Origin: Chiloscyllium plagiosum
Lineage: Eukaryota
Direction: 5' to 3'
NCBI RefSeq assembly: GCF_004010195.1
Contig: NC_057718.1
Location: 51,479,941-51,543,940 of the forward strand
DNA length: 64,000 nt
The position numbers and the translations under genes are program-made. Positions within the stretch are counted from its first letter, which is position 1, and each line of letters begins with the position of its first letter. The notes under the pieces were generated by a model. That model did not search any database, was not told the origin of the DNA, and saw only the letters and a program-made list of their open reading frames with translations. Below, one piece after another: positions 1 to 64,000 of the stretch.

Positions 1-49
1 TGAGCCCAGGGCTCATCCATTCCCATTGGCTTACTTTCTCTTTATATTA

Positions 50-640
50 TTTTCTTCTTTGTTACTTTTACTCTTTTCTTCATCTTCCTTTTTTTAAAGC
101 CTGGAGAGTGACGAGAAAGGAGCAGACCTTTGGCGACAGCAACAGCGGCAATAATACCAGGACGGCCAGGACACAGCTCCACCCCAGCCTGGGGTCTCAT
201 GGTGAGTGAGGAGCAGGTTTTCAAGCTGACTTCCCCAGTCCACACTGCTAGGCTGAGTCCAGGCTCTGGGTTCACAGCCAGGCCCAGGCACCTAAAGGAG
301 CAGAAGTATCGATGTTAGCAGCATTTTGGCGGCAGTGTCTGGAGGAGTGTCGAATGGGGAATATGAGGTATGGAATCCGCGTATCCCCAGGCCCGTGGTT
401 CAAGGTCTGATGCAGCGGTCACAGCAGTGGCGACAGTAGAGGCCCATTACAGAGATCCAGCAGTGGCTGGATGAGCAGCGGAGGAGGAGCAAGAAGAAGA
501 GAGAAAGATGAACCCTATTGCAGTAAAATCTTGCATTGTATTCAGTATTTCAAGATGGCCCTAGAGCGTGGTGGCAACATTTTGCATATAACATGCAAAG
601 AAACACTTTTAGTTGTATTTTTATCTACATATAACAACAA
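50..640 (+). mobile_element. Possible non-autonomous retroposon with a Rex1/Babar-like 3' tail
   Basis: GC-richer body, then CAAGATGGC and a decayed tail (acttttagttgta...tacatataacaacaa) resembling the tails at 45070-45121 and 63828-63899. Confidence 0.3.
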
Positions 641-1560
641 TGTTTTCAACACCAACTAGGAATAGGTCCAGCCATCGATGCTGATGTCCCATGAATTAAT
701 GAAAAAACAAAAGCTGCAAGGGTTTCCACTCCATCAGTGTGCAGTTGTCATGCAAACATAAAAGAGATTTATGCGTGTGTGCGGATGATTACCAGGCAGT
801 GGCACAATATTTTAATCTTGTGTCAAGCCCCCTGCCAGATCTCTTCACACCTCAAAGCAGCCTTAGAAGCTGACTGCTCAGAAATAGCTCCACCTCGGAT
901 GTGGCTGATAACTTCAATGCAACCCTGGGCTGATCAAATGAAAGCCACATCTCATCAAAAGCAGCCACCACAATGAAGATGCTTTTCAGGTGCATTCTTT
1001 AACACACACTCGCAGTGGCCTCCAAAATTATCTTGATGTACTGCGTTCTGCACACGGTTGTACAGCAGTGAGATTTGGATAATCAGAAGATGCAAACCAT
1101 AAATTTCCTGAAAGGAGGAGAGAGGACCAGTGGGGGAATTTGATGCAGCTGTTGTAACATTAAAGGTGCTGTTCACTAACTAGATGCCCTCATAATTCTG
1201 AGATCAGTCACGCCACATGGAAGCTACCTGGTAAAGTCATTTTCACTCACTCTGCTTTCACCCAACATAAAGCAGTGCTGTAATCAATCAAGCATCCCTT
1301 TCATAGCCACCCATTAGTCTGCATTCAGTCTTGTCATATTGTACATCATCACCACAAAGGTTACTTGCTAGGCAGGAAAAAAAGATAGGCATGACATCAA
1401 CCTGACACAAAACATATATTTATGACAACATCTTAGAACAGCTGCAAGACTCCATTTCTTTTATTGTGAAGTGTCATTGAGATCACAAAATGCATTGATA
1501 TACATAATGAGAACAAATGGGATTATAATGAACCTAAATAAGCAGATTGTCTAACAGTTT

Positions 1561-2196
1561 ATGACAAGGTGGGGGGAGGGGAAATGAGGAAATTGGAGAA
1601 ATCTGAGTTCATCCCTTGTGGTTGGAGGGTTCCTAGGCGGAAGATGAGGTGCTCTTCCTCCACCCGGACCAACCAACCCAACCACCTCGTGGCTCAACAC
1701 TTCAACTCCCCCTTCCACTCCACTAAGGACATGCAGGTCCTTGGACTGCTCCATCGCCAGACCATAGCAACACGACGGCTGGAAGTGCCTCATCTTCCAC
1801 CTAGGAACCCTCCAACCACAAGGGATGAACTCAGATTTCTCCAGTTTCCTCATTTCCCCTCCCCCCACCTTGTTTTAATCCCAACCCTCGAATTCTGCAC
1901 CACCTTCCTAACGTGCAATCTTCTTCCTGACCTCTCCGCCCCCACCCCCACTCCGGCCTATCACCCTCACCTTAACCTCCTTCCACCTATCGCATTTCCA
2001 ACGCCCCTCCCCCAAGTCCCTCCTCCCTACCTTTTATCTTAGCCTGCTTGGCACACTCTCCTCATTCCTGAAGAAGGGTTCATGCCGAAACATTGATTCT
2101 CCTGCTCCTTGGATGCTGCCTGGCCTGCTGCACTTTTCCAGCAACACATTTTCAGCTCTGATCTCCAGCATCTGCAGTCCTCAATTTCTCCTAACA
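1561..2196 (+). mobile_element. Penelope-like element 3' fragment (GIY-YIG C-terminus, 3' UTR, HHR) with a 5' inverted segment
   Basis: Peptide TNQPNHLVAQHFNSPFHSTKDMQVLGLLH; arms ~1564-1657 and ~1781-1873 are inverted; HHR-like CTGAAGA(2068-2074)..GAAAC(2087-2091); possible TSD aacagttt 1553-1560/2197-2204. Confidence 0.8.
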
Positions 2197-2311
2197 AACA
2201 GTTTTCCAAATATATGAATCAATTGATTGTGATTGAATTAAATTGGAACAAATCCCTAATAAAAATCGGTATCTTTCTAATTACAGAAAGGTAGGTTTAG
2301 TAAAGTTAATG

Positions 2312-2400
2312 CTGAAAATGTGTTGCTGGAAAAGCGCAGCAGGTCAGGCTGCATCCAAGGAGCTGGAGAATCGACGTTTCGGGCATGAGCCCTTCTTCAG
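2312..2400 (-). mobile_element. Solo PLE terminal repeat with an intact minimal HHR core
   Basis: Minus strand reads CCTGAAGAAGGGCTCATGCCCGAAACGTCGATTCTCC; TSD gtaaagttaatg (2300-2311) / gtaaagtcaatg (2401-2412). Confidence 0.8.
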
Positions 2401-2574
2401 GTAAAGTCAATGTCAAATTATCTGAAATAATAAGATCCAAGAGCACATTTCAAATGCTATAGAGATTATCTAAGTTGATGGTAGTGATCTTCAACTTCTC
2501 CAACAATTCCCTTTCGAAAAATCAGGGAAGAAACTGAGCTAACTCATTAACCTAACACTAAAGCCTTACAATAA

Positions 2575-2662
2575 AAGTAAAATACTGCAGATTTGAGAGA
2601 CCTGAAATAAAAGCTGACAGTGCTTGAGAAACTCAGCAGGTTTGGATAGGAAAACAGAGGTC
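2575..2662 (-). mobile_element. Decayed PLE 3' terminus
   Basis: aaatactgcagat...ctgaaataaaa...gagaaactcagcaggt resembles the reverse complement of 21660-21745. Confidence 0.5.
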
Positions 2663-3298
2663 ATACTACATTCAAGTTTAATGTGTTTCATTCAAGATTG
2701 CCAGACAGAAGTAACTAGATGAAACTGTTGGCTTCACAGTGATCTCATGTTTCCTATGCTGCAAAGTTCTATTGACTGTGATTCCATTCCTTAGATTCCA
2801 AAACGTTTGTGAGATAATGGAAGGAAATGCAAAGCAGTCTTAATGCCATCATTCTGCACCAATCCACTGTACCATCAGCATTTTGTGGCAACATGACAAA
2901 CCAGAGTGTGACTATTGCGCAATCGCAAAAGGCGTACTGCCAGTGTCTATTTGGTATTGTTACTGTTGGGGAAAAAAATGTTTCCTTACATTTGTTGGTT
3001 TCCAGTCTGAAGGAACCTATCTTCCAGAATCCAATGACTTTTGGAAAATTAACAAGAATGTATCTTGTATCTCATTAGCTACAACTTCTAACACACTAGG
3101 ATGAAGATCATTAAGGCCCAGAAACTTAACAACACACAGCTGCATCAGTTTTCTGAGTACTGCTTCTGTAGTGGTGAAGATGTTCAACTAGTTCCTGTCT
3201 TCCTTCAACCTCCTGATTTACAGACATTATTAAGTTGCTTTTTTGTGTCCTCAATATTGAAGAGGAAGCAAAGTATTTATCCGTTGCATCTGCCATTT

Positions 3299-6103
3299 AG
3301 AGTCAGAGAGATGTACAGCATGGAAACAGACTCTTTGGTCCAACTTGTCCATGCCGAACAGATATCCCAACCCAATCTAATCCCACCTGCCAGCACCTGT
3401 CCCATATTCCTTCAAACCCTTCCAATTCATATACTCATCCAGATGCCTTTTAGATGTTGCAATTGTATTAGCCTCCACCACATCCTCTGGCAGCTCATTC
3501 CATACACGTACCACCCTCTGCCTGAAAATGTAGCCCCTTAGGTGGCACAATGGTTAGCACTGCTGCCTCACAGCGCCAGAGACCCGGGTTCAATTCCCAA
3601 CTCAGGCGACTGACTGCGTGGAGTTTGCACATTCTTCCCATGTCTGCGTGGGTTTCCCCCAGGTGCTCCGGTTTCCTCCCACAGTCCAAAGATGTGCAGG
3701 TCAGGTGAATTGGCCATGCTAAATTGCCCGTAGTGTTAGGTAAAAGGGGTAAATGTCGGGGAATGGGTGGGTTATGCTTCGGCGGGTCGGTGTGGACTTG
3801 TTGGGCCGAAGGGCCTGTTTCCACACTGTAAGTAATCTAATTTAATCTATATCTTTCCCCTCTCAACCTAAATTTATGCTCTCTAGTTCTGGATTCCCAC
3901 ACCCCAGGGAAAAGACTTTGTCTATTTATCCTATCCATGACCGTCATAATTTTGTAAACCTCTAGAAGGTCACCCCTCACCTTCTGACGCTTCAGGGAAA
4001 ATAGCTCTTGCCTATTCAATTTCTCCCGATAGCTCAAATCCTCCAACCCTGGCAACATCCTTGTAAATCTTTTCTGAACCCTTTCAAGTTTCACAACATC
4101 ATTCCAATAGGAAGGAGACCAGAATTGCACACAATATTCCAACAATGGCCTAACCAATGTCCTGTACAGCCACAACATGACCTCCCAATGCCTCTACTCA
4201 ATACTCTGACCAATAAAGGAAAGCTTACCAAATGCCTTCTCCATTATCCTATCTACATGTAACTGTACTTTCAAGGAGCTATGAACCTTCACTCCAAGTT
4301 CTCTTTGTTCAACAATACTCCCAAGGACCTTACTATAAATGTATAAGTGCTGCTAAGATTTGCTTTCCCAAAATGCAACATCTCACATTTATCTAAATTA
4401 ACCTCCATCTGCCACTTTTCAGCCCATTGCCCATCTGATCAGATCCTGTTGTAATCTGAGGTAACCTTCTTTGCTGTCCACTACACCTCCAATTTTGGTG
4501 TCATCTGCAAACTTACTAACTATACCTCCTATGTTCACATCCAAATCATTTAAATAAATGATGAAAAGTAGTGGACCCAGCACCGATCCTTATGGCACTC
4601 CACTGTTTACAGGCCTCTAGTCTGAAAAACAACCATCACCACCCCTTGTGTTCTACCTTTGAGCCAGTTCTGTATCCAAACGGCTAGTTCTCCCTGTATT
4701 CCATGAGATCTAACCTTGCTAACCAGTCTCCCATGGGGAACCTTATCGAACACCTTACTGGATCCATATAGATCACATCTACTGTTCTGCCCTCATCAAT
4801 CTTCTTTGTTACTTCTTCAAAAAACTCAACCAAGTTTGTGAGACATGATTTTCCACGCACAAAGCCATGTTGACTATCCCTAATCAGTCCTTGCCTTTCC
4901 AAATACATGTACATCCTGTCCCTCAGGATTCCCTCCAATAACTTGCCCACCACTGACATCAGGTTGATAGTTTCCTGGCTTGTCCTTACCACCTTTCTTA
5001 AACAGTAACACAACGTTAGCCAACCTCCAGTCTTCCGGCACCTCATTTGTGACTATCGATGATACAAATATCTCAGTAATCACTTCCTTAGCTTCCCACA
5101 GAGTTCAAGGGTACACCTGATCAGGTTGTGGGGATTTATCCACTTATATGCATTTCAAGACATTCAGCACTTCCTCCTCTGTAATATGGACATTTTTCAA
5201 GAAGTCACTATCTATTTCCCTAAATTTTATGTCTTCCATGTCCTTTTCCACCGTAAATACTGATGCAAAATACTTGTTTAGTATCTCCCCCATCTCTTGT
5301 GGCTCCAAACAAAGGCCGTCTTGCTGATCTTTGAAGGGTCCTATTCTCTCCCTCGTTACCCTTTCGTTCTTTATGTATTTGTAAAAACCCTTTAGATTCT
5401 CCTTAACTCTATTTGCCAAAGTTATCTTATGTCCCCTTTCTGCCCTCCTGCTTTCTCTCTTAAATATACTCCTACTGCCTTTGTACTCTTCTAGGGATTC
5501 ACTCGATCTATCCTGTCTACACCTGACATATGCTTCCTTTTTTTTGTTAACCAAAACCTCAATTTCTTTAGTCATTCAGCATTCCCTGTACCTACCAATC
5601 TTTCCTTTCACCCTAACAGGAATATACTTTCTCTGGACATTCGTTATCTCATTTCTGAAGGATTCCCATTTTCCAGCCGTCCCTTTACCTGTGAACATCT
5701 GCATCCAATCAGCTTTTGAAAGTTCTTGCCTAATACCGTCAAAATTGGCCTTTCTCCAATTTAGAACTTCACATTTAGATCTGGTCTGTCCTTTTCCATC
5801 ACTATTTAAAACTAATAAAATTATGGTCACTGGCCCCAAAGTGCTCCCTCACCTCAGTCACCTGACCTGCCTTATTTCCCAAGAGTAGATCATGTTTTGC
5901 ACCTTTTCTAGTTGGTCCATCCACACAGTGATTCAGAAAATTTTCTTGTACATACTTAACAAATTCCTCTCCATCTAAACCCTTAACACTATGGCAGTTC
6001 CAGTCTATGTTTGGAGAATTAAAATCCCCTACCATAGCCACCCTATTATTCTATCAGATAACAGATCTCCATACAAATTTGTTTCTCAATTTCCCTCTGA
6101 CCA
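3299..6103 (-). mobile_element. 5'-truncated CR1 (HER1-like) LINE, ORF2 (APE endonuclease-RT) pseudogene
   Basis: ORF fragments MVGDFNSPNIDW, VPEDWRLANV, SQHGFVRGKSCLTNL, YRTLVRPLLEYCVQFWSP, LERVQKRFTRMLPG; many frameshifts; TSD gccattt 3292-3298/6104-6110. Confidence 0.92.
3541..3848 (+). mobile_element. HE1 SINE (tRNA-derived V-SINE) nested in the CR1
   Basis: A/B-box head (tggttagcac...gggttcaattcc), V-domain gtgtctgcgtgggtttcc, CR1-like tail gaagggcctgtttccacactgta, (taatc)n end. Confidence 0.92.
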
Positions 6104-6750
6104 GCCATTTCTTTTGTAACTCCCCATTCTCACCCTCCAGAGGACCAACACTCAATTTGCTTACTTTTTTTTCATTTTAGATTATAAAAGAAACTCCTAC
6201 TATCTGTTTTTATGTTTGTAGTCAGCTTTCTCTCATGCTGTATATTATTTGTCCTGATTAACCATTTTCCCATTCTCTACCATTCTTTGTATTCTGACAA
6301 GCCCTCTGATGTATCAATCATTTGTCTGGATTTTGCTTTTCTCCTTAAGTTTCATGTTTTCTTACATTTTCTCGTTTCGCATTCACGGTAGGTCCTTCCC
6401 TTGGACTTTTTTTTTGAATTAGAATTGTACCTATTCTGAGAATTCCGAAATATCCCTTTAAATGTCTTCCACTGCTTTTCTACTGATCTATCTCCTTGCC
6501 TTGAATTCCACTTTACTTCATTTAGTTCAGTTTTTATATCCATATAATTGTCCATATTCAAGTTTAAAATACTAGCCTTCGATCCATTTTTCTACCTTTC
6601 AACTGGATATAAAATTGAATCATTATTATTGCTGATACCTAAAGGTGCTTTTACTCTGAGATCATTAATTAACTCTATCATATTGCACAACATGAAATCT
6701 AGTATAGTGTACTCTCTGGTCAGTCCCAGATGTCCTGCTCTAAGAAGTTA

Positions 6751-7174
6751 CCATATGTACTCAAGTAATAGCCGATTTCATGTAAAAGTCAACACCCTAT
6801 TTTTAGCCAAATAATCTGGAATTTTCCATATATCTCATGTAAAAGCTCTTCACAGATAACAGATCAATGTTTATGAGTCAATGAGCTGGTCATCACATCC
6901 CGCGCCAGCTTTCCAGGTTCCGGATGTTCCACTCCACTCCCGGCCTTCCAATCCACTTGCTGCAGTGTTCCTCTCTGGGTTTTCAGAATTACTATAATTC
7001 AATTTTTAAAAAATTATTCATTTAGAGATCAATTGGGCTGCTGCTAATGATATGGTATGAATTTTGTTGGGCTTGAATTTCAGCCCCTCAAAAGTAGTAT
7101 CCATGTAATAGTCAATCCCATAAATTTAACCTTAAAATCGTCAAAAAATTCAACTATTAGTTGAGTATATACAG
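6751..7174. mobile_element. Non-autonomous Tc1/mariner-pogo (Tc2-like) MITE
   Basis: Imperfect TIRs ccatatgtactcaagtaatagccga / tcaactattagttgagtatatacag; TA TSD at 6749-6750 and 7175-7176; subterminal catgtaa(a/t)ag repeats. Confidence 0.7.
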
Positions 7175-7489
7175 TATCTTGAAAGCATTCTATAATTCAC
7201 CCATTATATTGCCATCGCTTTAATACAAGCACTCAATGTTTCTTCTTGGATAGGATCCCCTTGAATCATGGACAGTCTTATTGACTGTCATAGCCTTGAT
7301 TTCATGTTCCTCGTTCATTCCAGAAATTGTGTACCCTCCAATTCTCTTGACTGTGCCCACTATTTAGATTTCATGGTGCCTTTAAAATTATACTTTAGCA
7401 TATCTTAAAGCAAGAGCTTTGTTCCATGCACAGTGTTTGTGGGCTGCTTTGTGGCTGCACATCTGCATAGTTTAGACACACATAAATAC

Positions 7490-7706
7490 CAGGAGAAGGT
7501 GAGGACTGCAGATGCTGGAGATCAGAGCCGAGAGTGTGGTGCTGGAAAAGCGCAGCAGGTCAGGCAGCATCTGAGAAACAGGTGAGGAATCGGCTAATCC
7601 AAGAATCAACCCATTCCTGATGAAGGGCTTCTGCCTGAAACTTCGATTCACCTGTTCCTCAGATGCTACATGACCTGCTGTGCTTTTCCAGCACCACACT
7701 CTCGAG
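7490..7706. mobile_element. Fold-back PLE-terminus mini-element with HHR motif
   Basis: Inverted arms with the tail on the left; + strand CTGATGA(7617-7623)AGGGCTTCTGCCTGAAACTTC; TSD acataaatac 7480-7489/7707-7716. Confidence 0.8.
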
Positions 7707-9149
7707 ACATAAATACGACACTCCTTTAGCCCAACAGAACTTATGCTCCCAATGTGTAGCTGTAACAACAGAAACTCTGTACCATCAATTAATCTTATAA
7801 CGTTCCTTCACAATATTTCCCCCTTACTAAGACTATTGAATGAATAAGACTAATATCTGAATTTCCATTATGCAGTCTTCGCAGGTGAAGCTCTTTTTCA
7901 TTACTTCAAGTCTGCAAAAATACCTTGATGGTCAACAAGAGGCACAGGCTGCTATTAACATGGGAGCAGCAAAACGACTAAAAAGCCTCTCTACTTCTGT
8001 TTCAGAGCGATGGTTCAGACAATGATTACTTTGTAATTACACCAGCTGTTTAGATTTTCTCAAAACAAATCTCATAATCTATCCTATTATTAGGCACAAG
8101 ATTTAATCACAGACATATATATCTTTATAAATATACATATATTTGGTTGACCATGCAAAGAAATCAATAGGTTGGTCTCGGGACTTCATCCATCTAAAGC
8201 CTGAATCAATGGTGCACTGTCATCATGGTAATGTGTCTGGACAGGCTTCTAACAACACTTCTTAACAGCAGAACTGGTTACACACCACATATTGCCACTT
8301 CAGACTTGCAGGGCAACTGGAGTGTCAGCTCTGATGCTCTCTTGTTTAATGTTGCAAAATTAAGTTTCAGTGAAAAATCTCAATCCTGTTTAAATGGCAA
8401 ACAAGGGAATATGTCTGACTTCCAGTCATTCAAAAATCATTAAACTTCCTAGAATTCATGCTGAATTTTAATTATTCCCTGTTTTCTTTCAGTGATGACT
8501 ACACAATGTTTTACAGCCTTACATGGATAATGAGACCATAATCTGGAGTTACATAGATTTACAACTGAGCTTTGCAACCCACAAGTTTGTATTATAATGA
8601 AGGATGCACATTTGAAAAATCATAACTTGTCTTTCTCTTTGTGGATGTTGACTGATATATTCGATACTTCTATTTCTCTGCTTTCAATTCAGATTACCAT
8701 TCTTTTGTCTGTCTTTGATATTTTTCACTGCATCCCTGTCTGTTTTCTCAATGCTTTGTTCTATTTTAACCAGTAGCACTTTCCATGGAGGACTCTTCTA
8801 TTCAAAGTTCCCATAACAGAGAAGTTAGAAATCAGTGTTGATGAATAACAATTATTGTTAAATTGCTATTCTTTATATAAAAATAAGTTTGTTAGTGCAG
8901 AAGTATTTTGAGACATGCAATGTAAGCAGACCAAAGCTATAAGAAATAAACACTTAGTCTGCTTTAAGGAAGCAGTCATACATAGAATGTACAGTGTGTT
9001 TTTTGTCTGCTACAACAGGAAAGCTTAACAAAACTTTGATAGAAAGTCAAGCTCCATAGTTACAATAGTTCTGTATCATTCAATTCACGGACATCAGCTA
9101 GAATAGCAACAACTTGCTTTTAACATAATAACCATTTTACAGCCTCTGT

Positions 9150-9880
9150 CCAAATATGAACAGAAGAGCTGAACTCAATATGGGAAGTGAGTGTGACTGC
9201 CTTCGACCTTAAGACAGCATTCACTTGAGTCCGGTATTAAGGAACCCTGCCAAAACTGAAGAAGTCAGGAATCAGTTAAAAACTTTCTGATGGTTAGAGT
9301 CATGCAAATCATAAAGAAAAGTGATTGTGATAGTTGGAGATCAATCATCTCAGCCCAGGATGTCATTGTCAGATTTTAGGATCACGTCCTAGGCCCACAG
9401 ATCTTCAACTGCTTCATAGTCACTGCAGAACTTGGACAACATCCAGGTTTGGGTTGACAACTGACAGGTTACAATCATGACAAGTAAATATCATTCTGTT
9501 TCATCTTGTTAAGAATGGTGAAGACACTTCCCTAACTTCCAAGCAGCATTACAACTAAAACTCCCACCATCAACATCTAAGAGGTCACCAGGCACCAAAT
9601 TTTTAATCGTACTAACCAAATCAATTGTGTGCCTTTTAAAGCAGCCCCTTTGACATTCCCAAGGCTCAAGTTATGTTGTTCAACACTTGCCTAGAGAGAA
9701 GCTGCTAGAACCCTCAAGAAGCTTAACATCATTAGATGCAGCAGTTCCCTTGATCAGTATCCCTTTTGCTGGACTCAATTTCTGTCCCTGTATCACTACC
9801 ACACTGCATCATGGAATAACAGAAACTAGCCAATATTACTTCAATTATTTGTGTCCCCCTAAATTGGAAAACTGCAATAA
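9150..9880 (+). mobile_element. Decayed CR1/L2-group LINE RT fragment
   Basis: gtgactgccttcgaccttaagacagcattc (VTAFDLKTAF, RT motif) and ctaggcccacagatcttcaactgcttcat (LGP.IFNCFI). Confidence 0.6.
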
Positions 9881-12139
9881 GATTTGCAAATAATACATAC
9901 TGGTGAAACTCATCCTATACACATCAAAATGGAGTTCCATATAACTCGAACATTCAATTCCAAGCATTTCTTTACCGAGTTTTCCCTCTGGGCAGCCATG
10001 TTGGCTGCTTCCAACAAGACCATAGCAATCATGGACACAATACACCCCAAATCACAGTTGCTGGCACATAGTTCCAATCTTTCCATTGTACATTCTGTGC
10101 ACTGAACCACAGCAATATTAATTCCACCGAAAAATGAAACTGATGTTTGGGAATTCTGTAACTTAATCAAAGCGTACCTCTAGTGCGATGAATATTTGGT
10201 TGACCTGATTTATCATTAACTGCTCACTTAGTGTAAAATAAGAACCTTTTTAATCAGGTCACCTTTATTGTAATGCTTTGCATGGTACAGTGCTAATGTA
10301 ATAACAGAATAAATATGCTTATAATGAATGTTTCACTGTGTTTTATGTTGAAATAAGGGCCTCAGAGCTAATTAAAGCATGAGGTGTATCCTTCTGTTTT
10401 AATTAGCTTTCTCTCTTCCATTTCAGAATAAAACTTGCTGGAATGTTCAATGGCCCGTTAAAAGATATATGCTTTATCTTAGCATCAGAATCAGAGTTTT
10501 CATCATGGATTATTGATTTCTTTTCAATCTACAAAATTTCAAGATATAACATTTTCATAACTTGTAGATTGAAGACTGCTTCTCTTCATTTACACCAATT
10601 CTTAAATGCTAGTGATGAAATGTTCATAATTTTCGAGTAGATCACCAAAACAAAAAAATTCTCCCCCCACGATAAGCACGTGAACAATTTGAATAGCTAG
10701 CAGTGTTGGGGAGGATTTTTGTGAGGTGAAATTGTGAAAGTTAAAGAAAAATCACAAGGCAATAGGACAGGATAGTAATGCTGGTAATGATAACCACAGT
10801 TTAACGGGAAGAGACAGAGTGTACAAAAATAAGAGTTCTTGAGCAAATGTCATCAAATTAGGATATAAATGCCTTTAAACTAACAGAAGTTGAATAAGGT
10901 TAGGTAAAAGAAGACTTAGAAATAAAAAAAACGTGGAAGCTACAGCAAAGGATACTGAAGTGGTCAAAGACAAGCTGAGTGGCACAGATAGGGATAGAGT
11001 GCAAAAGTCAATGCTGGGAATGATAGTATAGAAATAAATGAAGTCACTATATTTGAGAATAATCTTATCTGCAATAAGATCGATGAATCAGTGGAACAAA
11101 ATAGAGATTAATGGTTTGAATGGAAATTACAATTAAAGAGAACATTGTAGCCAAACTTCTGTGGAGTTGCAAGGACTCCTAGGTCATTTAAAAATGCTAG
11201 TCAGATCTGATTCCATAATTTCCACTCACATTCCTAGCAATTCTAAGTTGAGCCAATTATTTCATGACTGTTGATTTATGCCCATAAAAGGAGTTGTACA
11301 CTGTAGTATGGGTACATGAGCATTTTGGAAGTTACCTTTAAAATATGTTACAAATACTACCATGCCCCTTCATGCCAAACCAATGCCAACTTATGCCACA
11401 CACTCACCCAAATGGCTCATCTTACTCTCCATTCCAATAACTGGTCCTTCCTTTCCATTTAGTCGATATACATTACATGTAAAAGCAATGCACACTATCA
11501 TACTAAGGATTTAAACAAAGCTGGCTGTCTTACAACCCTATGTAAACATCAATAAAGCAGAGCATTAAATTATCAATAACAAGTTTTAAATAAATTACTT
11601 CGTAACACTAGGCAGGTAATCATTGAGACATTGACAAAAGATATCACAGAGATAAACAAATTATTATTACCTCATGGAGACATCAGTCAAACAAAGCTAG
11701 TGCTTCTCTATGCCAGTGTAAAGAAACTCACACACATAATTCGGTTACAAGGTTCTGGGATCTCATCCAAACATGTGTAACAAAGCTTTACGGATTAATA
11801 GGCATGAGTTGGAATTGAATTGGTATTGCCACATGAAGATGGCCTGGGGAGTGCGGGAGGGATGATGGATAGGAAAGGGTGAGCGCTAGATTTTTTAAAA
11901 TGTAAGTAAACACATCGCAAAATCCAAGAGAAATGTGGTAGCCTTTTAACCAGCCCACCTCAGCAATTATTTGTCTTTGTAAAAGACTCTAATCTGCTTT
12001 TGAGGGCAGAGGGAAACAGGACAAAAAAAATCGAAGTTTTCAATAAAAATACATTTCATTGATAAACAGAAGTTCAGCCAGAAAGATCCATCCATATGTT
12101 ACTCGTATACAAGCATTGTATTACATTAAAAGATTAAAA

Positions 12140-13310
12140 TTTGGAAAGACCATTAGTAAGCCTAAAGATTGAGACGGTTTTACAAATCAGCAAAGGGCCC
12201 ACAAAACATTGATATAAAAGGTAAAAAATAGAATATGAGAGTAAAATAACCTTCAATATGAAAATAGATCTTGTGAGCTTTACAAGTACATATAAAAGTT
12301 GGGGGAGGGTAGCTAAATATTGGTCTCTTAGAAGAAGAAACAGGAGAAATTCCTATGGGAAATAGACAAGTTATATATCAGAAAGAGGGTTGTAAAGAAG
12401 TGAACAATAATGGGAATTTATGATAATTAATATGACCAAAGAGAAAAGTACTGGAGACATTCAAGAGAAGGCTTGGAAAGGTTGGATTTGTCGCTATTAG
12501 AGTTTAGAAGAATGAAAGGTTGTCTAATTGAAACATTTAAGCTTCGGAATTTACTTGACAAAGGGGATGCTGACAAAGGAATTACATGATATCAGGGTTA
12601 GCAGAAAAGTTGAATTGAGGCCATATTTAGATCAGCAATGTTCATATTGAATCTCACAGAAAGTGGTCAATTCCTGCTCCTCATTCCTGAGTTTGTATGT
12701 TTCACAATAAAATCTAACAAAATGTACCAGGAACTAATAGACCATACAACAGGGTGCAGAGATAGTGTTTGCACTGACTATAATTTTCCAAATTCCCTGG
12801 ATTCTGGAAGAAAAGATACTGAGTTTGCAAATGCGACAAAACTATTCATGAAACAAAGGTGTGAGAAAACAGAGAACTACTGGCTAGTTAGCCTGACATG
12901 GGTCATTGAATAGCTCCTACAATCTGTTACAAAGAAAGTCTTGACCATGCAATAGTATGATGACAACAAATCAACAAGATTTTATGAATGTGAATCCCCT
13001 TATTTATTGGAGTTACTTGAGATTATAACTAACTGGGTAAATAAAGGGGATCCAGTGGATGTCGCAATCTTGGGATTCCAATAGGCATTTAATAATTTGC
13101 CACATAAAAGATTAATGTGTAGGGGAAAAGCTAATGGAGTTGGGGGTGTTATATTAGAATGAATAAGGGATTGTTTAATAGTCAAGAAGCAGAGTGTAGG
13201 CATAAGTAGGCATTTTCAAATTGGTAGGTTGTGATTAGAGAAGTGCAACAAGGATCAGTGCCGAGACACCTGCTACTTACAATCTATATTAATGACTTAG
13301 ATGAATAACA
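12140..13310 (+). mobile_element. Cluster of decayed CR1 fragments (linker, 3' end, RT core)
   Basis: NYWLVSLT-like motif; gatccagtggatgtcgcaatcttgggattccaataggcattt (DPVDV..L.FQ.AF); gtgcaacaaggatcagtg (V.QGSV). Confidence 0.65.
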
Positions 13311-14520
13311 AAGACTGTTCTAGTTAGACCAAAATGGTCTTTATCCTCATCCATGTCAGACTACTTTGGGCTTGAAGCAACCTATTCAAAGCATTTGGTT
13401 GGGTGTAATTTTAAGCTAACTTAATGGTTGGAAAGTCATACAAATGTTCTTGCAAAGAATGACAGAGGCCCATTTCACCCATTTCTTGTGAAATATGGGT
13501 GTTGGTTTCTGCTTGGACAGGTTTTATTAGTTGGATTATTCATCATGTACTCTCTGCCAAGTGGGCTATTAAATTGCCTAGTGCTCCTAATTTTCAGTTG
13601 TCTAAGATAGGCAGATATTTCAATCGTAGACAAATGTAAGATGGCTTCTGAGCATTAAATACCACATGGTTTGAATGAATGTTTTCTCTTATTATTCATT
13701 GTAATTGCATGTTGGAAACATAAATTGTCCAGCTCCTGATATTCTTGACAGTCAACCACATTTTGAATAGACCAAGAGCCCAGGAACTTCTTGAGCTGTG
13801 TCTTTAAAAGAATATCTCATTGCAGATTACACCTACCTTGGGCATGCAACAACCTGTAGTCGCATTGAAATCCAATTTATATCTGGGAATAGAGTTGCTA
13901 TTAAGAGGTGCTGCACAACCATATGAATGTGCAATTTTAGCCTGTGTGATGACAATTTCAATTTTATGCAAAACATCTTTATTGACTGGCAATTAATATG
14001 CTTCAATAATAAGCATTAGTGTGAGTTGAACCATTTCACTACTATAAATTGAGTGTTGATGGCAGGTGTTGTGCATCAAAATAGTTTGGCTTCATAAGCT
14101 TTGACTCATACAAGATATAATTTCATATGCCTCATGCTGTGACACTACAGGTTACTTCCGACAAATATCCTGCCTATGTAATAATAATACTCTTAAACTG
14201 CTTTTTATCATTTACACGTTAACAGTATTTATATCCTTGTTTTTTTTTGCACTTAACTGCTTGACACAATCATGGTTAATCATTATAATGTGATGTCAGT
14301 ACTTAAAGTAGGCATTTAGAAAATTTGTGAATTATTGCTGTATTTATTGGGGTTTCATATTGATCAAAATGATCAGCAATGTGTCTTTTGTTTCTAAGGT
14401 TTTTAATGTGAGAGCTTCTGTTTGGTAATTATGATCAAGAAATCATTTAAAGTTTGGGAGAAGATTTGTAGCTCGGGTGCTCGTTGTTGTGGTTCTGTTC
14501 GCGAGCTGGGAATTTGTGTT

Positions 14521-14560
14521 GCAGACGTTTCGTCCCCTGTCTAGGTGACATCCTCAGTGC
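14521..14560 (-). ncRNA. Minimal type I hammerhead ribozyme motif
   Basis: GCA-CTGAGGA-TGTC ACCTAGACAGGG GAC-GAAAC-GTC-TGC on the minus strand. Confidence 0.75.
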
Positions 14561-15879
14561 TTGGAAGCCTCCTGTGAAGTGCTTCTGTGATCTTTCCTCC
14601 AGCAATTATAGTGCTTTGTCTCTGCCGCTTCCGGTTGTCAGTTCCAGTTGTCCGCTGCAGTGGCCGGTATATTGGGTCCAGGTCGATGTGCTTATTGATT
14701 GAATCTGTGGATGAGTGCCATGCCTCTAGGAATTCCCTGGCTGTTCTCTGTTTGGCTTGTCCTATAATAGTAGTGTTGTCCCAGTCAAACTCATGTTGCT
14801 TGTCATCTGAGTGTGTGGCTACTAAGGATAGCTTGTCATGTCGTTTCGTGGCTAGTTGGTGTTCATGGATGCGGATCGTTAGCTGTCTTCCTGTTTGTCC
14901 TATGTAGTGTTCTGTGCAGTCCTTGCATGGGATTTTGTACACTATATTGGTTTTGCTCATGCTGGGTATCGGGTCCTTCATCCTGGTGAGTTGTTGTCTG
15001 AGAGTGGCTGTTGGTTTGTGTGCTGTTATGAGTCCTAGTGGTTGCAGTAGTCAGTTCAGAAATGTTTTTGATGTATGGTAGTGTGGCTAGTCCTTTGAGT
15101 TGTGGCATGTCCTCATTCTGTTGTCTTTCCCTTCGGTATTTGTTGATGAAATTCCGGGGGTATCTGTTTTTGGTGAATACATTATATAGGTGTTCTTCTT
15201 CCTCTTTTTACAGTTCTGGTGTACTGCAGTGTGTTGTGGCCCTTTTGAACAGTGTCTTGATGCAACTTCTTTTGTGTGTGTTGGGGTGGTTGCTTTCGTA
15301 GTTTAGGACTTGGTCTGTGTGTGTGGCTTTCCTGTATACCTTTGTGGTGAATTCTTCATTCGGTGTTCTCTGTACCATCACGTCAAGGAATGGGAGTTGG
15401 TTGTCCTTTTCTTCCTCTCTAGTGAATCGGATTCCTGTGAGTGTGGCGTTGATGATCCAGTGTGTGTTCTCTATTTCTGTGTTTTTAATGATTACAAAGG
15501 TATCATCTACATATCTGACCCAGAATTTGAGTTGAATTTGCAGTAAGACTTTTTGTTCTAACCTTTGCATTACCGCTTCTGCTATGAGTCCAGAGATGGG
15601 TGAGCCCATGGGTGTGCCGTTGATTTGTTCATATATTTGGTTGTTGAATGTGAAGTGTGTTGTGAGGCACAGGTCCAATAGTTTGAGTATGCAGTCTTTG
15701 CTAATAGGTTCCACGTCTTGTTGTCTGTTCTGTATGTCCAGCAGGTTGGCTATTGTTTCTCTGGCTAGGGTTTTGTCGATAGAGGTGAACAGTGCCATTA
15801 CATCGAATGAGACCATAGTTTCTTCCTTGTCTATATGTATATTTCTGATGATGTCCAAGAATTCCTGTGTTGACTGCAC
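14541..15879 (-). pseudogene. PLE reverse transcriptase-GIY-YIG endonuclease, 5'-truncated and frameshifted
   Basis: VSFDVMALFT, GTPMGSPIS, WVRYVDDTF, LPFLDV, then ATLPYI, then IVYKIPCKDCTEHYIGQTGRQLTIRIHEH, split over three ORFs. Confidence 0.9.
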
Positions 15880-16232
15880 AAAACACTACATAGGACAAAC
15901 AGGAAGACAGCTAACAATCCACATCCATGAACACCAACTAGCCATGAAACGACATGACCAGCTGTCCTTAGTAGCCACACACGCAGATGACAAGCAACAT
16001 GAGTTCGACTGGGACAACACTACTATTATAGGACAAGCCAAACAGAGAACAGCCAGGGAATTCCTAGAGGCATGGCACTCATCCACAGATTCAATCAATG
16101 AGCACATTGACCTGGAGCCAATATACCGGCCACTGCAGCGGACAGCTGGAACTGACAACCGGGAGCGGCAGATACAAATCATTATAAATGTCAGAGGAAA
16201 GATCACAGAAGCGCTTCACAGGAGGCTCTCAA

Positions 16233-16272
16233 GCACTGAGGATGTCACCTAGACAGGGGACGAAACGTCTGC
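16233..16272 (+). ncRNA. Minimal type I hammerhead ribozyme motif
   Basis: CTGAGGA 16236-16242, GAAAC 16262-16266, GTC 16267-16269; stem I GCA/TGC; palindromic ACGT stem III. Confidence 0.75.
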
Positions 16273-18899
16273 AACACAAATTCCCAGTTCGGCGAACAGA
16301 ACCACAACAAGAAATCATTTACTCCAGTCAACCCATTACATACCATGCAAGATCAGGAGAATGTATAATAAAATTTCATTTATTTATGATTGAAGGCCTA
16401 GTATAGTTTGCAATTGAATGTTTTAAGAACTTGCACATGTTACGCAATGGAACGACGTCTGATAGACAATGACTGTGCCATGTGCACTATATTCACATGA
16501 TTTTAGCATAAACGGGATATCATACAAATCAAAACTAACTCATTAAGTTGGAATAAGTACCTTTCTAAATGGTTATGATGTTTTATAGTTCTTTACATGC
16601 ATCAGAAACTCATTACAATTGCTGATAAGTTTACAGTTTTCGTACAATGATGCTTCTTTTTGAATAGAACGGCATTATACGACATAAAGCTGCTAAAAAT
16701 CTATGCTCAATCTGGTGATACAAATGCAAAGTTCTCACTCGGAACAGCTGTTCCTTTTTAATATTTAGTGAGATTTTGAATGACTCAATACTAAACTGTT
16801 TTGCTGGAATACATTCTTTTTTTAAATTAGTTTGTGCTCTTCAAGATGAACAATGTTGAGCCACCAAACTGAACTTATTGTCACTTTTGGATGTTTCAAT
16901 GCAAGTTTAATACTCCAAAATGCGAGATTGCATGCATTGATATGGAGAATTTTTTCAAACATTCTTTCATCCCAATTTCAGAACACTCCCCAGAAATGTG
17001 AAAATCTTCACTCCTCACTTCAGCAGGCTTTGTGTGTTCAAATGATTGAACTAATTGATTGGCAGTTTTGCATTTTGGGGATACACTCACTGGAAATTAG
17101 AATGAAAAAATCCATTTTCATGTCACTGAGGTCAATCACAGTCACCTGATATAGAAACCATCAATCCATCTATACAAGCCAGATCTAGATTTAGAGTTAA
17201 AAGGGGGGTATGCCCGCTTACAATTTCCCATTTTGTATGTAATAAATAACTTAAGGTAAATCTTTACCTTACATTGTAAAAAATGATATTTTAAACAGAA
17301 GGTTGAAATAATGATCGAGCAGTTACAATAATTTATTGTATTGCAATTGAGATTATAGTTGATTGTGCATGCTAATCTGATGTAACAAAAGTTTTGTAAG
17401 CAATTGCTTCAATAAAGGATTCCTCCCAAAACATGAAACCCTTTTCCTAAGTCTTTAGCAGTTTCTGATGTCACAGTGATGGCAGCAGTAAGTATTGTCC
17501 TAGCATAGTTGGCTCTGGGCAATTCATTCACAGCAAGGATGGGAAAGCCCAGCAACTGTGCAAAAGAAAAGGGATTTTCAGAAACATGTGACGCTCCAGA
17601 CTGGCACAAGTAGACCTGAGGTGTTAACTCAGATGTAGTAATGAGGTGATAAATCTTAACTTTCATATTTTTAGCCAGCTATTTACTGAACGCTACAGAA
17701 TATGTCTTTAAGGAAATTATTCCAATATTTGAGTGGGCTATGGGTTAAACTGTCTTTATAGCTGAATAGTTAACATATTTTCAGCATGTGTCCTGTAGTG
17801 ATGCTCCAGACTTTATACCTAGTGCTGATTTGTCTTCAAATTTTGTGTTGGGAATAACATAAACAATATCAGCTCTCACCATTATTAGGGAGTAAAATTA
17901 AACAGCACATTCCAACATCTGCTCATGTACACTCAAAAGTGGAAATTAGGACATTAAAATTGAACTGCCCCTCAACAGGTTTTGCAATAACAGTTCTTCA
18001 AGAAGAGCCTTGACAAATGAAAATTGTAAGGTTGCATTTATTAGCATGCAGGCATCCACTAAACATGTCAGTAAATGCTAGGAATTGTTCTTTCAAGTTA
18101 AAATAGAATTTTAATCAAGCAAGAAGTTTCAATTGTTACCAAACACCCTCTCTGGCACCGAAAATGCATCTTTACAAACAAACTTGCAAACTGTAACTTT
18201 CTACCATAAGTTATTTTGTTTTCTTTCATCCCTTTTAATGTTAATTCAATTTTGGTATTTTTCTTTCTATAACGTTTTTCACTCTTTCTCTTAATCCCAT
18301 CTTTCTTTCTTTCTCTGTACCACACTTCTGTTACATTGTTTATTTTGAATTAAATATCCTGTCTTACATCTCTTCATTCAGGCATTATCTGCCTCAGTAT
18401 GAATCTTTCAGCCTGATTGACTGAAGAGACATGCTGCTGCTGTTGCTATTTACAGAGGTCTCAGATTCCCTGTGGTAAAAACAGCATTTGTTAGATTCCC
18501 GAAGTTGAATTGTTGCTGCTTTCAACCCACAAACAAGCAGTTTGTGAGTAACTGTAAACATAATCTTTGGGGAATGTGTTATGTTTGCTGTTGACCACAA
18601 AATCTGAATTAATATGCAAACTCGTGTTAGACTTCAAATAACTGGGCTAAAACCCTTTACCATGAGTTAACTATTTTCTGGACAAATAAAATCATTTCAT
18701 TTTTAAAAATACACCAAAAATATTTGAAATGTCTGAATTATTCTTTCTTAATAGTCAGCAATATTTTTGTACAGCTATTTTATGTTTATCCATTACAATG
18801 ATTTTCAGGTTTTTAATTTTTTTCAATTGACAAAGCTTCATGACTGAAAATTTAATTATATTCACATTTCAAAATAACAATTCTATTTGAATTTGCTCA

Positions 18900-20470
18900 A
18901 AAGAGAAACATCTTGCTGAAGCTTTTCATCGTGAATGCATAGGACAAACACAAGAATGGCAATGTTTAACAAGTACAACAACTTATACCACAAGATTATG
19001 AGCGGCACAGTGGCACAGTGGCACAGTGGTTAGCACTGCTGCCTCACAGTGCCAGAGACCCGGGTTCAATTCCCGCCTCAGGCGACTGACTGTGTGGAGT
19101 TTGCATGTTCTCCCCGTGTCTGCGTGGGTTTCCTCTGGGTGCTCCGGTTTCCTCCCACAGTCCAAAGATGTGCAGGTAAGGTTAATTGGCCATGCTAAAT
19201 TGCCCGTAGTATTAGGTAAGGGGTAATTATAGGGGTATGGGTGGGTTGTGCTTCGGCGGGTCAGTGTGGACTTGTTGGGCCGAAGGGTCTGTTTCCACAC
19301 TGAAATGTAATCTAATCTAATTAATGGAGGGCTGATTCATTGATGAGTCAACTTTGATTCATCAAGACATTGTCCAGAGAAATGAAAAATGAACTATAGG
19401 CTCTTCATGTTTCCATCTAATTCATAAAAGGTACAAGGCTTGAACATATACCTTTTGTTTGCCAAGAACATGACCCTGTATATAAATATGCCACTTCTAG
19501 CAAATCTAAATGAGCCAGATGATGAGCTCAACTGGTTATCTTGATATGATTGTCAGTATAGCTATGAGCATATTCTGGATTCCTCAGCACATTTTGCACA
19601 AATGGGAAATCATAAACATGTTGGAATTTGTTTGGCTTCGCAGACTACAAGATTGGCCTAATCAGCAAACTTGCAAACAAGGCCAAAGTCATTTCCTCAT
19701 CTTGCAGAAGTAGAACATATTGAAGTTATCTTGCTAGACAATGACTATCCTGATCAAATCATTGTTTGCTGTGTATTGCAAAGGCCAACATTTTCAGAAT
19801 TAAGAAAGGTATGGGGTCAACCTGAAAGTACCCAGGAAATGCAAAGAATCTGAAGGCTTGCAATTACAAATTCTGGAAGTTGTTTCCTGCTGCCCCAAGC
19901 AGTGGTGACATTGGGAGTATTTGCCAATAATAGGATTCTGCCATTAGTCAATAAAGGCATTCTTTCATTCAAATTCAAGTATTGGTGTGAAGTCAGGTAT
20001 GTAGGCCATATGTCCCAATGATTGGCTGATTAAATCAAATAACATCTTCCTTCAGCTGTTCATTAGAGGCAGGGTACAGGCCATACTCAACCTCGCTGTG
20101 CTTGCAAAACCCAAAACAGACTGTGATTGCATGGTTGGACTCCACTTCTCTGAACAATCCTGAGTAATAGCTCCATCAGCAACTGACTCAAGCTCATAAC
20201 TTGGCATATTTATGCCTGTTACATACATGAGCACGTCTCCACAAATAACAAACGTTTGTTCAATTCTTGTGCAATTTTTGAATTATTCAGAAACATGAGT
20301 AACCAACATGAATTACTCAGTTCTCCATTGCTTTTTTCTTGGCAATACTTCAGCCAATCATAGTCAATTAGCAACCAATCAGTACCTCTATTCTCATCCA
20401 GTACAATTTGCTGTGATCATACAAAAGTTGGCATTTTTGCATTTGTCCTGATCAGTGGAAGACAACAAAT
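18900..20470 (+). mobile_element. Old, decayed PLE with inverted terminal repeats, interrupted by HE1
   Basis: EVEHIEVILLDNDYPDQII and KFKYWCEVRYVGHMSQ (GIY-YIG-like); ~18900-19400 is roughly inverted relative to ~20310-20470. Confidence 0.6.
19001..19320 (+). mobile_element. HE1 SINE
   Basis: Full head-V-domain-tail structure; (gtggcaca) stutter at the 5' end; (taatc)n end. Confidence 0.93.
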
Positions 20471-21619
20471 ATTTTTAACACATTTCTTTACCAGGAACCT
20501 TCTATTAATGTTTTGTAGAACTAAGTGAGCAATTTCATTACTAAACATATTTGAATCTATTTTGACAACTTTTTACTGTTGCAGAGCTGACTGAAAATAA
20601 ACACTTTCTACAATTTCAAATGAGCTATTATTCTTCTCAAAATACCTGCCTTAGCAGAAAAGCCAGAGTTAAGCATATATTTATTGATAGTATTTGGCCA
20701 TTTTTATGAAAGCAATCTAAAATTGCAGAGGCTTATGCATGTTACAGGATCTCATACTAACTTTGCTCATTCTCAACTTAGATTATAATTCACTTCACTG
20801 CTATTTCTTTTTTTTATATTTTTTTCCTATGTTATCTAATATCCCTGGAATTGTCATTGAAATAGAGCACTCTACTAATGTCTTAATTGAGGTAATAACA
20901 TGATTGCTTATGAAATCTTTCGCTTAATGTCCCAAAACTTCTATTTTGTTCTCTCCTCCCTTCCTCCCTTTTCCCTGGCTCTGCACATGTTTAAAACTTG
21001 TATTATCTCCCAGTTCTGGTGAAAAGTCACCAACTGGAAATATTGGCTGAAATTTTCAAGTACCTCTGTGCACCATAACAAGTGTGAGTGCTCTTTGGAA
21101 ATAGAAGACTCATTGTGTCAATGTCTTACTGCCTCCAGAACACACTGGAATTTCCAAGTGAGGTTGGGATGGAAAGTCAGGATCTCACTACCTCTAATTA
21201 ATTTCCTGTTAAGCTCCTCAAGGAGCTTGTTAACTAGTTGAGGAGATAAACTGTAAATTGCAAGTCAGTGAACCCAAACAGTCTGATGCATGATAGTACA
21301 TAGCTGACAGTTTCAACACAGGAAGCAAGTAAATAATGTTTTTGATGAGGAAATATTTTATCTGCTGTGTTATTGTGTGAGTTCACTTACCTTACTTTTA
21401 ATGCTTTTGCCACTTTTGTATGCAGAGAGACTGCTGACACCCCAAAGTGCAGACTCCTCTCGTTTACAAGGCAGCAAAAGGTTCCATCATGGCTGTTATC
21501 TGCCTTTGCTACTTGTGCTAAACAGGCAACTCCTGCCTCCAAGTAATGATCAGCTCACTACTTGTATGTCTAGCTCACCTACAGTCCAACTAGCAGATTT
21601 AATTTTGAGGAGAGAAAGC

Positions 21620-21745
21620 AGATTTGACCCTTCACTGGACTCAAAACATTAACTCAGCTTTCTCTCCACAGATGCTGCCAGACCTGCTGAGTTTCTCCAG
21701 AATTACTGTTTTCGTTTCAGATTTCCAGCATCTATTGTATTTGTA
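21620..21745 (+). mobile_element. PLE 3' terminus with a truncated HHR
   Basis: cactggactcaaaacattaactc...ccacagatgctgccagacctgctgagtttctccag, same family as 41760-41865. Confidence 0.65.
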
Positions 21746-22439
21746 CTTGAGGACAGATTGCATAGACAATGCAGATGAAGTGCAGAGTTAGAATACATAA
21801 ATTATCTGCCATAGGGTTCCCAATTCTGCATTAAAAAGCAAGCTTGTTTACACTTATTCTCTCTGCCCAGAGATTCTACAAAGGTATTTTTGTAATTATC
21901 TATTTACATTTTAAATTTTGAGTATCAGCATTATTTTGATTTTTTTATGCCTCATTTTGTTTTGGTTGATGACCTTGAAAATAAATTCCAACTTACTCCT
22001 ATAATAGCATTTTTACATTGACCAATAAATGCATTGTTTGCCTACATAATGATAATCACCGTACATCAAAACTTATTTGAAACAATTTGATGCCGTAAGG
22101 CACTATATAACTGCACAAGTTATATTATTGCTTGTCACATTTAAAGCATAAGGGAAATATTCTTGATTCAACAGGGAAACAAGGTACAAGTTCATAACTA
22201 AGGCAGAGGTGATGAAAATGCTGTCAGCAGATTCTGTACAATTTCTCAGCCCTAAGGATGAATGACAATGTGTTAAACAGTTTTTGTTCTGCCTATTTTT
22301 CATGGCCTTTGTTACTAAATTGTTAACATAAACCTAAAACCCAGTGTATCTTTCAAGATGTGATTAAAACTTCATTTTGAAACTAATTATTCTAAACTCT
22401 CATTGAGTATTTAGCTCCATATCCTCTATTTCACAAGAC

Positions 22440-22700
22440 TAACTGTTTCCAATATTTGTAAAATAACCTGCCTCTGCTTTCACTTATCCCATCCATTGCT
22501 GAAACCATTATACATGTCTTCGTTACTCTGTGAATTGATTATAGCTATACTCATCTTGTTCAAATCTCATTCACTACCTTCCAAGAACATCAATTCCAAA
22601 GTTTTGCAGTTCATGTGTTATATTGCATCAAAACCTCACCTCCATCCTTAAGTTCCTCAAAGTATCAAAATTAAAATTATTTGCCGATACTTAAATTCAT
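22440..22700 (+). mobile_element. Decayed L2 LINE ORF2 C-terminal fragment
   Basis: gctgaaaccattatacatgtcttcgttactctgtgaattgattatagc resembles AETLIHAFVTSRLDYS. Confidence 0.5.
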
Positions 22701-25700
22701 CCACGGTCTAACACTCTCTTTCACCATGACATAATCAGATCCTGAGTTCACTTTAATGCTTGCAATCTCTGATCGGGTCTAAACGTAATCTGCACTGCAC
22801 TCACTGTCACACCTTCAGCAACTAAGTCACACTCTATCCAAACATTTATCGTTTCTCTTGACCTTGAACTAATTTCTTAGGACCCAACTCAGACAAAGTT
22901 TTTGATCACTCTTCCTCAGATTTATCTAGCTAGCACCTGTTTCTACTCCATCTCACATCTTTAACAGCAGACATTTTTAAAAAATAAAGAAAGTTGTATT
23001 AAGCGATTCATTTCTTGTTGAAAGGGGAGCATTTCTTCCGTGTAATATGCCCTACAATTCAGGTTGAACAAGACTGAGAAGTGCAGATGCAATCAAAAAT
23101 ACGTAGAATGCATTGTTACTCAACCAAACTGGTGCATCACTTCTGCATTGAGAACATCCTGTGGACACCATAATTTGTACTATTGTCACAAAGTCTATGA
23201 GTAGTGCTTCTCCCACACACTCTTGCCTGTTAGCTGTGCTTTCAAGAGTCATATACTCTCTTGATTTTCTTGCTGTTCACACTTGCACTCTTTGAGGCTA
23301 TTTCTATTCTGAGTCCTTTGGATTCCTAGTTCGTCCTTCACTTAGAGCAAGGAGTTCTCACTTTTGGTTATACTGTAATCTCTTTATTTACATTAGCATA
23401 TACAATTTACTTTGTAAAGCTCTCTAATACTGTTTCTCTTCTGCTCCTCATCAAGTCTTCAGCATGTATCTCTCTGCTCTGCTGATATCAAAGTAGCATT
23501 ATAACTTACACTATGATTACTATTTCAATTTCCTATCATAGCACAAACCCCAGATAGATTTAAAATTATTGTTGAAAATTTGCTTTCTCAGTGTCATTGA
23601 AACAAATTGTTGATTGTATTTATGTGCAATAGTGAGAATGATAATTTGGTGGGATGATATATTACTGCATTGATACAATGCCTAAATATGCTTTTTTTCT
23701 AAGGATACAGTCAGGGCAAGATTTTATTCTAAACTTTTCTCTTGACAGATGTGCACAGCAAAGAGAAAGTTCTTTCTTTGAGGGAAGTACAATTCCATTA
23801 ATATCTCCCAATGGCTAGATTATGACAACCTTGTCAACATCGCAGACACAAGAAATGTAGCTGCCTCTCAATTGGAGAACAGAGCAGGGGACAGGGGTAT
23901 CAAGTGAAACCAATTTGAAAATTGAAAAAAAAAAATCTCGAATAGAAATATTCATGCAGCAACATATATCTGATATGGATACTTGGAAATATACCAATAT
24001 GACTATTTGAATAAATAAATTGCTTGTTTCAATGGCCTGACTGCAGTTGAAGTGAATACTCCTCGATAGTCATTTATGGTTTGATTACAAAATATCATAA
24101 GAAATAAATGCAATGACCTAAATAGATTTGCTCAGTTGGCACCAAGAAACATTTGTAGGAAGAATGAGTCATTTCTTGTCTTATAACATCACACCGAGAA
24201 ATGTGAATTGTTTTTGAACCTCACACTGATAAAGATAAAATAAACAAATCCCCAAAAGAAATCTGTCCAGGGAAACAGTAATCTAAGCAGAAGCACTTCA
24301 CAAAGCATTTTCATATTTCTACTGGCACATCTGCAGTGCTAATATCCAGTCAAGCATCAGTTATGTGAAAAAAGCCTAATATCCTTCAGACCAAGAGATT
24401 TCTCCAATGTGATGCATCTAAATGAGGCTGTTATAAAAGCTGAAGGTACCTCATTATTTCTAGTTGACATAAACTGTTTACAATAGTCCTTTTTTTTAAG
24501 AGTTTCCCATTTATGTTCATGTTCCACAAACGGTGAAGAATGAGATTTTTAATTCTTACTTGAAGTAAGGCTTGCTGGTCATTGTATAGAGAAATCAATA
24601 ATCTTAGTATAAAGCCAGATATGGCCTCTGGATTGTTTTCTGCTGAGGCGACATATCTCACAATAAGCTCAAAGAGTACATTACTGTCTTGATTGTATTT
24701 CAATTACAAAAAGTCAGTATTACACAATGCTGAATCCAAACATACAAACTGCTACGGCAAATATTGCAACATTTGCAAAATTAGGCTTCTTTTAAAAAAA
24801 GTTATTCATTTTTAACGAGATTGATTTTAAATGAGCAAGGTAGGAAGCAACCAAAAAAGCTATCCATTCTTAAGGATAGACTGTGTTTTAGGATGATATA
24901 ATGAATGCATGGTGTCTCAGAAGTAATTAGGCTTCCCTGTGATGCTCAATGTGGAGGTTTCGACAGATGCATGTCATGAGATGCCTGACCGAACAATGCT
25001 AGCTGATGATCGGTTGTGAAAGGTGATGTTAAGCAAGCGGTAATTCAACTAAAATATTTATCCATTAGACAACACTATCACAAAGGTCTACAACCTTGTG
25101 AAACACATAACACATCAGCAGTAATCAGGGATTAGGTTGTAGAAATTACCTAAGTGGAACATTATTTCTCTCTGCGGATCCTGTTTTACAGAACAAATTT
25201 TCTGTTATTTAAAGAGTTGCAGCTAGGCACAAAATTTATCAATTGTCATATATGAATTGTGGCCAGTAATTGTCCACTGATGGTTTTTTTGTGCCTTATA
25301 TTGCAAATATTGGAGTGCAGCTTTTGGGATGTAGACCTTTGTGTCTATTTTGTTTCACTCCCCCATGCTGGGAAGAATGTGCTAGAATATAGCTCTCAGT
25401 CTGCACAATTCTGTATTTTCTTACCGTTTGAATGAAGTCAACATCACAAAGCACATAAAGATGAACAGATGGCAACCAATAAGCATCTTACATTAACTAG
25501 CTTAAAGAAATAACCAAATGTTGATTCATTTATTCTAATGTTTTAGTGTACCGAGGGTATCTTTGTCTTCACATCCAAACTCACGGATATACAAAGACAG
25601 AAACCCTCAGACATGAAAACTGACTCATTTCTGAATAATTGCCACACGTTTTTTAGAAATTCCTTTGATAATATCTTGATATGTTTAAACATTTACAAGG

Positions 25701-26899
25701 GACTGTCTCAAGATTTTAAAAAAGAAAACGAAATAGCAGCATGGAAGAACGGTGGTCTCTTCATTAACATTCTTACTTTATCTCATTACTAACTTTAATG
25801 ATGGACAGTAATTGATTTTACAATAGGACTGAGCTTTGACATGTAACCATGACAACCATAATTCGATAATTCTAAACCCACAAAGGTTGCTCTAAATCTC
25901 CAGAGAAACATAACCTGTAGCTCAGCCGGGCTGATGGGTTTGACACATATATTGTTTAAAAAGATCACCAGGGATTGTTACAATATAGAAGCATGAATCA
26001 AACATTTATATTGTATTATTTTGAAGGGAAATTGTTTCAATCAGTAATTGATTTTACCTTCTTAGAATTTTTACGTTATTGAATTCTACCTAACGACCGA
26101 GTGTGAAACACTAAGCCACTACGTGGTCATTCACAGAGCAAAAGAAATACCTCATTAGAATTGGTATCCAAACATAACTAAATATGTTCTAAAATTTTAA
26201 GAGTGTGTTATCTTATGAGGGAAATAAATTCTGAGCAGTCTTATGCTTTTCCTATAGACAGCAATTTGCATGTGACATGGGGAGCATGAAAAGAAGGAAC
26301 TGTCAAACCCAACATTGTGAGTGGCTGGGTAATAAACGTCCAAGTCCTCCATGAACTAATGGCAGCTCGCTGCTATCTTCCACTCTATAAAATGAAAACA
26401 AGGTCTATTCTTACCTTAAGGTAAGGGTCATGACCACCTCAGTGTTATTATATCCTGCTTGTCACAAACATATTCAAATCCAACTCCCCTGTGCTAAGGC
26501 AAACACTATCACTTTCTGTAAGACATGCACATTTTACTACAATTTTTAACATTAGTGATTCATTCGAGACCTTTATACTGTATATTAAAAGTTAATTGTC
26601 AATCAGAAATTGAGTCATTCTATTGTACACTATAGTTCCCCATAGATCACAAGAGCGTTGACAGCTTCCATATTTTTTGAAATTATGCTCCACAGTTCAG
26701 TACTTAATTTTTCAATTGCTTCCCTGTCTATACAATAAAAATGATTTTAAAAATTCAAAATCACACTTGTTCTCCAAAAATAGTTCTTTACACAAATAGA
26801 AGAACCATATTATGTTTGTTGATTCAGTAAACACAAAAAATGCATAAGATTTCTCTGTAAGGAAGAATTAGAACATTTTCTCTTTAAACAATAATTATG

Positions 26900-27042
26900 T
26901 AAAGGTAAATTCAGTATATCCCAGAGAACCATAGGGCTGCTGTCTTAGCAGACTGAGATGATTGGTGGGGGTTTAACCTGATGATCACCATACCTCAGGC
27001 AATGAGGCAGGTTGAGAGGATGAGACCTTCATGGTGACCTCA
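26900..27042 (-). mobile_element. SINE fragment (same family as 49505-49710)
   Basis: ccatagggctgct...ggtttaacctga matches the reverse complement of 49630-49690. Confidence 0.6.
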
Positions 27043-28244
27043 TGCTGTATACGTATGTACTTATGTACAAGCATATCAAAAGAAAAGGGGATCTTGTACC
27101 AATCTTGGGCTCTTCATTTTCAATGTTACCCTTTGGGAAGTCCAGCATAATGCATAACATTAAATCCCTTATGGAACATACAAAGCCCTGAAGGCAAGTC
27201 ATCAATCAAAAGCTTCCACTCTGCAGATAACACTGAGACTGCCTGGAATCTGGACTGTAAGGTACGGTGAACCAAGAGCAATAATCTGAAGTGAACATCA
27301 GATAAAATTAGACTGTGATTGATAAACAGAGTCTCCCTGAAAATAATCATATACATTATACTACTATCTAAACTATACTCTTTTAACAAACTAGACCAGG
27401 CTACATGTGGGTGAGATAGGACACACACAACCATGCTGTCTTCTTTAATTGCTGCAGTCCATGTGCCATAGGTACACCCAGAGTGCTATTGGGAAGAGAA
27501 TTCCAGGATTTTGAGTCAGCAACAATATTGAAATACCAAACACAGATATCAGATGTGATGATATGAGGGGACTGGGAAGATAAGAGTACATAGGGAATTA
27601 AGAGAATTGGGGCAGGTAAGAGGTTATAATGGACTGTGGAGGTGGTATATAATATAAAGTTGCAGAAGTAAATGTGGGACTTCGAGCTATTAGATAACAT
27701 GTTGAAATGAGGGACCATGGAGTCAGCATTAGTCAATGATATTAGTGGCCAGCAAAAGGTGGGTGAATGTATGGGGCATGAAGGCTAGATGAATCTAACA
27801 ACCTTTCATACAGACGGTCTAATGTCTCAGAGAACCAAGTCAGGCATTTGCCCACCTCTATGGCCTCTTCTACACAACCTCCGGAGGTGATGGTTCAATC
27901 ATGTCCTTGCTTCCCCATACCAGCTTCTTCTCCCCCATTACTATCATCATCACCCTCTTCCCCAAATGCAAAAAAACCATGCATGCTGGATTCCTTTTTA
28001 TGGGGGGGGGAGGGGGTTAGTCAAGTCAGGAAATTTTCTAAATGGACCTTTCTGACTCGATGACTGAAATCCAGGCACATCTGTCAAAATATGCAAGTAT
28101 CCAACTATCCAGGGACCAGAAATGTGGGCCAATTTACATTTATCCCTTAATCAACATCAGGAAAAACTGAAACTCACCTCACTCTTCTTCAAACTTTTGC
28201 TACTGGAATTTTTTTAAATACTTACCCAAGCAGGCAGCTAGCAG

Positions 28245-28395
28245 CTGATTTAATATTTTGACCTGAAAGATGACACCTCTACCGGTGCAGTGCTCCCTCA
28301 GCTAACCTTACCTTTTGTGCTCAGGACCTAGTCTGAGACTTGAACCTGAAATTTTATGATTTAGAGGTTACAGTCTTACCAACTGAGCATGATTG
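28245..28395 (-). mobile_element. Decayed tRNA-head Deu-domain SINE (SacSINE1/AmnSINE1-like)
   Basis: Minus strand: gctcagttggtaag...aggttcaagtc...ctgagggagcactgcacc...aggtgtcatctttcag. Confidence 0.55.
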
Positions 28396-28974
28396 GCACT
28401 CAATGAAGACACATAAAAAGAATACATTAAGTGATTTTCAATTAAAGCACAAAATAGTTGGATTTTATTTTGATTATCTGATAATTATGGCAGACTTGCA
28501 TACTGAAAAACATTGCATTCTATGGATTTGATGATATCTAATGAACCATGTGAACTGAGAGGTGCTGAACTATTATATTCAAGATGCATAACTCACCATG
28601 AAATTACTATCACTGAAGCTAAGCACTTCCATTAAGTGCTGCTTTACACACCCAGCTGAAGTTCTATAATGAGATGACTGCAATTCAGAGTTATTCTAAA
28701 CTACAGAGACCAATCATATGCACATAATATATTCAGTAATATTGTTTAATGAACTGTGTTTCTTGCCTGAACTTCATATAAATCAGTGAGGGATGTTAAC
28801 CAATATCCTTCAAGTAAAAATTAGAACCAATTTAAAACAAAACCATCAGATATCAAAAGAACCTGAAAATATCATGTTTTGCAAATTTAGGGTGCCACAG
28901 TTTATGGATGAATTACTTTTTAATTTATTTTCCAGGATGGTACATATTACATAGTAAAATGAACTTAACTTGAT

Positions 28975-30030
28975 GCTTGCATAGTGGAAATGACATTGGA
29001 CTAGTAATTCAGCAATCAATAGTTTTGTTCTGGGAAGTGGGTTCAATTCCCATCATGGTAGATGGTTGAATTTAAATTCAGCATAAGATCTGGAATTGAA
29101 AACTACTCTTCATAAAAGAGATCATGAAATTACTTAATGGTAAGAGTGTCCCTGAACAAAGGGACCTTGCAGTGCAGGTTCATAGTTCCTCGTAACTGGA
29201 GTGAACAGGATAGTGAAGAAGGCATTTGGAATGGTTGCCTTTATTGGTCAGTGCATTGAGCATAGGAATTGGAAAATTATGTTGCAGCTGTACAGAGCAT
29301 TGGTCAGGACACTATTGGAATACTGCATGCCCTACTAGTGTCCCTGCTATTGGGGAAGGATGTTGTGAAACTCGAAAGGGTACAGAAAAGACTTACAAGG
29401 ATGTTGCCAGTGTTGGAGTGTTTGAGTTATAAAGACTGGCTAAGTAGGGGCTATTTTCCCTAGAGCATCAGAGGCTGAAGGGTAACTTTATTGAAGTGTG
29501 TAAAATCATGTGGGATATGGATAAAGTAAACATATAAGGTCTTTTTCCAGGGGTGTAAGAATCCAATACTAAAGGACATAGATTTAAGGTGAGAGGGGAA
29601 AGATTTAAAAGGAACCTTCAGGGCAACATTTTCACACAGATGGTGGTGCATATATAGAATGAGCTGCCAGAGGAAGTGGTGGAAGCTAGTACAATCACAG
29701 ATTAAAAAGGCATCTGAATGGGTATACAAATAGGAAGGGTTTAGAGGGCAAATGGGACTACCTTAATTTAGGATATCTGGTCAGCATGGATGAATTGTAT
29801 TGAAGGGTCTGTTTCCATGCTCTATTTCTCTTTGACTCTATTGGACAGTTCTGAAAATCCATCCAGATCAATAAATGCCTTTCCTTACCCATTAGTGACT
29901 CGAGATCCTCAACAATGTGGCTGACTCTCATCTAGCCTGTGAAATGGCTGAACAAGCTACTTGTTTGAAGGGCAATTAGGGATGGGAATAAATTTTGGCC
30001 TTGCCAACACTGCATATATCTCATGAAACA
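28975..30030 (+). mobile_element. tRNA-derived SINE split by a CR1 insertion
   Basis: Head gcatagtgg...gggttcaattccc at ~28979-29050; body resumes at ~29840 and ends with aagggcaattagggatggg-aataaa. Confidence 0.6.
29135..29840 (+). mobile_element. CR1 (HER1-like) 3' fragment
   Basis: DVVKLERVQKRLTRMLP; tail gaagggtctgtttccatgct...tgactctat. Confidence 0.85.
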
Positions 30031-32096
30031 ATTTTAAAAGTGGTTTTTAATTTTTAATTAGAGGCATGCTGCAGTCATACATAATAATAATTACACATTC
30101 TGAAAATTTCAGCTCAGCTGCAATGCTCCTGAAATGGAAGAACCTGTTGGTCACACTGATCTTGAAGAGGTTGCAACTTCAAGACTAGGAAAGGCAATGA
30201 ATAATGGAGATTAAGTGCTTGAGTTTAATTGGGGAAGGCAAGAAGACTGAATGCAGTTGCTGCAAAGCTCAAGGGGATTTTCAGGAACATAATTAGAGGT
30301 AACTTTCACTCTGTTCACTCATGAAAATTCCAAAATGGAAAACCTGCCAGGCACTGAACTGAGACTTCATTTTATATACATCAAAATCATCAATCAATGA
30401 CTTACATATTAACTTAATAATCGTGTCTATATGCAATTGGCTCCAAACTTACCATTGTTTTTTTTTATTTTAACGATAGGAACAATTTATTGAAAACAAT
30501 TTGATGTGACATTTGATAACTCATCTTCTAGTGAGTATGGAAAGAATGAAGCATTTTTATTTCCTGCTTATGCATCAATTTCAAAATGTATCCTAGGTCA
30601 ATTATGGTTAATGTAAGTAGCTTAATGGTTGAACACAGTCAAAGGACAAAGAAGTTTTCAAAGAAATGCTAACCTTAAAGTTAATTATTATAATATCAGA
30701 CCTAATTTAAGATCTGACTCTGAAACAGAAAACATTTTCTTTCCAAATAAAATGTGGACAAAGTGTAAGATCCAGGAGATTTAAAAAAAGAAAACATTCC
30801 ATGGTTTTGAACTATACTGTACTATACAACATTAAAATAATAATACAATCTATAATATATGTCAACTTATTTCAAACACCGAATATTATCATGATAAATA
30901 TGGTAATGAACTGTGTTCAATTATCCCACAGCACATATCATATAATAAACATGATCAAGATCAATCTCAGATTTCTCAGCGATTCCCCCAGAGATTAGGA
31001 ACATTGGGGTTATCAATTTTTATTAAACTTCACAACTTTAATTCTTCAATTCTGTTGTTCCGTCTTTGAAACACACTCTTAAGAGCTGCTCCCTCATGAA
31101 CTCCGCACTGCCTCAATAACTGCTCCTGTTCTCCTTCCTCTCCCGGGCTTGCACTCTTCTGGTGTTCAGAAGCCATACTCCATCATAGGCATGAATCCAG
31201 CTTTTCACCCTGCCAAAACAACGTCTAGATTTTCTTTTGAGCTCTAATCCTGCTCACTTCATTCAGAAAAACTGCTTGTGGCTTTTCAACCCCAACTCAC
31301 AGCAGTATGGAATGATTAGTGGCATGTGGATTTTCTGAACTCCCACTAAAAGAAGCTATTCAATTACTGTAGGACTTTTCTGAGTTCTCACAACACAAAA
31401 GCTCTGCAATTTAGCAGCATGGTTAACAGCAGTATTTCATAACTTTGGGCTGAATCTTACATGTATTTGATTAAGTCCAAGTTGCATTCAGTTTTTTTAG
31501 GGTTTTTCATCATGAAACCAAATGAGTTCTCCCAACATTTCTTACAAACTCATTAGTTACCAACTGTACCCTCTGAGATCTCTCATGTTGAATTTCTATT
31601 CCATTTTAACCACATACTGTTCCCAGAACAATTTGCCACTCATCAGATAATCGCCAAAAGACTAGCATCCCTTTACATCCAAATCCTCTTTAAAAACCCA
31701 TTGTGCGCTCTGGACCCATGCAGGGCCATTCCCATGGTTCCTACACAAAATTTCATCTCCTGAAGAAAACTGTCTCCCTGCTTAGCGGAGTCTTGTGTCC
31801 AGTACTGGTGTTCCTGATGCATATTTCACTCTCCCCCCACAATGTCTGGGAAGATTAGATTAAACCTGGTGCAGAATCTTCTCCCCACTAGAGCTATCCA
31901 TATAGCTAGATAAGAGGTGATACCATAATCAAATAGGAACCAGTTGGGTATTCAGTGAAATTGTAGGCTGTTTCTTTAAGCCTGCTTTCAATGTTTGGAC
32001 TGCTCTTTCCGTCAGACCATTAAATGATGGAAGGTATGGAGCTTTTCTTATGTGATAAATACTGGTCCACTTTAGGAAATACTTGCTGCTAGTAAA

Positions 32097-32389
32097 TTAG
32101 ATTAGATTAGATTACTTTACAGTGAGGAAACAGGCCCTTCGGCCCAACAAGTCCACACCAACCTGCCAAAGCGCAACCCACCCAGACCCATTCCCCTACA
32201 TTTACCCCTTCACCTAATGCTACGGGCAATTTAGCATGGCCAATTCACCTGATCTGCACAATTTTGGACTGTGGGAGGAAACCGGACACGGAGAGAATGT
32301 GCACAGTCAGTTGCCTGAGGCAGGAATTGAACCCAGGTCTCTGGCGCTGTGAGGCAGCAGTGCTAACCACTGTGCCACTGTGCTGCCCA
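32097..32389 (-). mobile_element. HE1 SINE (internal deletions)
   Basis: Reverse complement of the 19001-19320 family; (attag)n at the left end. Confidence 0.92.
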
Positions 32390-32465
32390 CAAATGGTGGC
32401 CTGTTATCTGTGACCAACACTTCCTGAAGTCCATGAAGAATGAGTTCAAAGTGAATGAATTGGTG

Positions 32466-32880
32466 CTAATGAGGACTATTAGTGGCTAATGATGGTTGTG
32501 TGTAATTACAGCCCATGTGATAACAAGACCTGATGTGTGGGTGTTGGGGTAAGGACATGGGAGAAGGTGCCTCAAGCCCTAAAACTGTTGAACTCAATAT
32601 TGAGTCCAGAAGGCCATAGAATTTCCAACTCAAAATGAGCTGGTCCTTTTCAAGCCTGCACTGAGCTTTGCTGGAGCACTGCAGCAAGCCTGAGACAGAT
32701 GTTGGTCAGAGAACAAGATAGTGAGTTGAAATGGCAGCCAACTGGAAGCTCAGGGTCTTTTTTGTGAATAGTAACTATGTGTTTTGTGAAGCAGTCACCC
32801 AGGCTACACTTTGTTTCCCCAATGTAGAGGTGACCACATTGTGAGAAGCAAATGAAATAGTTTAGACTGAGTGAAGATTG
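32466..32880 (-). mobile_element. PLE GIY-YIG and 3' UTR fragment
   Basis: YFICFSQCGHLYIGETKCSLGDCFTKH...PELPVGCHFN. Confidence 0.8.
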
Positions 32881-33689
32881 AGTGAAAAGGTTAATCAGCC
32901 CCAATATCCTTAAACTTCTGTTTTGTATCCAAGGACTATCTCAACTAGGTAGGAATGCATGTAATACTTTACCCAAAGGAATAATTGAGAGGCCAATCAT
33001 TTCAAATTCTGTTTCACAACTCTGTCTTCACATCCGGATTTAAAAATTCCAACAACATTGGTTTCTTTAAATTTCCGTGTGTTAATATTTTATGAAGGTA
33101 CAGTAACATACCTTTCACATAATAGTTCAAATGTGTGTTAAGTGAATAATGAGTACTAAAAAAAATCATGTTCATTGCCATTAACAAAAAAACTGAAGCA
33201 AACTTAAATCCAATGTTGAATTGCAATTTTTCAGTATGCTAGATTTAATATTGCTTCTTTCTAACTTATTGGCCCTGAGCTTGTGAGTGGCAGCAGAGTG
33301 GATGTGCTCACCACTGACTTTAATTTAGACTGTCCCTTCCTGTTTTCCACTAGAGTCTTTGAGCCTTCTGCTGTTGGCAAAGATCTAATGATGATCAGAG
33401 TTAGGAGGCCATGTTGCGAGTGTAACGCTAGCGAAGCCACATCCTCTTTTTTGTTATGATCTGAAAATGCAACTCTTAAGGGTCTGTCTTCAATTCATGT
33501 CACTTACACTATTTTTAAATGGAATTGCCATCTTCAACACTGCGCAACCTCTTCACAAGTGCTCACCCTGCCTCACCCCTGTCAATTTTCATCCTCTCTT
33601 CCTTAATTGTTGACAATCCTGATTTCATCTTCTTCAGCATTAACAATGCTTATCCATGAATGAACATGGAGATCCATTTCATACTGAAG

Positions 33690-34900
33690 TCCAGGTCTGA
33701 GGCATTTAATTTGGTGGCTCTGACCTCCATAATTATGTATTGCTTTGAGAGCTTGGTCATGGCTCACATCAACTCCAACCTTCCAGATGCCTTGACCCTT
33801 TTGCAAACACAACAGGTCCATGGCAGATGCCATTTCGCTGACCCTCACTCATCCCTGGATCATCTGGACAACAAAACTACCCACACCAGGCTCCTATGTA
33901 TTGACTACAGCTCCACCTTCAACACCATCGTTCCAAACATCTCTGGTCACTGCTTCTCACTCTTTAGCTGGATTCTCTAATTCCTGACTAACAGACCACA
34001 GTTAGTAAGGATACGTGACAATACTTGCTCCACAATAATCTTCAACACTGGTGCCCCAAAAGGCTGCATACTCAGCCCTCTACTATACTCCTTACATACA
34101 CATGACTGTGTGGCCATATTTCACAGCAACGCCATTTACAAGTTTGCTGACAACACCTTTGTTGTAGATTGGATCTGAAACACTGATGAGACAGAGTACT
34201 GGAAGGAGATAGAGTGCTTAGTTGCATGGTGTAAAGATAACAGCCTCTCCATCAACATCAGCAAAACAAATGAGCTGATCATTGACTTCAAGAAGCAGAG
34301 TGGAGGGCACATTCCTGTCTGAATCAATGGTACTGAGGTGGGAGTGACAATCATCAACAATCTGTCCTTGTCCACCCAGGGTGACACTATGGTCAAGTAA
34401 GCGCAATGCCTACACATTCTCAGAAGAAATTTGGCATGCTCGCAAAGATCCTTCCAAATTTTAATAGATGCACCATGAAAAGCATCCTATCTGGATGCAT
34501 CACAGCGTGATATGGCAACTGCTGTTCCCAAGACCACAAGAAACAACAGAGAGTTGTGAATACAGCATGCAAACCAGTGTCCCATCTGTTGACTTCACCT
34601 ATCCTTCCCACTACATCAGGAAAGCAACCAAACATACTGGTCATACTCTCTTCTACCCTCTTCTGTCAGGCAGAAAATATACAAGTTTGAATACATCTAC
34701 AGATCCAACAACAGCTTCTTCCCCGCTGTTATCAGATTTTTGAATGGACCTCTCAAATGTTAATGTTGATCTCTCTCTGCATCTTCTCAGCAGTTGTAAC
34801 ACTGTATCCTGCATTCTGTTCTGTTACCATGATGCACTTGTATAGTATGATCTGCCTGTACAACCCCCAACAATGCTCACTGTATACTGTTGCACATGAA
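33690..34900 (+). mobile_element. Rex1/Babar-type LINE 3' portion, decayed
   Basis: VALTSIIMYCFESLVMAHIN, HLDNK, IDYSSTFNTI, GAPKGCILSPLLYS, YKFADNT. Confidence 0.85.
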
Positions 34901-35918
34901 TAATGTTCTATACACATTTTGGCTCACCCTTTTCCTAAACAATGTCCAATCCTTCTCTACATGTAATGCCTGTCTTTGCTGATGTTGGTTGGCTAGGAGC
35001 CAAGGATTCCAGATGCTGAGTTAGAGGATGTGGGGTGGAGAAATGTAGCATGCACAGTACTGGATGGGTGCGCTGAGCTGTATTGCTGCGATAATGAGGC
35101 TTCGACAAACCAACAGACTTACTTTGAGCTGCATTCTCCAGCAGACTTCACAACTGTAAAGCTCTCAGTAAATCTGTCTAAAAATCAAGTTAAAAAGAGG
35201 GCAACAGCTAAAGCCTGACCGGAAATGTTCATCGCATCCAGTGTCGTGGGAAATGGTACAGCAATCTCAGCACGGCATGACCAGCAATCAGAATTTTAAA
35301 CTTCCTACATGTGTATCATTATGTGCATGTCAGAGGCTTCCAGAGGGTGTGGAAGTGCAACAGTAATTTAAATTTGTCATTCTCTGCTACCAATATTGAA
35401 AGATTCAGGCCATTGTTTTGCTGTGAGTATTTATTTTAGTTTGTTCATTATTCAGTAAGGCTGCTTGCATTCCAAAGATGCATTGACTAATTTTAGCTTT
35501 ATTCTCTAACCATCTGAAACTTTTCTATCATTTACATTGGGTTTGGGGAGATTGCATCTAGACACCGTGGTGTCCCCACAATTGACACCCCCTCTTTGTT
35601 TCTCCCCATTTGCAGTCCTATTAATGTCCCTTTCTGAGGGCAAAATATGAATGAGGGAAGTAGATAGTCTTTTAGCAGGAGACCAGGAATGCTAATAGTT
35701 TATCAAGCTAGGAAACCTCTACCTGCACCATCCATTGCCATAAGGGCACAGTTTCTGTCACTGGCTGCTTAGAGAAGTGTTTTGTCCCATTTTCTCTCTC
35801 ACATTGAGACTCTCAATTCCTCCGTGCTGAAAGATCTTCTCTTCACCTTCCAGTTTCTAGAACCTGTACTTTGTTCTTAATGGGGCTCCAGGAGACGATC
35901 ACTTAAGTTTTTTCACAG

Positions 35919-36140
35919 CTGAAAATGTGTTGCTGGAAAAGTGCAGCAGGTCAGGCAGCATCCAGGGAACAGGAGAATCGACGTTTCGGGCATAAGCCCT
36001 TCTTCAGTCATTCCTGAAGAAGGGCTTATGCCCGAAACGTCGATTCTCCTGTTCCCTGGATGCCGCCTGACCTGCTGCGCTTTTCCAGCAACACATTTTC
36101 AGCTCTGATCTCCAGCATCTGCAGACCTCACTTTCTCCTC
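35919..36140. mobile_element. Near-perfect fold-back HHR mini-element
   Basis: 91 bp arms (35917-36007/36014-36104, 2 mismatches), 6 nt loop, tail 36105-36140; TSD taagttttttcacag 35904-35918/36141-36155. Confidence 0.9.
36010..36045 (+). ncRNA. Minimal hammerhead ribozyme motif (mirror copy on minus strand ~35976-36009)
   Basis: CTGAAGA 36014-36020, stem II GGGC-TTAT-GCCC, GAAAC 36034-36038, GTC 36039-36041; stem I is weak. Confidence 0.7.
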
Positions 36141-38304
36141 TAAGTTTTTTCACAGTGTATTGAGCGGCATAAAGAAAAATACAGTCTTATATTCCAATTA
36201 GTTCATCTGCCTAGCCCTTGACTCCATATACCCTGACGTTTTTCATGAGTCACACACCAAAGTTAGGCAAACCTTCTTCTTAAACTTACATTGTTCAATT
36301 ATATCTAGCCTTGACACCTGCTTCTTCTTTTCTCATGCATATGCTCAAGAGATGAAAGAGGAAATACATTGCCTATTCAGTCATTAGTCCCCAAAGCTCC
36401 TAAGTAAATTAGTTTCTGTTTCCCCAAAGTAGAAATCTCGCCATATCATCTTATGCTGTGCATTGATGACTTCAGTGTCTTCAAAACATAAATAGGATCA
36501 CTTTTCAAAAGTATCTGAAATCTAAACTCTGCTTTGTCTCCACAGCTTTTTCAGCAATATGTGTTTTTGTGTTTGAAATCTATGTCTGATTGCTACAGTT
36601 GCTCATCACCTTCCAGAAGATCATATCAATAAATGACATTCCATCTATCCCATCAACTTCAATAAGTAACTTCAATGTTGATTCTAAAACATCCTAAATT
36701 TACTTTAACATAAAGGCAACATTTCAACCTAAATACTTTCTGCTATAAGATGATAGAAATATTTGTCATCTTACATTGACAAAACCATTTTGATAATCCA
36801 ATACACAAAAAAAAATCTGCTGATATTACCTCACACCATTTATACAATATTGATTATTAATCTGCTATACAGATTTTTTTCATTAGCTTCTCTATATTAA
36901 GCTGTTAAGATTGGAATTTCCTTTGTTACTAGAAACTTAGTAATGTTGAAAAACCCAACATCAACAAACCATAAAACAACTCACATCGCAATCATGTATT
37001 GAACTAGTCTTATTATAGGAAGAAATCATTTGGCCAGTAGTCCTCCAAGAAGACATAGAATGGGTCCATTAAAAAAAATACTCTCAAAATAGCAGATAAC
37101 CTGTTTTGACTGATGATACACGTTAATGTCTGATATAACAAAAATGAAACTCAAAGAATGCTGTTTTACATTACAGAAACCCATAAGACAGTCGAATGCA
37201 GTTTTTCATTTTTATTTATTTATGGAGACATGTGAATATGGAATGCGCATAAAACATAGGTTTATAAACACTGATGCTTATTTTGTTCTTTCTTGGCATA
37301 TGAGAGAACATTGTCATGCCAAAACAAAATAAACAGTGAGGCATGACAGAAGAAGAACTCAGCTCAGATGAAATCATTCAGTAGTTGGTTAATCAGCCTA
37401 CTTTCAGAGCCCCATGACACACATTTAATTATGTCAGCCTTGAGAAAAAAAGAATTTGCTTTTTTTTCCAATTGCATTACCATAAATGTAATTTTTAATT
37501 GAAGCAATATAATTTGAAATATTTGAAAGGAGGCATTAAGGATGTGCCCAAAACATTATTCACCTGCATTTTCTTGCTGCATGAGGCCTGCATCATTGAG
37601 ACCTGGGTCTCACTCATATAGAATGCAAGGTGTGAGTACCAATTGAGTGTCTACTCTGGAAGATCTGGGATGATGATGAAATGGGCCATTTCTGACATTA
37701 AGAAACCTGGAGAGAACTTTGGCCTTGAACAGGGAGAAGGATTGTGGCAAGGTGGGAATGAGAGGTGATCTCATGCTAGACCTCAAATAGCCGATTCATG
37801 CAAGAATATTTTATAAGGCAGCTACTGCCTGAAATTACAAATTTTCATTTTGTGCATGCCCTCAAAAGATATCTTTATAGAGTTAGACCATTCAATGACT
37901 GGTACAATTCTGCAAAAAAACTTCATTGAAAATCCTCTGTACACAACATTAACACAGTAAGTGCAGATTGAAGCAGAGTCTTTTTTTTCAGACAGGATAC
38001 TTATCTATTTACAGGCCCAATAGAATTTTTTTTAAATCAGTCAAAAGATATTCATGATTTAGGTGCACCAACTTTATTTTTTATTGCTGACCAGATGTTT
38101 ATTCAGGCATGAAATGGATTTCTGGAAGATGAAAATTGCCTTCTTCATTTTGGACTTTGTCTAAAGTTGCGACAATGAATGGCAGGTGACCAGTGTACGC
38201 ATAAAAAGTCCCACTATTAAAGGTTTTATAAGTAGCTACAAAGTGTCTGGTCCCTGAATTGAGATTGATAAGGATTGGCAGTTCAATATACCTTGCATTC
38301 AGGA

Positions 38305-39030
38305 ACATAGAAACAGGAGTAAATCATTCAACCCCTTGAGTCTGCTCTGACATTCAATATGACCATAGCTGACCTGTGGCCTAAATCTATACACCTGCCT
38401 TGGGCACATATCCCCTGATACCCTTGCTTAATGAAAATTTACCTATCTCAGATTTAAATTAAGCAATTGAATTGGCATCGATTGCCATTTGAGGAAAAGA
38501 GTTCTAAACTTCCATTACTTTTTGCATGTAGAAGTGCTTTCTAACATCTCTCTTAAATGTCCTAGCCCTAACTCTTGGAATATGCCCCTGGTTCAAGAAT
38601 CTTCAGTGGAAATAGTTTATATTTATTTACCCAGGGTTTCCCTGTTAATATCCTGAAACCTTTGATTAGATCATCCATTAAACTTTTAAATTCTGGAGAA
38701 AAAAGGCCAAATTTGCTTATTTTTTCTTCATAACTTAACCCTTGAGGTTCAGGTATCATCCTTGTAAACTTATACTGAACTCATTCTCGGGTCAAAACAT
38801 CCTCGCTCAGATTTGTTACCCAGATCTGCTCACAGTACTTTAAGTGAGGTCCATTAGCCTCCTTGACTATTTTCTGTACCTGTTTGTGGCATTTCAAAAG
38901 AATTATGCAACTGAATCTTCAAATCTCATTGGACATCTTCTGTATTTAGCTTTATGCCTTCTAAAAAATACCCCTTTTCGGTCTAAAATGGATAGCCTCA
39001 CACTTGCTTATATTAAAATGCATCCAAGGT
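38305..39030 (-). mobile_element. Older CR1 3' fragment
   Basis: MIPEPQGLSYEEKISKFGLFSPEFKSLMDDLI; tail revcomp tactcctgtttctatgttc. Confidence 0.8.
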
Positions 39031-40914
39031 TAGTGACATGAAGATTGGTTCTGGCACAGGGGATATTTAAAATGGAAGTAGAAATGGGTACAAATGAAAT
39101 ATTTTCCAGCAAAATGTACAGAAATATTTTTGAAAACTTAAATAAACGAAGAATATATTAAATGCTTAAAAAGTAAAGAATACAAAGAAAGCCAGGAAAA
39201 CTATATGAAGAAGAAAGTTGGGAAAGAAGTCAAATTAGAAGGAAAACTAAGATGAACTATGAAAGGAAATAGCAAAGAAAAATACAAAGGTAAATAGTTG
39301 ATGTTGGGGCAGATGCATAGGGCAATATTGGTGTAGAAGGTGAAGGAATATCAGATATATTAATATGCATTTTGTCTCAATTTTCTAAGTGGATGTGGAT
39401 AAGGAAATTGTAAAATCAGCAGCATTACAGTTAGTAGAGGTTATCATTCTAAGAAGATGATACCAAAGAGGTTATTCTAATTTAAATGGAAAAGAAAAGT
39501 ATATTTAAGGATTGTAAGGATTTATTATACAAAAGAAATGGATTCAATAGAAATGATTAAAATTTAAGTCAGGCATGTCACTGCAACCTGATGATTTATA
39601 TTATAGGCACTGAGAAACATTAAAGAAGAAATAACCAAGGCTTGCAGGGAAAAAAATGAAACACTTGTATGATAACAAATATTTTAAAAAAAGGAGATAA
39701 AGGCAAGTGTATATTTGAGGGTAAATAAAACAGATAACCATTTGATGGAACATAATCTCCATTTATCTCATTCATATGAGTTTGCAACTCAAGCCAACTT
39801 CTAAAATGAGCTGGTTAAAGCTGAAAAATTCCAGGTTGGTGCACCACAAAACTAGTCCACATTCATCCTGATCCAGGGAAAAGGGAATGGGAGAAAAGAG
39901 CATTATAAACTCAGGAGCTTGGATTTGCTACATTCTTATTTTGAGCACCAAAGACTACACTGTTCCGTTGGCTCTACAAAAATACAACTGTGAAAAAGCT
40001 TTACCTAAGTCGCCCCCCGTGATTGAGATCAGTTTTGAAGCTGCTCAAGACTTGACACAAGAAGACTGGTTTTCTGCAATGTAAGTTTTACTTGGACTTC
40101 GATAGATTTCAGGAAATCCTGGGACTATGTGGTGCAAACGTCTGTTTTAATACACTTGAATAAACTTGAAAACCTCATAATGCATAGGAACCAGATTAAT
40201 TTGGCTCTGAAAGAACACTGAAGCTGTGACTTGAAAAAAGTCCAGAAAATATTAAGAGATGAAATAGATTAATGGAACATGGAAAAAAAATGAAATACAC
40301 CATTAAAACATGTTTTATATCCCTGAACATTTCTTCCACAGCCGGGTGCTCCTGACAAAGAGTGCTGGTCATTTGGAGCTGAATTTATTTCATCCACTGT
40401 TTTAAATGAACAGAAAATGGTTGCAGATCCACATTTTCTCAACTGATTTTCTCTATGGCTGCCCTTCCTCCTCAGATATATAAGCAGTAAAGCCTTTTTC
40501 AGTCAAGTGGATTTTGGTCTGTGTGGGAGGCAAATTCACTGAAATTGTTAATGGGTTGGGTTATGAATTTTAACTTGTTTTCTTCTTGCCTTCCCTGGGA
40601 TAGATACCAAGGCAAGCGAGGATGAACCTTCAGTTTATGGGGAAAATTATTAAGGCAATTAAAGGTGCCTCCACATTAAGGCAATTAAAGCATTTTTAAC
40701 ATTATCCAACCAGTTTATGTTGTGCCTGTACTCCACCACATAGAAAAGGCAACAGCACAATGGGAACTCATTGTTGAGAGAGATTGATTTGATATACATT
40801 GTAGAGGACTTCAAGACCCTGGAGCAGTGTTGTAATGATATCACAAAGCTGCAGAGTGAGGGCAGAGTTGGACCATTCTATGCTGGGCCAAACTAACTGG
40901 GATTACAGCGATAA

Positions 40915-41865
40915 GCTTTGCAGCCTGAGCCAGAGATATTGGCCAGGGAACAGGGTGGTGTGTTGAAGTGACAGGAAACTGGAAGCTCAGAGATGTCAAT
41001 TTGTTTCAAATTTTGACTTGTTCTCACCTTCAGCTGACCCATCTAACTCCTCCCTTCCCTTCCTCAACATCTTTGTTTCCAGGGACACCCTGGTCCACTC
41101 CTCCTTCACTCCCAGCTGCCCACCACAGCCCATGGCACCTTGCTCTGCAACTACAGAAGGTGTAATATCTACCCATTTACTCCCTTCCTCCCCAGTATCC
41201 AAGACCCAAACATACCTTCCACGAGAAGTAGCACTTTACCTGTACTTCACTCAGTCTAGTCTACAGTATACACAGCTACTATCTCCTCTACATGGGGGAA
41301 ACAAAGCCAAAAAGAACCCTGAGCTTCCAGTTGTCTGCCACTTCAGCACACCACCCTGTTCCCTGGCCAACGTTTCTGACTCAGGCTTGCTACAGTACCC
41401 CAGCGAAACTCAGCGCAAGCTGGAAGAACAACACCTCATTTTCCTCTTAGGAACTCAACTGTACTCAGTATTGACTTTAACAATTTTAGGGCTTAGGACT
41501 CTCCCAAGTCCTTACCCTAACGCCCACACACCCAGCCTTGTTATCACATACTCAACTATTACACATAACCCATTGTTAGCCATTAAGAGTCCCCTTTAAT
41601 AGCTGTTCACTCTCCTGGGCTGACCATTATCCATCCCTTTGTCTGTCTAACTGCTCTTCTCTCTCTTTGGGCTCTATCTCCACCAAATATTTACTCCTTA
41701 CCCCCTTCACCCTCACAGTCTATCTTCTGCTTAGAAAAACAACTTTTTCCTAGCTACCATCAGTTCTGAAGAAGGGTCACTGGACCCAAAACATTAATTC
41801 TGATTTATCTCCACAGGTGTTGCCAGATCTGCCTAGCCTTTCCTGCAGTTTGGTGTTTCTGTTTC
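40915..41865 (+). mobile_element. PLE fragment (RT end, GIY-YIG, 3' UTR, HHR) with a 5' inverted segment
   Basis: LPFLNI; PELPVVCHF; QRKLEEQHLIF; HHR-like agtt-CTGAAGA-GGGTC/GACCC-AAAAC-ATT at 41761-41800; ~40920-40990 inverted versus ~41318-41392. Confidence 0.8.
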
Positions 41866-41874
41866 AATATATTG

Positions 41875-42260
41875 GCTCTGAAATGTAACTTGCAGCTGGC
41901 ATGTCACCACCATGAGAACATAATGCCAGTCTGTGTTAGGACTCCAGGGAGTTACCATGACTCCTTCATGCTTCAAAAGACTAATGCACAGCAGGTGTTT
42001 CCTCAAAGCCAGACAGCCTCAGCGCTTGGTTCTCCAGGGTCAAGGGATTCCTAAGACACAGCTGATAGTTTCAGTTAGGATTCCAATGAGAGAGGCACAG
42101 GAGACAGACAAGAGGAGCTATGTCACTGCCAGGGCAACCACCAAGAGGCAAATAGCTTCTTCAAGAAAAGATTCTGGAGGCAAGCTTTGTTAAGCTCCAG
42201 TAAGGGTCTCAGATTGTTGAGTTTTGCACTGCTTTTCACAACATTGTAAAGAGCCCAAGA
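41875..42260 (+). pseudogene. Decayed PIF/Harbinger (HARBI1-like) transposase fragment
   Basis: CNLQLACHHHENIMPVCVRTPGSYHDSFML resembles NVQLVCD...VCARYPGS.HDSFIL; downstream G.G.P...L..R.P..AQ...SY..AR.. Confidence 0.65.
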
Positions 42261-44004
42261 GGAACTTGGAGAGTACCCTAGATCCTTGGAGAAAGAGGAC
42301 GTGGAACATTATATTGAGTCATTGATGCCTCTAGGCACAGACATGCGAGCCAGAGAAACACGATTCAGCCAGGCTTCAAGTGTAAAGTATGGCTGCAGTA
42401 TTGTCAATAAAATCCTTGAACAAGCAATAGAATGAATGAAGTACGCATCAAAGTGAAGGCATTGACAATGAATAGTTCAGTTAGATTCATTTCTGCATTA
42501 AAATAATGAGCACTAATGGAATAGTTGTAACAATGTCATAACCACTCAAGTGATTCCCTTTGTGCAACAAAGACCTTTTCCTCCTGTGTTATCAATTCAC
42601 ATGGTGGCATTCTTTTGGCTTCAGTGCTGATAGAAGCAGCCTGCTCATCCCCTGTTCCAACTATAGTGGGCATCTGAAGGAGTCTAAAAAGGCCCCACGG
42701 AAGACACTCCACACACAACAGTCTGAGGGTGGACAAAGTAAGAAGGAATTTGTACAGCTTTGGCTAGGGAAGGGTGACATTTAATGGCAACACCATCACT
42801 AATTCCTCTGACTTTTAACATCCTGGGTGCTACCATTGACCAGAATCTGAATCTAAATCTGAATCAAAAATAAAAAGTGAATATCAGCTGAGTAGTACAC
42901 TTGTTATAATTTTCTGGGCACTTGATTTTTTTTTGTTCATATGATGAACTGTCATGCAGTAGTTGTAAAATTTGGACACAAACATGTTGCTAAGACGGCT
43001 GCTGCAATGTGACTTCTGACATTTGGAGTACAAACAATATCAAGTTTCCAGCCAATACCAATTAATATAGACATAAATAAGAATATCTCACATCCATTTG
43101 TGAAAATCACACATTCCATTGTTTAAGGATTGGCCAACACAGAGTTTCAAGATTACCTGTCTCTGTATTTCATGCCAGAAGACAAAATTGAAACTCAAGT
43201 TATGGCAGATGGAAGAGAATAGCTACTACCCACTTTCAGTTGTATCACACTGGCCTTCCCTATCCAAAGAAAACTGAGTGGGCCTTAGTCGTGTGAACAT
43301 TGAACACCAAAGGTAGAATCAACAAGGACATGTGTTGACAAAGACCTTATGTTTAAAAAAAAACTTGTATTTGATAAAGGCCATATGGTTAGACGGCGAC
43401 AATTTTATTTTGTTTGCTAAAAGATCAGCTAATAATTATTTGTCTGTCACCAGTCAGTCTGAGAAACAGACACTGAAATGTGTTGCAAGTCAACAGCAGC
43501 CAATGTGTTAATCCTGTCCAAATTTCGAAGTTCATCTCGAATGAAACTCCCAAGTACTCAAGCATAAGAGAGACATCAGAACCTTTGCTTTTACAAGATA
43601 CTTACATCACCTTTACAACATTGAATTCATTCAAGAAAGCATACATCTGCCACATGAGAGACTGGAGATCATAAATCAGACTGTACTCAATCTGTTAAAA
43701 GTACATTACACGTATGTATATACAATATGTATATTTCTGTGTGCATGGTATGAGACTGGTCCCTGATATTGTGTTAATTTGAAGAAGTGCATGAGAACAA
43801 ATAATCTTCTTTCACTTTTCAAACTCACAAAAGCTTGCTGCTTAAAAATGAATTTGGTGTATACATTCAAAGGGTAAGAAAAGACATAACACTTTCTACA
43901 ATCAAACACACTGACTACGAGCAGTAAGTGGGCACAAAGCATCTGGCTGTAACACTAGTTATCAATCATGAGTACAGTTTTCCATGTCAGTGATTTATGC
44001 TCAG

Positions 44005-45121
44005 CTTCAGAAAGTTCCTGACCAATAGACTGCCATCAGTGAAGATAGACAACTGCACAGCCTTCACAATAACCCACAACACTGGAGCCCCCGAAGGATA
44101 CATTCTCAGCCCTCCACTGTACTCCCTGTATATCCGCAAACGTGTCGCCAAATTCCAAATAAGCACCATCTAAATGTTTGCTGACAACACCACCGTGGTA
44201 GGAAGAATATCAATCAACAATGAGTCAGAATACAGAAAGGAGATAGAGGGTTTGGTGTCATGGTGCAATGATAACAACCTCTCTCTCAATGCTGGCAAAA
44301 CAAAAGAATTGATCACTGGCTTCAGAAAGCAAGGAGGAGAACTTGCCCCCATCTACATCAACAGAACGGAGGTTGAGAGCATTCAGAGTGTCAAGTTGCT
44401 TGGAGTGACGATAACTGTTAACCTGTCCTGAACTTCCCATGTGAATGTAACAGTCAAGAAGGCATAACAATGCCTCTTCTTTCTCAGGCAGCTTTGGAAA
44501 TTCAGATTGTCCATAAGGATCCACATTAACTTCTACAGATGCACCATAGAAAGCATACAATCCATATACATAACAGCCAGGTACAGTAACTGCACAGGAT
44601 CGTAAGAAACTACAGAAGATTGTGTGCATAGCCCACACCATCACAGAAGCTAATCTTCCATCCATGGAGACAGAAAGGACTGCAGATGCTGGAAGCCAAA
44701 GCCAATAGATGTGGAGCTGGACAAGCACAGCAGGTCAGACAGTGTCAGAGGAGCAGGAAAATCAATGTTTCGGGCAAGGACCATGGACTCCATGTATACT
44801 TTTCACTGCTGCAGAAAGGCTGCCAACATCATTAAAGACCCCTGCCACCCTGGTAATACAACCTCTTCCATCAGGCAGAAGATACAGAAGCTTAAACACA
44901 TACACCAACAGGTTCAAGAACAGCTTCTTCCTTGCCATTATTAGACTAATGCATGGACATTCTAACTTCAAATGATATTGATCTAGTTAATGTTGATCTT
45001 GCTTTGCACACATCCTGTGCAGTGTAACATGTATGCCTCACTCTAAGCACCCTATGATCTGTATGCCAAACAAAGCTTTTCACTGTAAGTAGGTACATTT
45101 GACTACAATAAATCAAATCAA
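44005..45121 (+). mobile_element. Rex1/Babar-type LINE 3' portion
   Basis: GAPEGYILSPPLYS, FADNTTVVGRI, LNAGKTKELI, TNRFKNSFF; tail gcttttcactgta...caataaatcaaatcaa. Confidence 0.88.
44669..44780 (-). mobile_element. Short PLE 3' terminus inserted in the Rex1 element
   Basis: aggactgcagatgctgga...gcacagcaggtcag...gagcaggaaaatcaatgtttcgggc; TSD ccatgga 44662-44668/44781-44787. Confidence 0.75.
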
Positions 45122-45164
45122 GTGACGCTGACCAAAAGTCAGGTTAACAAATCTTTCATTTAAC

Positions 45165-45350
45165 CTGAGAAGAAAGATGGAGCCTTGGTTTAAAGTCTCA
45201 TCCAAAAAACAATCTCTTGAACAGTGTAACATTTTTTTCAAAAGTACATTAAAGAGGCAGCATTTGATTTTTATGCTCATGTTTTGGATTGCATCTTGAA
45301 CTCATAACCTACTGACTCAGAAGCAAGATGCTATGATCTTAGCCAATGTC
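45165..45350 (-). mobile_element. Decayed Deu-domain SINE
   Basis: Minus strand: ctgagtcagtaggttatgagttcaag...ggatgagactttaaaccaaggctcc. Confidence 0.55.
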
Positions 45351-45499
45351 CACTGACAAAAATTGGCAAAAAGTGATCAAGGAACTTCGGAAAATCAATC
45401 CTTATGAAAGCTAACACCGTAGAGCACAAAGTCCTGGAATGAGCCTAGAAGCAATCCTTCGAGGCAGAGAACTACCAACTGAGCCACACAGACTTGAAG

Positions 45500-45722
45500 T
45501 CAAGATTAGAGTGGTACTGGAAAAGCACAGAAGGTCAGGCAGCATCTGAGGAGCAGGAAAATCGACGTTTTGGGCAGGAGACCCTCATTAGGAATTCCTG
45601 ATGAAGGGCTCCTGGCCGAAACGTCGATTTTCCTGCTCCTCGGATGCTGCCTGACCTGCTGTGTTTTTCCAGCACCACTCTAATCTTGACTCTAATCTCC
45701 AGCATCTGCAGTCCTCACTTTC
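45500..45722. mobile_element. Fold-back HHR mini-element (zero-loop palindrome)
   Basis: Arms ~45498-45594/45595-45691 centred on ggaa|ttcc; + strand HHR CTGATGA 45598-45604, GAAAC-GTC 45618-45625; TSD gccac(a/t)cagacttgaag 45483-45499/45723-45739. Confidence 0.88.
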
Positions 45723-45736
45723 GCCACTCAGACTTG

Positions 45737-45838
45737 AAGCCTACTTACCACTCCCAGTGATCTCCTATCTAAGTCCAAGCCAGCTTAGCTCTGTTTAGAT
45801 CAGACAAAGTCAGGTTACAAACTGGTATGGCTATAGAC
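45737..45838 (-). pseudogene. Degenerate 5S rRNA-derived sequence (probable SINE head)
   Basis: Minus strand gtctatagccatacca...gtctgatct...gctaagc...acttagataggagatcactggga...gtaggctt aligns by eye with vertebrate 5S. Confidence 0.75.
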
Positions 45839-46989
45839 AAGGAAGGTTAATTACTCTATACAAATAGTACCTTATTGAAATATGCTGTCCATCTTGGGTG
45901 AGATGATTTTGGTATTGAAGAGAAATCACAATGGAAAATTAGAAGTGAAAAAGTGGATTGAGGTCCATTATTTCAGATTTATGTCCCATTTTCATGCTAC
46001 CCGTCCAAAACAAATTTTTAAAAAATCAGGCTGTGAAAATCCGGAAATCTCCCCTGATGGATATAGTTATTCAGCTAGCGTTTGGATGAATGAAAATTTC
46101 ATTGGACCATAATTCTGCAGGACTCTGGAATCCAAACTCATTACTTAATAAGACTGATGAATTATTCCAGAATAAAAAATATTGCTTTCACACTACGTGC
46201 AACACCATTGAGTAGACCTTGTGAATTTGTGTTCCAAGCACAGAATGTTCCTGGAGGGCCCATTGATTTTTATGCCCAGATTTTTAATTTGGGCTCTCAG
46301 CATGCGAAATTCCAGATCAGGAACACAAAATTCATAAGATCTACCCTACTCTACCAAACGTTTGAATGCAGAAGTGAAATTTTGATGCAAATTCAGACAA
46401 AAATCCATCAGCAGATGAGAAATACAGACAAATTCACACATACAAATCTGACATTAGCAGCAGGTTTACCCACAAATCAATTTGATTTATATCAGTGCCA
46501 AATTAAAACTCAGTTCAGAGTAAAAAGCTAAAATTGAATTTTGGGAAGAATCCAGCTCCCTTTGTGCACCATAAATCAAATATCAGATATATAAATCTAT
46601 GCCACTCTATTAATCAGATAGAAGACATTCTTTTCCCTTGTAGAAGTTCATTGTGGCCAAGAAATTTTATTCAAGGTATTGAACAAAAGATCTCTAAGTA
46701 TTATAAGGCATGTAATGCATAGCCATTATATGCTTTGGTTGTTCATGTCATCCTGCTGAGTGTGATGTCTGAAAGCACATTTCAAAATTCAATTAACCAT
46801 GTATTTTTCAAGTAAAGAGTCATATTAAATGCACCTACATTTGTTCAAACTCTACAGCCTTTGGATAATACAATGGCTCACATCAAGAACAAAGAATCAA
46901 AGAGTAACGCCAATACTTTCACCACAATGAACAGCCTGCCACGGTGAGATGGAATGTGCTTGAAAACCAGTAATCCTGCCATCGAACAT

Positions 46990-47200
46990 AGCATATTTCA
47001 TATGTGTGTGTATGTTGCGAATCGAATGCTGCACACAAAGTGCATCAGGCACCTCCACTTTTGTGAGATTTTGAAACATGATATGGTCAGATTAGATGCA
47101 GCAGGGGTAGGTCTGTATTTAGTGGATTTAATTGGATGGCAACGATTCCCTTTTGGTGAAGGAAAACCCTTCGGGACAGGTTTGTTTGAGGTCAGATATT
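46990..47200 (+). pseudogene. Possible decayed Harbinger transposase N-terminal fragment
   Basis: KCIRHLHFCEILKHDM and FGTGLFE resemble C.RRLRF...C..L...DL and F..GSFQ. Confidence 0.35.
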
Positions 47201-47518
47201 TCCTTGGGGAGATCAGGTGACCTTTGTGCAGGTAAGATGCCTTCTGAGATTGCCAAAAATAGCCATAAATAAGCATTGAAAGTGTATAAACTCATATTGT
47301 AACTATCAAAAGTGCAAAATGAACTGTCAAGATGGGCTGTCAGAAACAACTATCAAATGTGTCAAGATGTGCTGTCAAGAGAAATTGTCAAGGGATTTAA
47401 AACTCCTGCTCTTTAAGTCTTTGAAAACACAGGTCTGCTAAACTAAAATGCCTACTGTTTCCCTCTGTTGACCTTGGCTACCACTACTAGACTAGTTTCA
47501 TAACTATTCATTACCATG

Positions 47519-47733
47519 ATTTGGAGATGCCGGTGTTGGACTGGGGTGTACAAAGTTAAAAATCACACAACACCAGGTTATAGTCCAACAGGTTGAATTG
47601 GAAGCACACTAGCTTTCGGAGCGATGCTCCTTCATCAGGTGATTGTCAACTGATGAAGAAGAGGCACTCCGAAAGCTAGTGTGCTTCCAATTAAACCTGT
47701 TGGACAATAACCTGGTGTTGTGTGATTTTTAAC
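47519..47733. mobile_element. Fold-back HHR mini-element of a second PLE family
   Basis: Arms aagttaaaaatcacac...; minus strand CAC-CTGATGA-AGGAGC ATC GCTCC-GAAAG-CTA-GTG; TSD ttcat(t/a)accatg 47507-47518/47734-47745. Confidence 0.88.
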
Positions 47734-49021
47734 TTCATAACCATGGTTTGGTGCCTGCCTTTTCACAGCTTGATTGACAATACCAGGTGGTCCTACCTTT
47801 AAAATTCCCACACTTTCAATTATAAGGGATTATCCAATTGCTTAAAATGTTCATTGTTATAAAAATTTATGAAGATGAAAAAAATCAAGTATGCTATTAT
47901 AAATGTGAGTTTTTTTAAAAAAAGTCTTCAATGTACACTTTGACCTTTACATTGCTTCACTTTAGAATGGTTCCTGTGATCTGTCTACGGTTCCTTCCAG
48001 GTGAGTTGGCCTAGTAGTTGTAAGAGCAAAGCGTGGTGGATGGGGAGCATTGGGTCAGCATAACTGGGCACTAAGTTGGCATTGAGGACCATAGAGGTGG
48101 GTGGTTGGTGGTTGACATGCCCAACTACAAGGAGGGGAAGAGAGGTTATGGCGGTATGGAGAATTTGCGGTGGCACATATGAGGCATGGGGATCATGCAG
48201 GAGGGGATCATGTAGGAGGGATTTTTATGTTCTATTCTTTCTTTTTAAAGTTGAGATACAGTTCTAGAGCCACAAGGCAAGGTGCCATCTCCATTATTGC
48301 CTCCTCACCTCTGCACTTTAATTTACAGGAATGGCGAACTTTCTCCCACGTCACGGTTGTGAAACTGGGAATTGTCTAGATGCTATACCCAGAAGAGAAA
48401 ATGCAACCTGAGTTAGAAATTATTGAAATGATTTGAAGAAGCAGGAATAAATTTATCTCAAAAAAGGAAATTCAAGTTTATAAAAACACTACTCTTTTGG
48501 ATGAATAAATCACCTTAACATTTATTTTTAAATATGTTAGAGAGATTTTGACTTCACTGCTGGGATGATCACCCTACCATTTTAGAATCCATCTAATTTT
48601 CTTTTCCTGAAACACGAACTGAAAATCAAATAGTTTCTACAAAAGCGAGACAACCAGTTTTATCAAATTACTGCCTCGGTAGTGGAGATGAAAAGTTACT
48701 CAGAAAAGTTGTTTTCTGCCAAGGAATGAATAGTTTATTCACAAACTGAAAGTATCATGATGGATCTCACACTAGATTTGCGAAATAGAATGAATGGTCT
48801 CTGCCAATTAAATTTCCCAATGTTTTTGAGAATTCTAGTTACAGTTTCAAGGAGATATTTTACATTCACACAGAAACATCTTTAGATCAATGTCTCCCTT
48901 GTGCAAATATATGTGTTTCATGAAAGCAATTGCTTCTTTTGAAAATTGATAAATCAAGCAAATGTTCAATTATACAACATAATAATTTACACAGTTCAAA
49001 AACAAAGACCCTGAAATTATA

Positions 49022-49205
49022 GCTGAAAATGTGTTGCTGGAAAAGCGCAGCAGGTCAGGCAGCATCCAAGGAGCAGGAGAATCGATGTTTCAGGCATGAG
49101 CCCTTCTTCAGGAAGGGCTCATTCCTTGGATGCTGCCTGACCTGCCGCACTTTTCCAGCAATACATTTTCATCTCTGATCTTCAGCATCTGCAGTCCTCA
49201 CTTTC
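49022..49205. mobile_element. Fold-back HHR mini-element with a deletion near the hairpin tip
   Basis: Same family as 35919-36140; TSD accctgaaattata 49008-49021/49206-49219. Confidence 0.88.
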
Positions 49206-49504
49206 ACCCTGAAATTATATCACGGTATATCATCTTTTGATTTCTATACATTAGTCTGAAAAGCCATTGACCATTGTGGTAGAAAGTGTTACAAAATATT
49301 CAAAGTCTTTTATAGTTTTGTTCATCCTATAACCTTTTAAGGATTCTGCTCCCCCATGTTTTTCATTTTTGCATTCTTCTGACTTTCATCCCACTGGTAG
49401 TGATTATGCTTTCAATCATCTCTACCCTGTGGCCTCTAATTTGTTTATCTAAAACTCTCAGGCTTGATTTTAGTCACCCATTTCAGTCTTTTTCCCTGCG
49501 TCAG

Positions 49505-49710
49505 TATTTGTCTGACGGCTGGATGGCTGGTTTGTGATATCAACAATGTGGGTTCAATTCCTGTACTGGCTGAGGTTACCGTGCATGACTTTCTTTCTCA
49601 ACTTCTCCACTCATCGGAGGTGTAGCGCCCCTCAGGATAAACCACCACTAGTGTTTCTCTTGACTGAGAGCAGCCCTATGGACCACTGAGACAATGACTG
49701 TTTTACTTTT
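49505..49710 (+). mobile_element. tRNA-like SINE
   Basis: B-box gggttcaattcc; ggctgaggttacc...cctcaggataaaccaccac...gagagcagccctatgg; a second copy lies at 26900-27042. Confidence 0.6.
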
Positions 49711-49919
49711 GCCTTTTCTTTGTCTGGTGGGACTGCTATGGAGTGCCTTAGGATGCTATAGCATGATCTCTATCCAATTTGTTATTCAAAAAGAAAGATT
49801 ATCAATGAAAAAGAACTTTTCAGAAATATGGGGCATGATTTTAGTTCCACCCGGATCATGTTTTTAGCCACACAACCATGTCTCATTGCATCAATTCAGG
49901 GCTAAAATAGGAACAAATC

Positions 49920-50330
49920 TACCAGCTACCAGGGTGAGTAGGTTAGGATTGTTTTAATTAGAAAAAAGGAGATTGAGAGGGGACCTGATTGAGATCTACA
50001 AAATCATGAAGGGTATAGACACGGTAGATAGAGATAAGCTTTTTCCCAGGGTGAAGGATTCAATAATGAGAGGTCACACTTTCAAGGTGAGAGGTGAAAA
50101 GTTTAAGGGGGATACATGCAGCAAGTAGAAGGTAGTAGTTGCTAGCAGAGATAGTAGAGGCAGGCACAGTAGATTAATTTAAGATGCATCTGGACAGATG
50201 CATGAGTATGTGGGGAGCAGAGGGATACAGATGCTTAGGAATTGGGCGACAGGTTTAGACAGTGGATTTGGATCAGCTCAGACTTGGAAGGCTGAAGGGT
50301 CTGTTCCTGGCTGTAAATTTTCTTTGCTCT
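49920..50330 (+). mobile_element. CR1 3' fragment
   Basis: agattgagaggggacctgattgagatctacaaaatcatg (RLRGDLIEIYKIM); tail gaagggtctgttcctggctgta. Confidence 0.85.
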
Positions 50331-50334
50331 TTCT

Positions 50335-50800
50335 TTGGCCCAACATCAAGTCCAATAATTTTAGAGGCTAATTCCATCCTTCCATGTTTTTACCCATCTC
50401 ACACGCAGTCCTGTTATGACATGTGTTGCTTTTACACAGTCACCCATTCTCACATAGTCCTGGGCTTATTAACAGAATAGGGTGTTACTTTCAGTACAGG
50501 TCACACATTTTCTCCTACTCTTATAATCACTTATTCAGTTTTTCTTTGGTCCTTTCCTGCAATCCCTAATCCCCTTGTTGACCTCCCCCTTTTCATATCT
50601 CTCTCACTCTGGGCTCCATCTCCATCTATATGCTCACTTCTTCCTCATCCCCTACCCCACTGGCAGCTTTGCACAAATGCCACCTTTTCCTAGCTGTTAT
50701 CAGTTCTGATGAGGAGTCACTGTACTCGAAACATTAACTCTGCATTCTTCTCACAAAACCTGCCGCACCTTCTGAGTTCCTCCAGCAATGTCTGTTTTTA
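50335..50800 (+). mobile_element. PLE 3' UTR with HHR motif
   Basis: AGTT-CTGATGA-G-GAGT CACTGT ACTC-GAAAC-ATT-AACT at ~50702-50740. Confidence 0.7.
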
Positions 50801-52619
50801 TTTGTGACTAACATGTATGGGTTGAATGAACCCTTTAACTGTGCTGCAGCTAGTTTCCTTCTAAGTGTTCATGGTTTGATTGGTTAAGTAAGTCCATCAA
50901 ATAGCAAGTCATTGTGCTGAGGCAAACTGATCCCCCAAATAGGTCTTATTATAATCGCTGGGCTCTTAGCTTACTGTAAAAGGGTTTTTAATGCATTCCA
51001 TGTTTGTTCTGGATGCTTATGGAATAACCCAATTATCTTATATTGCAAACATTTGGAGCACGAGTTCAGCACAAACAAATTTCCAGGTCATTGTCCTTTT
51101 ACCTGTTTATGTGTGTACAACTGAGAAATGACTTTGATTTGTTTACATTGATAGTAACTCAAATTTCCAACTGCTTGCATATTCTTTTCCCCTAAATGAT
51201 GGAATTCTATCAAGGAAAACAGCATGCATTAGCTCTTCAATCTTGAAAGGTCGGGTACACTCTCTTGTCTAGGGAATGGTACTCATTGGAAGGAACATGA
51301 AACAGCAAGTGAATCAAAACACTTTAAAAATAAACTTCCACAAAAGACAAAGAATCTTGCTTCCATAATTATGGAATTTCCAGATTTGATCTTACGTAAA
51401 CTTCACAGTTTGGATACTAATACTACTGACCTATATATCTCACCTCTGAAGTCTCCTTCGGTGTGGGCAAAAAGCCAGAAGAGATCTGTAACATCACTAT
51501 AAAAATAAATCACTAGAACTGATCTGGTGCCAAGATGTAAATACTGTTATGCAAATTGGTCTATAAGGGTTTTATTATAATAACAGATTATAGGCTTTAA
51601 CTGTGAAAATGTATTGCAATTGTAAAACTGTTGTGACTTATAAATAATGTATAGCTGGTAATTTATTACAAAATTATGTAATATTACAATATTAAAGGAG
51701 ATTTTCTTTTCTTCTTGAAGCTGATGATGAACCCACTCTTGTTAAACCTGAGGACGGCACCACTATTGATGCCAGACTTCAGTTAATCAGATATAGCTCA
51801 TGAGATCTCAAGAAACAACTGAGTGTATTGGATATAGCAAAGTCTGTGGCTTGAATGTTTGCTCACAGGTTGGAAGAAATGAGTCAGGGTCTTGCCTTGC
51901 TCTGCAAACATCACCAGGGAAGAAAAAGAAACACCCTGGAAATTGGATTTTCATTCCAGGGAGAGAGGTTGATAGAGGTTGAGATTTATGGCAGTCATGA
52001 CAGGTAAATCTGGAAAGAGCATGGAGGCTGCTGAGTGTGGAGGCTGGTGGGTGGAAGGCCTGCCTCAGTCTACCAACACTTGGTCAAAGATATGAAGGAA
52101 AGATCATAAAACCAAAAAGGAGCCCACTCTCATCCTGCACATACTCCTCATACCCCAATCTATGCCAATTCATACTTGCTACTCGCCCAACATATACTTT
52201 GTGGTAACCTATTCTCTTCATCTACACTCTTTGAATGTTTTAGTCCCTCTGCCAACCTTATGCCAATACATGCAAATCCACACCCCACCCATCTTCCTTC
52301 GCCTGATATGCCAATTCATCCAATATCACTCCAAGCAGGTCTGAGGACCTATGCTGAGATGAGACAAAATAGAGTTCTGGATTGTCTATTGGAGAATTCA
52401 TGACTTTTTTTTTCAAATACCCTATCATTGACTCAAAAAGCCTCATTAATTACATTTATCCTCCTTATTTAAAAAAAATAATCCAGATTCAGAGAGTTTA
52501 CCAGTTTTTCCAGCTGTCAATCAAATTGTGAAATGACAGGCACCAAACCTGTACTGTTGATAGGATCTGAAGTCAGACACGCATTGCTAGTCCAGTAATG
52601 ATGGCCCTCAGGTTTATGT

Positions 52620-52846
52620 GAGGACTGCAGATGCTAGAGATCAAAGCTGAAAAATGTGTTGCTGGAAAAGTGCAGCAAATCAGGCAGCATCCAAGGAGCA
52701 GGAGAATCAACGTTTCGGGCATAAGCCCTTCTTTTTAAGAGATGACCTGGGGGGTGCAGTGAGAGAGGGACTCACTGAAAATGTCGATTCTCCTGCTCCT
52801 TGGATGCTGCCTGACCTGCTGTGCTTTTCCAGCAACACATTTTTCA
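52620..52846. mobile_element. Fold-back HHR-family mini-element with a foreign central filler
   Basis: Same family as 35919-36140; filler ~52734-52777; TSD gccctcaggtttatgt 52604-52619/52847-52862. Confidence 0.85.
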
Positions 52847-53104
52847 GCCCTCAGGTTTATGTCAACAGACAGAGGAAAATAGCAAGAACTGATTTTTCTA
52901 ACACTGCAGAAAGCTTGGCAAATCCCACCAGTCTACTCTTAACTATGAAAAAAGTGATGGAGTATGTCATTGACAGTATTGTCAAGTGGCACTTACTTAC
53001 CAATAATATCCATCTGCCATTGGCGCAAAAATAAGTCAGACTGATGCAAAAACCAGTGTAACCATGGTGCACTACTAATTTATCATTGTGTGAGAGGATA
53101 ACTT

Positions 53105-53197
53105 AAGATGCAGTCGTGGTGCCCCTACCCCTGAGCCAGAAGCCCTGGATTCAAGTTCCACCTGCTCCAGAGGTATCCAATAACATCTATGAACAGG
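53105..53197 (+). mobile_element. Short tRNA-like SINE remnant
   Basis: gtggtgcccctacccctgagccagaagccctggattcaagttccacc, with an A/B-box-like layout. Confidence 0.45.
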
Positions 53198-53892
53198 AAA
53201 AAAATAGCAAGGAGTGAAAGCAAAATTACCTCCATTGTGAATTTCGTATGTGTCTTCTTGAATGGCTCTCTAACCATTGCAAAAATGGACTCATATTTAC
53301 TTAGTGAGGTAAGGAGACAGGAATCATTTAATAATTCATTTTACAGACAAGGGAATAAATAGGATTACAGTCAAACTGAATTACGATTCACACAGTTTCA
53401 TTTCTCTTATTCAATAAGCCAGCTCTTTCCAAGGCTGCCTCACTTGTTTTTAGCATTGCCTTACTTTCTGGATAATTTCTAGTGGCAAAAATGTGCCCCC
53501 TTTATGTTCTGTGTTGCTTCTAGCTCTGATCTCTAACCATCAAGCTACATTAATTGACAGCCCTTGTTTAATGAATTGACAGTAGCCCTTTCAATAAAAC
53601 TAACAATCCTTTCTCTCCTTTGGGATGAAGGTTTAAATAAAATATTTTCTACTCTTAAAATAAATGGATATAATCCAGACTAATGAGCATGGAATTAGGC
53701 AATTGACTGAGAATTAGATTGAAATAAACTGTAGGCATTGATATTTTACAAACATGTTGAGACTGTAATACATACATTTAGTGCCTGCAGCCTTTTTTCT
53801 TTACGAATGATGAACATTCATTCTATTTTTGAAGAACACAATTAAAAGCAATTAAAACCCAATATTTTCTTCTACAATGAACACAGCGATGA

Positions 53893-54197
53893 TTAGATTC
53901 CACGGTGTGGAAACAGGCCCTTCAGCCCAACAAGTCCACAACGACCCTCCGAAGAATAACCCACCCAGACCCATTCCCCTACATTTACCCCTTCACCTAA
54001 CACCACGGGCAATTTAGCATGGCCAATTCACCTAACCTGCACATTTTTGGACTGTGGGAGGAAACTGGAGCACCCGGAGGAAACCCACGCGGACACAGGG
54101 AGAATGTGCAAACTCCACACAGACAGTTGCCTGAGGCAGGAATTGAACCCGGGTCGCTCGCGCTGTGAGGCAGCAGTGCTAACCACTGTGCCGCCCA
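53893..54197 (-). mobile_element. HE1 SINE
   Basis: Reverse complement of the HE1 structure with an intact V-domain. Confidence 0.92.
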
Positions 54198-57100
54198 AAA
54201 TCAAAAATCTGTAAATGTGACAGCATGGTGTTAACATGAAGTAATGGAAAATTCTGCAACTTTACAGTTATTAGAAATTACAAAGGAAAATAGAGTGGAT
54301 CTGCTCTCTGAGGTCATTGCGCATCCGTGCTGCTGGTCTGGCAGTTCCAACCCTAACACAAAGTAGGGCCTCCCACTAGGAAAATACCAGCAATCTGATG
54401 CCATAAGTAGGATCATAATGGCAGGATTCATCCTGCTCTTGATTCCTAACTCTGAGGTGAAAATTTTGCCCAAATTTCATTGGCAAACATTTGGTCTTTT
54501 AAGATAAATCTTCTGTAAGATGTAGCTGTTTACCAATAGTTTAGCCAAGCAAAGAAGAATTTAATTGCAATTCATGACAGTGAAATGCAACTCTGTCTGC
54601 CACTTGCCCACCAATTCAGTTGCATTATCAATGTATCAAAATCAGATCTGATTAGATTTAGGTTGGATTAGATAAGGATTATAACAGAATGTACTTCCAC
54701 AGAGATTATCCTGCAAAATGTCCCAGTTGGAGCTTATTCACCACTGGGAACTGCATGGATCTTTTGTTTTAACATGAAACAGTAAAAGATCAGCATTAGA
54801 CTGCAGTTACATCAGTTTTGCATAAATCTACTGTTGTCCAGGGCACACTAATTTAGAGTTGAAAGATTGGATATTTACTCCAAATAGGAGGAGCAAATAA
54901 TTTTGTTCTATTTGAATTTGACCATTTGCAATAAATGTAGATTGTAGTGATAATGTAAAGGTATCATAATTCATTTCCATGTACTTCATCTTCTGGTAAT
55001 GTCACACCGTTAACCATTTTATTCAGGCTAAGCACACTTCTGATAGTCTTTGCTCACTTCCAATATCATCTGGGATCATTGGATGACATGGAACATCCCA
55101 AATAAGGGATTTTATTTTGTTATTATTTGTTAATGGGATTTGAGTGTTGCTTTGAGAAGGTAGTGATAAATCACTTTCTTGAACAATCACACTCCTTTTG
55201 GTATAAGTCCAATCTCGGTACATTTTATGTTTCCATTTCCAACATTCACAGTTTTTTTTCTGAAGTAAACTGTAGAGCATACAAATACAAATGTATATCT
55301 TTGTGTGTATATATGATTGACTAGCTTTTTTTTAAAAAGTAGGTCCTTAGTAAGATGAGGTCCACACTTATATAAGTGAACATGAACAGAATGACTAAAC
55401 ATCAGCATTCTAGAAGTTCACAGAATCAGACTCCTGTTCCACATCATCTTATGTCACTGTGTCATAGCTCCTTTTGTGCATGTAAAGCAGCTAATATTAC
55501 GGTCAGGTATAATTAGCCCTTTAGTCCATATCACACCCAAAGTCATAATCCTAACTTGAGTGCATACACAATTTTCCAAATCCTCCCTTCCCCAAGCATC
55601 TCTGTGGTTTCTAAGGAAAGTTTGGACAGTGGTTTTATCAATCTCCCTGACTGTATACAGAGTTCTTTTGATGGTTGTGGACAATAGGTGAATGGTGAAC
55701 TGCTTCTCTGATGATCCTCATACCAGTCTTGTTTGTTAGTACTGTTGTCAAAGATTCCTCCTGAGAGTCAGGGACTGCAGATCACCTGACTGCAGGCTTA
55801 TTTTTAATGAGATCAAGGCACACTTGTTGTTAAGACAGTTGTTGGATCTTTGCCAATGCATTGACCCTCTACTGTTGATCTCTGAGCTACACTTGGGCTT
55901 TCTATTTCAACATGTGCAGGTAGTGGCGCCAACTGTCTCTAGCTGAAGGTGCAAGCTTGACCTGTCTTGTGATATTTCACTTCTCTTCGTATTTGTTCAT
56001 GGCCCTGCTTTACTGTACTTGATGCCTAGGATAGAGGAGAAACTAAATTTGAAACCTCTGGCAAATCAAAAGCTGGTATGGGGTGAAGCTGTTCTATAGT
56101 GGTGTGGAGTGGTAGTTAAGAAGGACGAAATGAAAATCTTTTTTCCTTTCTCAGGCTGTTTCTTTTATAGTATCTACCTCTCTATTGGCTTTGCTGTTGT
56201 CTTGCAGACACCTTTGTAAGCTTGTAGCATAGCAAAATCTGTTTAAAGCTACAGAGGATTGAAAATACTCATTAGCAAATTGTGGCAATTGTCAGGAAGG
56301 ACTATATCTGGGACTCCATGCATGGGAAAACAGGTCCTCAAAGAGATTTATGATTAGTTTAGCTTCTGGACCTCCATCCAACAGGAATTATATGTGACCA
56401 AGATGAGAAATAAAAATCCCTATAAATTCAAATAGATCAATGCCAAAATATTTTCCAATGGCCTAGTCAGTAAGGAGGAGGGCAGATCAGGTTCTTTCTG
56501 TTCCTCTCTGAGTGGGACTGAGTGAGCTCTATGAAGTGAGCCAAGAGATGCAGCTTGGTCCAGTTTCTGAGCTGGGAGTGTACCTCTGAACACAAAGCAT
56601 TCTTGCTGCAGCAGTACAGTGATTGCACAGCTCAAGTCTTTGACATTGAGAAGCATCCTGAAGGTGGATCAGAAATGTGCCATGAAGGTTCACAGGCACT
56701 GGCACATTGTGGATGCTAATGTCCATGGATGTGGGGTGTGCGTGTGGCTGGTGCCCATGGAGCAAGCTCCAGATGTTGGTGCCTGGGGTCCAACATGGAG
56801 GTCTTTGAGGACAAGTGGTGAGTTGAACCCACCAAGATCCCATACTGGTTTCTGTGTTGAGTTTTCCTGACGGCCTGTTTGGTAATATTGTGAGTTCACT
56901 AAGATTGTAATCCATGAGGCTTAGGCTGTTAACAAGCTTTTATAAAGCATTATGGAGTGGTAGTTGGAACCCATGACTGTGTGTTGTGCATCTCACCACG
57001 CCACTTGAGAGGAGCGATCAAGATGCAGTGAGGTAATAATGCAGGAAGGTCAAGATGGGCCTCACAAATATCTTACCCAATTCTACCACTCATTTAGCTA

Positions 57101-60100
57101 AAACCTTTATCACTCCGAGCCTGGTAAGATTCCACACTATGTTTCTGATAGAGTCAAATGAGCGCTGTTGGCACTCCATCACTTTATAATAACTGGTCTT
57201 GCCTCCAAAAATGCGTGACAGTCTCATTAACTTGAGCTAAGTTGGAGAAGAAATTTTCCACCAGATTTATCATTTCCATGAACCATTACAGTTCTGTAAT
57301 AACCCTGATTGATGGAAATGTCTCAAATATCTTTTGTCCTGGGAGTTTTGCCATGTTCCATGTTACCTGGACCAAAAATGTAATCACTACCTTTCATAAT
57401 TTACATTTGTCATTAAGTGTCAACCCACTAGCCTGAAACTTCATCAAGACTCTCCTTACCCGGTGTCATGTTAAGCTTTAGTGGACCCATGGGTGAAAAT
57501 GCTATCCACGTGACATACAACACCTTCTGTGCCTTTCAATTTGTTGGACATCATCTATTGGAAAACCTTGGGTGCAGGCATAATGTCAAAAAACAAGAAG
57601 TCAGGACTGCAATCTCATTGGGTTGTTGTGAACACGTGACCATTGTCAACTGTTTGGCTGTAGTCCTCATCCAACTTGGTGAGGATTGTCTTTTTGTATG
57701 TTTAACTGGGCAGTCACTGCAAATGCACTAGATGTATCTCTCACTGCAAGTGCCTTATTTAAATATGTTAATTTGACACAAATTCTAATGATTCTGCATG
57801 GTTTAGTAACTGGCAGCATAAAAGAGCATTGCACTGATGCTGTATAATTGTTGAAATAACCCCTTTTTGTATTATGGTTTCAATTTTAATTTGTAGCTTG
57901 TATGTTAATGGATAAGGGACTTGCCTAGGTATGTACAAACTGTTGCATTTGGCATCTGGCTTTGGTGTAGTGTGGAACAGTGTTCAGTTTTTCCAAGCCA
58001 ATGAAGAGTTTTGAAAATTGTTGTTTAAATTCATCTGCTGGCTCCTGCTGGATGTTTACACATATTTTAAGGATGAGGTTAAGGGTTAGGTTAGGTTAAG
58101 GAAGCTCTTCTGCAAGAAATGAACATGCTTGGCCATAATTAACATTCAACGTGCCAACAATTTCTTACATTATTTTTGGTCTTAACATTGCCTCAAGTTG
58201 ACCTTTGGTCTTCAGACTGAATCCGCCTGGGCCACGCAGTTGAATGAATGAAGGTTGTCAGGAAACTCCTCCAGCTTATGCACTAATTGTGGTGACTCCA
58301 ACTTCATTCAAACTATCTGGATCCCTGTATTCAGGTCAATCAGGGTAGAACTCATAGCTGTGCTGAGTAAAGGTTTGTCTCTTACAGTGTTGACAGTGTT
58401 GGTCTGAAGACTGGTCTAGTTGATTGTAAAGTCCTTTATCTGCTACAGTGTACAGCCACAGGGCTTCACTTCAAGAGCTCCATGCCATTTTTCCTCTATT
58501 TCATGGAACAAACATTATTAAACAGAACTATGTGCAAGAGATGACAAGACAGGGCATTTTCTGGAACCCTGTACATTCCTGTTCGTGGCAATGTGGCCTG
58601 AATGAAATTCTGAGCCCTCCAGGAGCTCTAACATTGCATCACATATGATATTTATTCACTGTTTTTATACAATGCAAATTATTTTTCTATTGTGCCTTTA
58701 AGACAGCATAACTTCTCAAAGTACTGAATAAAGTCATTAACATTATAAAAAAGTTAATGTGAATGGCGTTGTCTCAGAAATAAATTCTGAGCATGCACTT
58801 GAAAGTGAATCATAGAATTCAAAGTAGAAGTTTCACCAACCATGCTATCCAAGGTGGGGAAAGAAAGTGGAGTACATAGCAAATTGGTGTCAAATGACCA
58901 GACAGTGTGATCTAGGATGTAACACTGCAAATGTTTCGGAGACAAGAAAATATTTTGAAAGGATGTGTGAAGAAAGGACATAAGATTTTAAAATCAAGAC
59001 ACGAGAATGAAAGATATACATGAAGTAAGTAGACTTACTACAGGATAACACAATACATTTTGAAACTGTCAGAAATGTGAGTGAATTGAAAATGGGGTAG
59101 GCTTTGATATAGCACAGTTGATAAGGATGTGTCTATGAGGCTGTCAGTATGGACTTCTAGTATTTATTTGACAAGGTTCTGCATGAGATTACTCGATAAG
59201 CAATGATAATAAATTGGCAGGTAGGAGACATAAAGTAGTGACATTGGAAAGAAGCCTTGCTCAAGTGATGGTGCCTTGTCAGCTATTGAAGAGTCAGGAT
59301 GAGACAGGTGCTACAACTTACATGGAAACCTACCAAATCCCAGACCATCAGACAGTCGTGAGGCAACTGATTGGCATTCATGTGGACTCCGGTCACCAGG
59401 AACAGAAGTCTCTCACAGGGAGAGCTGCTGGCTAGTCAGAGGTCTGCAGCTCTTGCACCAAGCAGGCCAAAGAGAAGGTTGTGGTTGCTCTGCACCTAAA
59501 CAGCACCTCCTGAAGTACCAGGATTGAGTAAAGAAGCATTTTATGGGGGAATTCACAAATTGATGGTTGCATAGACAAGGAGCTTGGAAGTGGGTCTGTG
59601 TTCAACATCTAATCTCTTGATCTGGCACTGAATGATAGAGGGATCACATTACCACGTCCTACTGTTGTTCCATTGAGATGACACGCTGCCTCACAGATTG
59701 ACCTCTTGGGGACTTTGCAGTTGTGACAAGCCTACATGCAACTCAATTGTCCATAATGACCACTTAACAGCCTCAAATGGCAGGGGACTGGACTGTCAAT
59801 CATGGATCTTCCTATGCACAATTTAATTCCAGTGAAGCTGTGAAGACACCAGGCCTTGGGTATCCCACCAGCCCACTTGATTAGGTGTCCTGCCCAGTTC
59901 CAAGTCTGCCACCTCCAAGAGTAGAAGATTCTGCCCAAATTGTTGAGTTTTGATAAGTCATGATCCCCAGATATCTACACTGGAGCTACATCTTTCCTCC
60001 ATATATCCTAGTATTTTAGATGCAGCAATTGTACATCAATCTTTGTAGATGATGTTAAATTCGGATAAACATTAAGATTTATGAATATGATTAGTCAAAA

Positions 60101-61049
60101 TTATGACAGAGAGAAATCAATTATGAAGTAATCAAATTGATTTCATAAAAACAAATTTGAACAGTTTCTTAAGGAAAGTCATGATCTTCAAACACGTCCA
60201 GGACACAGCTTTTCTATTAGAAGCTATTTCCTTTAACTACAGACATTTAGTTTCACCAATTGCAAGAATGAAATCTCTTAGATGGTTGGAAATGTTAAAA
60301 CATTAGAAAATGTGAGAGGGAGAATGGCATAGTACACAATCAAAGGAATTCTCTGAAGTATCTTATAAATTATAATTGATACATATCATTTTGTGATTTG
60401 TTTACAATATTTAATTTGTTCAAATCTGAATTACTTTATTAGTATAGAATTTATTAATGTACATGCTATTACATGAAGAACCTGCCTTAACTAGAGCACA
60501 GAGGTATTTTCATGAATGCAGGAAATGTAATGATTAACAACTCTATTAATAATTATCATTTTGATATTTCCTATGGTGCCCTCTGCAGGTTTACAGGAAG
60601 CAAAATTTCTCAAACTGAAAAATTTGCCTTTGTAGTATCATGGAAACCCATAATCATTTATCGGTAAAGGACTGTTATTGTCAGGATAAAGAATGATAAG
60701 TACTGGACACTGTGATAAATTGAGACAAATGCATGATGAAATATAGCAACATTTTACTTTTCGGTGTCTTTTACATGCACAGAAATGTTAAGCAGCTTAA
60801 ACCGATCACAATATACACATTAATCAGAGTTTGTCATACAACAGATATAATCACGAAGACACAATGTTGGCAGCACATCAGCCACATAATGTTTCTGCAA
60901 ACTTGTGTTGTCAAAACCATATTAATGTACTGCATCACTTAAAAAAAGAACCTTAATTACTATAGAAGGACAAACTGGGTATGATTGAATGGATTGAAAA
61001 TTGGACAACTTCAGAAGAGATCATTGAGCACAAACTTTATCTGCTTTAT

Positions 61050-61356
61050 TGGTGGCATGGTGGCTCAATGGTTAGCACTGCTGCCTCTCAGCGCCAGGGA
61101 CCAGGTTTGATTCCAGCCTCAGGTGACTGTCTGGGTGGAGTTTGCACATTTTCCCTGTGTCTGTATGGGTTTCCTCTCACAATCCAAAAATATGGAGGTT
61201 AGGTGAATTGGCCATGCTAAAATTGCCCATAGTGTTCAGGGTTGTGTAGGTTGAGTGCATTAGTCAGGAGTAAATGTAAAATAATTGGGTAGGGGAAGAG
61301 TCTGGGTGGGTTACTCTTTGGAGGGTTGGTGTTTCCACACTGTAGGGATTCTATGA
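61050..61356 (+). mobile_element. Older HE1/V-SINE variant
   Basis: gtggctcaatggttagcactgctgcctc...gtggagtttgcacatt...gtttccacactgtagggattctatgatt. Confidence 0.85.
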
Positions 61357-61809
61357 TTAGCTTGCACTATCCTTTTGCTTAAGTACATTATATTACTGGT
61401 ACTTGCAGATCCCCCTCTTGACAAGGACTGTTGGTTCGGTGTCACATAGGCAAGCCAGCTGATGTGACACCAGAATGCCTAATTTAAACTACACATGTTC
61501 AGACAATAGATTCACTCACCACTCTACAAAAAGCAATCACTGAGCTGCAAATTGGGTCCTGTACGACTATTATTTAAGAAGCCACACACATATCTCACTG
61601 GTAAAATAATTATGAAAAACCTGTGCAATTGCAAAATAAGTATTCTAGAGTGTTTCAGATTTGTTGAGGTTAATTCGTGGAGAGAATTGCTGCATCCTTT
61701 TGGGAGGGCAGATGATGAGATGACACATTCCTATACAGGCTACAATAGATGTGGAGACAGAAGTGGCAGCCTCTGGGTTTTCAATATGACAGGCTACGAA
61801 GAGAGTAAA

Positions 61810-62925
61810 AAGCTTCCTATTCCATTCTCCCATGGTCTCTGTCACCGTCCAGGTGGTTTGATAATGCCAGCTTCTACAAGTGGGCCTCCAAATTGGCCTC
61901 CAATTCATCAACTGAGGATTCCCCACCAGTATGGTTGACAGGGCCCTTAATTTTGTCAGATACATCTCCCACTCTCCAGCAATAGGATCCCTCCAGTCTC
62001 CACTAGCATTCATATCCGGACGATCATTACCTGCCATTTCTACCATCTCCAGTGCAATACAATCACCAGACACATATTCCCCTCCTCTCCATTGTCAGCC
62101 TTCCACAAGGACTGTTCCCTCAGGGACATCTTGGTCCACTTCTGCCTCACTGCCAACATCTGCCTACACCTCTGCGGCACCTTCACACGCAATTGCAGAA
62201 GGTGTTACACCTGCCTGTTTACTTCCTCTCTCCTCATTATCTAACTACCCACTTCATGGTGAAGTAGCAATTTACCTGCACTTCATTCAACCGAATCTCC
62301 TGTATTCGCTCCTCACAATGTGGTCTCCTCTACAATGGGGAGACGAAGTGTAGACTGGGCCACTACTTTGCAAAACACGTATGTTCTGTCTGCTAAAATG
62401 ACCCTGAGCACCCAGTTGCCTGACATTTCAACACACCACCTTGTTCCCTGGCCAACATCTCTGTTTGAACTTGCTGCAGTGCTCCTGCGAAGCTCAGTGC
62501 AAGCTGGAAGAACCCCGTTTCATTTTCCGCTTGGGTACTCTGCAGCCTTCTGGACTTAATATCGCATTCAGCAACTTGAGGGCTTGGGCATCTTACCCCA
62601 ACTCTCACACAGCAGGCCTTGTCACCACATGGTATGCCACCACAAACAATTCACTGGATTGGACCCCTTGAGCAAGTATTGATTCTCCCAGACTTTCCTT
62701 TGTCTGCCCAATGGTTTTCTCCCCGCTCTGGGCTCCATCTCCACATATTGTTTACTTCTCCAACTCCTGATATCCAGTCCATCTTCAGCATATGTATCAA
62801 TCTTTTCTTAGCTGCAACCTGTTCTGAAGAAGGGGCGACAGACTCCAAAACACTATTGCTGCTTTCTCTCCACAGATGCTGCACAGTGGCCTGCTCAGTT
62901 TTAACAGCAATTTCTGTTTCTGTTA
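61810..62925 (+). mobile_element. PLE fragment (RT C-terminus, GIY-YIG, 3' UTR, decayed HHR)
   Basis: gtggtctcctctacaatggggagacgaagtgtagactgggc (GLLY.GETK.RLG); QCKLEEPRFIFRLGTLQPSGLN; gttctgaagaagggg at ~62821. Confidence 0.82.
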
Positions 62926-63579
62926 CGAAGAGGTCACGTTCTTATGTATGCTTTCCGTCCTTCTGCAAAGTTGGAACTGATCCTTGAGATTTTCAGGGAG
63001 CTATCTGGCCAGGTAAAGCAACCAGCATCTAAGTGTGTGCATGCTGTCAGCAACCTTGAGGACGTTGCCCCATTGTGGTCCTTATCTGAGTTGTCTACAG
63101 CAGAACTCATCTGCAGCTGCAGTCACCATGGCACTGGCAAATGAACCACCTTTCACTATGTTACCTTGGATTTACAAATAGAAAATGTGACTGTTCAAAT
63201 TTAGTACTTTGATGAAGAGAAAGGAACTCTTTGTAGCACTGATATATTTTTTGAACTTTTGGTAATGGAATAACATCGCTGTCCAGATAACTTTATATGT
63301 GCGAGACAGTTTCTGATATACACTTGAATGCCTCAACATATATTTGAAACTGCTTTTGTAAAAAATCAGGAGGTGAAATTTTGTTGGGATTCTCCAACTC
63401 ACCCTCTGTAATACTAGTAAAGAAATCTAAGGAACTCCAGAAAAGGTTTTGTGAATAGCAAGAAAACGTCCCTGCTCCAATGCCGTGCCTGTTTTCATCG
63501 CTGTCCCCCTCCACCCCATATCATTCATCCATGCAAACACATTCCTTCCATCTGACGGGCATAAACTTTTGTTTTGTCG

Positions 63580-63899
63580 TGCCTGTCTTACATCCATAGA
63601 AGACATCCAGAGATTGAGCCCTCGCGGGGAAAGCCCAGTGTAAAGTGACTGCAGGCCCATGGCCAAAGAAGGATTGTAATTTGGAACTTTTAATTTTATT
63701 TCTTATTTATTACTTAGTCCTGACAAGAACTGTTATGTTGAACTTTAAACTTATTTCTTCATTTTTCTACTTTTTAACCTAAGATTCCATACCTAGATAC
63801 CTTGTACCTAAGATGGCACCATGAATGGCTTTTCACTGAACTCCTGTATCCCTATACTTGAGTATATGTGACAATAAAACCTAATTCTAATTCTAATTC
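63580..63899 (+). mobile_element. Non-coding retroposon 3' end with a Rex1/Babar-like tail
   Basis: aagatggcacc...ggcttttcactg...tgtgacaataaaa-(ctaatt)n, similar to the LINE tail at 45070-45121. Confidence 0.5.
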
Positions 63900-64000
63900 C
63901 AGGAGCTCAACTAAGGAAAAAAATACTGACCAGGAGTTATCATTAGTCCCTCATTCAATTCAAAGCACAATCTCTCGTTTTCCGACTGATGTCACTCCCT

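What the first reader, a model, noticed from the sequence alone, without database searches (positions are those of the whole stretch)
2312..52846. Family of TSD-flanked, coding-free fold-back mini-elements built around hammerhead ribozymes
Seen in sequence: five ~180-230 bp fold-back insertions of one terminus type (7490, 35919, 45500, 49022, 52620), one of an unrelated type (47519), and two single-arm copies (2312, 44669). Each has its own 7-17 bp TSD and most turn at or next to the HHR core. Established: PLEs carry minimal HHRs in their pseudo-LTRs and often have inverted termini. Inference: these are either a SINE/retrozyme-like non-autonomous class mobilised by PLE RT/GIY-YIG, or a stereotyped product of very early 5' truncation plus a second strand jump. 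About one copy per 8 kb implies a very large genomic family.
Basis: partly seen in the sequence, partly recalled or inferred. Interest (0 to 1): 0.78.

Follow-up and report, generated by a model that had tools for sequence, protein, structure and literature searches.

The report
Stub insertions of Penelope-like retroelements
These short hairpin-shaped inserts in a shark-type genome are real, but they are stubs left when Penelope-like jumping genes copy only their ribozyme-bearing end into both DNA strands, a known kind of insertion whose stopping point may mark where the element's RNA begins.

Summary
All eight inserts are real, with 7-17 bp target-site duplications (TSDs). The arms are the 3' end (pseudo-LTR plus ~35-nt tail) of Penelope-like elements (PLEs). 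The same end sits on a long copy with an endonuclease remnant (1662-2192). The layout, 3' ends outward with the tail on one arm only, is the published PLE insertion pattern shrunk to its minimum.

A self-propagating fold-back family is not supported. The five family-A centres all differ, arms pair up by locus in 4 of 5 copies, and the hairpin buries the hammerhead (43-50 kcal/mol).

Not simple random truncation either: 12 of 13 family-A arms stop within -6..+27 of the hammerhead core whether or not they carry the tail, and only 1 starts at the cleavage site. Copy 52620 is not coding-free: its 45-nt centre matches codons 17-28 of a shark PLE ORF. This suggests the template was the pLTR-ORF junction of an autonomous transcript, with run-off near its 5' end (inferred).

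No genome was held, so the genome-wide junction census was not possible. The scan reported this population repeatedly on other windows of the same genome.

The parts
1561..2192 (+). Long family-A PLE insertion: inverted internal piece 1561-1662 (-), then GIY-YIG C-terminal remnant (~1662-1878), pyrimidine-rich 3' UTR, decayed hammerhead (core C at 2068), pLTR end (~2157) and tail (2156-2192). TSD AACAGTTT 1553-1560 / 2197-2204
   Evidence: (tblastn P0003 303-348 at 1659-1796, 85% identity, E 1e-17)
2312..2400 (-). Single family-A arm, no tail, 5' end at -1 of the hammerhead core; TSD 2300-2311 / 2401-2412 (1 mismatch)
7490..7704 (.). Family-A fold-back (second sub-type). Left arm (-) 7490-7592 has the tail and begins at the scissile position (+27). 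19 nt of unknown origin at 7593-7611. Right arm (+) 7612-7704 has no tail and begins at -5. TSD 7478-7489 / 7705-7716 (1 mismatch)
35919..36140 (.). Family-A fold-back. Left arm (-) 35919-36007, no tail, begins at 0. Right arm (+) 36008-36140, tail, begins at -6, intact minimal hammerhead (core C at 36014, predicted cut after 36041). TSD 35904-35918 / 36141-36155
44669..44780 (-). Single family-A-related arm (divergent sub-type) with tail, begins inside helix II (about +10), no CUGA core; TSD 44662-44668 / 44781-44787
45500..45722 (.). Family-A fold-back (third sub-type). Arms overlap by 2 nt at 45594-45595, both begin near -4. Right arm has the tail and an intact minimal hammerhead (core C at 45598). 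TSD 45483-45499 / 45723-45739 (1 mismatch)
47519..47733 (.). Family-B fold-back. Left arm (-) has a 34-nt tail (47519-47552) and an intact minimal hammerhead (core C at 47638). Right arm (+) has no tail and a broken helix II (core C at 47650). 11 nt lie between the two cores. TSD 47507-47518 / 47734-47745 (1 mismatch). No parent ORF in the window
49022..49205 (.). Family-A fold-back. Left arm (-) to 49114, no tail, begins at -3. Right arm (+) has the tail and begins at +5 through a 3-nt overlap, with a ~23-nt internal deletion removing the GAAA/GUC half of the hammerhead. TSD 49008-49021 / 49206-49219
52620..52846 (.). Family-A fold-back. Left arm (-) 52620-52733 with a shortened tail, begins at +3. 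Right arm (+) 52779-52846, no tail, begins at +21. TSD 52604-52619 / 52847-52862
52734..52778 (-). 45-nt centre of copy 52620. 52773-52738 translates to a 12-residue match (10 identical) to residues 17-28 of a shark PLE ORF (P0230), in the same orientation as the tailed arm
14450..16307 (.). RT and GIY-YIG remnant on (-) with a tailed end at 14450, plus a 439-bp inverted tail-less copy (15872-16310). TSD 14436-14449 / 16308-16321

Best explanation
Each mini-element is a dead-end insertion made afresh by an autonomous endonuclease-bearing PLE (family A: Neptune-type, inferred; family B: parent not seen). SHOWN: the arms are the PLE's 3' end; each insert has its own TSD and its own centre; there are two fixed outer ends (pLTR end at about +89 and tail end at about +124 from the hammerhead core C), used once each in every fold-back; inner ends pile up at the hammerhead's front edge regardless of arm length. 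ESTABLISHED for a related PLE in vitro (PMC11167929): the protein cuts and extends both target strands and starts reverse transcription inside the RNA at two sites that bracket the tail. INFERRED: a staggered cut yields the TSD. Each nicked strand primes a cDNA, one from each start site. Both cDNAs stop at the same template feature 90-130 nt upstream and are joined head to head with 0-3 nt of overlap or a short filler. A single priming event gives a solo arm. Most likely stop (about 45%): the RNA's own 5' end, the template being the pLTR-ORF junction at the front of the element's transcript. Second: stalling on the folded, uncleaved hammerhead (about 30%). Ribozyme cleavage does not set the ends.
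For: Same end on a long copy with an endonuclease remnant 93% identical over 41 aa to a Chiloscyllium punctatum RT/GIY-YIG protein. One tailed plus one tail-less arm in 7 of 7 end-to-end inverted insertions (5 A, 1 B, 1 D), the published PLE pattern (PMC8557442; PMC3846280). Five different centres in 5 family-A fold-backs. Arms are each other's nearest neighbour in 4 of 5 (one of these a tie). Tailed arms (n=6, 97-130 nt) are all longer than tail-less arms (n=6, 68-94 nt; exact Mann-Whitney p=0.002), yet the mean 5' position differs by 4.5 nt, not 35 (p=0.52). Simulated exponential truncation put 12 of 13 ends in any 34-nt window in at most 8 of 10,000 runs for means of 30-1000 nt. The filler in 52620 is the best hit of P0230 residues 1-760 in the whole window (E 0.002), and 0 of 3000 random 45-mers scored as high. 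In contigs of three runs of three organisms the tail end is sharp at 2191-2193 with unrelated flanks (agreement 0.33-0.38). Summed depth there is 2-3x (X1) and about 5-9x (X12) higher downstream of the hammerhead than in the 3' UTR.
Against: n is small (13 family-A arms, one window), and 5' positions were read by hand. The element's transcription start is not known. In D. virilis Penelope the start lies 46 nt upstream of a 75-nt intron whose end abuts the hammerhead (PMC2377424; PMC4209133), not directly at it. The filler is one event, P0230 is a related sub-family (137 of 198 aligned residues identical to P0003), and the filler could be a repair-time capture. The depth step is confounded by sub-types sharing the pLTR, by duplicated pLTRs in long copies and by mismatches in my reference. 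In vitro the two start sites were used alike on both strands, so coupling is not shown. The long insertions at 1561 and 40922 have inverted pieces that start inside the element, which the two-start-site model does not predict.
Confidence: 0.75

Rival explanations
1. The templates are short, hammerhead-headed pLTR-only RNAs transcribed from solo or stub copies and mobilised in trans: a SINE-like single-arm class. The mirror arm is still added at insertion.
For: 5' ends are position-specific. Depth is higher over the pLTR than upstream, most strongly (about 15x or more) in the run guessed to be RNA, X15. Non-autonomous PLE derivatives exist (PMC8557442 section 10), and pLTR sequence sufficed in trans in a rotifer (PMC3846280).
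Against: The ORF-start filler in 52620 needs RNA or DNA that continues past the tail into the ORF. Short arms of the main sub-type are as close to the long copy as to each other (2-7 differences in 62 columns, leaving out 49022R with its deletion). In vitro the anole protein needed 172 nt of ORF, beyond both start sites, which a tail-ended stub lacks. X15 is another organism and not shown to be RNA.
Confidence: 0.15
2. The whole fold-back is a self-propagating non-autonomous element (SINE/retrozyme/MITE-like) whose hammerheads process its RNA.
For: Narrow size range (184-227 bp), a TSD on every copy, and one stub per 8 kb. Retrozymes are PLE-derived (bioRxiv 10.64898/2026.07.22.740005).
Against: No shared centre in 5 of 5, and arms pair by locus. 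No tandem units in the window. The two hammerheads face opposite ways, so the dimer that minimal hammerheads need cannot form in cis. A hammerhead-compatible fold costs 43-50 kcal/mol in the whole element against 3-5 in one arm (3 of 3 tested, loose constraint). Only 3 of 14 arms keep a complete motif. The listed opposite-strand joints have depths of 22-43, a few loci each (weak test).
Confidence: 0.04
3. The mirror arm is made by self-priming: one nascent strand folds back at the hammerhead's short palindromes and copies itself, as proposed for rotifer PLEs. This concerns only how the inversion forms.
For: 2-3 nt overlaps at self-complementary spots in 45500 and 49022. PMC3846280 reads palindromic junctions as self-priming. 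It would also explain inverted pieces that end inside the element (1561, 40922).
Against: Tail-less arms end at the same fixed base (+89/+90) as the solo, TSD-flanked arm at 2312, so that end is a priming site in its own right. Solo arms stop at the same 5' place with no partner. The centres of 35919, 7490 and 52620 have no overlap or carry fillers.
Confidence: 0.2
4. [quoted passage not shown]
For: The left arm of 7490 begins at the scissile position (+27).
Against: Only 1 of 12 short family-A arms does so. The other 11 retain sequence 5' of the cut, and 7 of 12 keep at least part of the CUGA core. In the anole PLE, ribozyme mutants did not change the insertion product and no RNA-seq reads ended at the cut.
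Confidence: 0.04

Closest known systems
Insertion units of endonuclease-positive Penelope-like elements: 5'-truncated copy, adjacent inverted copy, 30-40 bp tail on one end, TSD (PMC8557442; PMC3846280; passages read)
   Same: 3' ends outward, inverted truncated copy, tail on one end only, 7-17 bp TSD, hammerhead in the pLTR, GIY-YIG/RT parent.
   Different: Both copies are cut down to the pLTR alone, stop at one template position and are very abundant. The passages I read do not describe a position-specific stop.
Minimal hammerheads (min-HHR) of metazoan PLEs (PMC4209133; parts 1-2 of 4 read)
   Same: CUGANGA core, one unpaired base before helix II, no helix III, palindromic ACGU/AGCU at the stem III site. 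That paper already notes dual min-HHRs 100-700 bp apart on opposite strands in Schistosoma and ascribes dispersed motifs to truncated PLEs.
   Different: Shark-type host, not covered in the parts read. Here the cores lie only 0-11 nt apart in four of the six fold-backs.
Anole Poseidon PAc, internal initiation at two sites (PMC11167929; parts 1-2 of 4 read)
   Same: Two fixed outer ends about 35 nt apart; both target strands extended; uncleaved RNA as template; pLTR-ORF junction as the working template.
   Different: In PAc the ORF starts inside the hammerhead. In family A no pLTR or tail frame matches the ORF start, so it lies further downstream. Pairing of the two sites in one insertion was not tested there.
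Metazoan non-LTR retrozymes (PMC7229834, passages; bioRxiv 10.64898/2026.07.22.740005, parts 1-3 of 5)
   Same: Short, PLE-related, type-I hammerhead, no long ORF.
   Different: Retrozymes are head-to-tail tandem units with same-sense hammerheads that yield circular RNA. These are head-to-head pairs or solo arms with minimal, mostly broken motifs.
LINE-1 twin priming (recalled; only search listings seen)
   Same: Both target strands prime cDNA, giving an inverted 5' part and a microhomology joint.
   Different: In L1 the two parts copy different stretches of one RNA. Here they copy the same stretch from two fixed start sites.

Membership tests
EN+ Penelope-like element insertion | Terminus belongs to an element with RT and C-terminal GIY-YIG | tested here: met
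   Family A: endonuclease remnant in line with the same end at 1662-2192; relatives P0003/P0005/P0230 carry RT and GIY-YIG-like domains. The Pfam GIY-YIG and RVT_1 scores for P0003 and P0230 are below the curated cut-offs.
EN+ Penelope-like element insertion | Parent ORF for family B (47519) | tested here: inconclusive
   Only this copy is in the window. Assigned by anatomy (hammerhead, 34-nt tail on one arm, TSD) alone.
EN+ Penelope-like element insertion | Adjacent inverted 5'-truncated copy, 30-40 bp tail on one end | tested here: met
   7 of 7 end-to-end inverted insertions
EN+ Penelope-like element insertion | Target-site duplication | tested here: met
   8 of 8 reader loci, 7-17 bp, with random-pair control
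EN+ Penelope-like element insertion | Hammerhead motif in the pLTR | tested here: met
   8 pattern hits vs 0.017 in shuffles; 0 Rfam hits
Neptune clade | Zn-finger-like Cys motif in the RT-EN linker; clade placement by RT tree | tested here: inconclusive
   A Cys-x2-Cys is visible in the linker of P0003. The feature is shared with Nematis (PMC8557442). No tree with named references was built.
Non-LTR retrozyme | Head-to-tail tandem units, at least two with complete same-sense type-I hammerheads | tested here: not met
   No such tandem in the window; arms are head to head. Rare short head-to-tail joints of this family exist elsewhere (table 5).
Non-LTR retrozyme | Self-cleavage and circular RNA | not testable with these tools
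   Needs bench work. The one raw-read RNA run laid gave 0 reads, which is no test.
Self-propagating non-autonomous element (SINE/MITE-like) | Shared internal structure inherited from a master copy | tested here: not met
   5 different centres in 5 copies; arms pair by locus in 4 of 5. Window only; the genome-wide test was weak.

The most novel reading that the evidence does not exclude
The front end of the PLE's own transcript works as a built-in stub factory. Because reverse transcription starts inside the RNA, at two sites only 90-130 nt from its 5' end, one protein complex primes both target strands, one site per strand, and runs off at the hammerhead's front edge. The stubs, plausibly 10^5-10^6 per genome, would then be a sequence record of the unseen steps of PLE transposition in vivo: coupled two-site priming, transcript start position and template jumps. 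The ORF-start filler in copy 52620 would be a direct trace of such a jump.
Probability: 0.35. Interest if true: 0.6.

Novelty: new member of a known kind. Interest (0 to 1): 0.33.

Why it matters
As a class of element this is ordinary: PLE end fragments in the published layout. Its value is as data. The steps of PLE integration after first-strand synthesis are still unvalidated (stated in PMC11167929). A shark-type genome with a very large number of minimal insertions allows cheap tests of whether the two start sites are coupled to the two target strands and what stops the enzyme at the hammerhead. It also warns annotators that such hairpins will look like MITEs or retrozymes. About one near-perfect 90-bp inverted repeat per 10 kb is a possible source of double-stranded RNA in host transcripts (not tested).

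Tried and rejected
No whole genome was held, so no genome-wide BLAST was possible.

Pattern scans for more copies found 0 loci in metagenome contigs, viral contigs and prokaryote genomes.

Rfam gave 0 hits at gathering threshold. Isolated hammerhead arms did not fold better than shuffles in 7 of 7 cases (z from -1.04 to 0.01), which is uninformative for a helix-III-less motif.

Sequencing runs: no RNA holder listed. Raw-read RNA run X22 gave 0 reads laid from about 6 in 100 of the run, which is no test.

The joint '2192 back to 2096' looks like a tandem restart at the cleavage site, but my reference has mismatches at 2092 and 2094 that would end alignments there, so I rejected it as evidence. 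The absence of a high-depth fold-back joint is weak: 104 joints were not shown, X1 was saturated, and contigs break at hairpins.

I first suspected that the 2312 arm was the far end of the long 1561-2192 element. Rejected: each has its own TSD.

The 19-nt filler of 7490 matched nothing in the window beyond 9 nt and gave only a 4-residue match to P0230, so it is left unexplained.

The 52620 filler found no match among the first 228 proteins held, nor in the one protein returned (P0229, which matches only the antisense pLTR frame). The match came from a cluster member, P0230.

A sequence look-up among earlier findings found nothing.
Full report
1. Observation. The inverted-repeat finder returns all six fold-backs with arms of 57-97 nt at 89-97% complementarity. 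TSDs of 7-17 bp flank 8 of 8. In a control with 1000 random boundary pairs, four TSD scores were never reached, three were reached once and the 7-bp one 19 times. Rfam has no hit. A pattern for minimal type-I hammerheads, written after I had seen the motifs, finds 8 sites against 0.017 on average in 60 shuffled windows. Eight stubs in 64 kb is one per 8 kb, as stated.

2. What the arms are. BLAST with one arm finds 13 family-A arms in the window, plus one weak hit to an older family at 21671. Permissive searches with the tail, the pLTR end and the hammerhead found no further arm beyond 11-nt chance hits. One of the 13 is long: 1662-2192 runs from a GIY-YIG C-terminal remnant through a pyrimidine-rich UTR into the same hammerhead, pLTR end and tail. 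The remnant is 93% identical over 41 residues to a Chiloscyllium punctatum protein, P0003, the only hit among 2 candidates. P0003 has RT-type motifs, a Cys linker and a weak GIY-YIG match. So the host is bamboo-shark-like and family A is the 3' end of an endonuclease-bearing PLE. 'Neptune-type' is my inference from the linker and from the report that vertebrate PLEs are Neptune or Poseidon; no tree was built. Family B (47519) has the same anatomy but no parent in the window.

3. Anatomy. Counting from the C of the CUGA core, arms have one of two outer ends: about +89 (pLTR end) or about +124 (tail end). Every end-to-end inverted insertion uses one of each: 5 of family A, 1 of family B and the 1.86-kb family-D insertion at 14450-16307, which has RT and endonuclease remnants. 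That is 7 of 7. This is the published layout: an inverted 5'-truncated copy next to the main copy, with a 30-40 bp tail on one end (PMC8557442, passages; PMC3846280, passages). In the anole PLE the tail is the stretch between two internal start sites of reverse transcription, and the protein cuts and extends both target strands (PMC11167929, parts 1-2 of 4). Laying contigs of three runs on 1670-2250 shows that the tail end is sharp at 2191-2193 in all three organisms, with unrelated flanks.

4. Is the fold-back a unit that spreads? The evidence in the window says no. The five family-A centres are: +27 / 19-nt filler / -5 (7490); 0 / -6 blunt (35919); -4 / -4 with a 2-nt overlap (45500); -3 / +5 with a 3-nt overlap (49022); +3 / 45-nt filler / +21 (52620). 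These were read by hand. The two arms of a copy are each other's nearest neighbour in 4 of 5 (one a tie; the exception, 49022, has a deletion in the compared stretch), and they share sub-type bases, so at least three sub-types each made the same shape. Gene conversion between arms could add to this likeness. There are no tandem units. Only 3 of 14 short arms keep a complete motif. The two motifs face opposite ways, and in the whole element a hammerhead-compatible fold costs 43-50 kcal/mol against 3-5 for a single arm (loose constraints, 3 elements). Retrozymes are defined by tandem same-sense units (PMC7229834, passages; bioRxiv 10.64898/2026.07.22.740005, parts 1-3 of 5; its supplements were not seen and may list shark families). 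Membership fails on that feature.

5. Is it just random truncation? Also no. Twelve of 13 family-A arms end between -6 and +27, ten of them between -6 and +10. Tailed arms (97-130 nt, n=6) are all longer than tail-less arms (68-94 nt, n=6; p=0.002), yet their mean 5' positions are +5.8 and +1.3 (p=0.52). A processivity limit would put them 35 nt apart. Exponential truncation with means of 30-1000 nt reproduced such clustering in at most 8 of 10,000 runs. Solo arms stop at the same place, so the stop does not depend on a partner arm. Only one arm begins at the predicted cut, so the copied RNA was mostly uncleaved, as found in vitro for the anole element. Genome-scale contig depth fits a step at the hammerhead on top of a slower decay: X1 has 7.3-8.8 million downstream, 2.8-3.7 million in the UTR and 9-15 in the unique flank; X12 has 6.4-8.2 against 0.9-1.3 million. 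The tool warns that this is no copy number, and shared pLTRs and reference mismatches confound the step. Taken crudely it suggests several hundred thousand arms and a large population of longer copies. Older family-C copies in the window are mostly longer (section 8), so the pile-up is shown for families A and B only.

6. A trace of the template. The 45 nt at the centre of copy 52620 are not random. On the minus strand, in the same sense as the tailed arm, they translate to ESLSHCTPQVIS, against ESLSHCNSQVIS at residues 17-28 of P0230, a C. punctatum PLE ORF. This is the best hit of P0230 residues 1-760 in the whole window (E 0.002), and none of 3000 random 45-mers scored as high (best 42 against 50). 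P0230's N-terminus aligns with that of other full-length relatives, and no frame of the pLTR or tail matches it, so the ORF start lies downstream of the tail. The enzyme that made the left arm therefore copied from the tail to +3 and then jumped to ORF-start sequence. That sequence exists next to a pLTR only at the front of an autonomous or tandem transcript. The lead came from recall and was then tested. It is one event, and P0230 is a related sub-family (137 of 198 residues identical to P0003), so it shows availability of such a template, not its general use.

7. Mechanism and verdict. Most likely, the PLE protein binds the pLTR-ORF junction of its RNA, makes a staggered cut, primes one cDNA on each strand from the two start sites, stops at the hammerhead's front edge, and the two cDNAs are joined head to head. 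TSDs, fixed outer ends, unique centres and the position-specific stop are shown. Two-strand priming and two start sites are established in vitro for a relative. Coupling of the sites and the nature of the stop (RNA 5' end, about 45%; folded hammerhead, about 30%) are inferred. PLE transcripts do start within the pLTR (PMC2377424, passages; PMC8557442 section 10), but in D. virilis well upstream of the motif. Self-priming remains a rival for the inversion, and a short SINE-like single-arm RNA remains a rival for the template. Dual minimal hammerheads on opposite strands were already noted and ascribed to truncated PLEs (PMC4209133, parts 1-2 of 4). Nine completed searches on PLE structure, hammerheads and sharks and one on solo pLTRs and transcription starts listed no paper whose title or abstract start concerns shark PLE stubs or a stop at the hammerhead. 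The library lacks most subscription papers, and Repbase and Dfam were not available. The scan's own notes report this population many times in the same genome (102 notes fit the look-up; 10 were shown across), with the same verdict and, in two, the same RNA-start idea. These are unchecked AI notes and not independent support. Verdict: real, new member of a known kind, interest 0.33. The additions here are the length-versus-position test and the ORF-start filler.

8. Other PLE remnants in the window. Family C (older) has endonuclease-like remnants at 32587-32922 (-), 41098-41455 and 61904-62572, with hammerhead-like ends near 41766, 50706 and 62824 and a short copy at about 21625-21740. Two long insertions (1561, 40922) carry inverted pieces that begin inside the coding region rather than at a pLTR end, which my model does not explain.

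Noticed in passing
window 14450-16307: A 1.86-kb PLE insertion of a different type (RT Pfam E 5e-10, no Cys linker seen, Poseidon-like by inference) with a 439-bp inverted tail-less copy, a tailed main copy, a CUGAGGA hammerhead-like motif at the end of the ORF and a 14-bp TSD.
   Followed up: partly
window 1561-1662 and 40922-40990: Inverted pieces at the 5' side of two long PLE insertions duplicate internal coding sequence (1778-1878; 41319-41387) instead of starting at a pLTR end. In the first, the inverted piece lacks the short deletion that the main copy has near 1783.
   Followed up: partly
window 7593-7611: 19-nt filler at the centre of copy 7490 with no source found in the window. It may be upstream sequence of that sub-type.
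   Followed up: partly
window 21600-21740: Old family-C stub starting inside the hammerhead, with a 20-nt inverted piece in front (arms 21606-21625 / 21651-21670): possibly a decayed fold-back.
   Followed up: no
window 3538-3849, 19010-19325, 32096-32383, 53891-54198, 61052-61236: Five copies of a ~300-bp interspersed repeat with a tRNA-like head by eye (SINE-like; label recalled, not tested). The one at 3538 sits inside another repeat that has a copy at 29153-29840.
   Followed up: no
window 4684-5575 (-) and 44015-44958: Open frames that read like LINE RT/endonuclease remnants by eye. Pfam gave no hit for the three frames tested.
   Followed up: partly
window 2030-2045: A pyrimidine tract followed by TAG about 25 nt upstream of the family-A hammerhead core looks like a splice acceptor; D. 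virilis Penelope has an intron ending at its hammerhead.
   Followed up: no
lay on window 1670-2250: Rare joints show duplicated tails (2192 back to 2158), short head-to-tail repeats (2192 back to 2096 or 2104) and tail-to-tail pairs (2158/2190 on opposite strands) elsewhere in the genomes laid.
   Followed up: no
P0229 (Chiloscyllium plagiosum predicted protein): A predicted host protein contains a stretch translated from the antisense strand of this pLTR, so such stubs end up in gene models.
   Followed up: no
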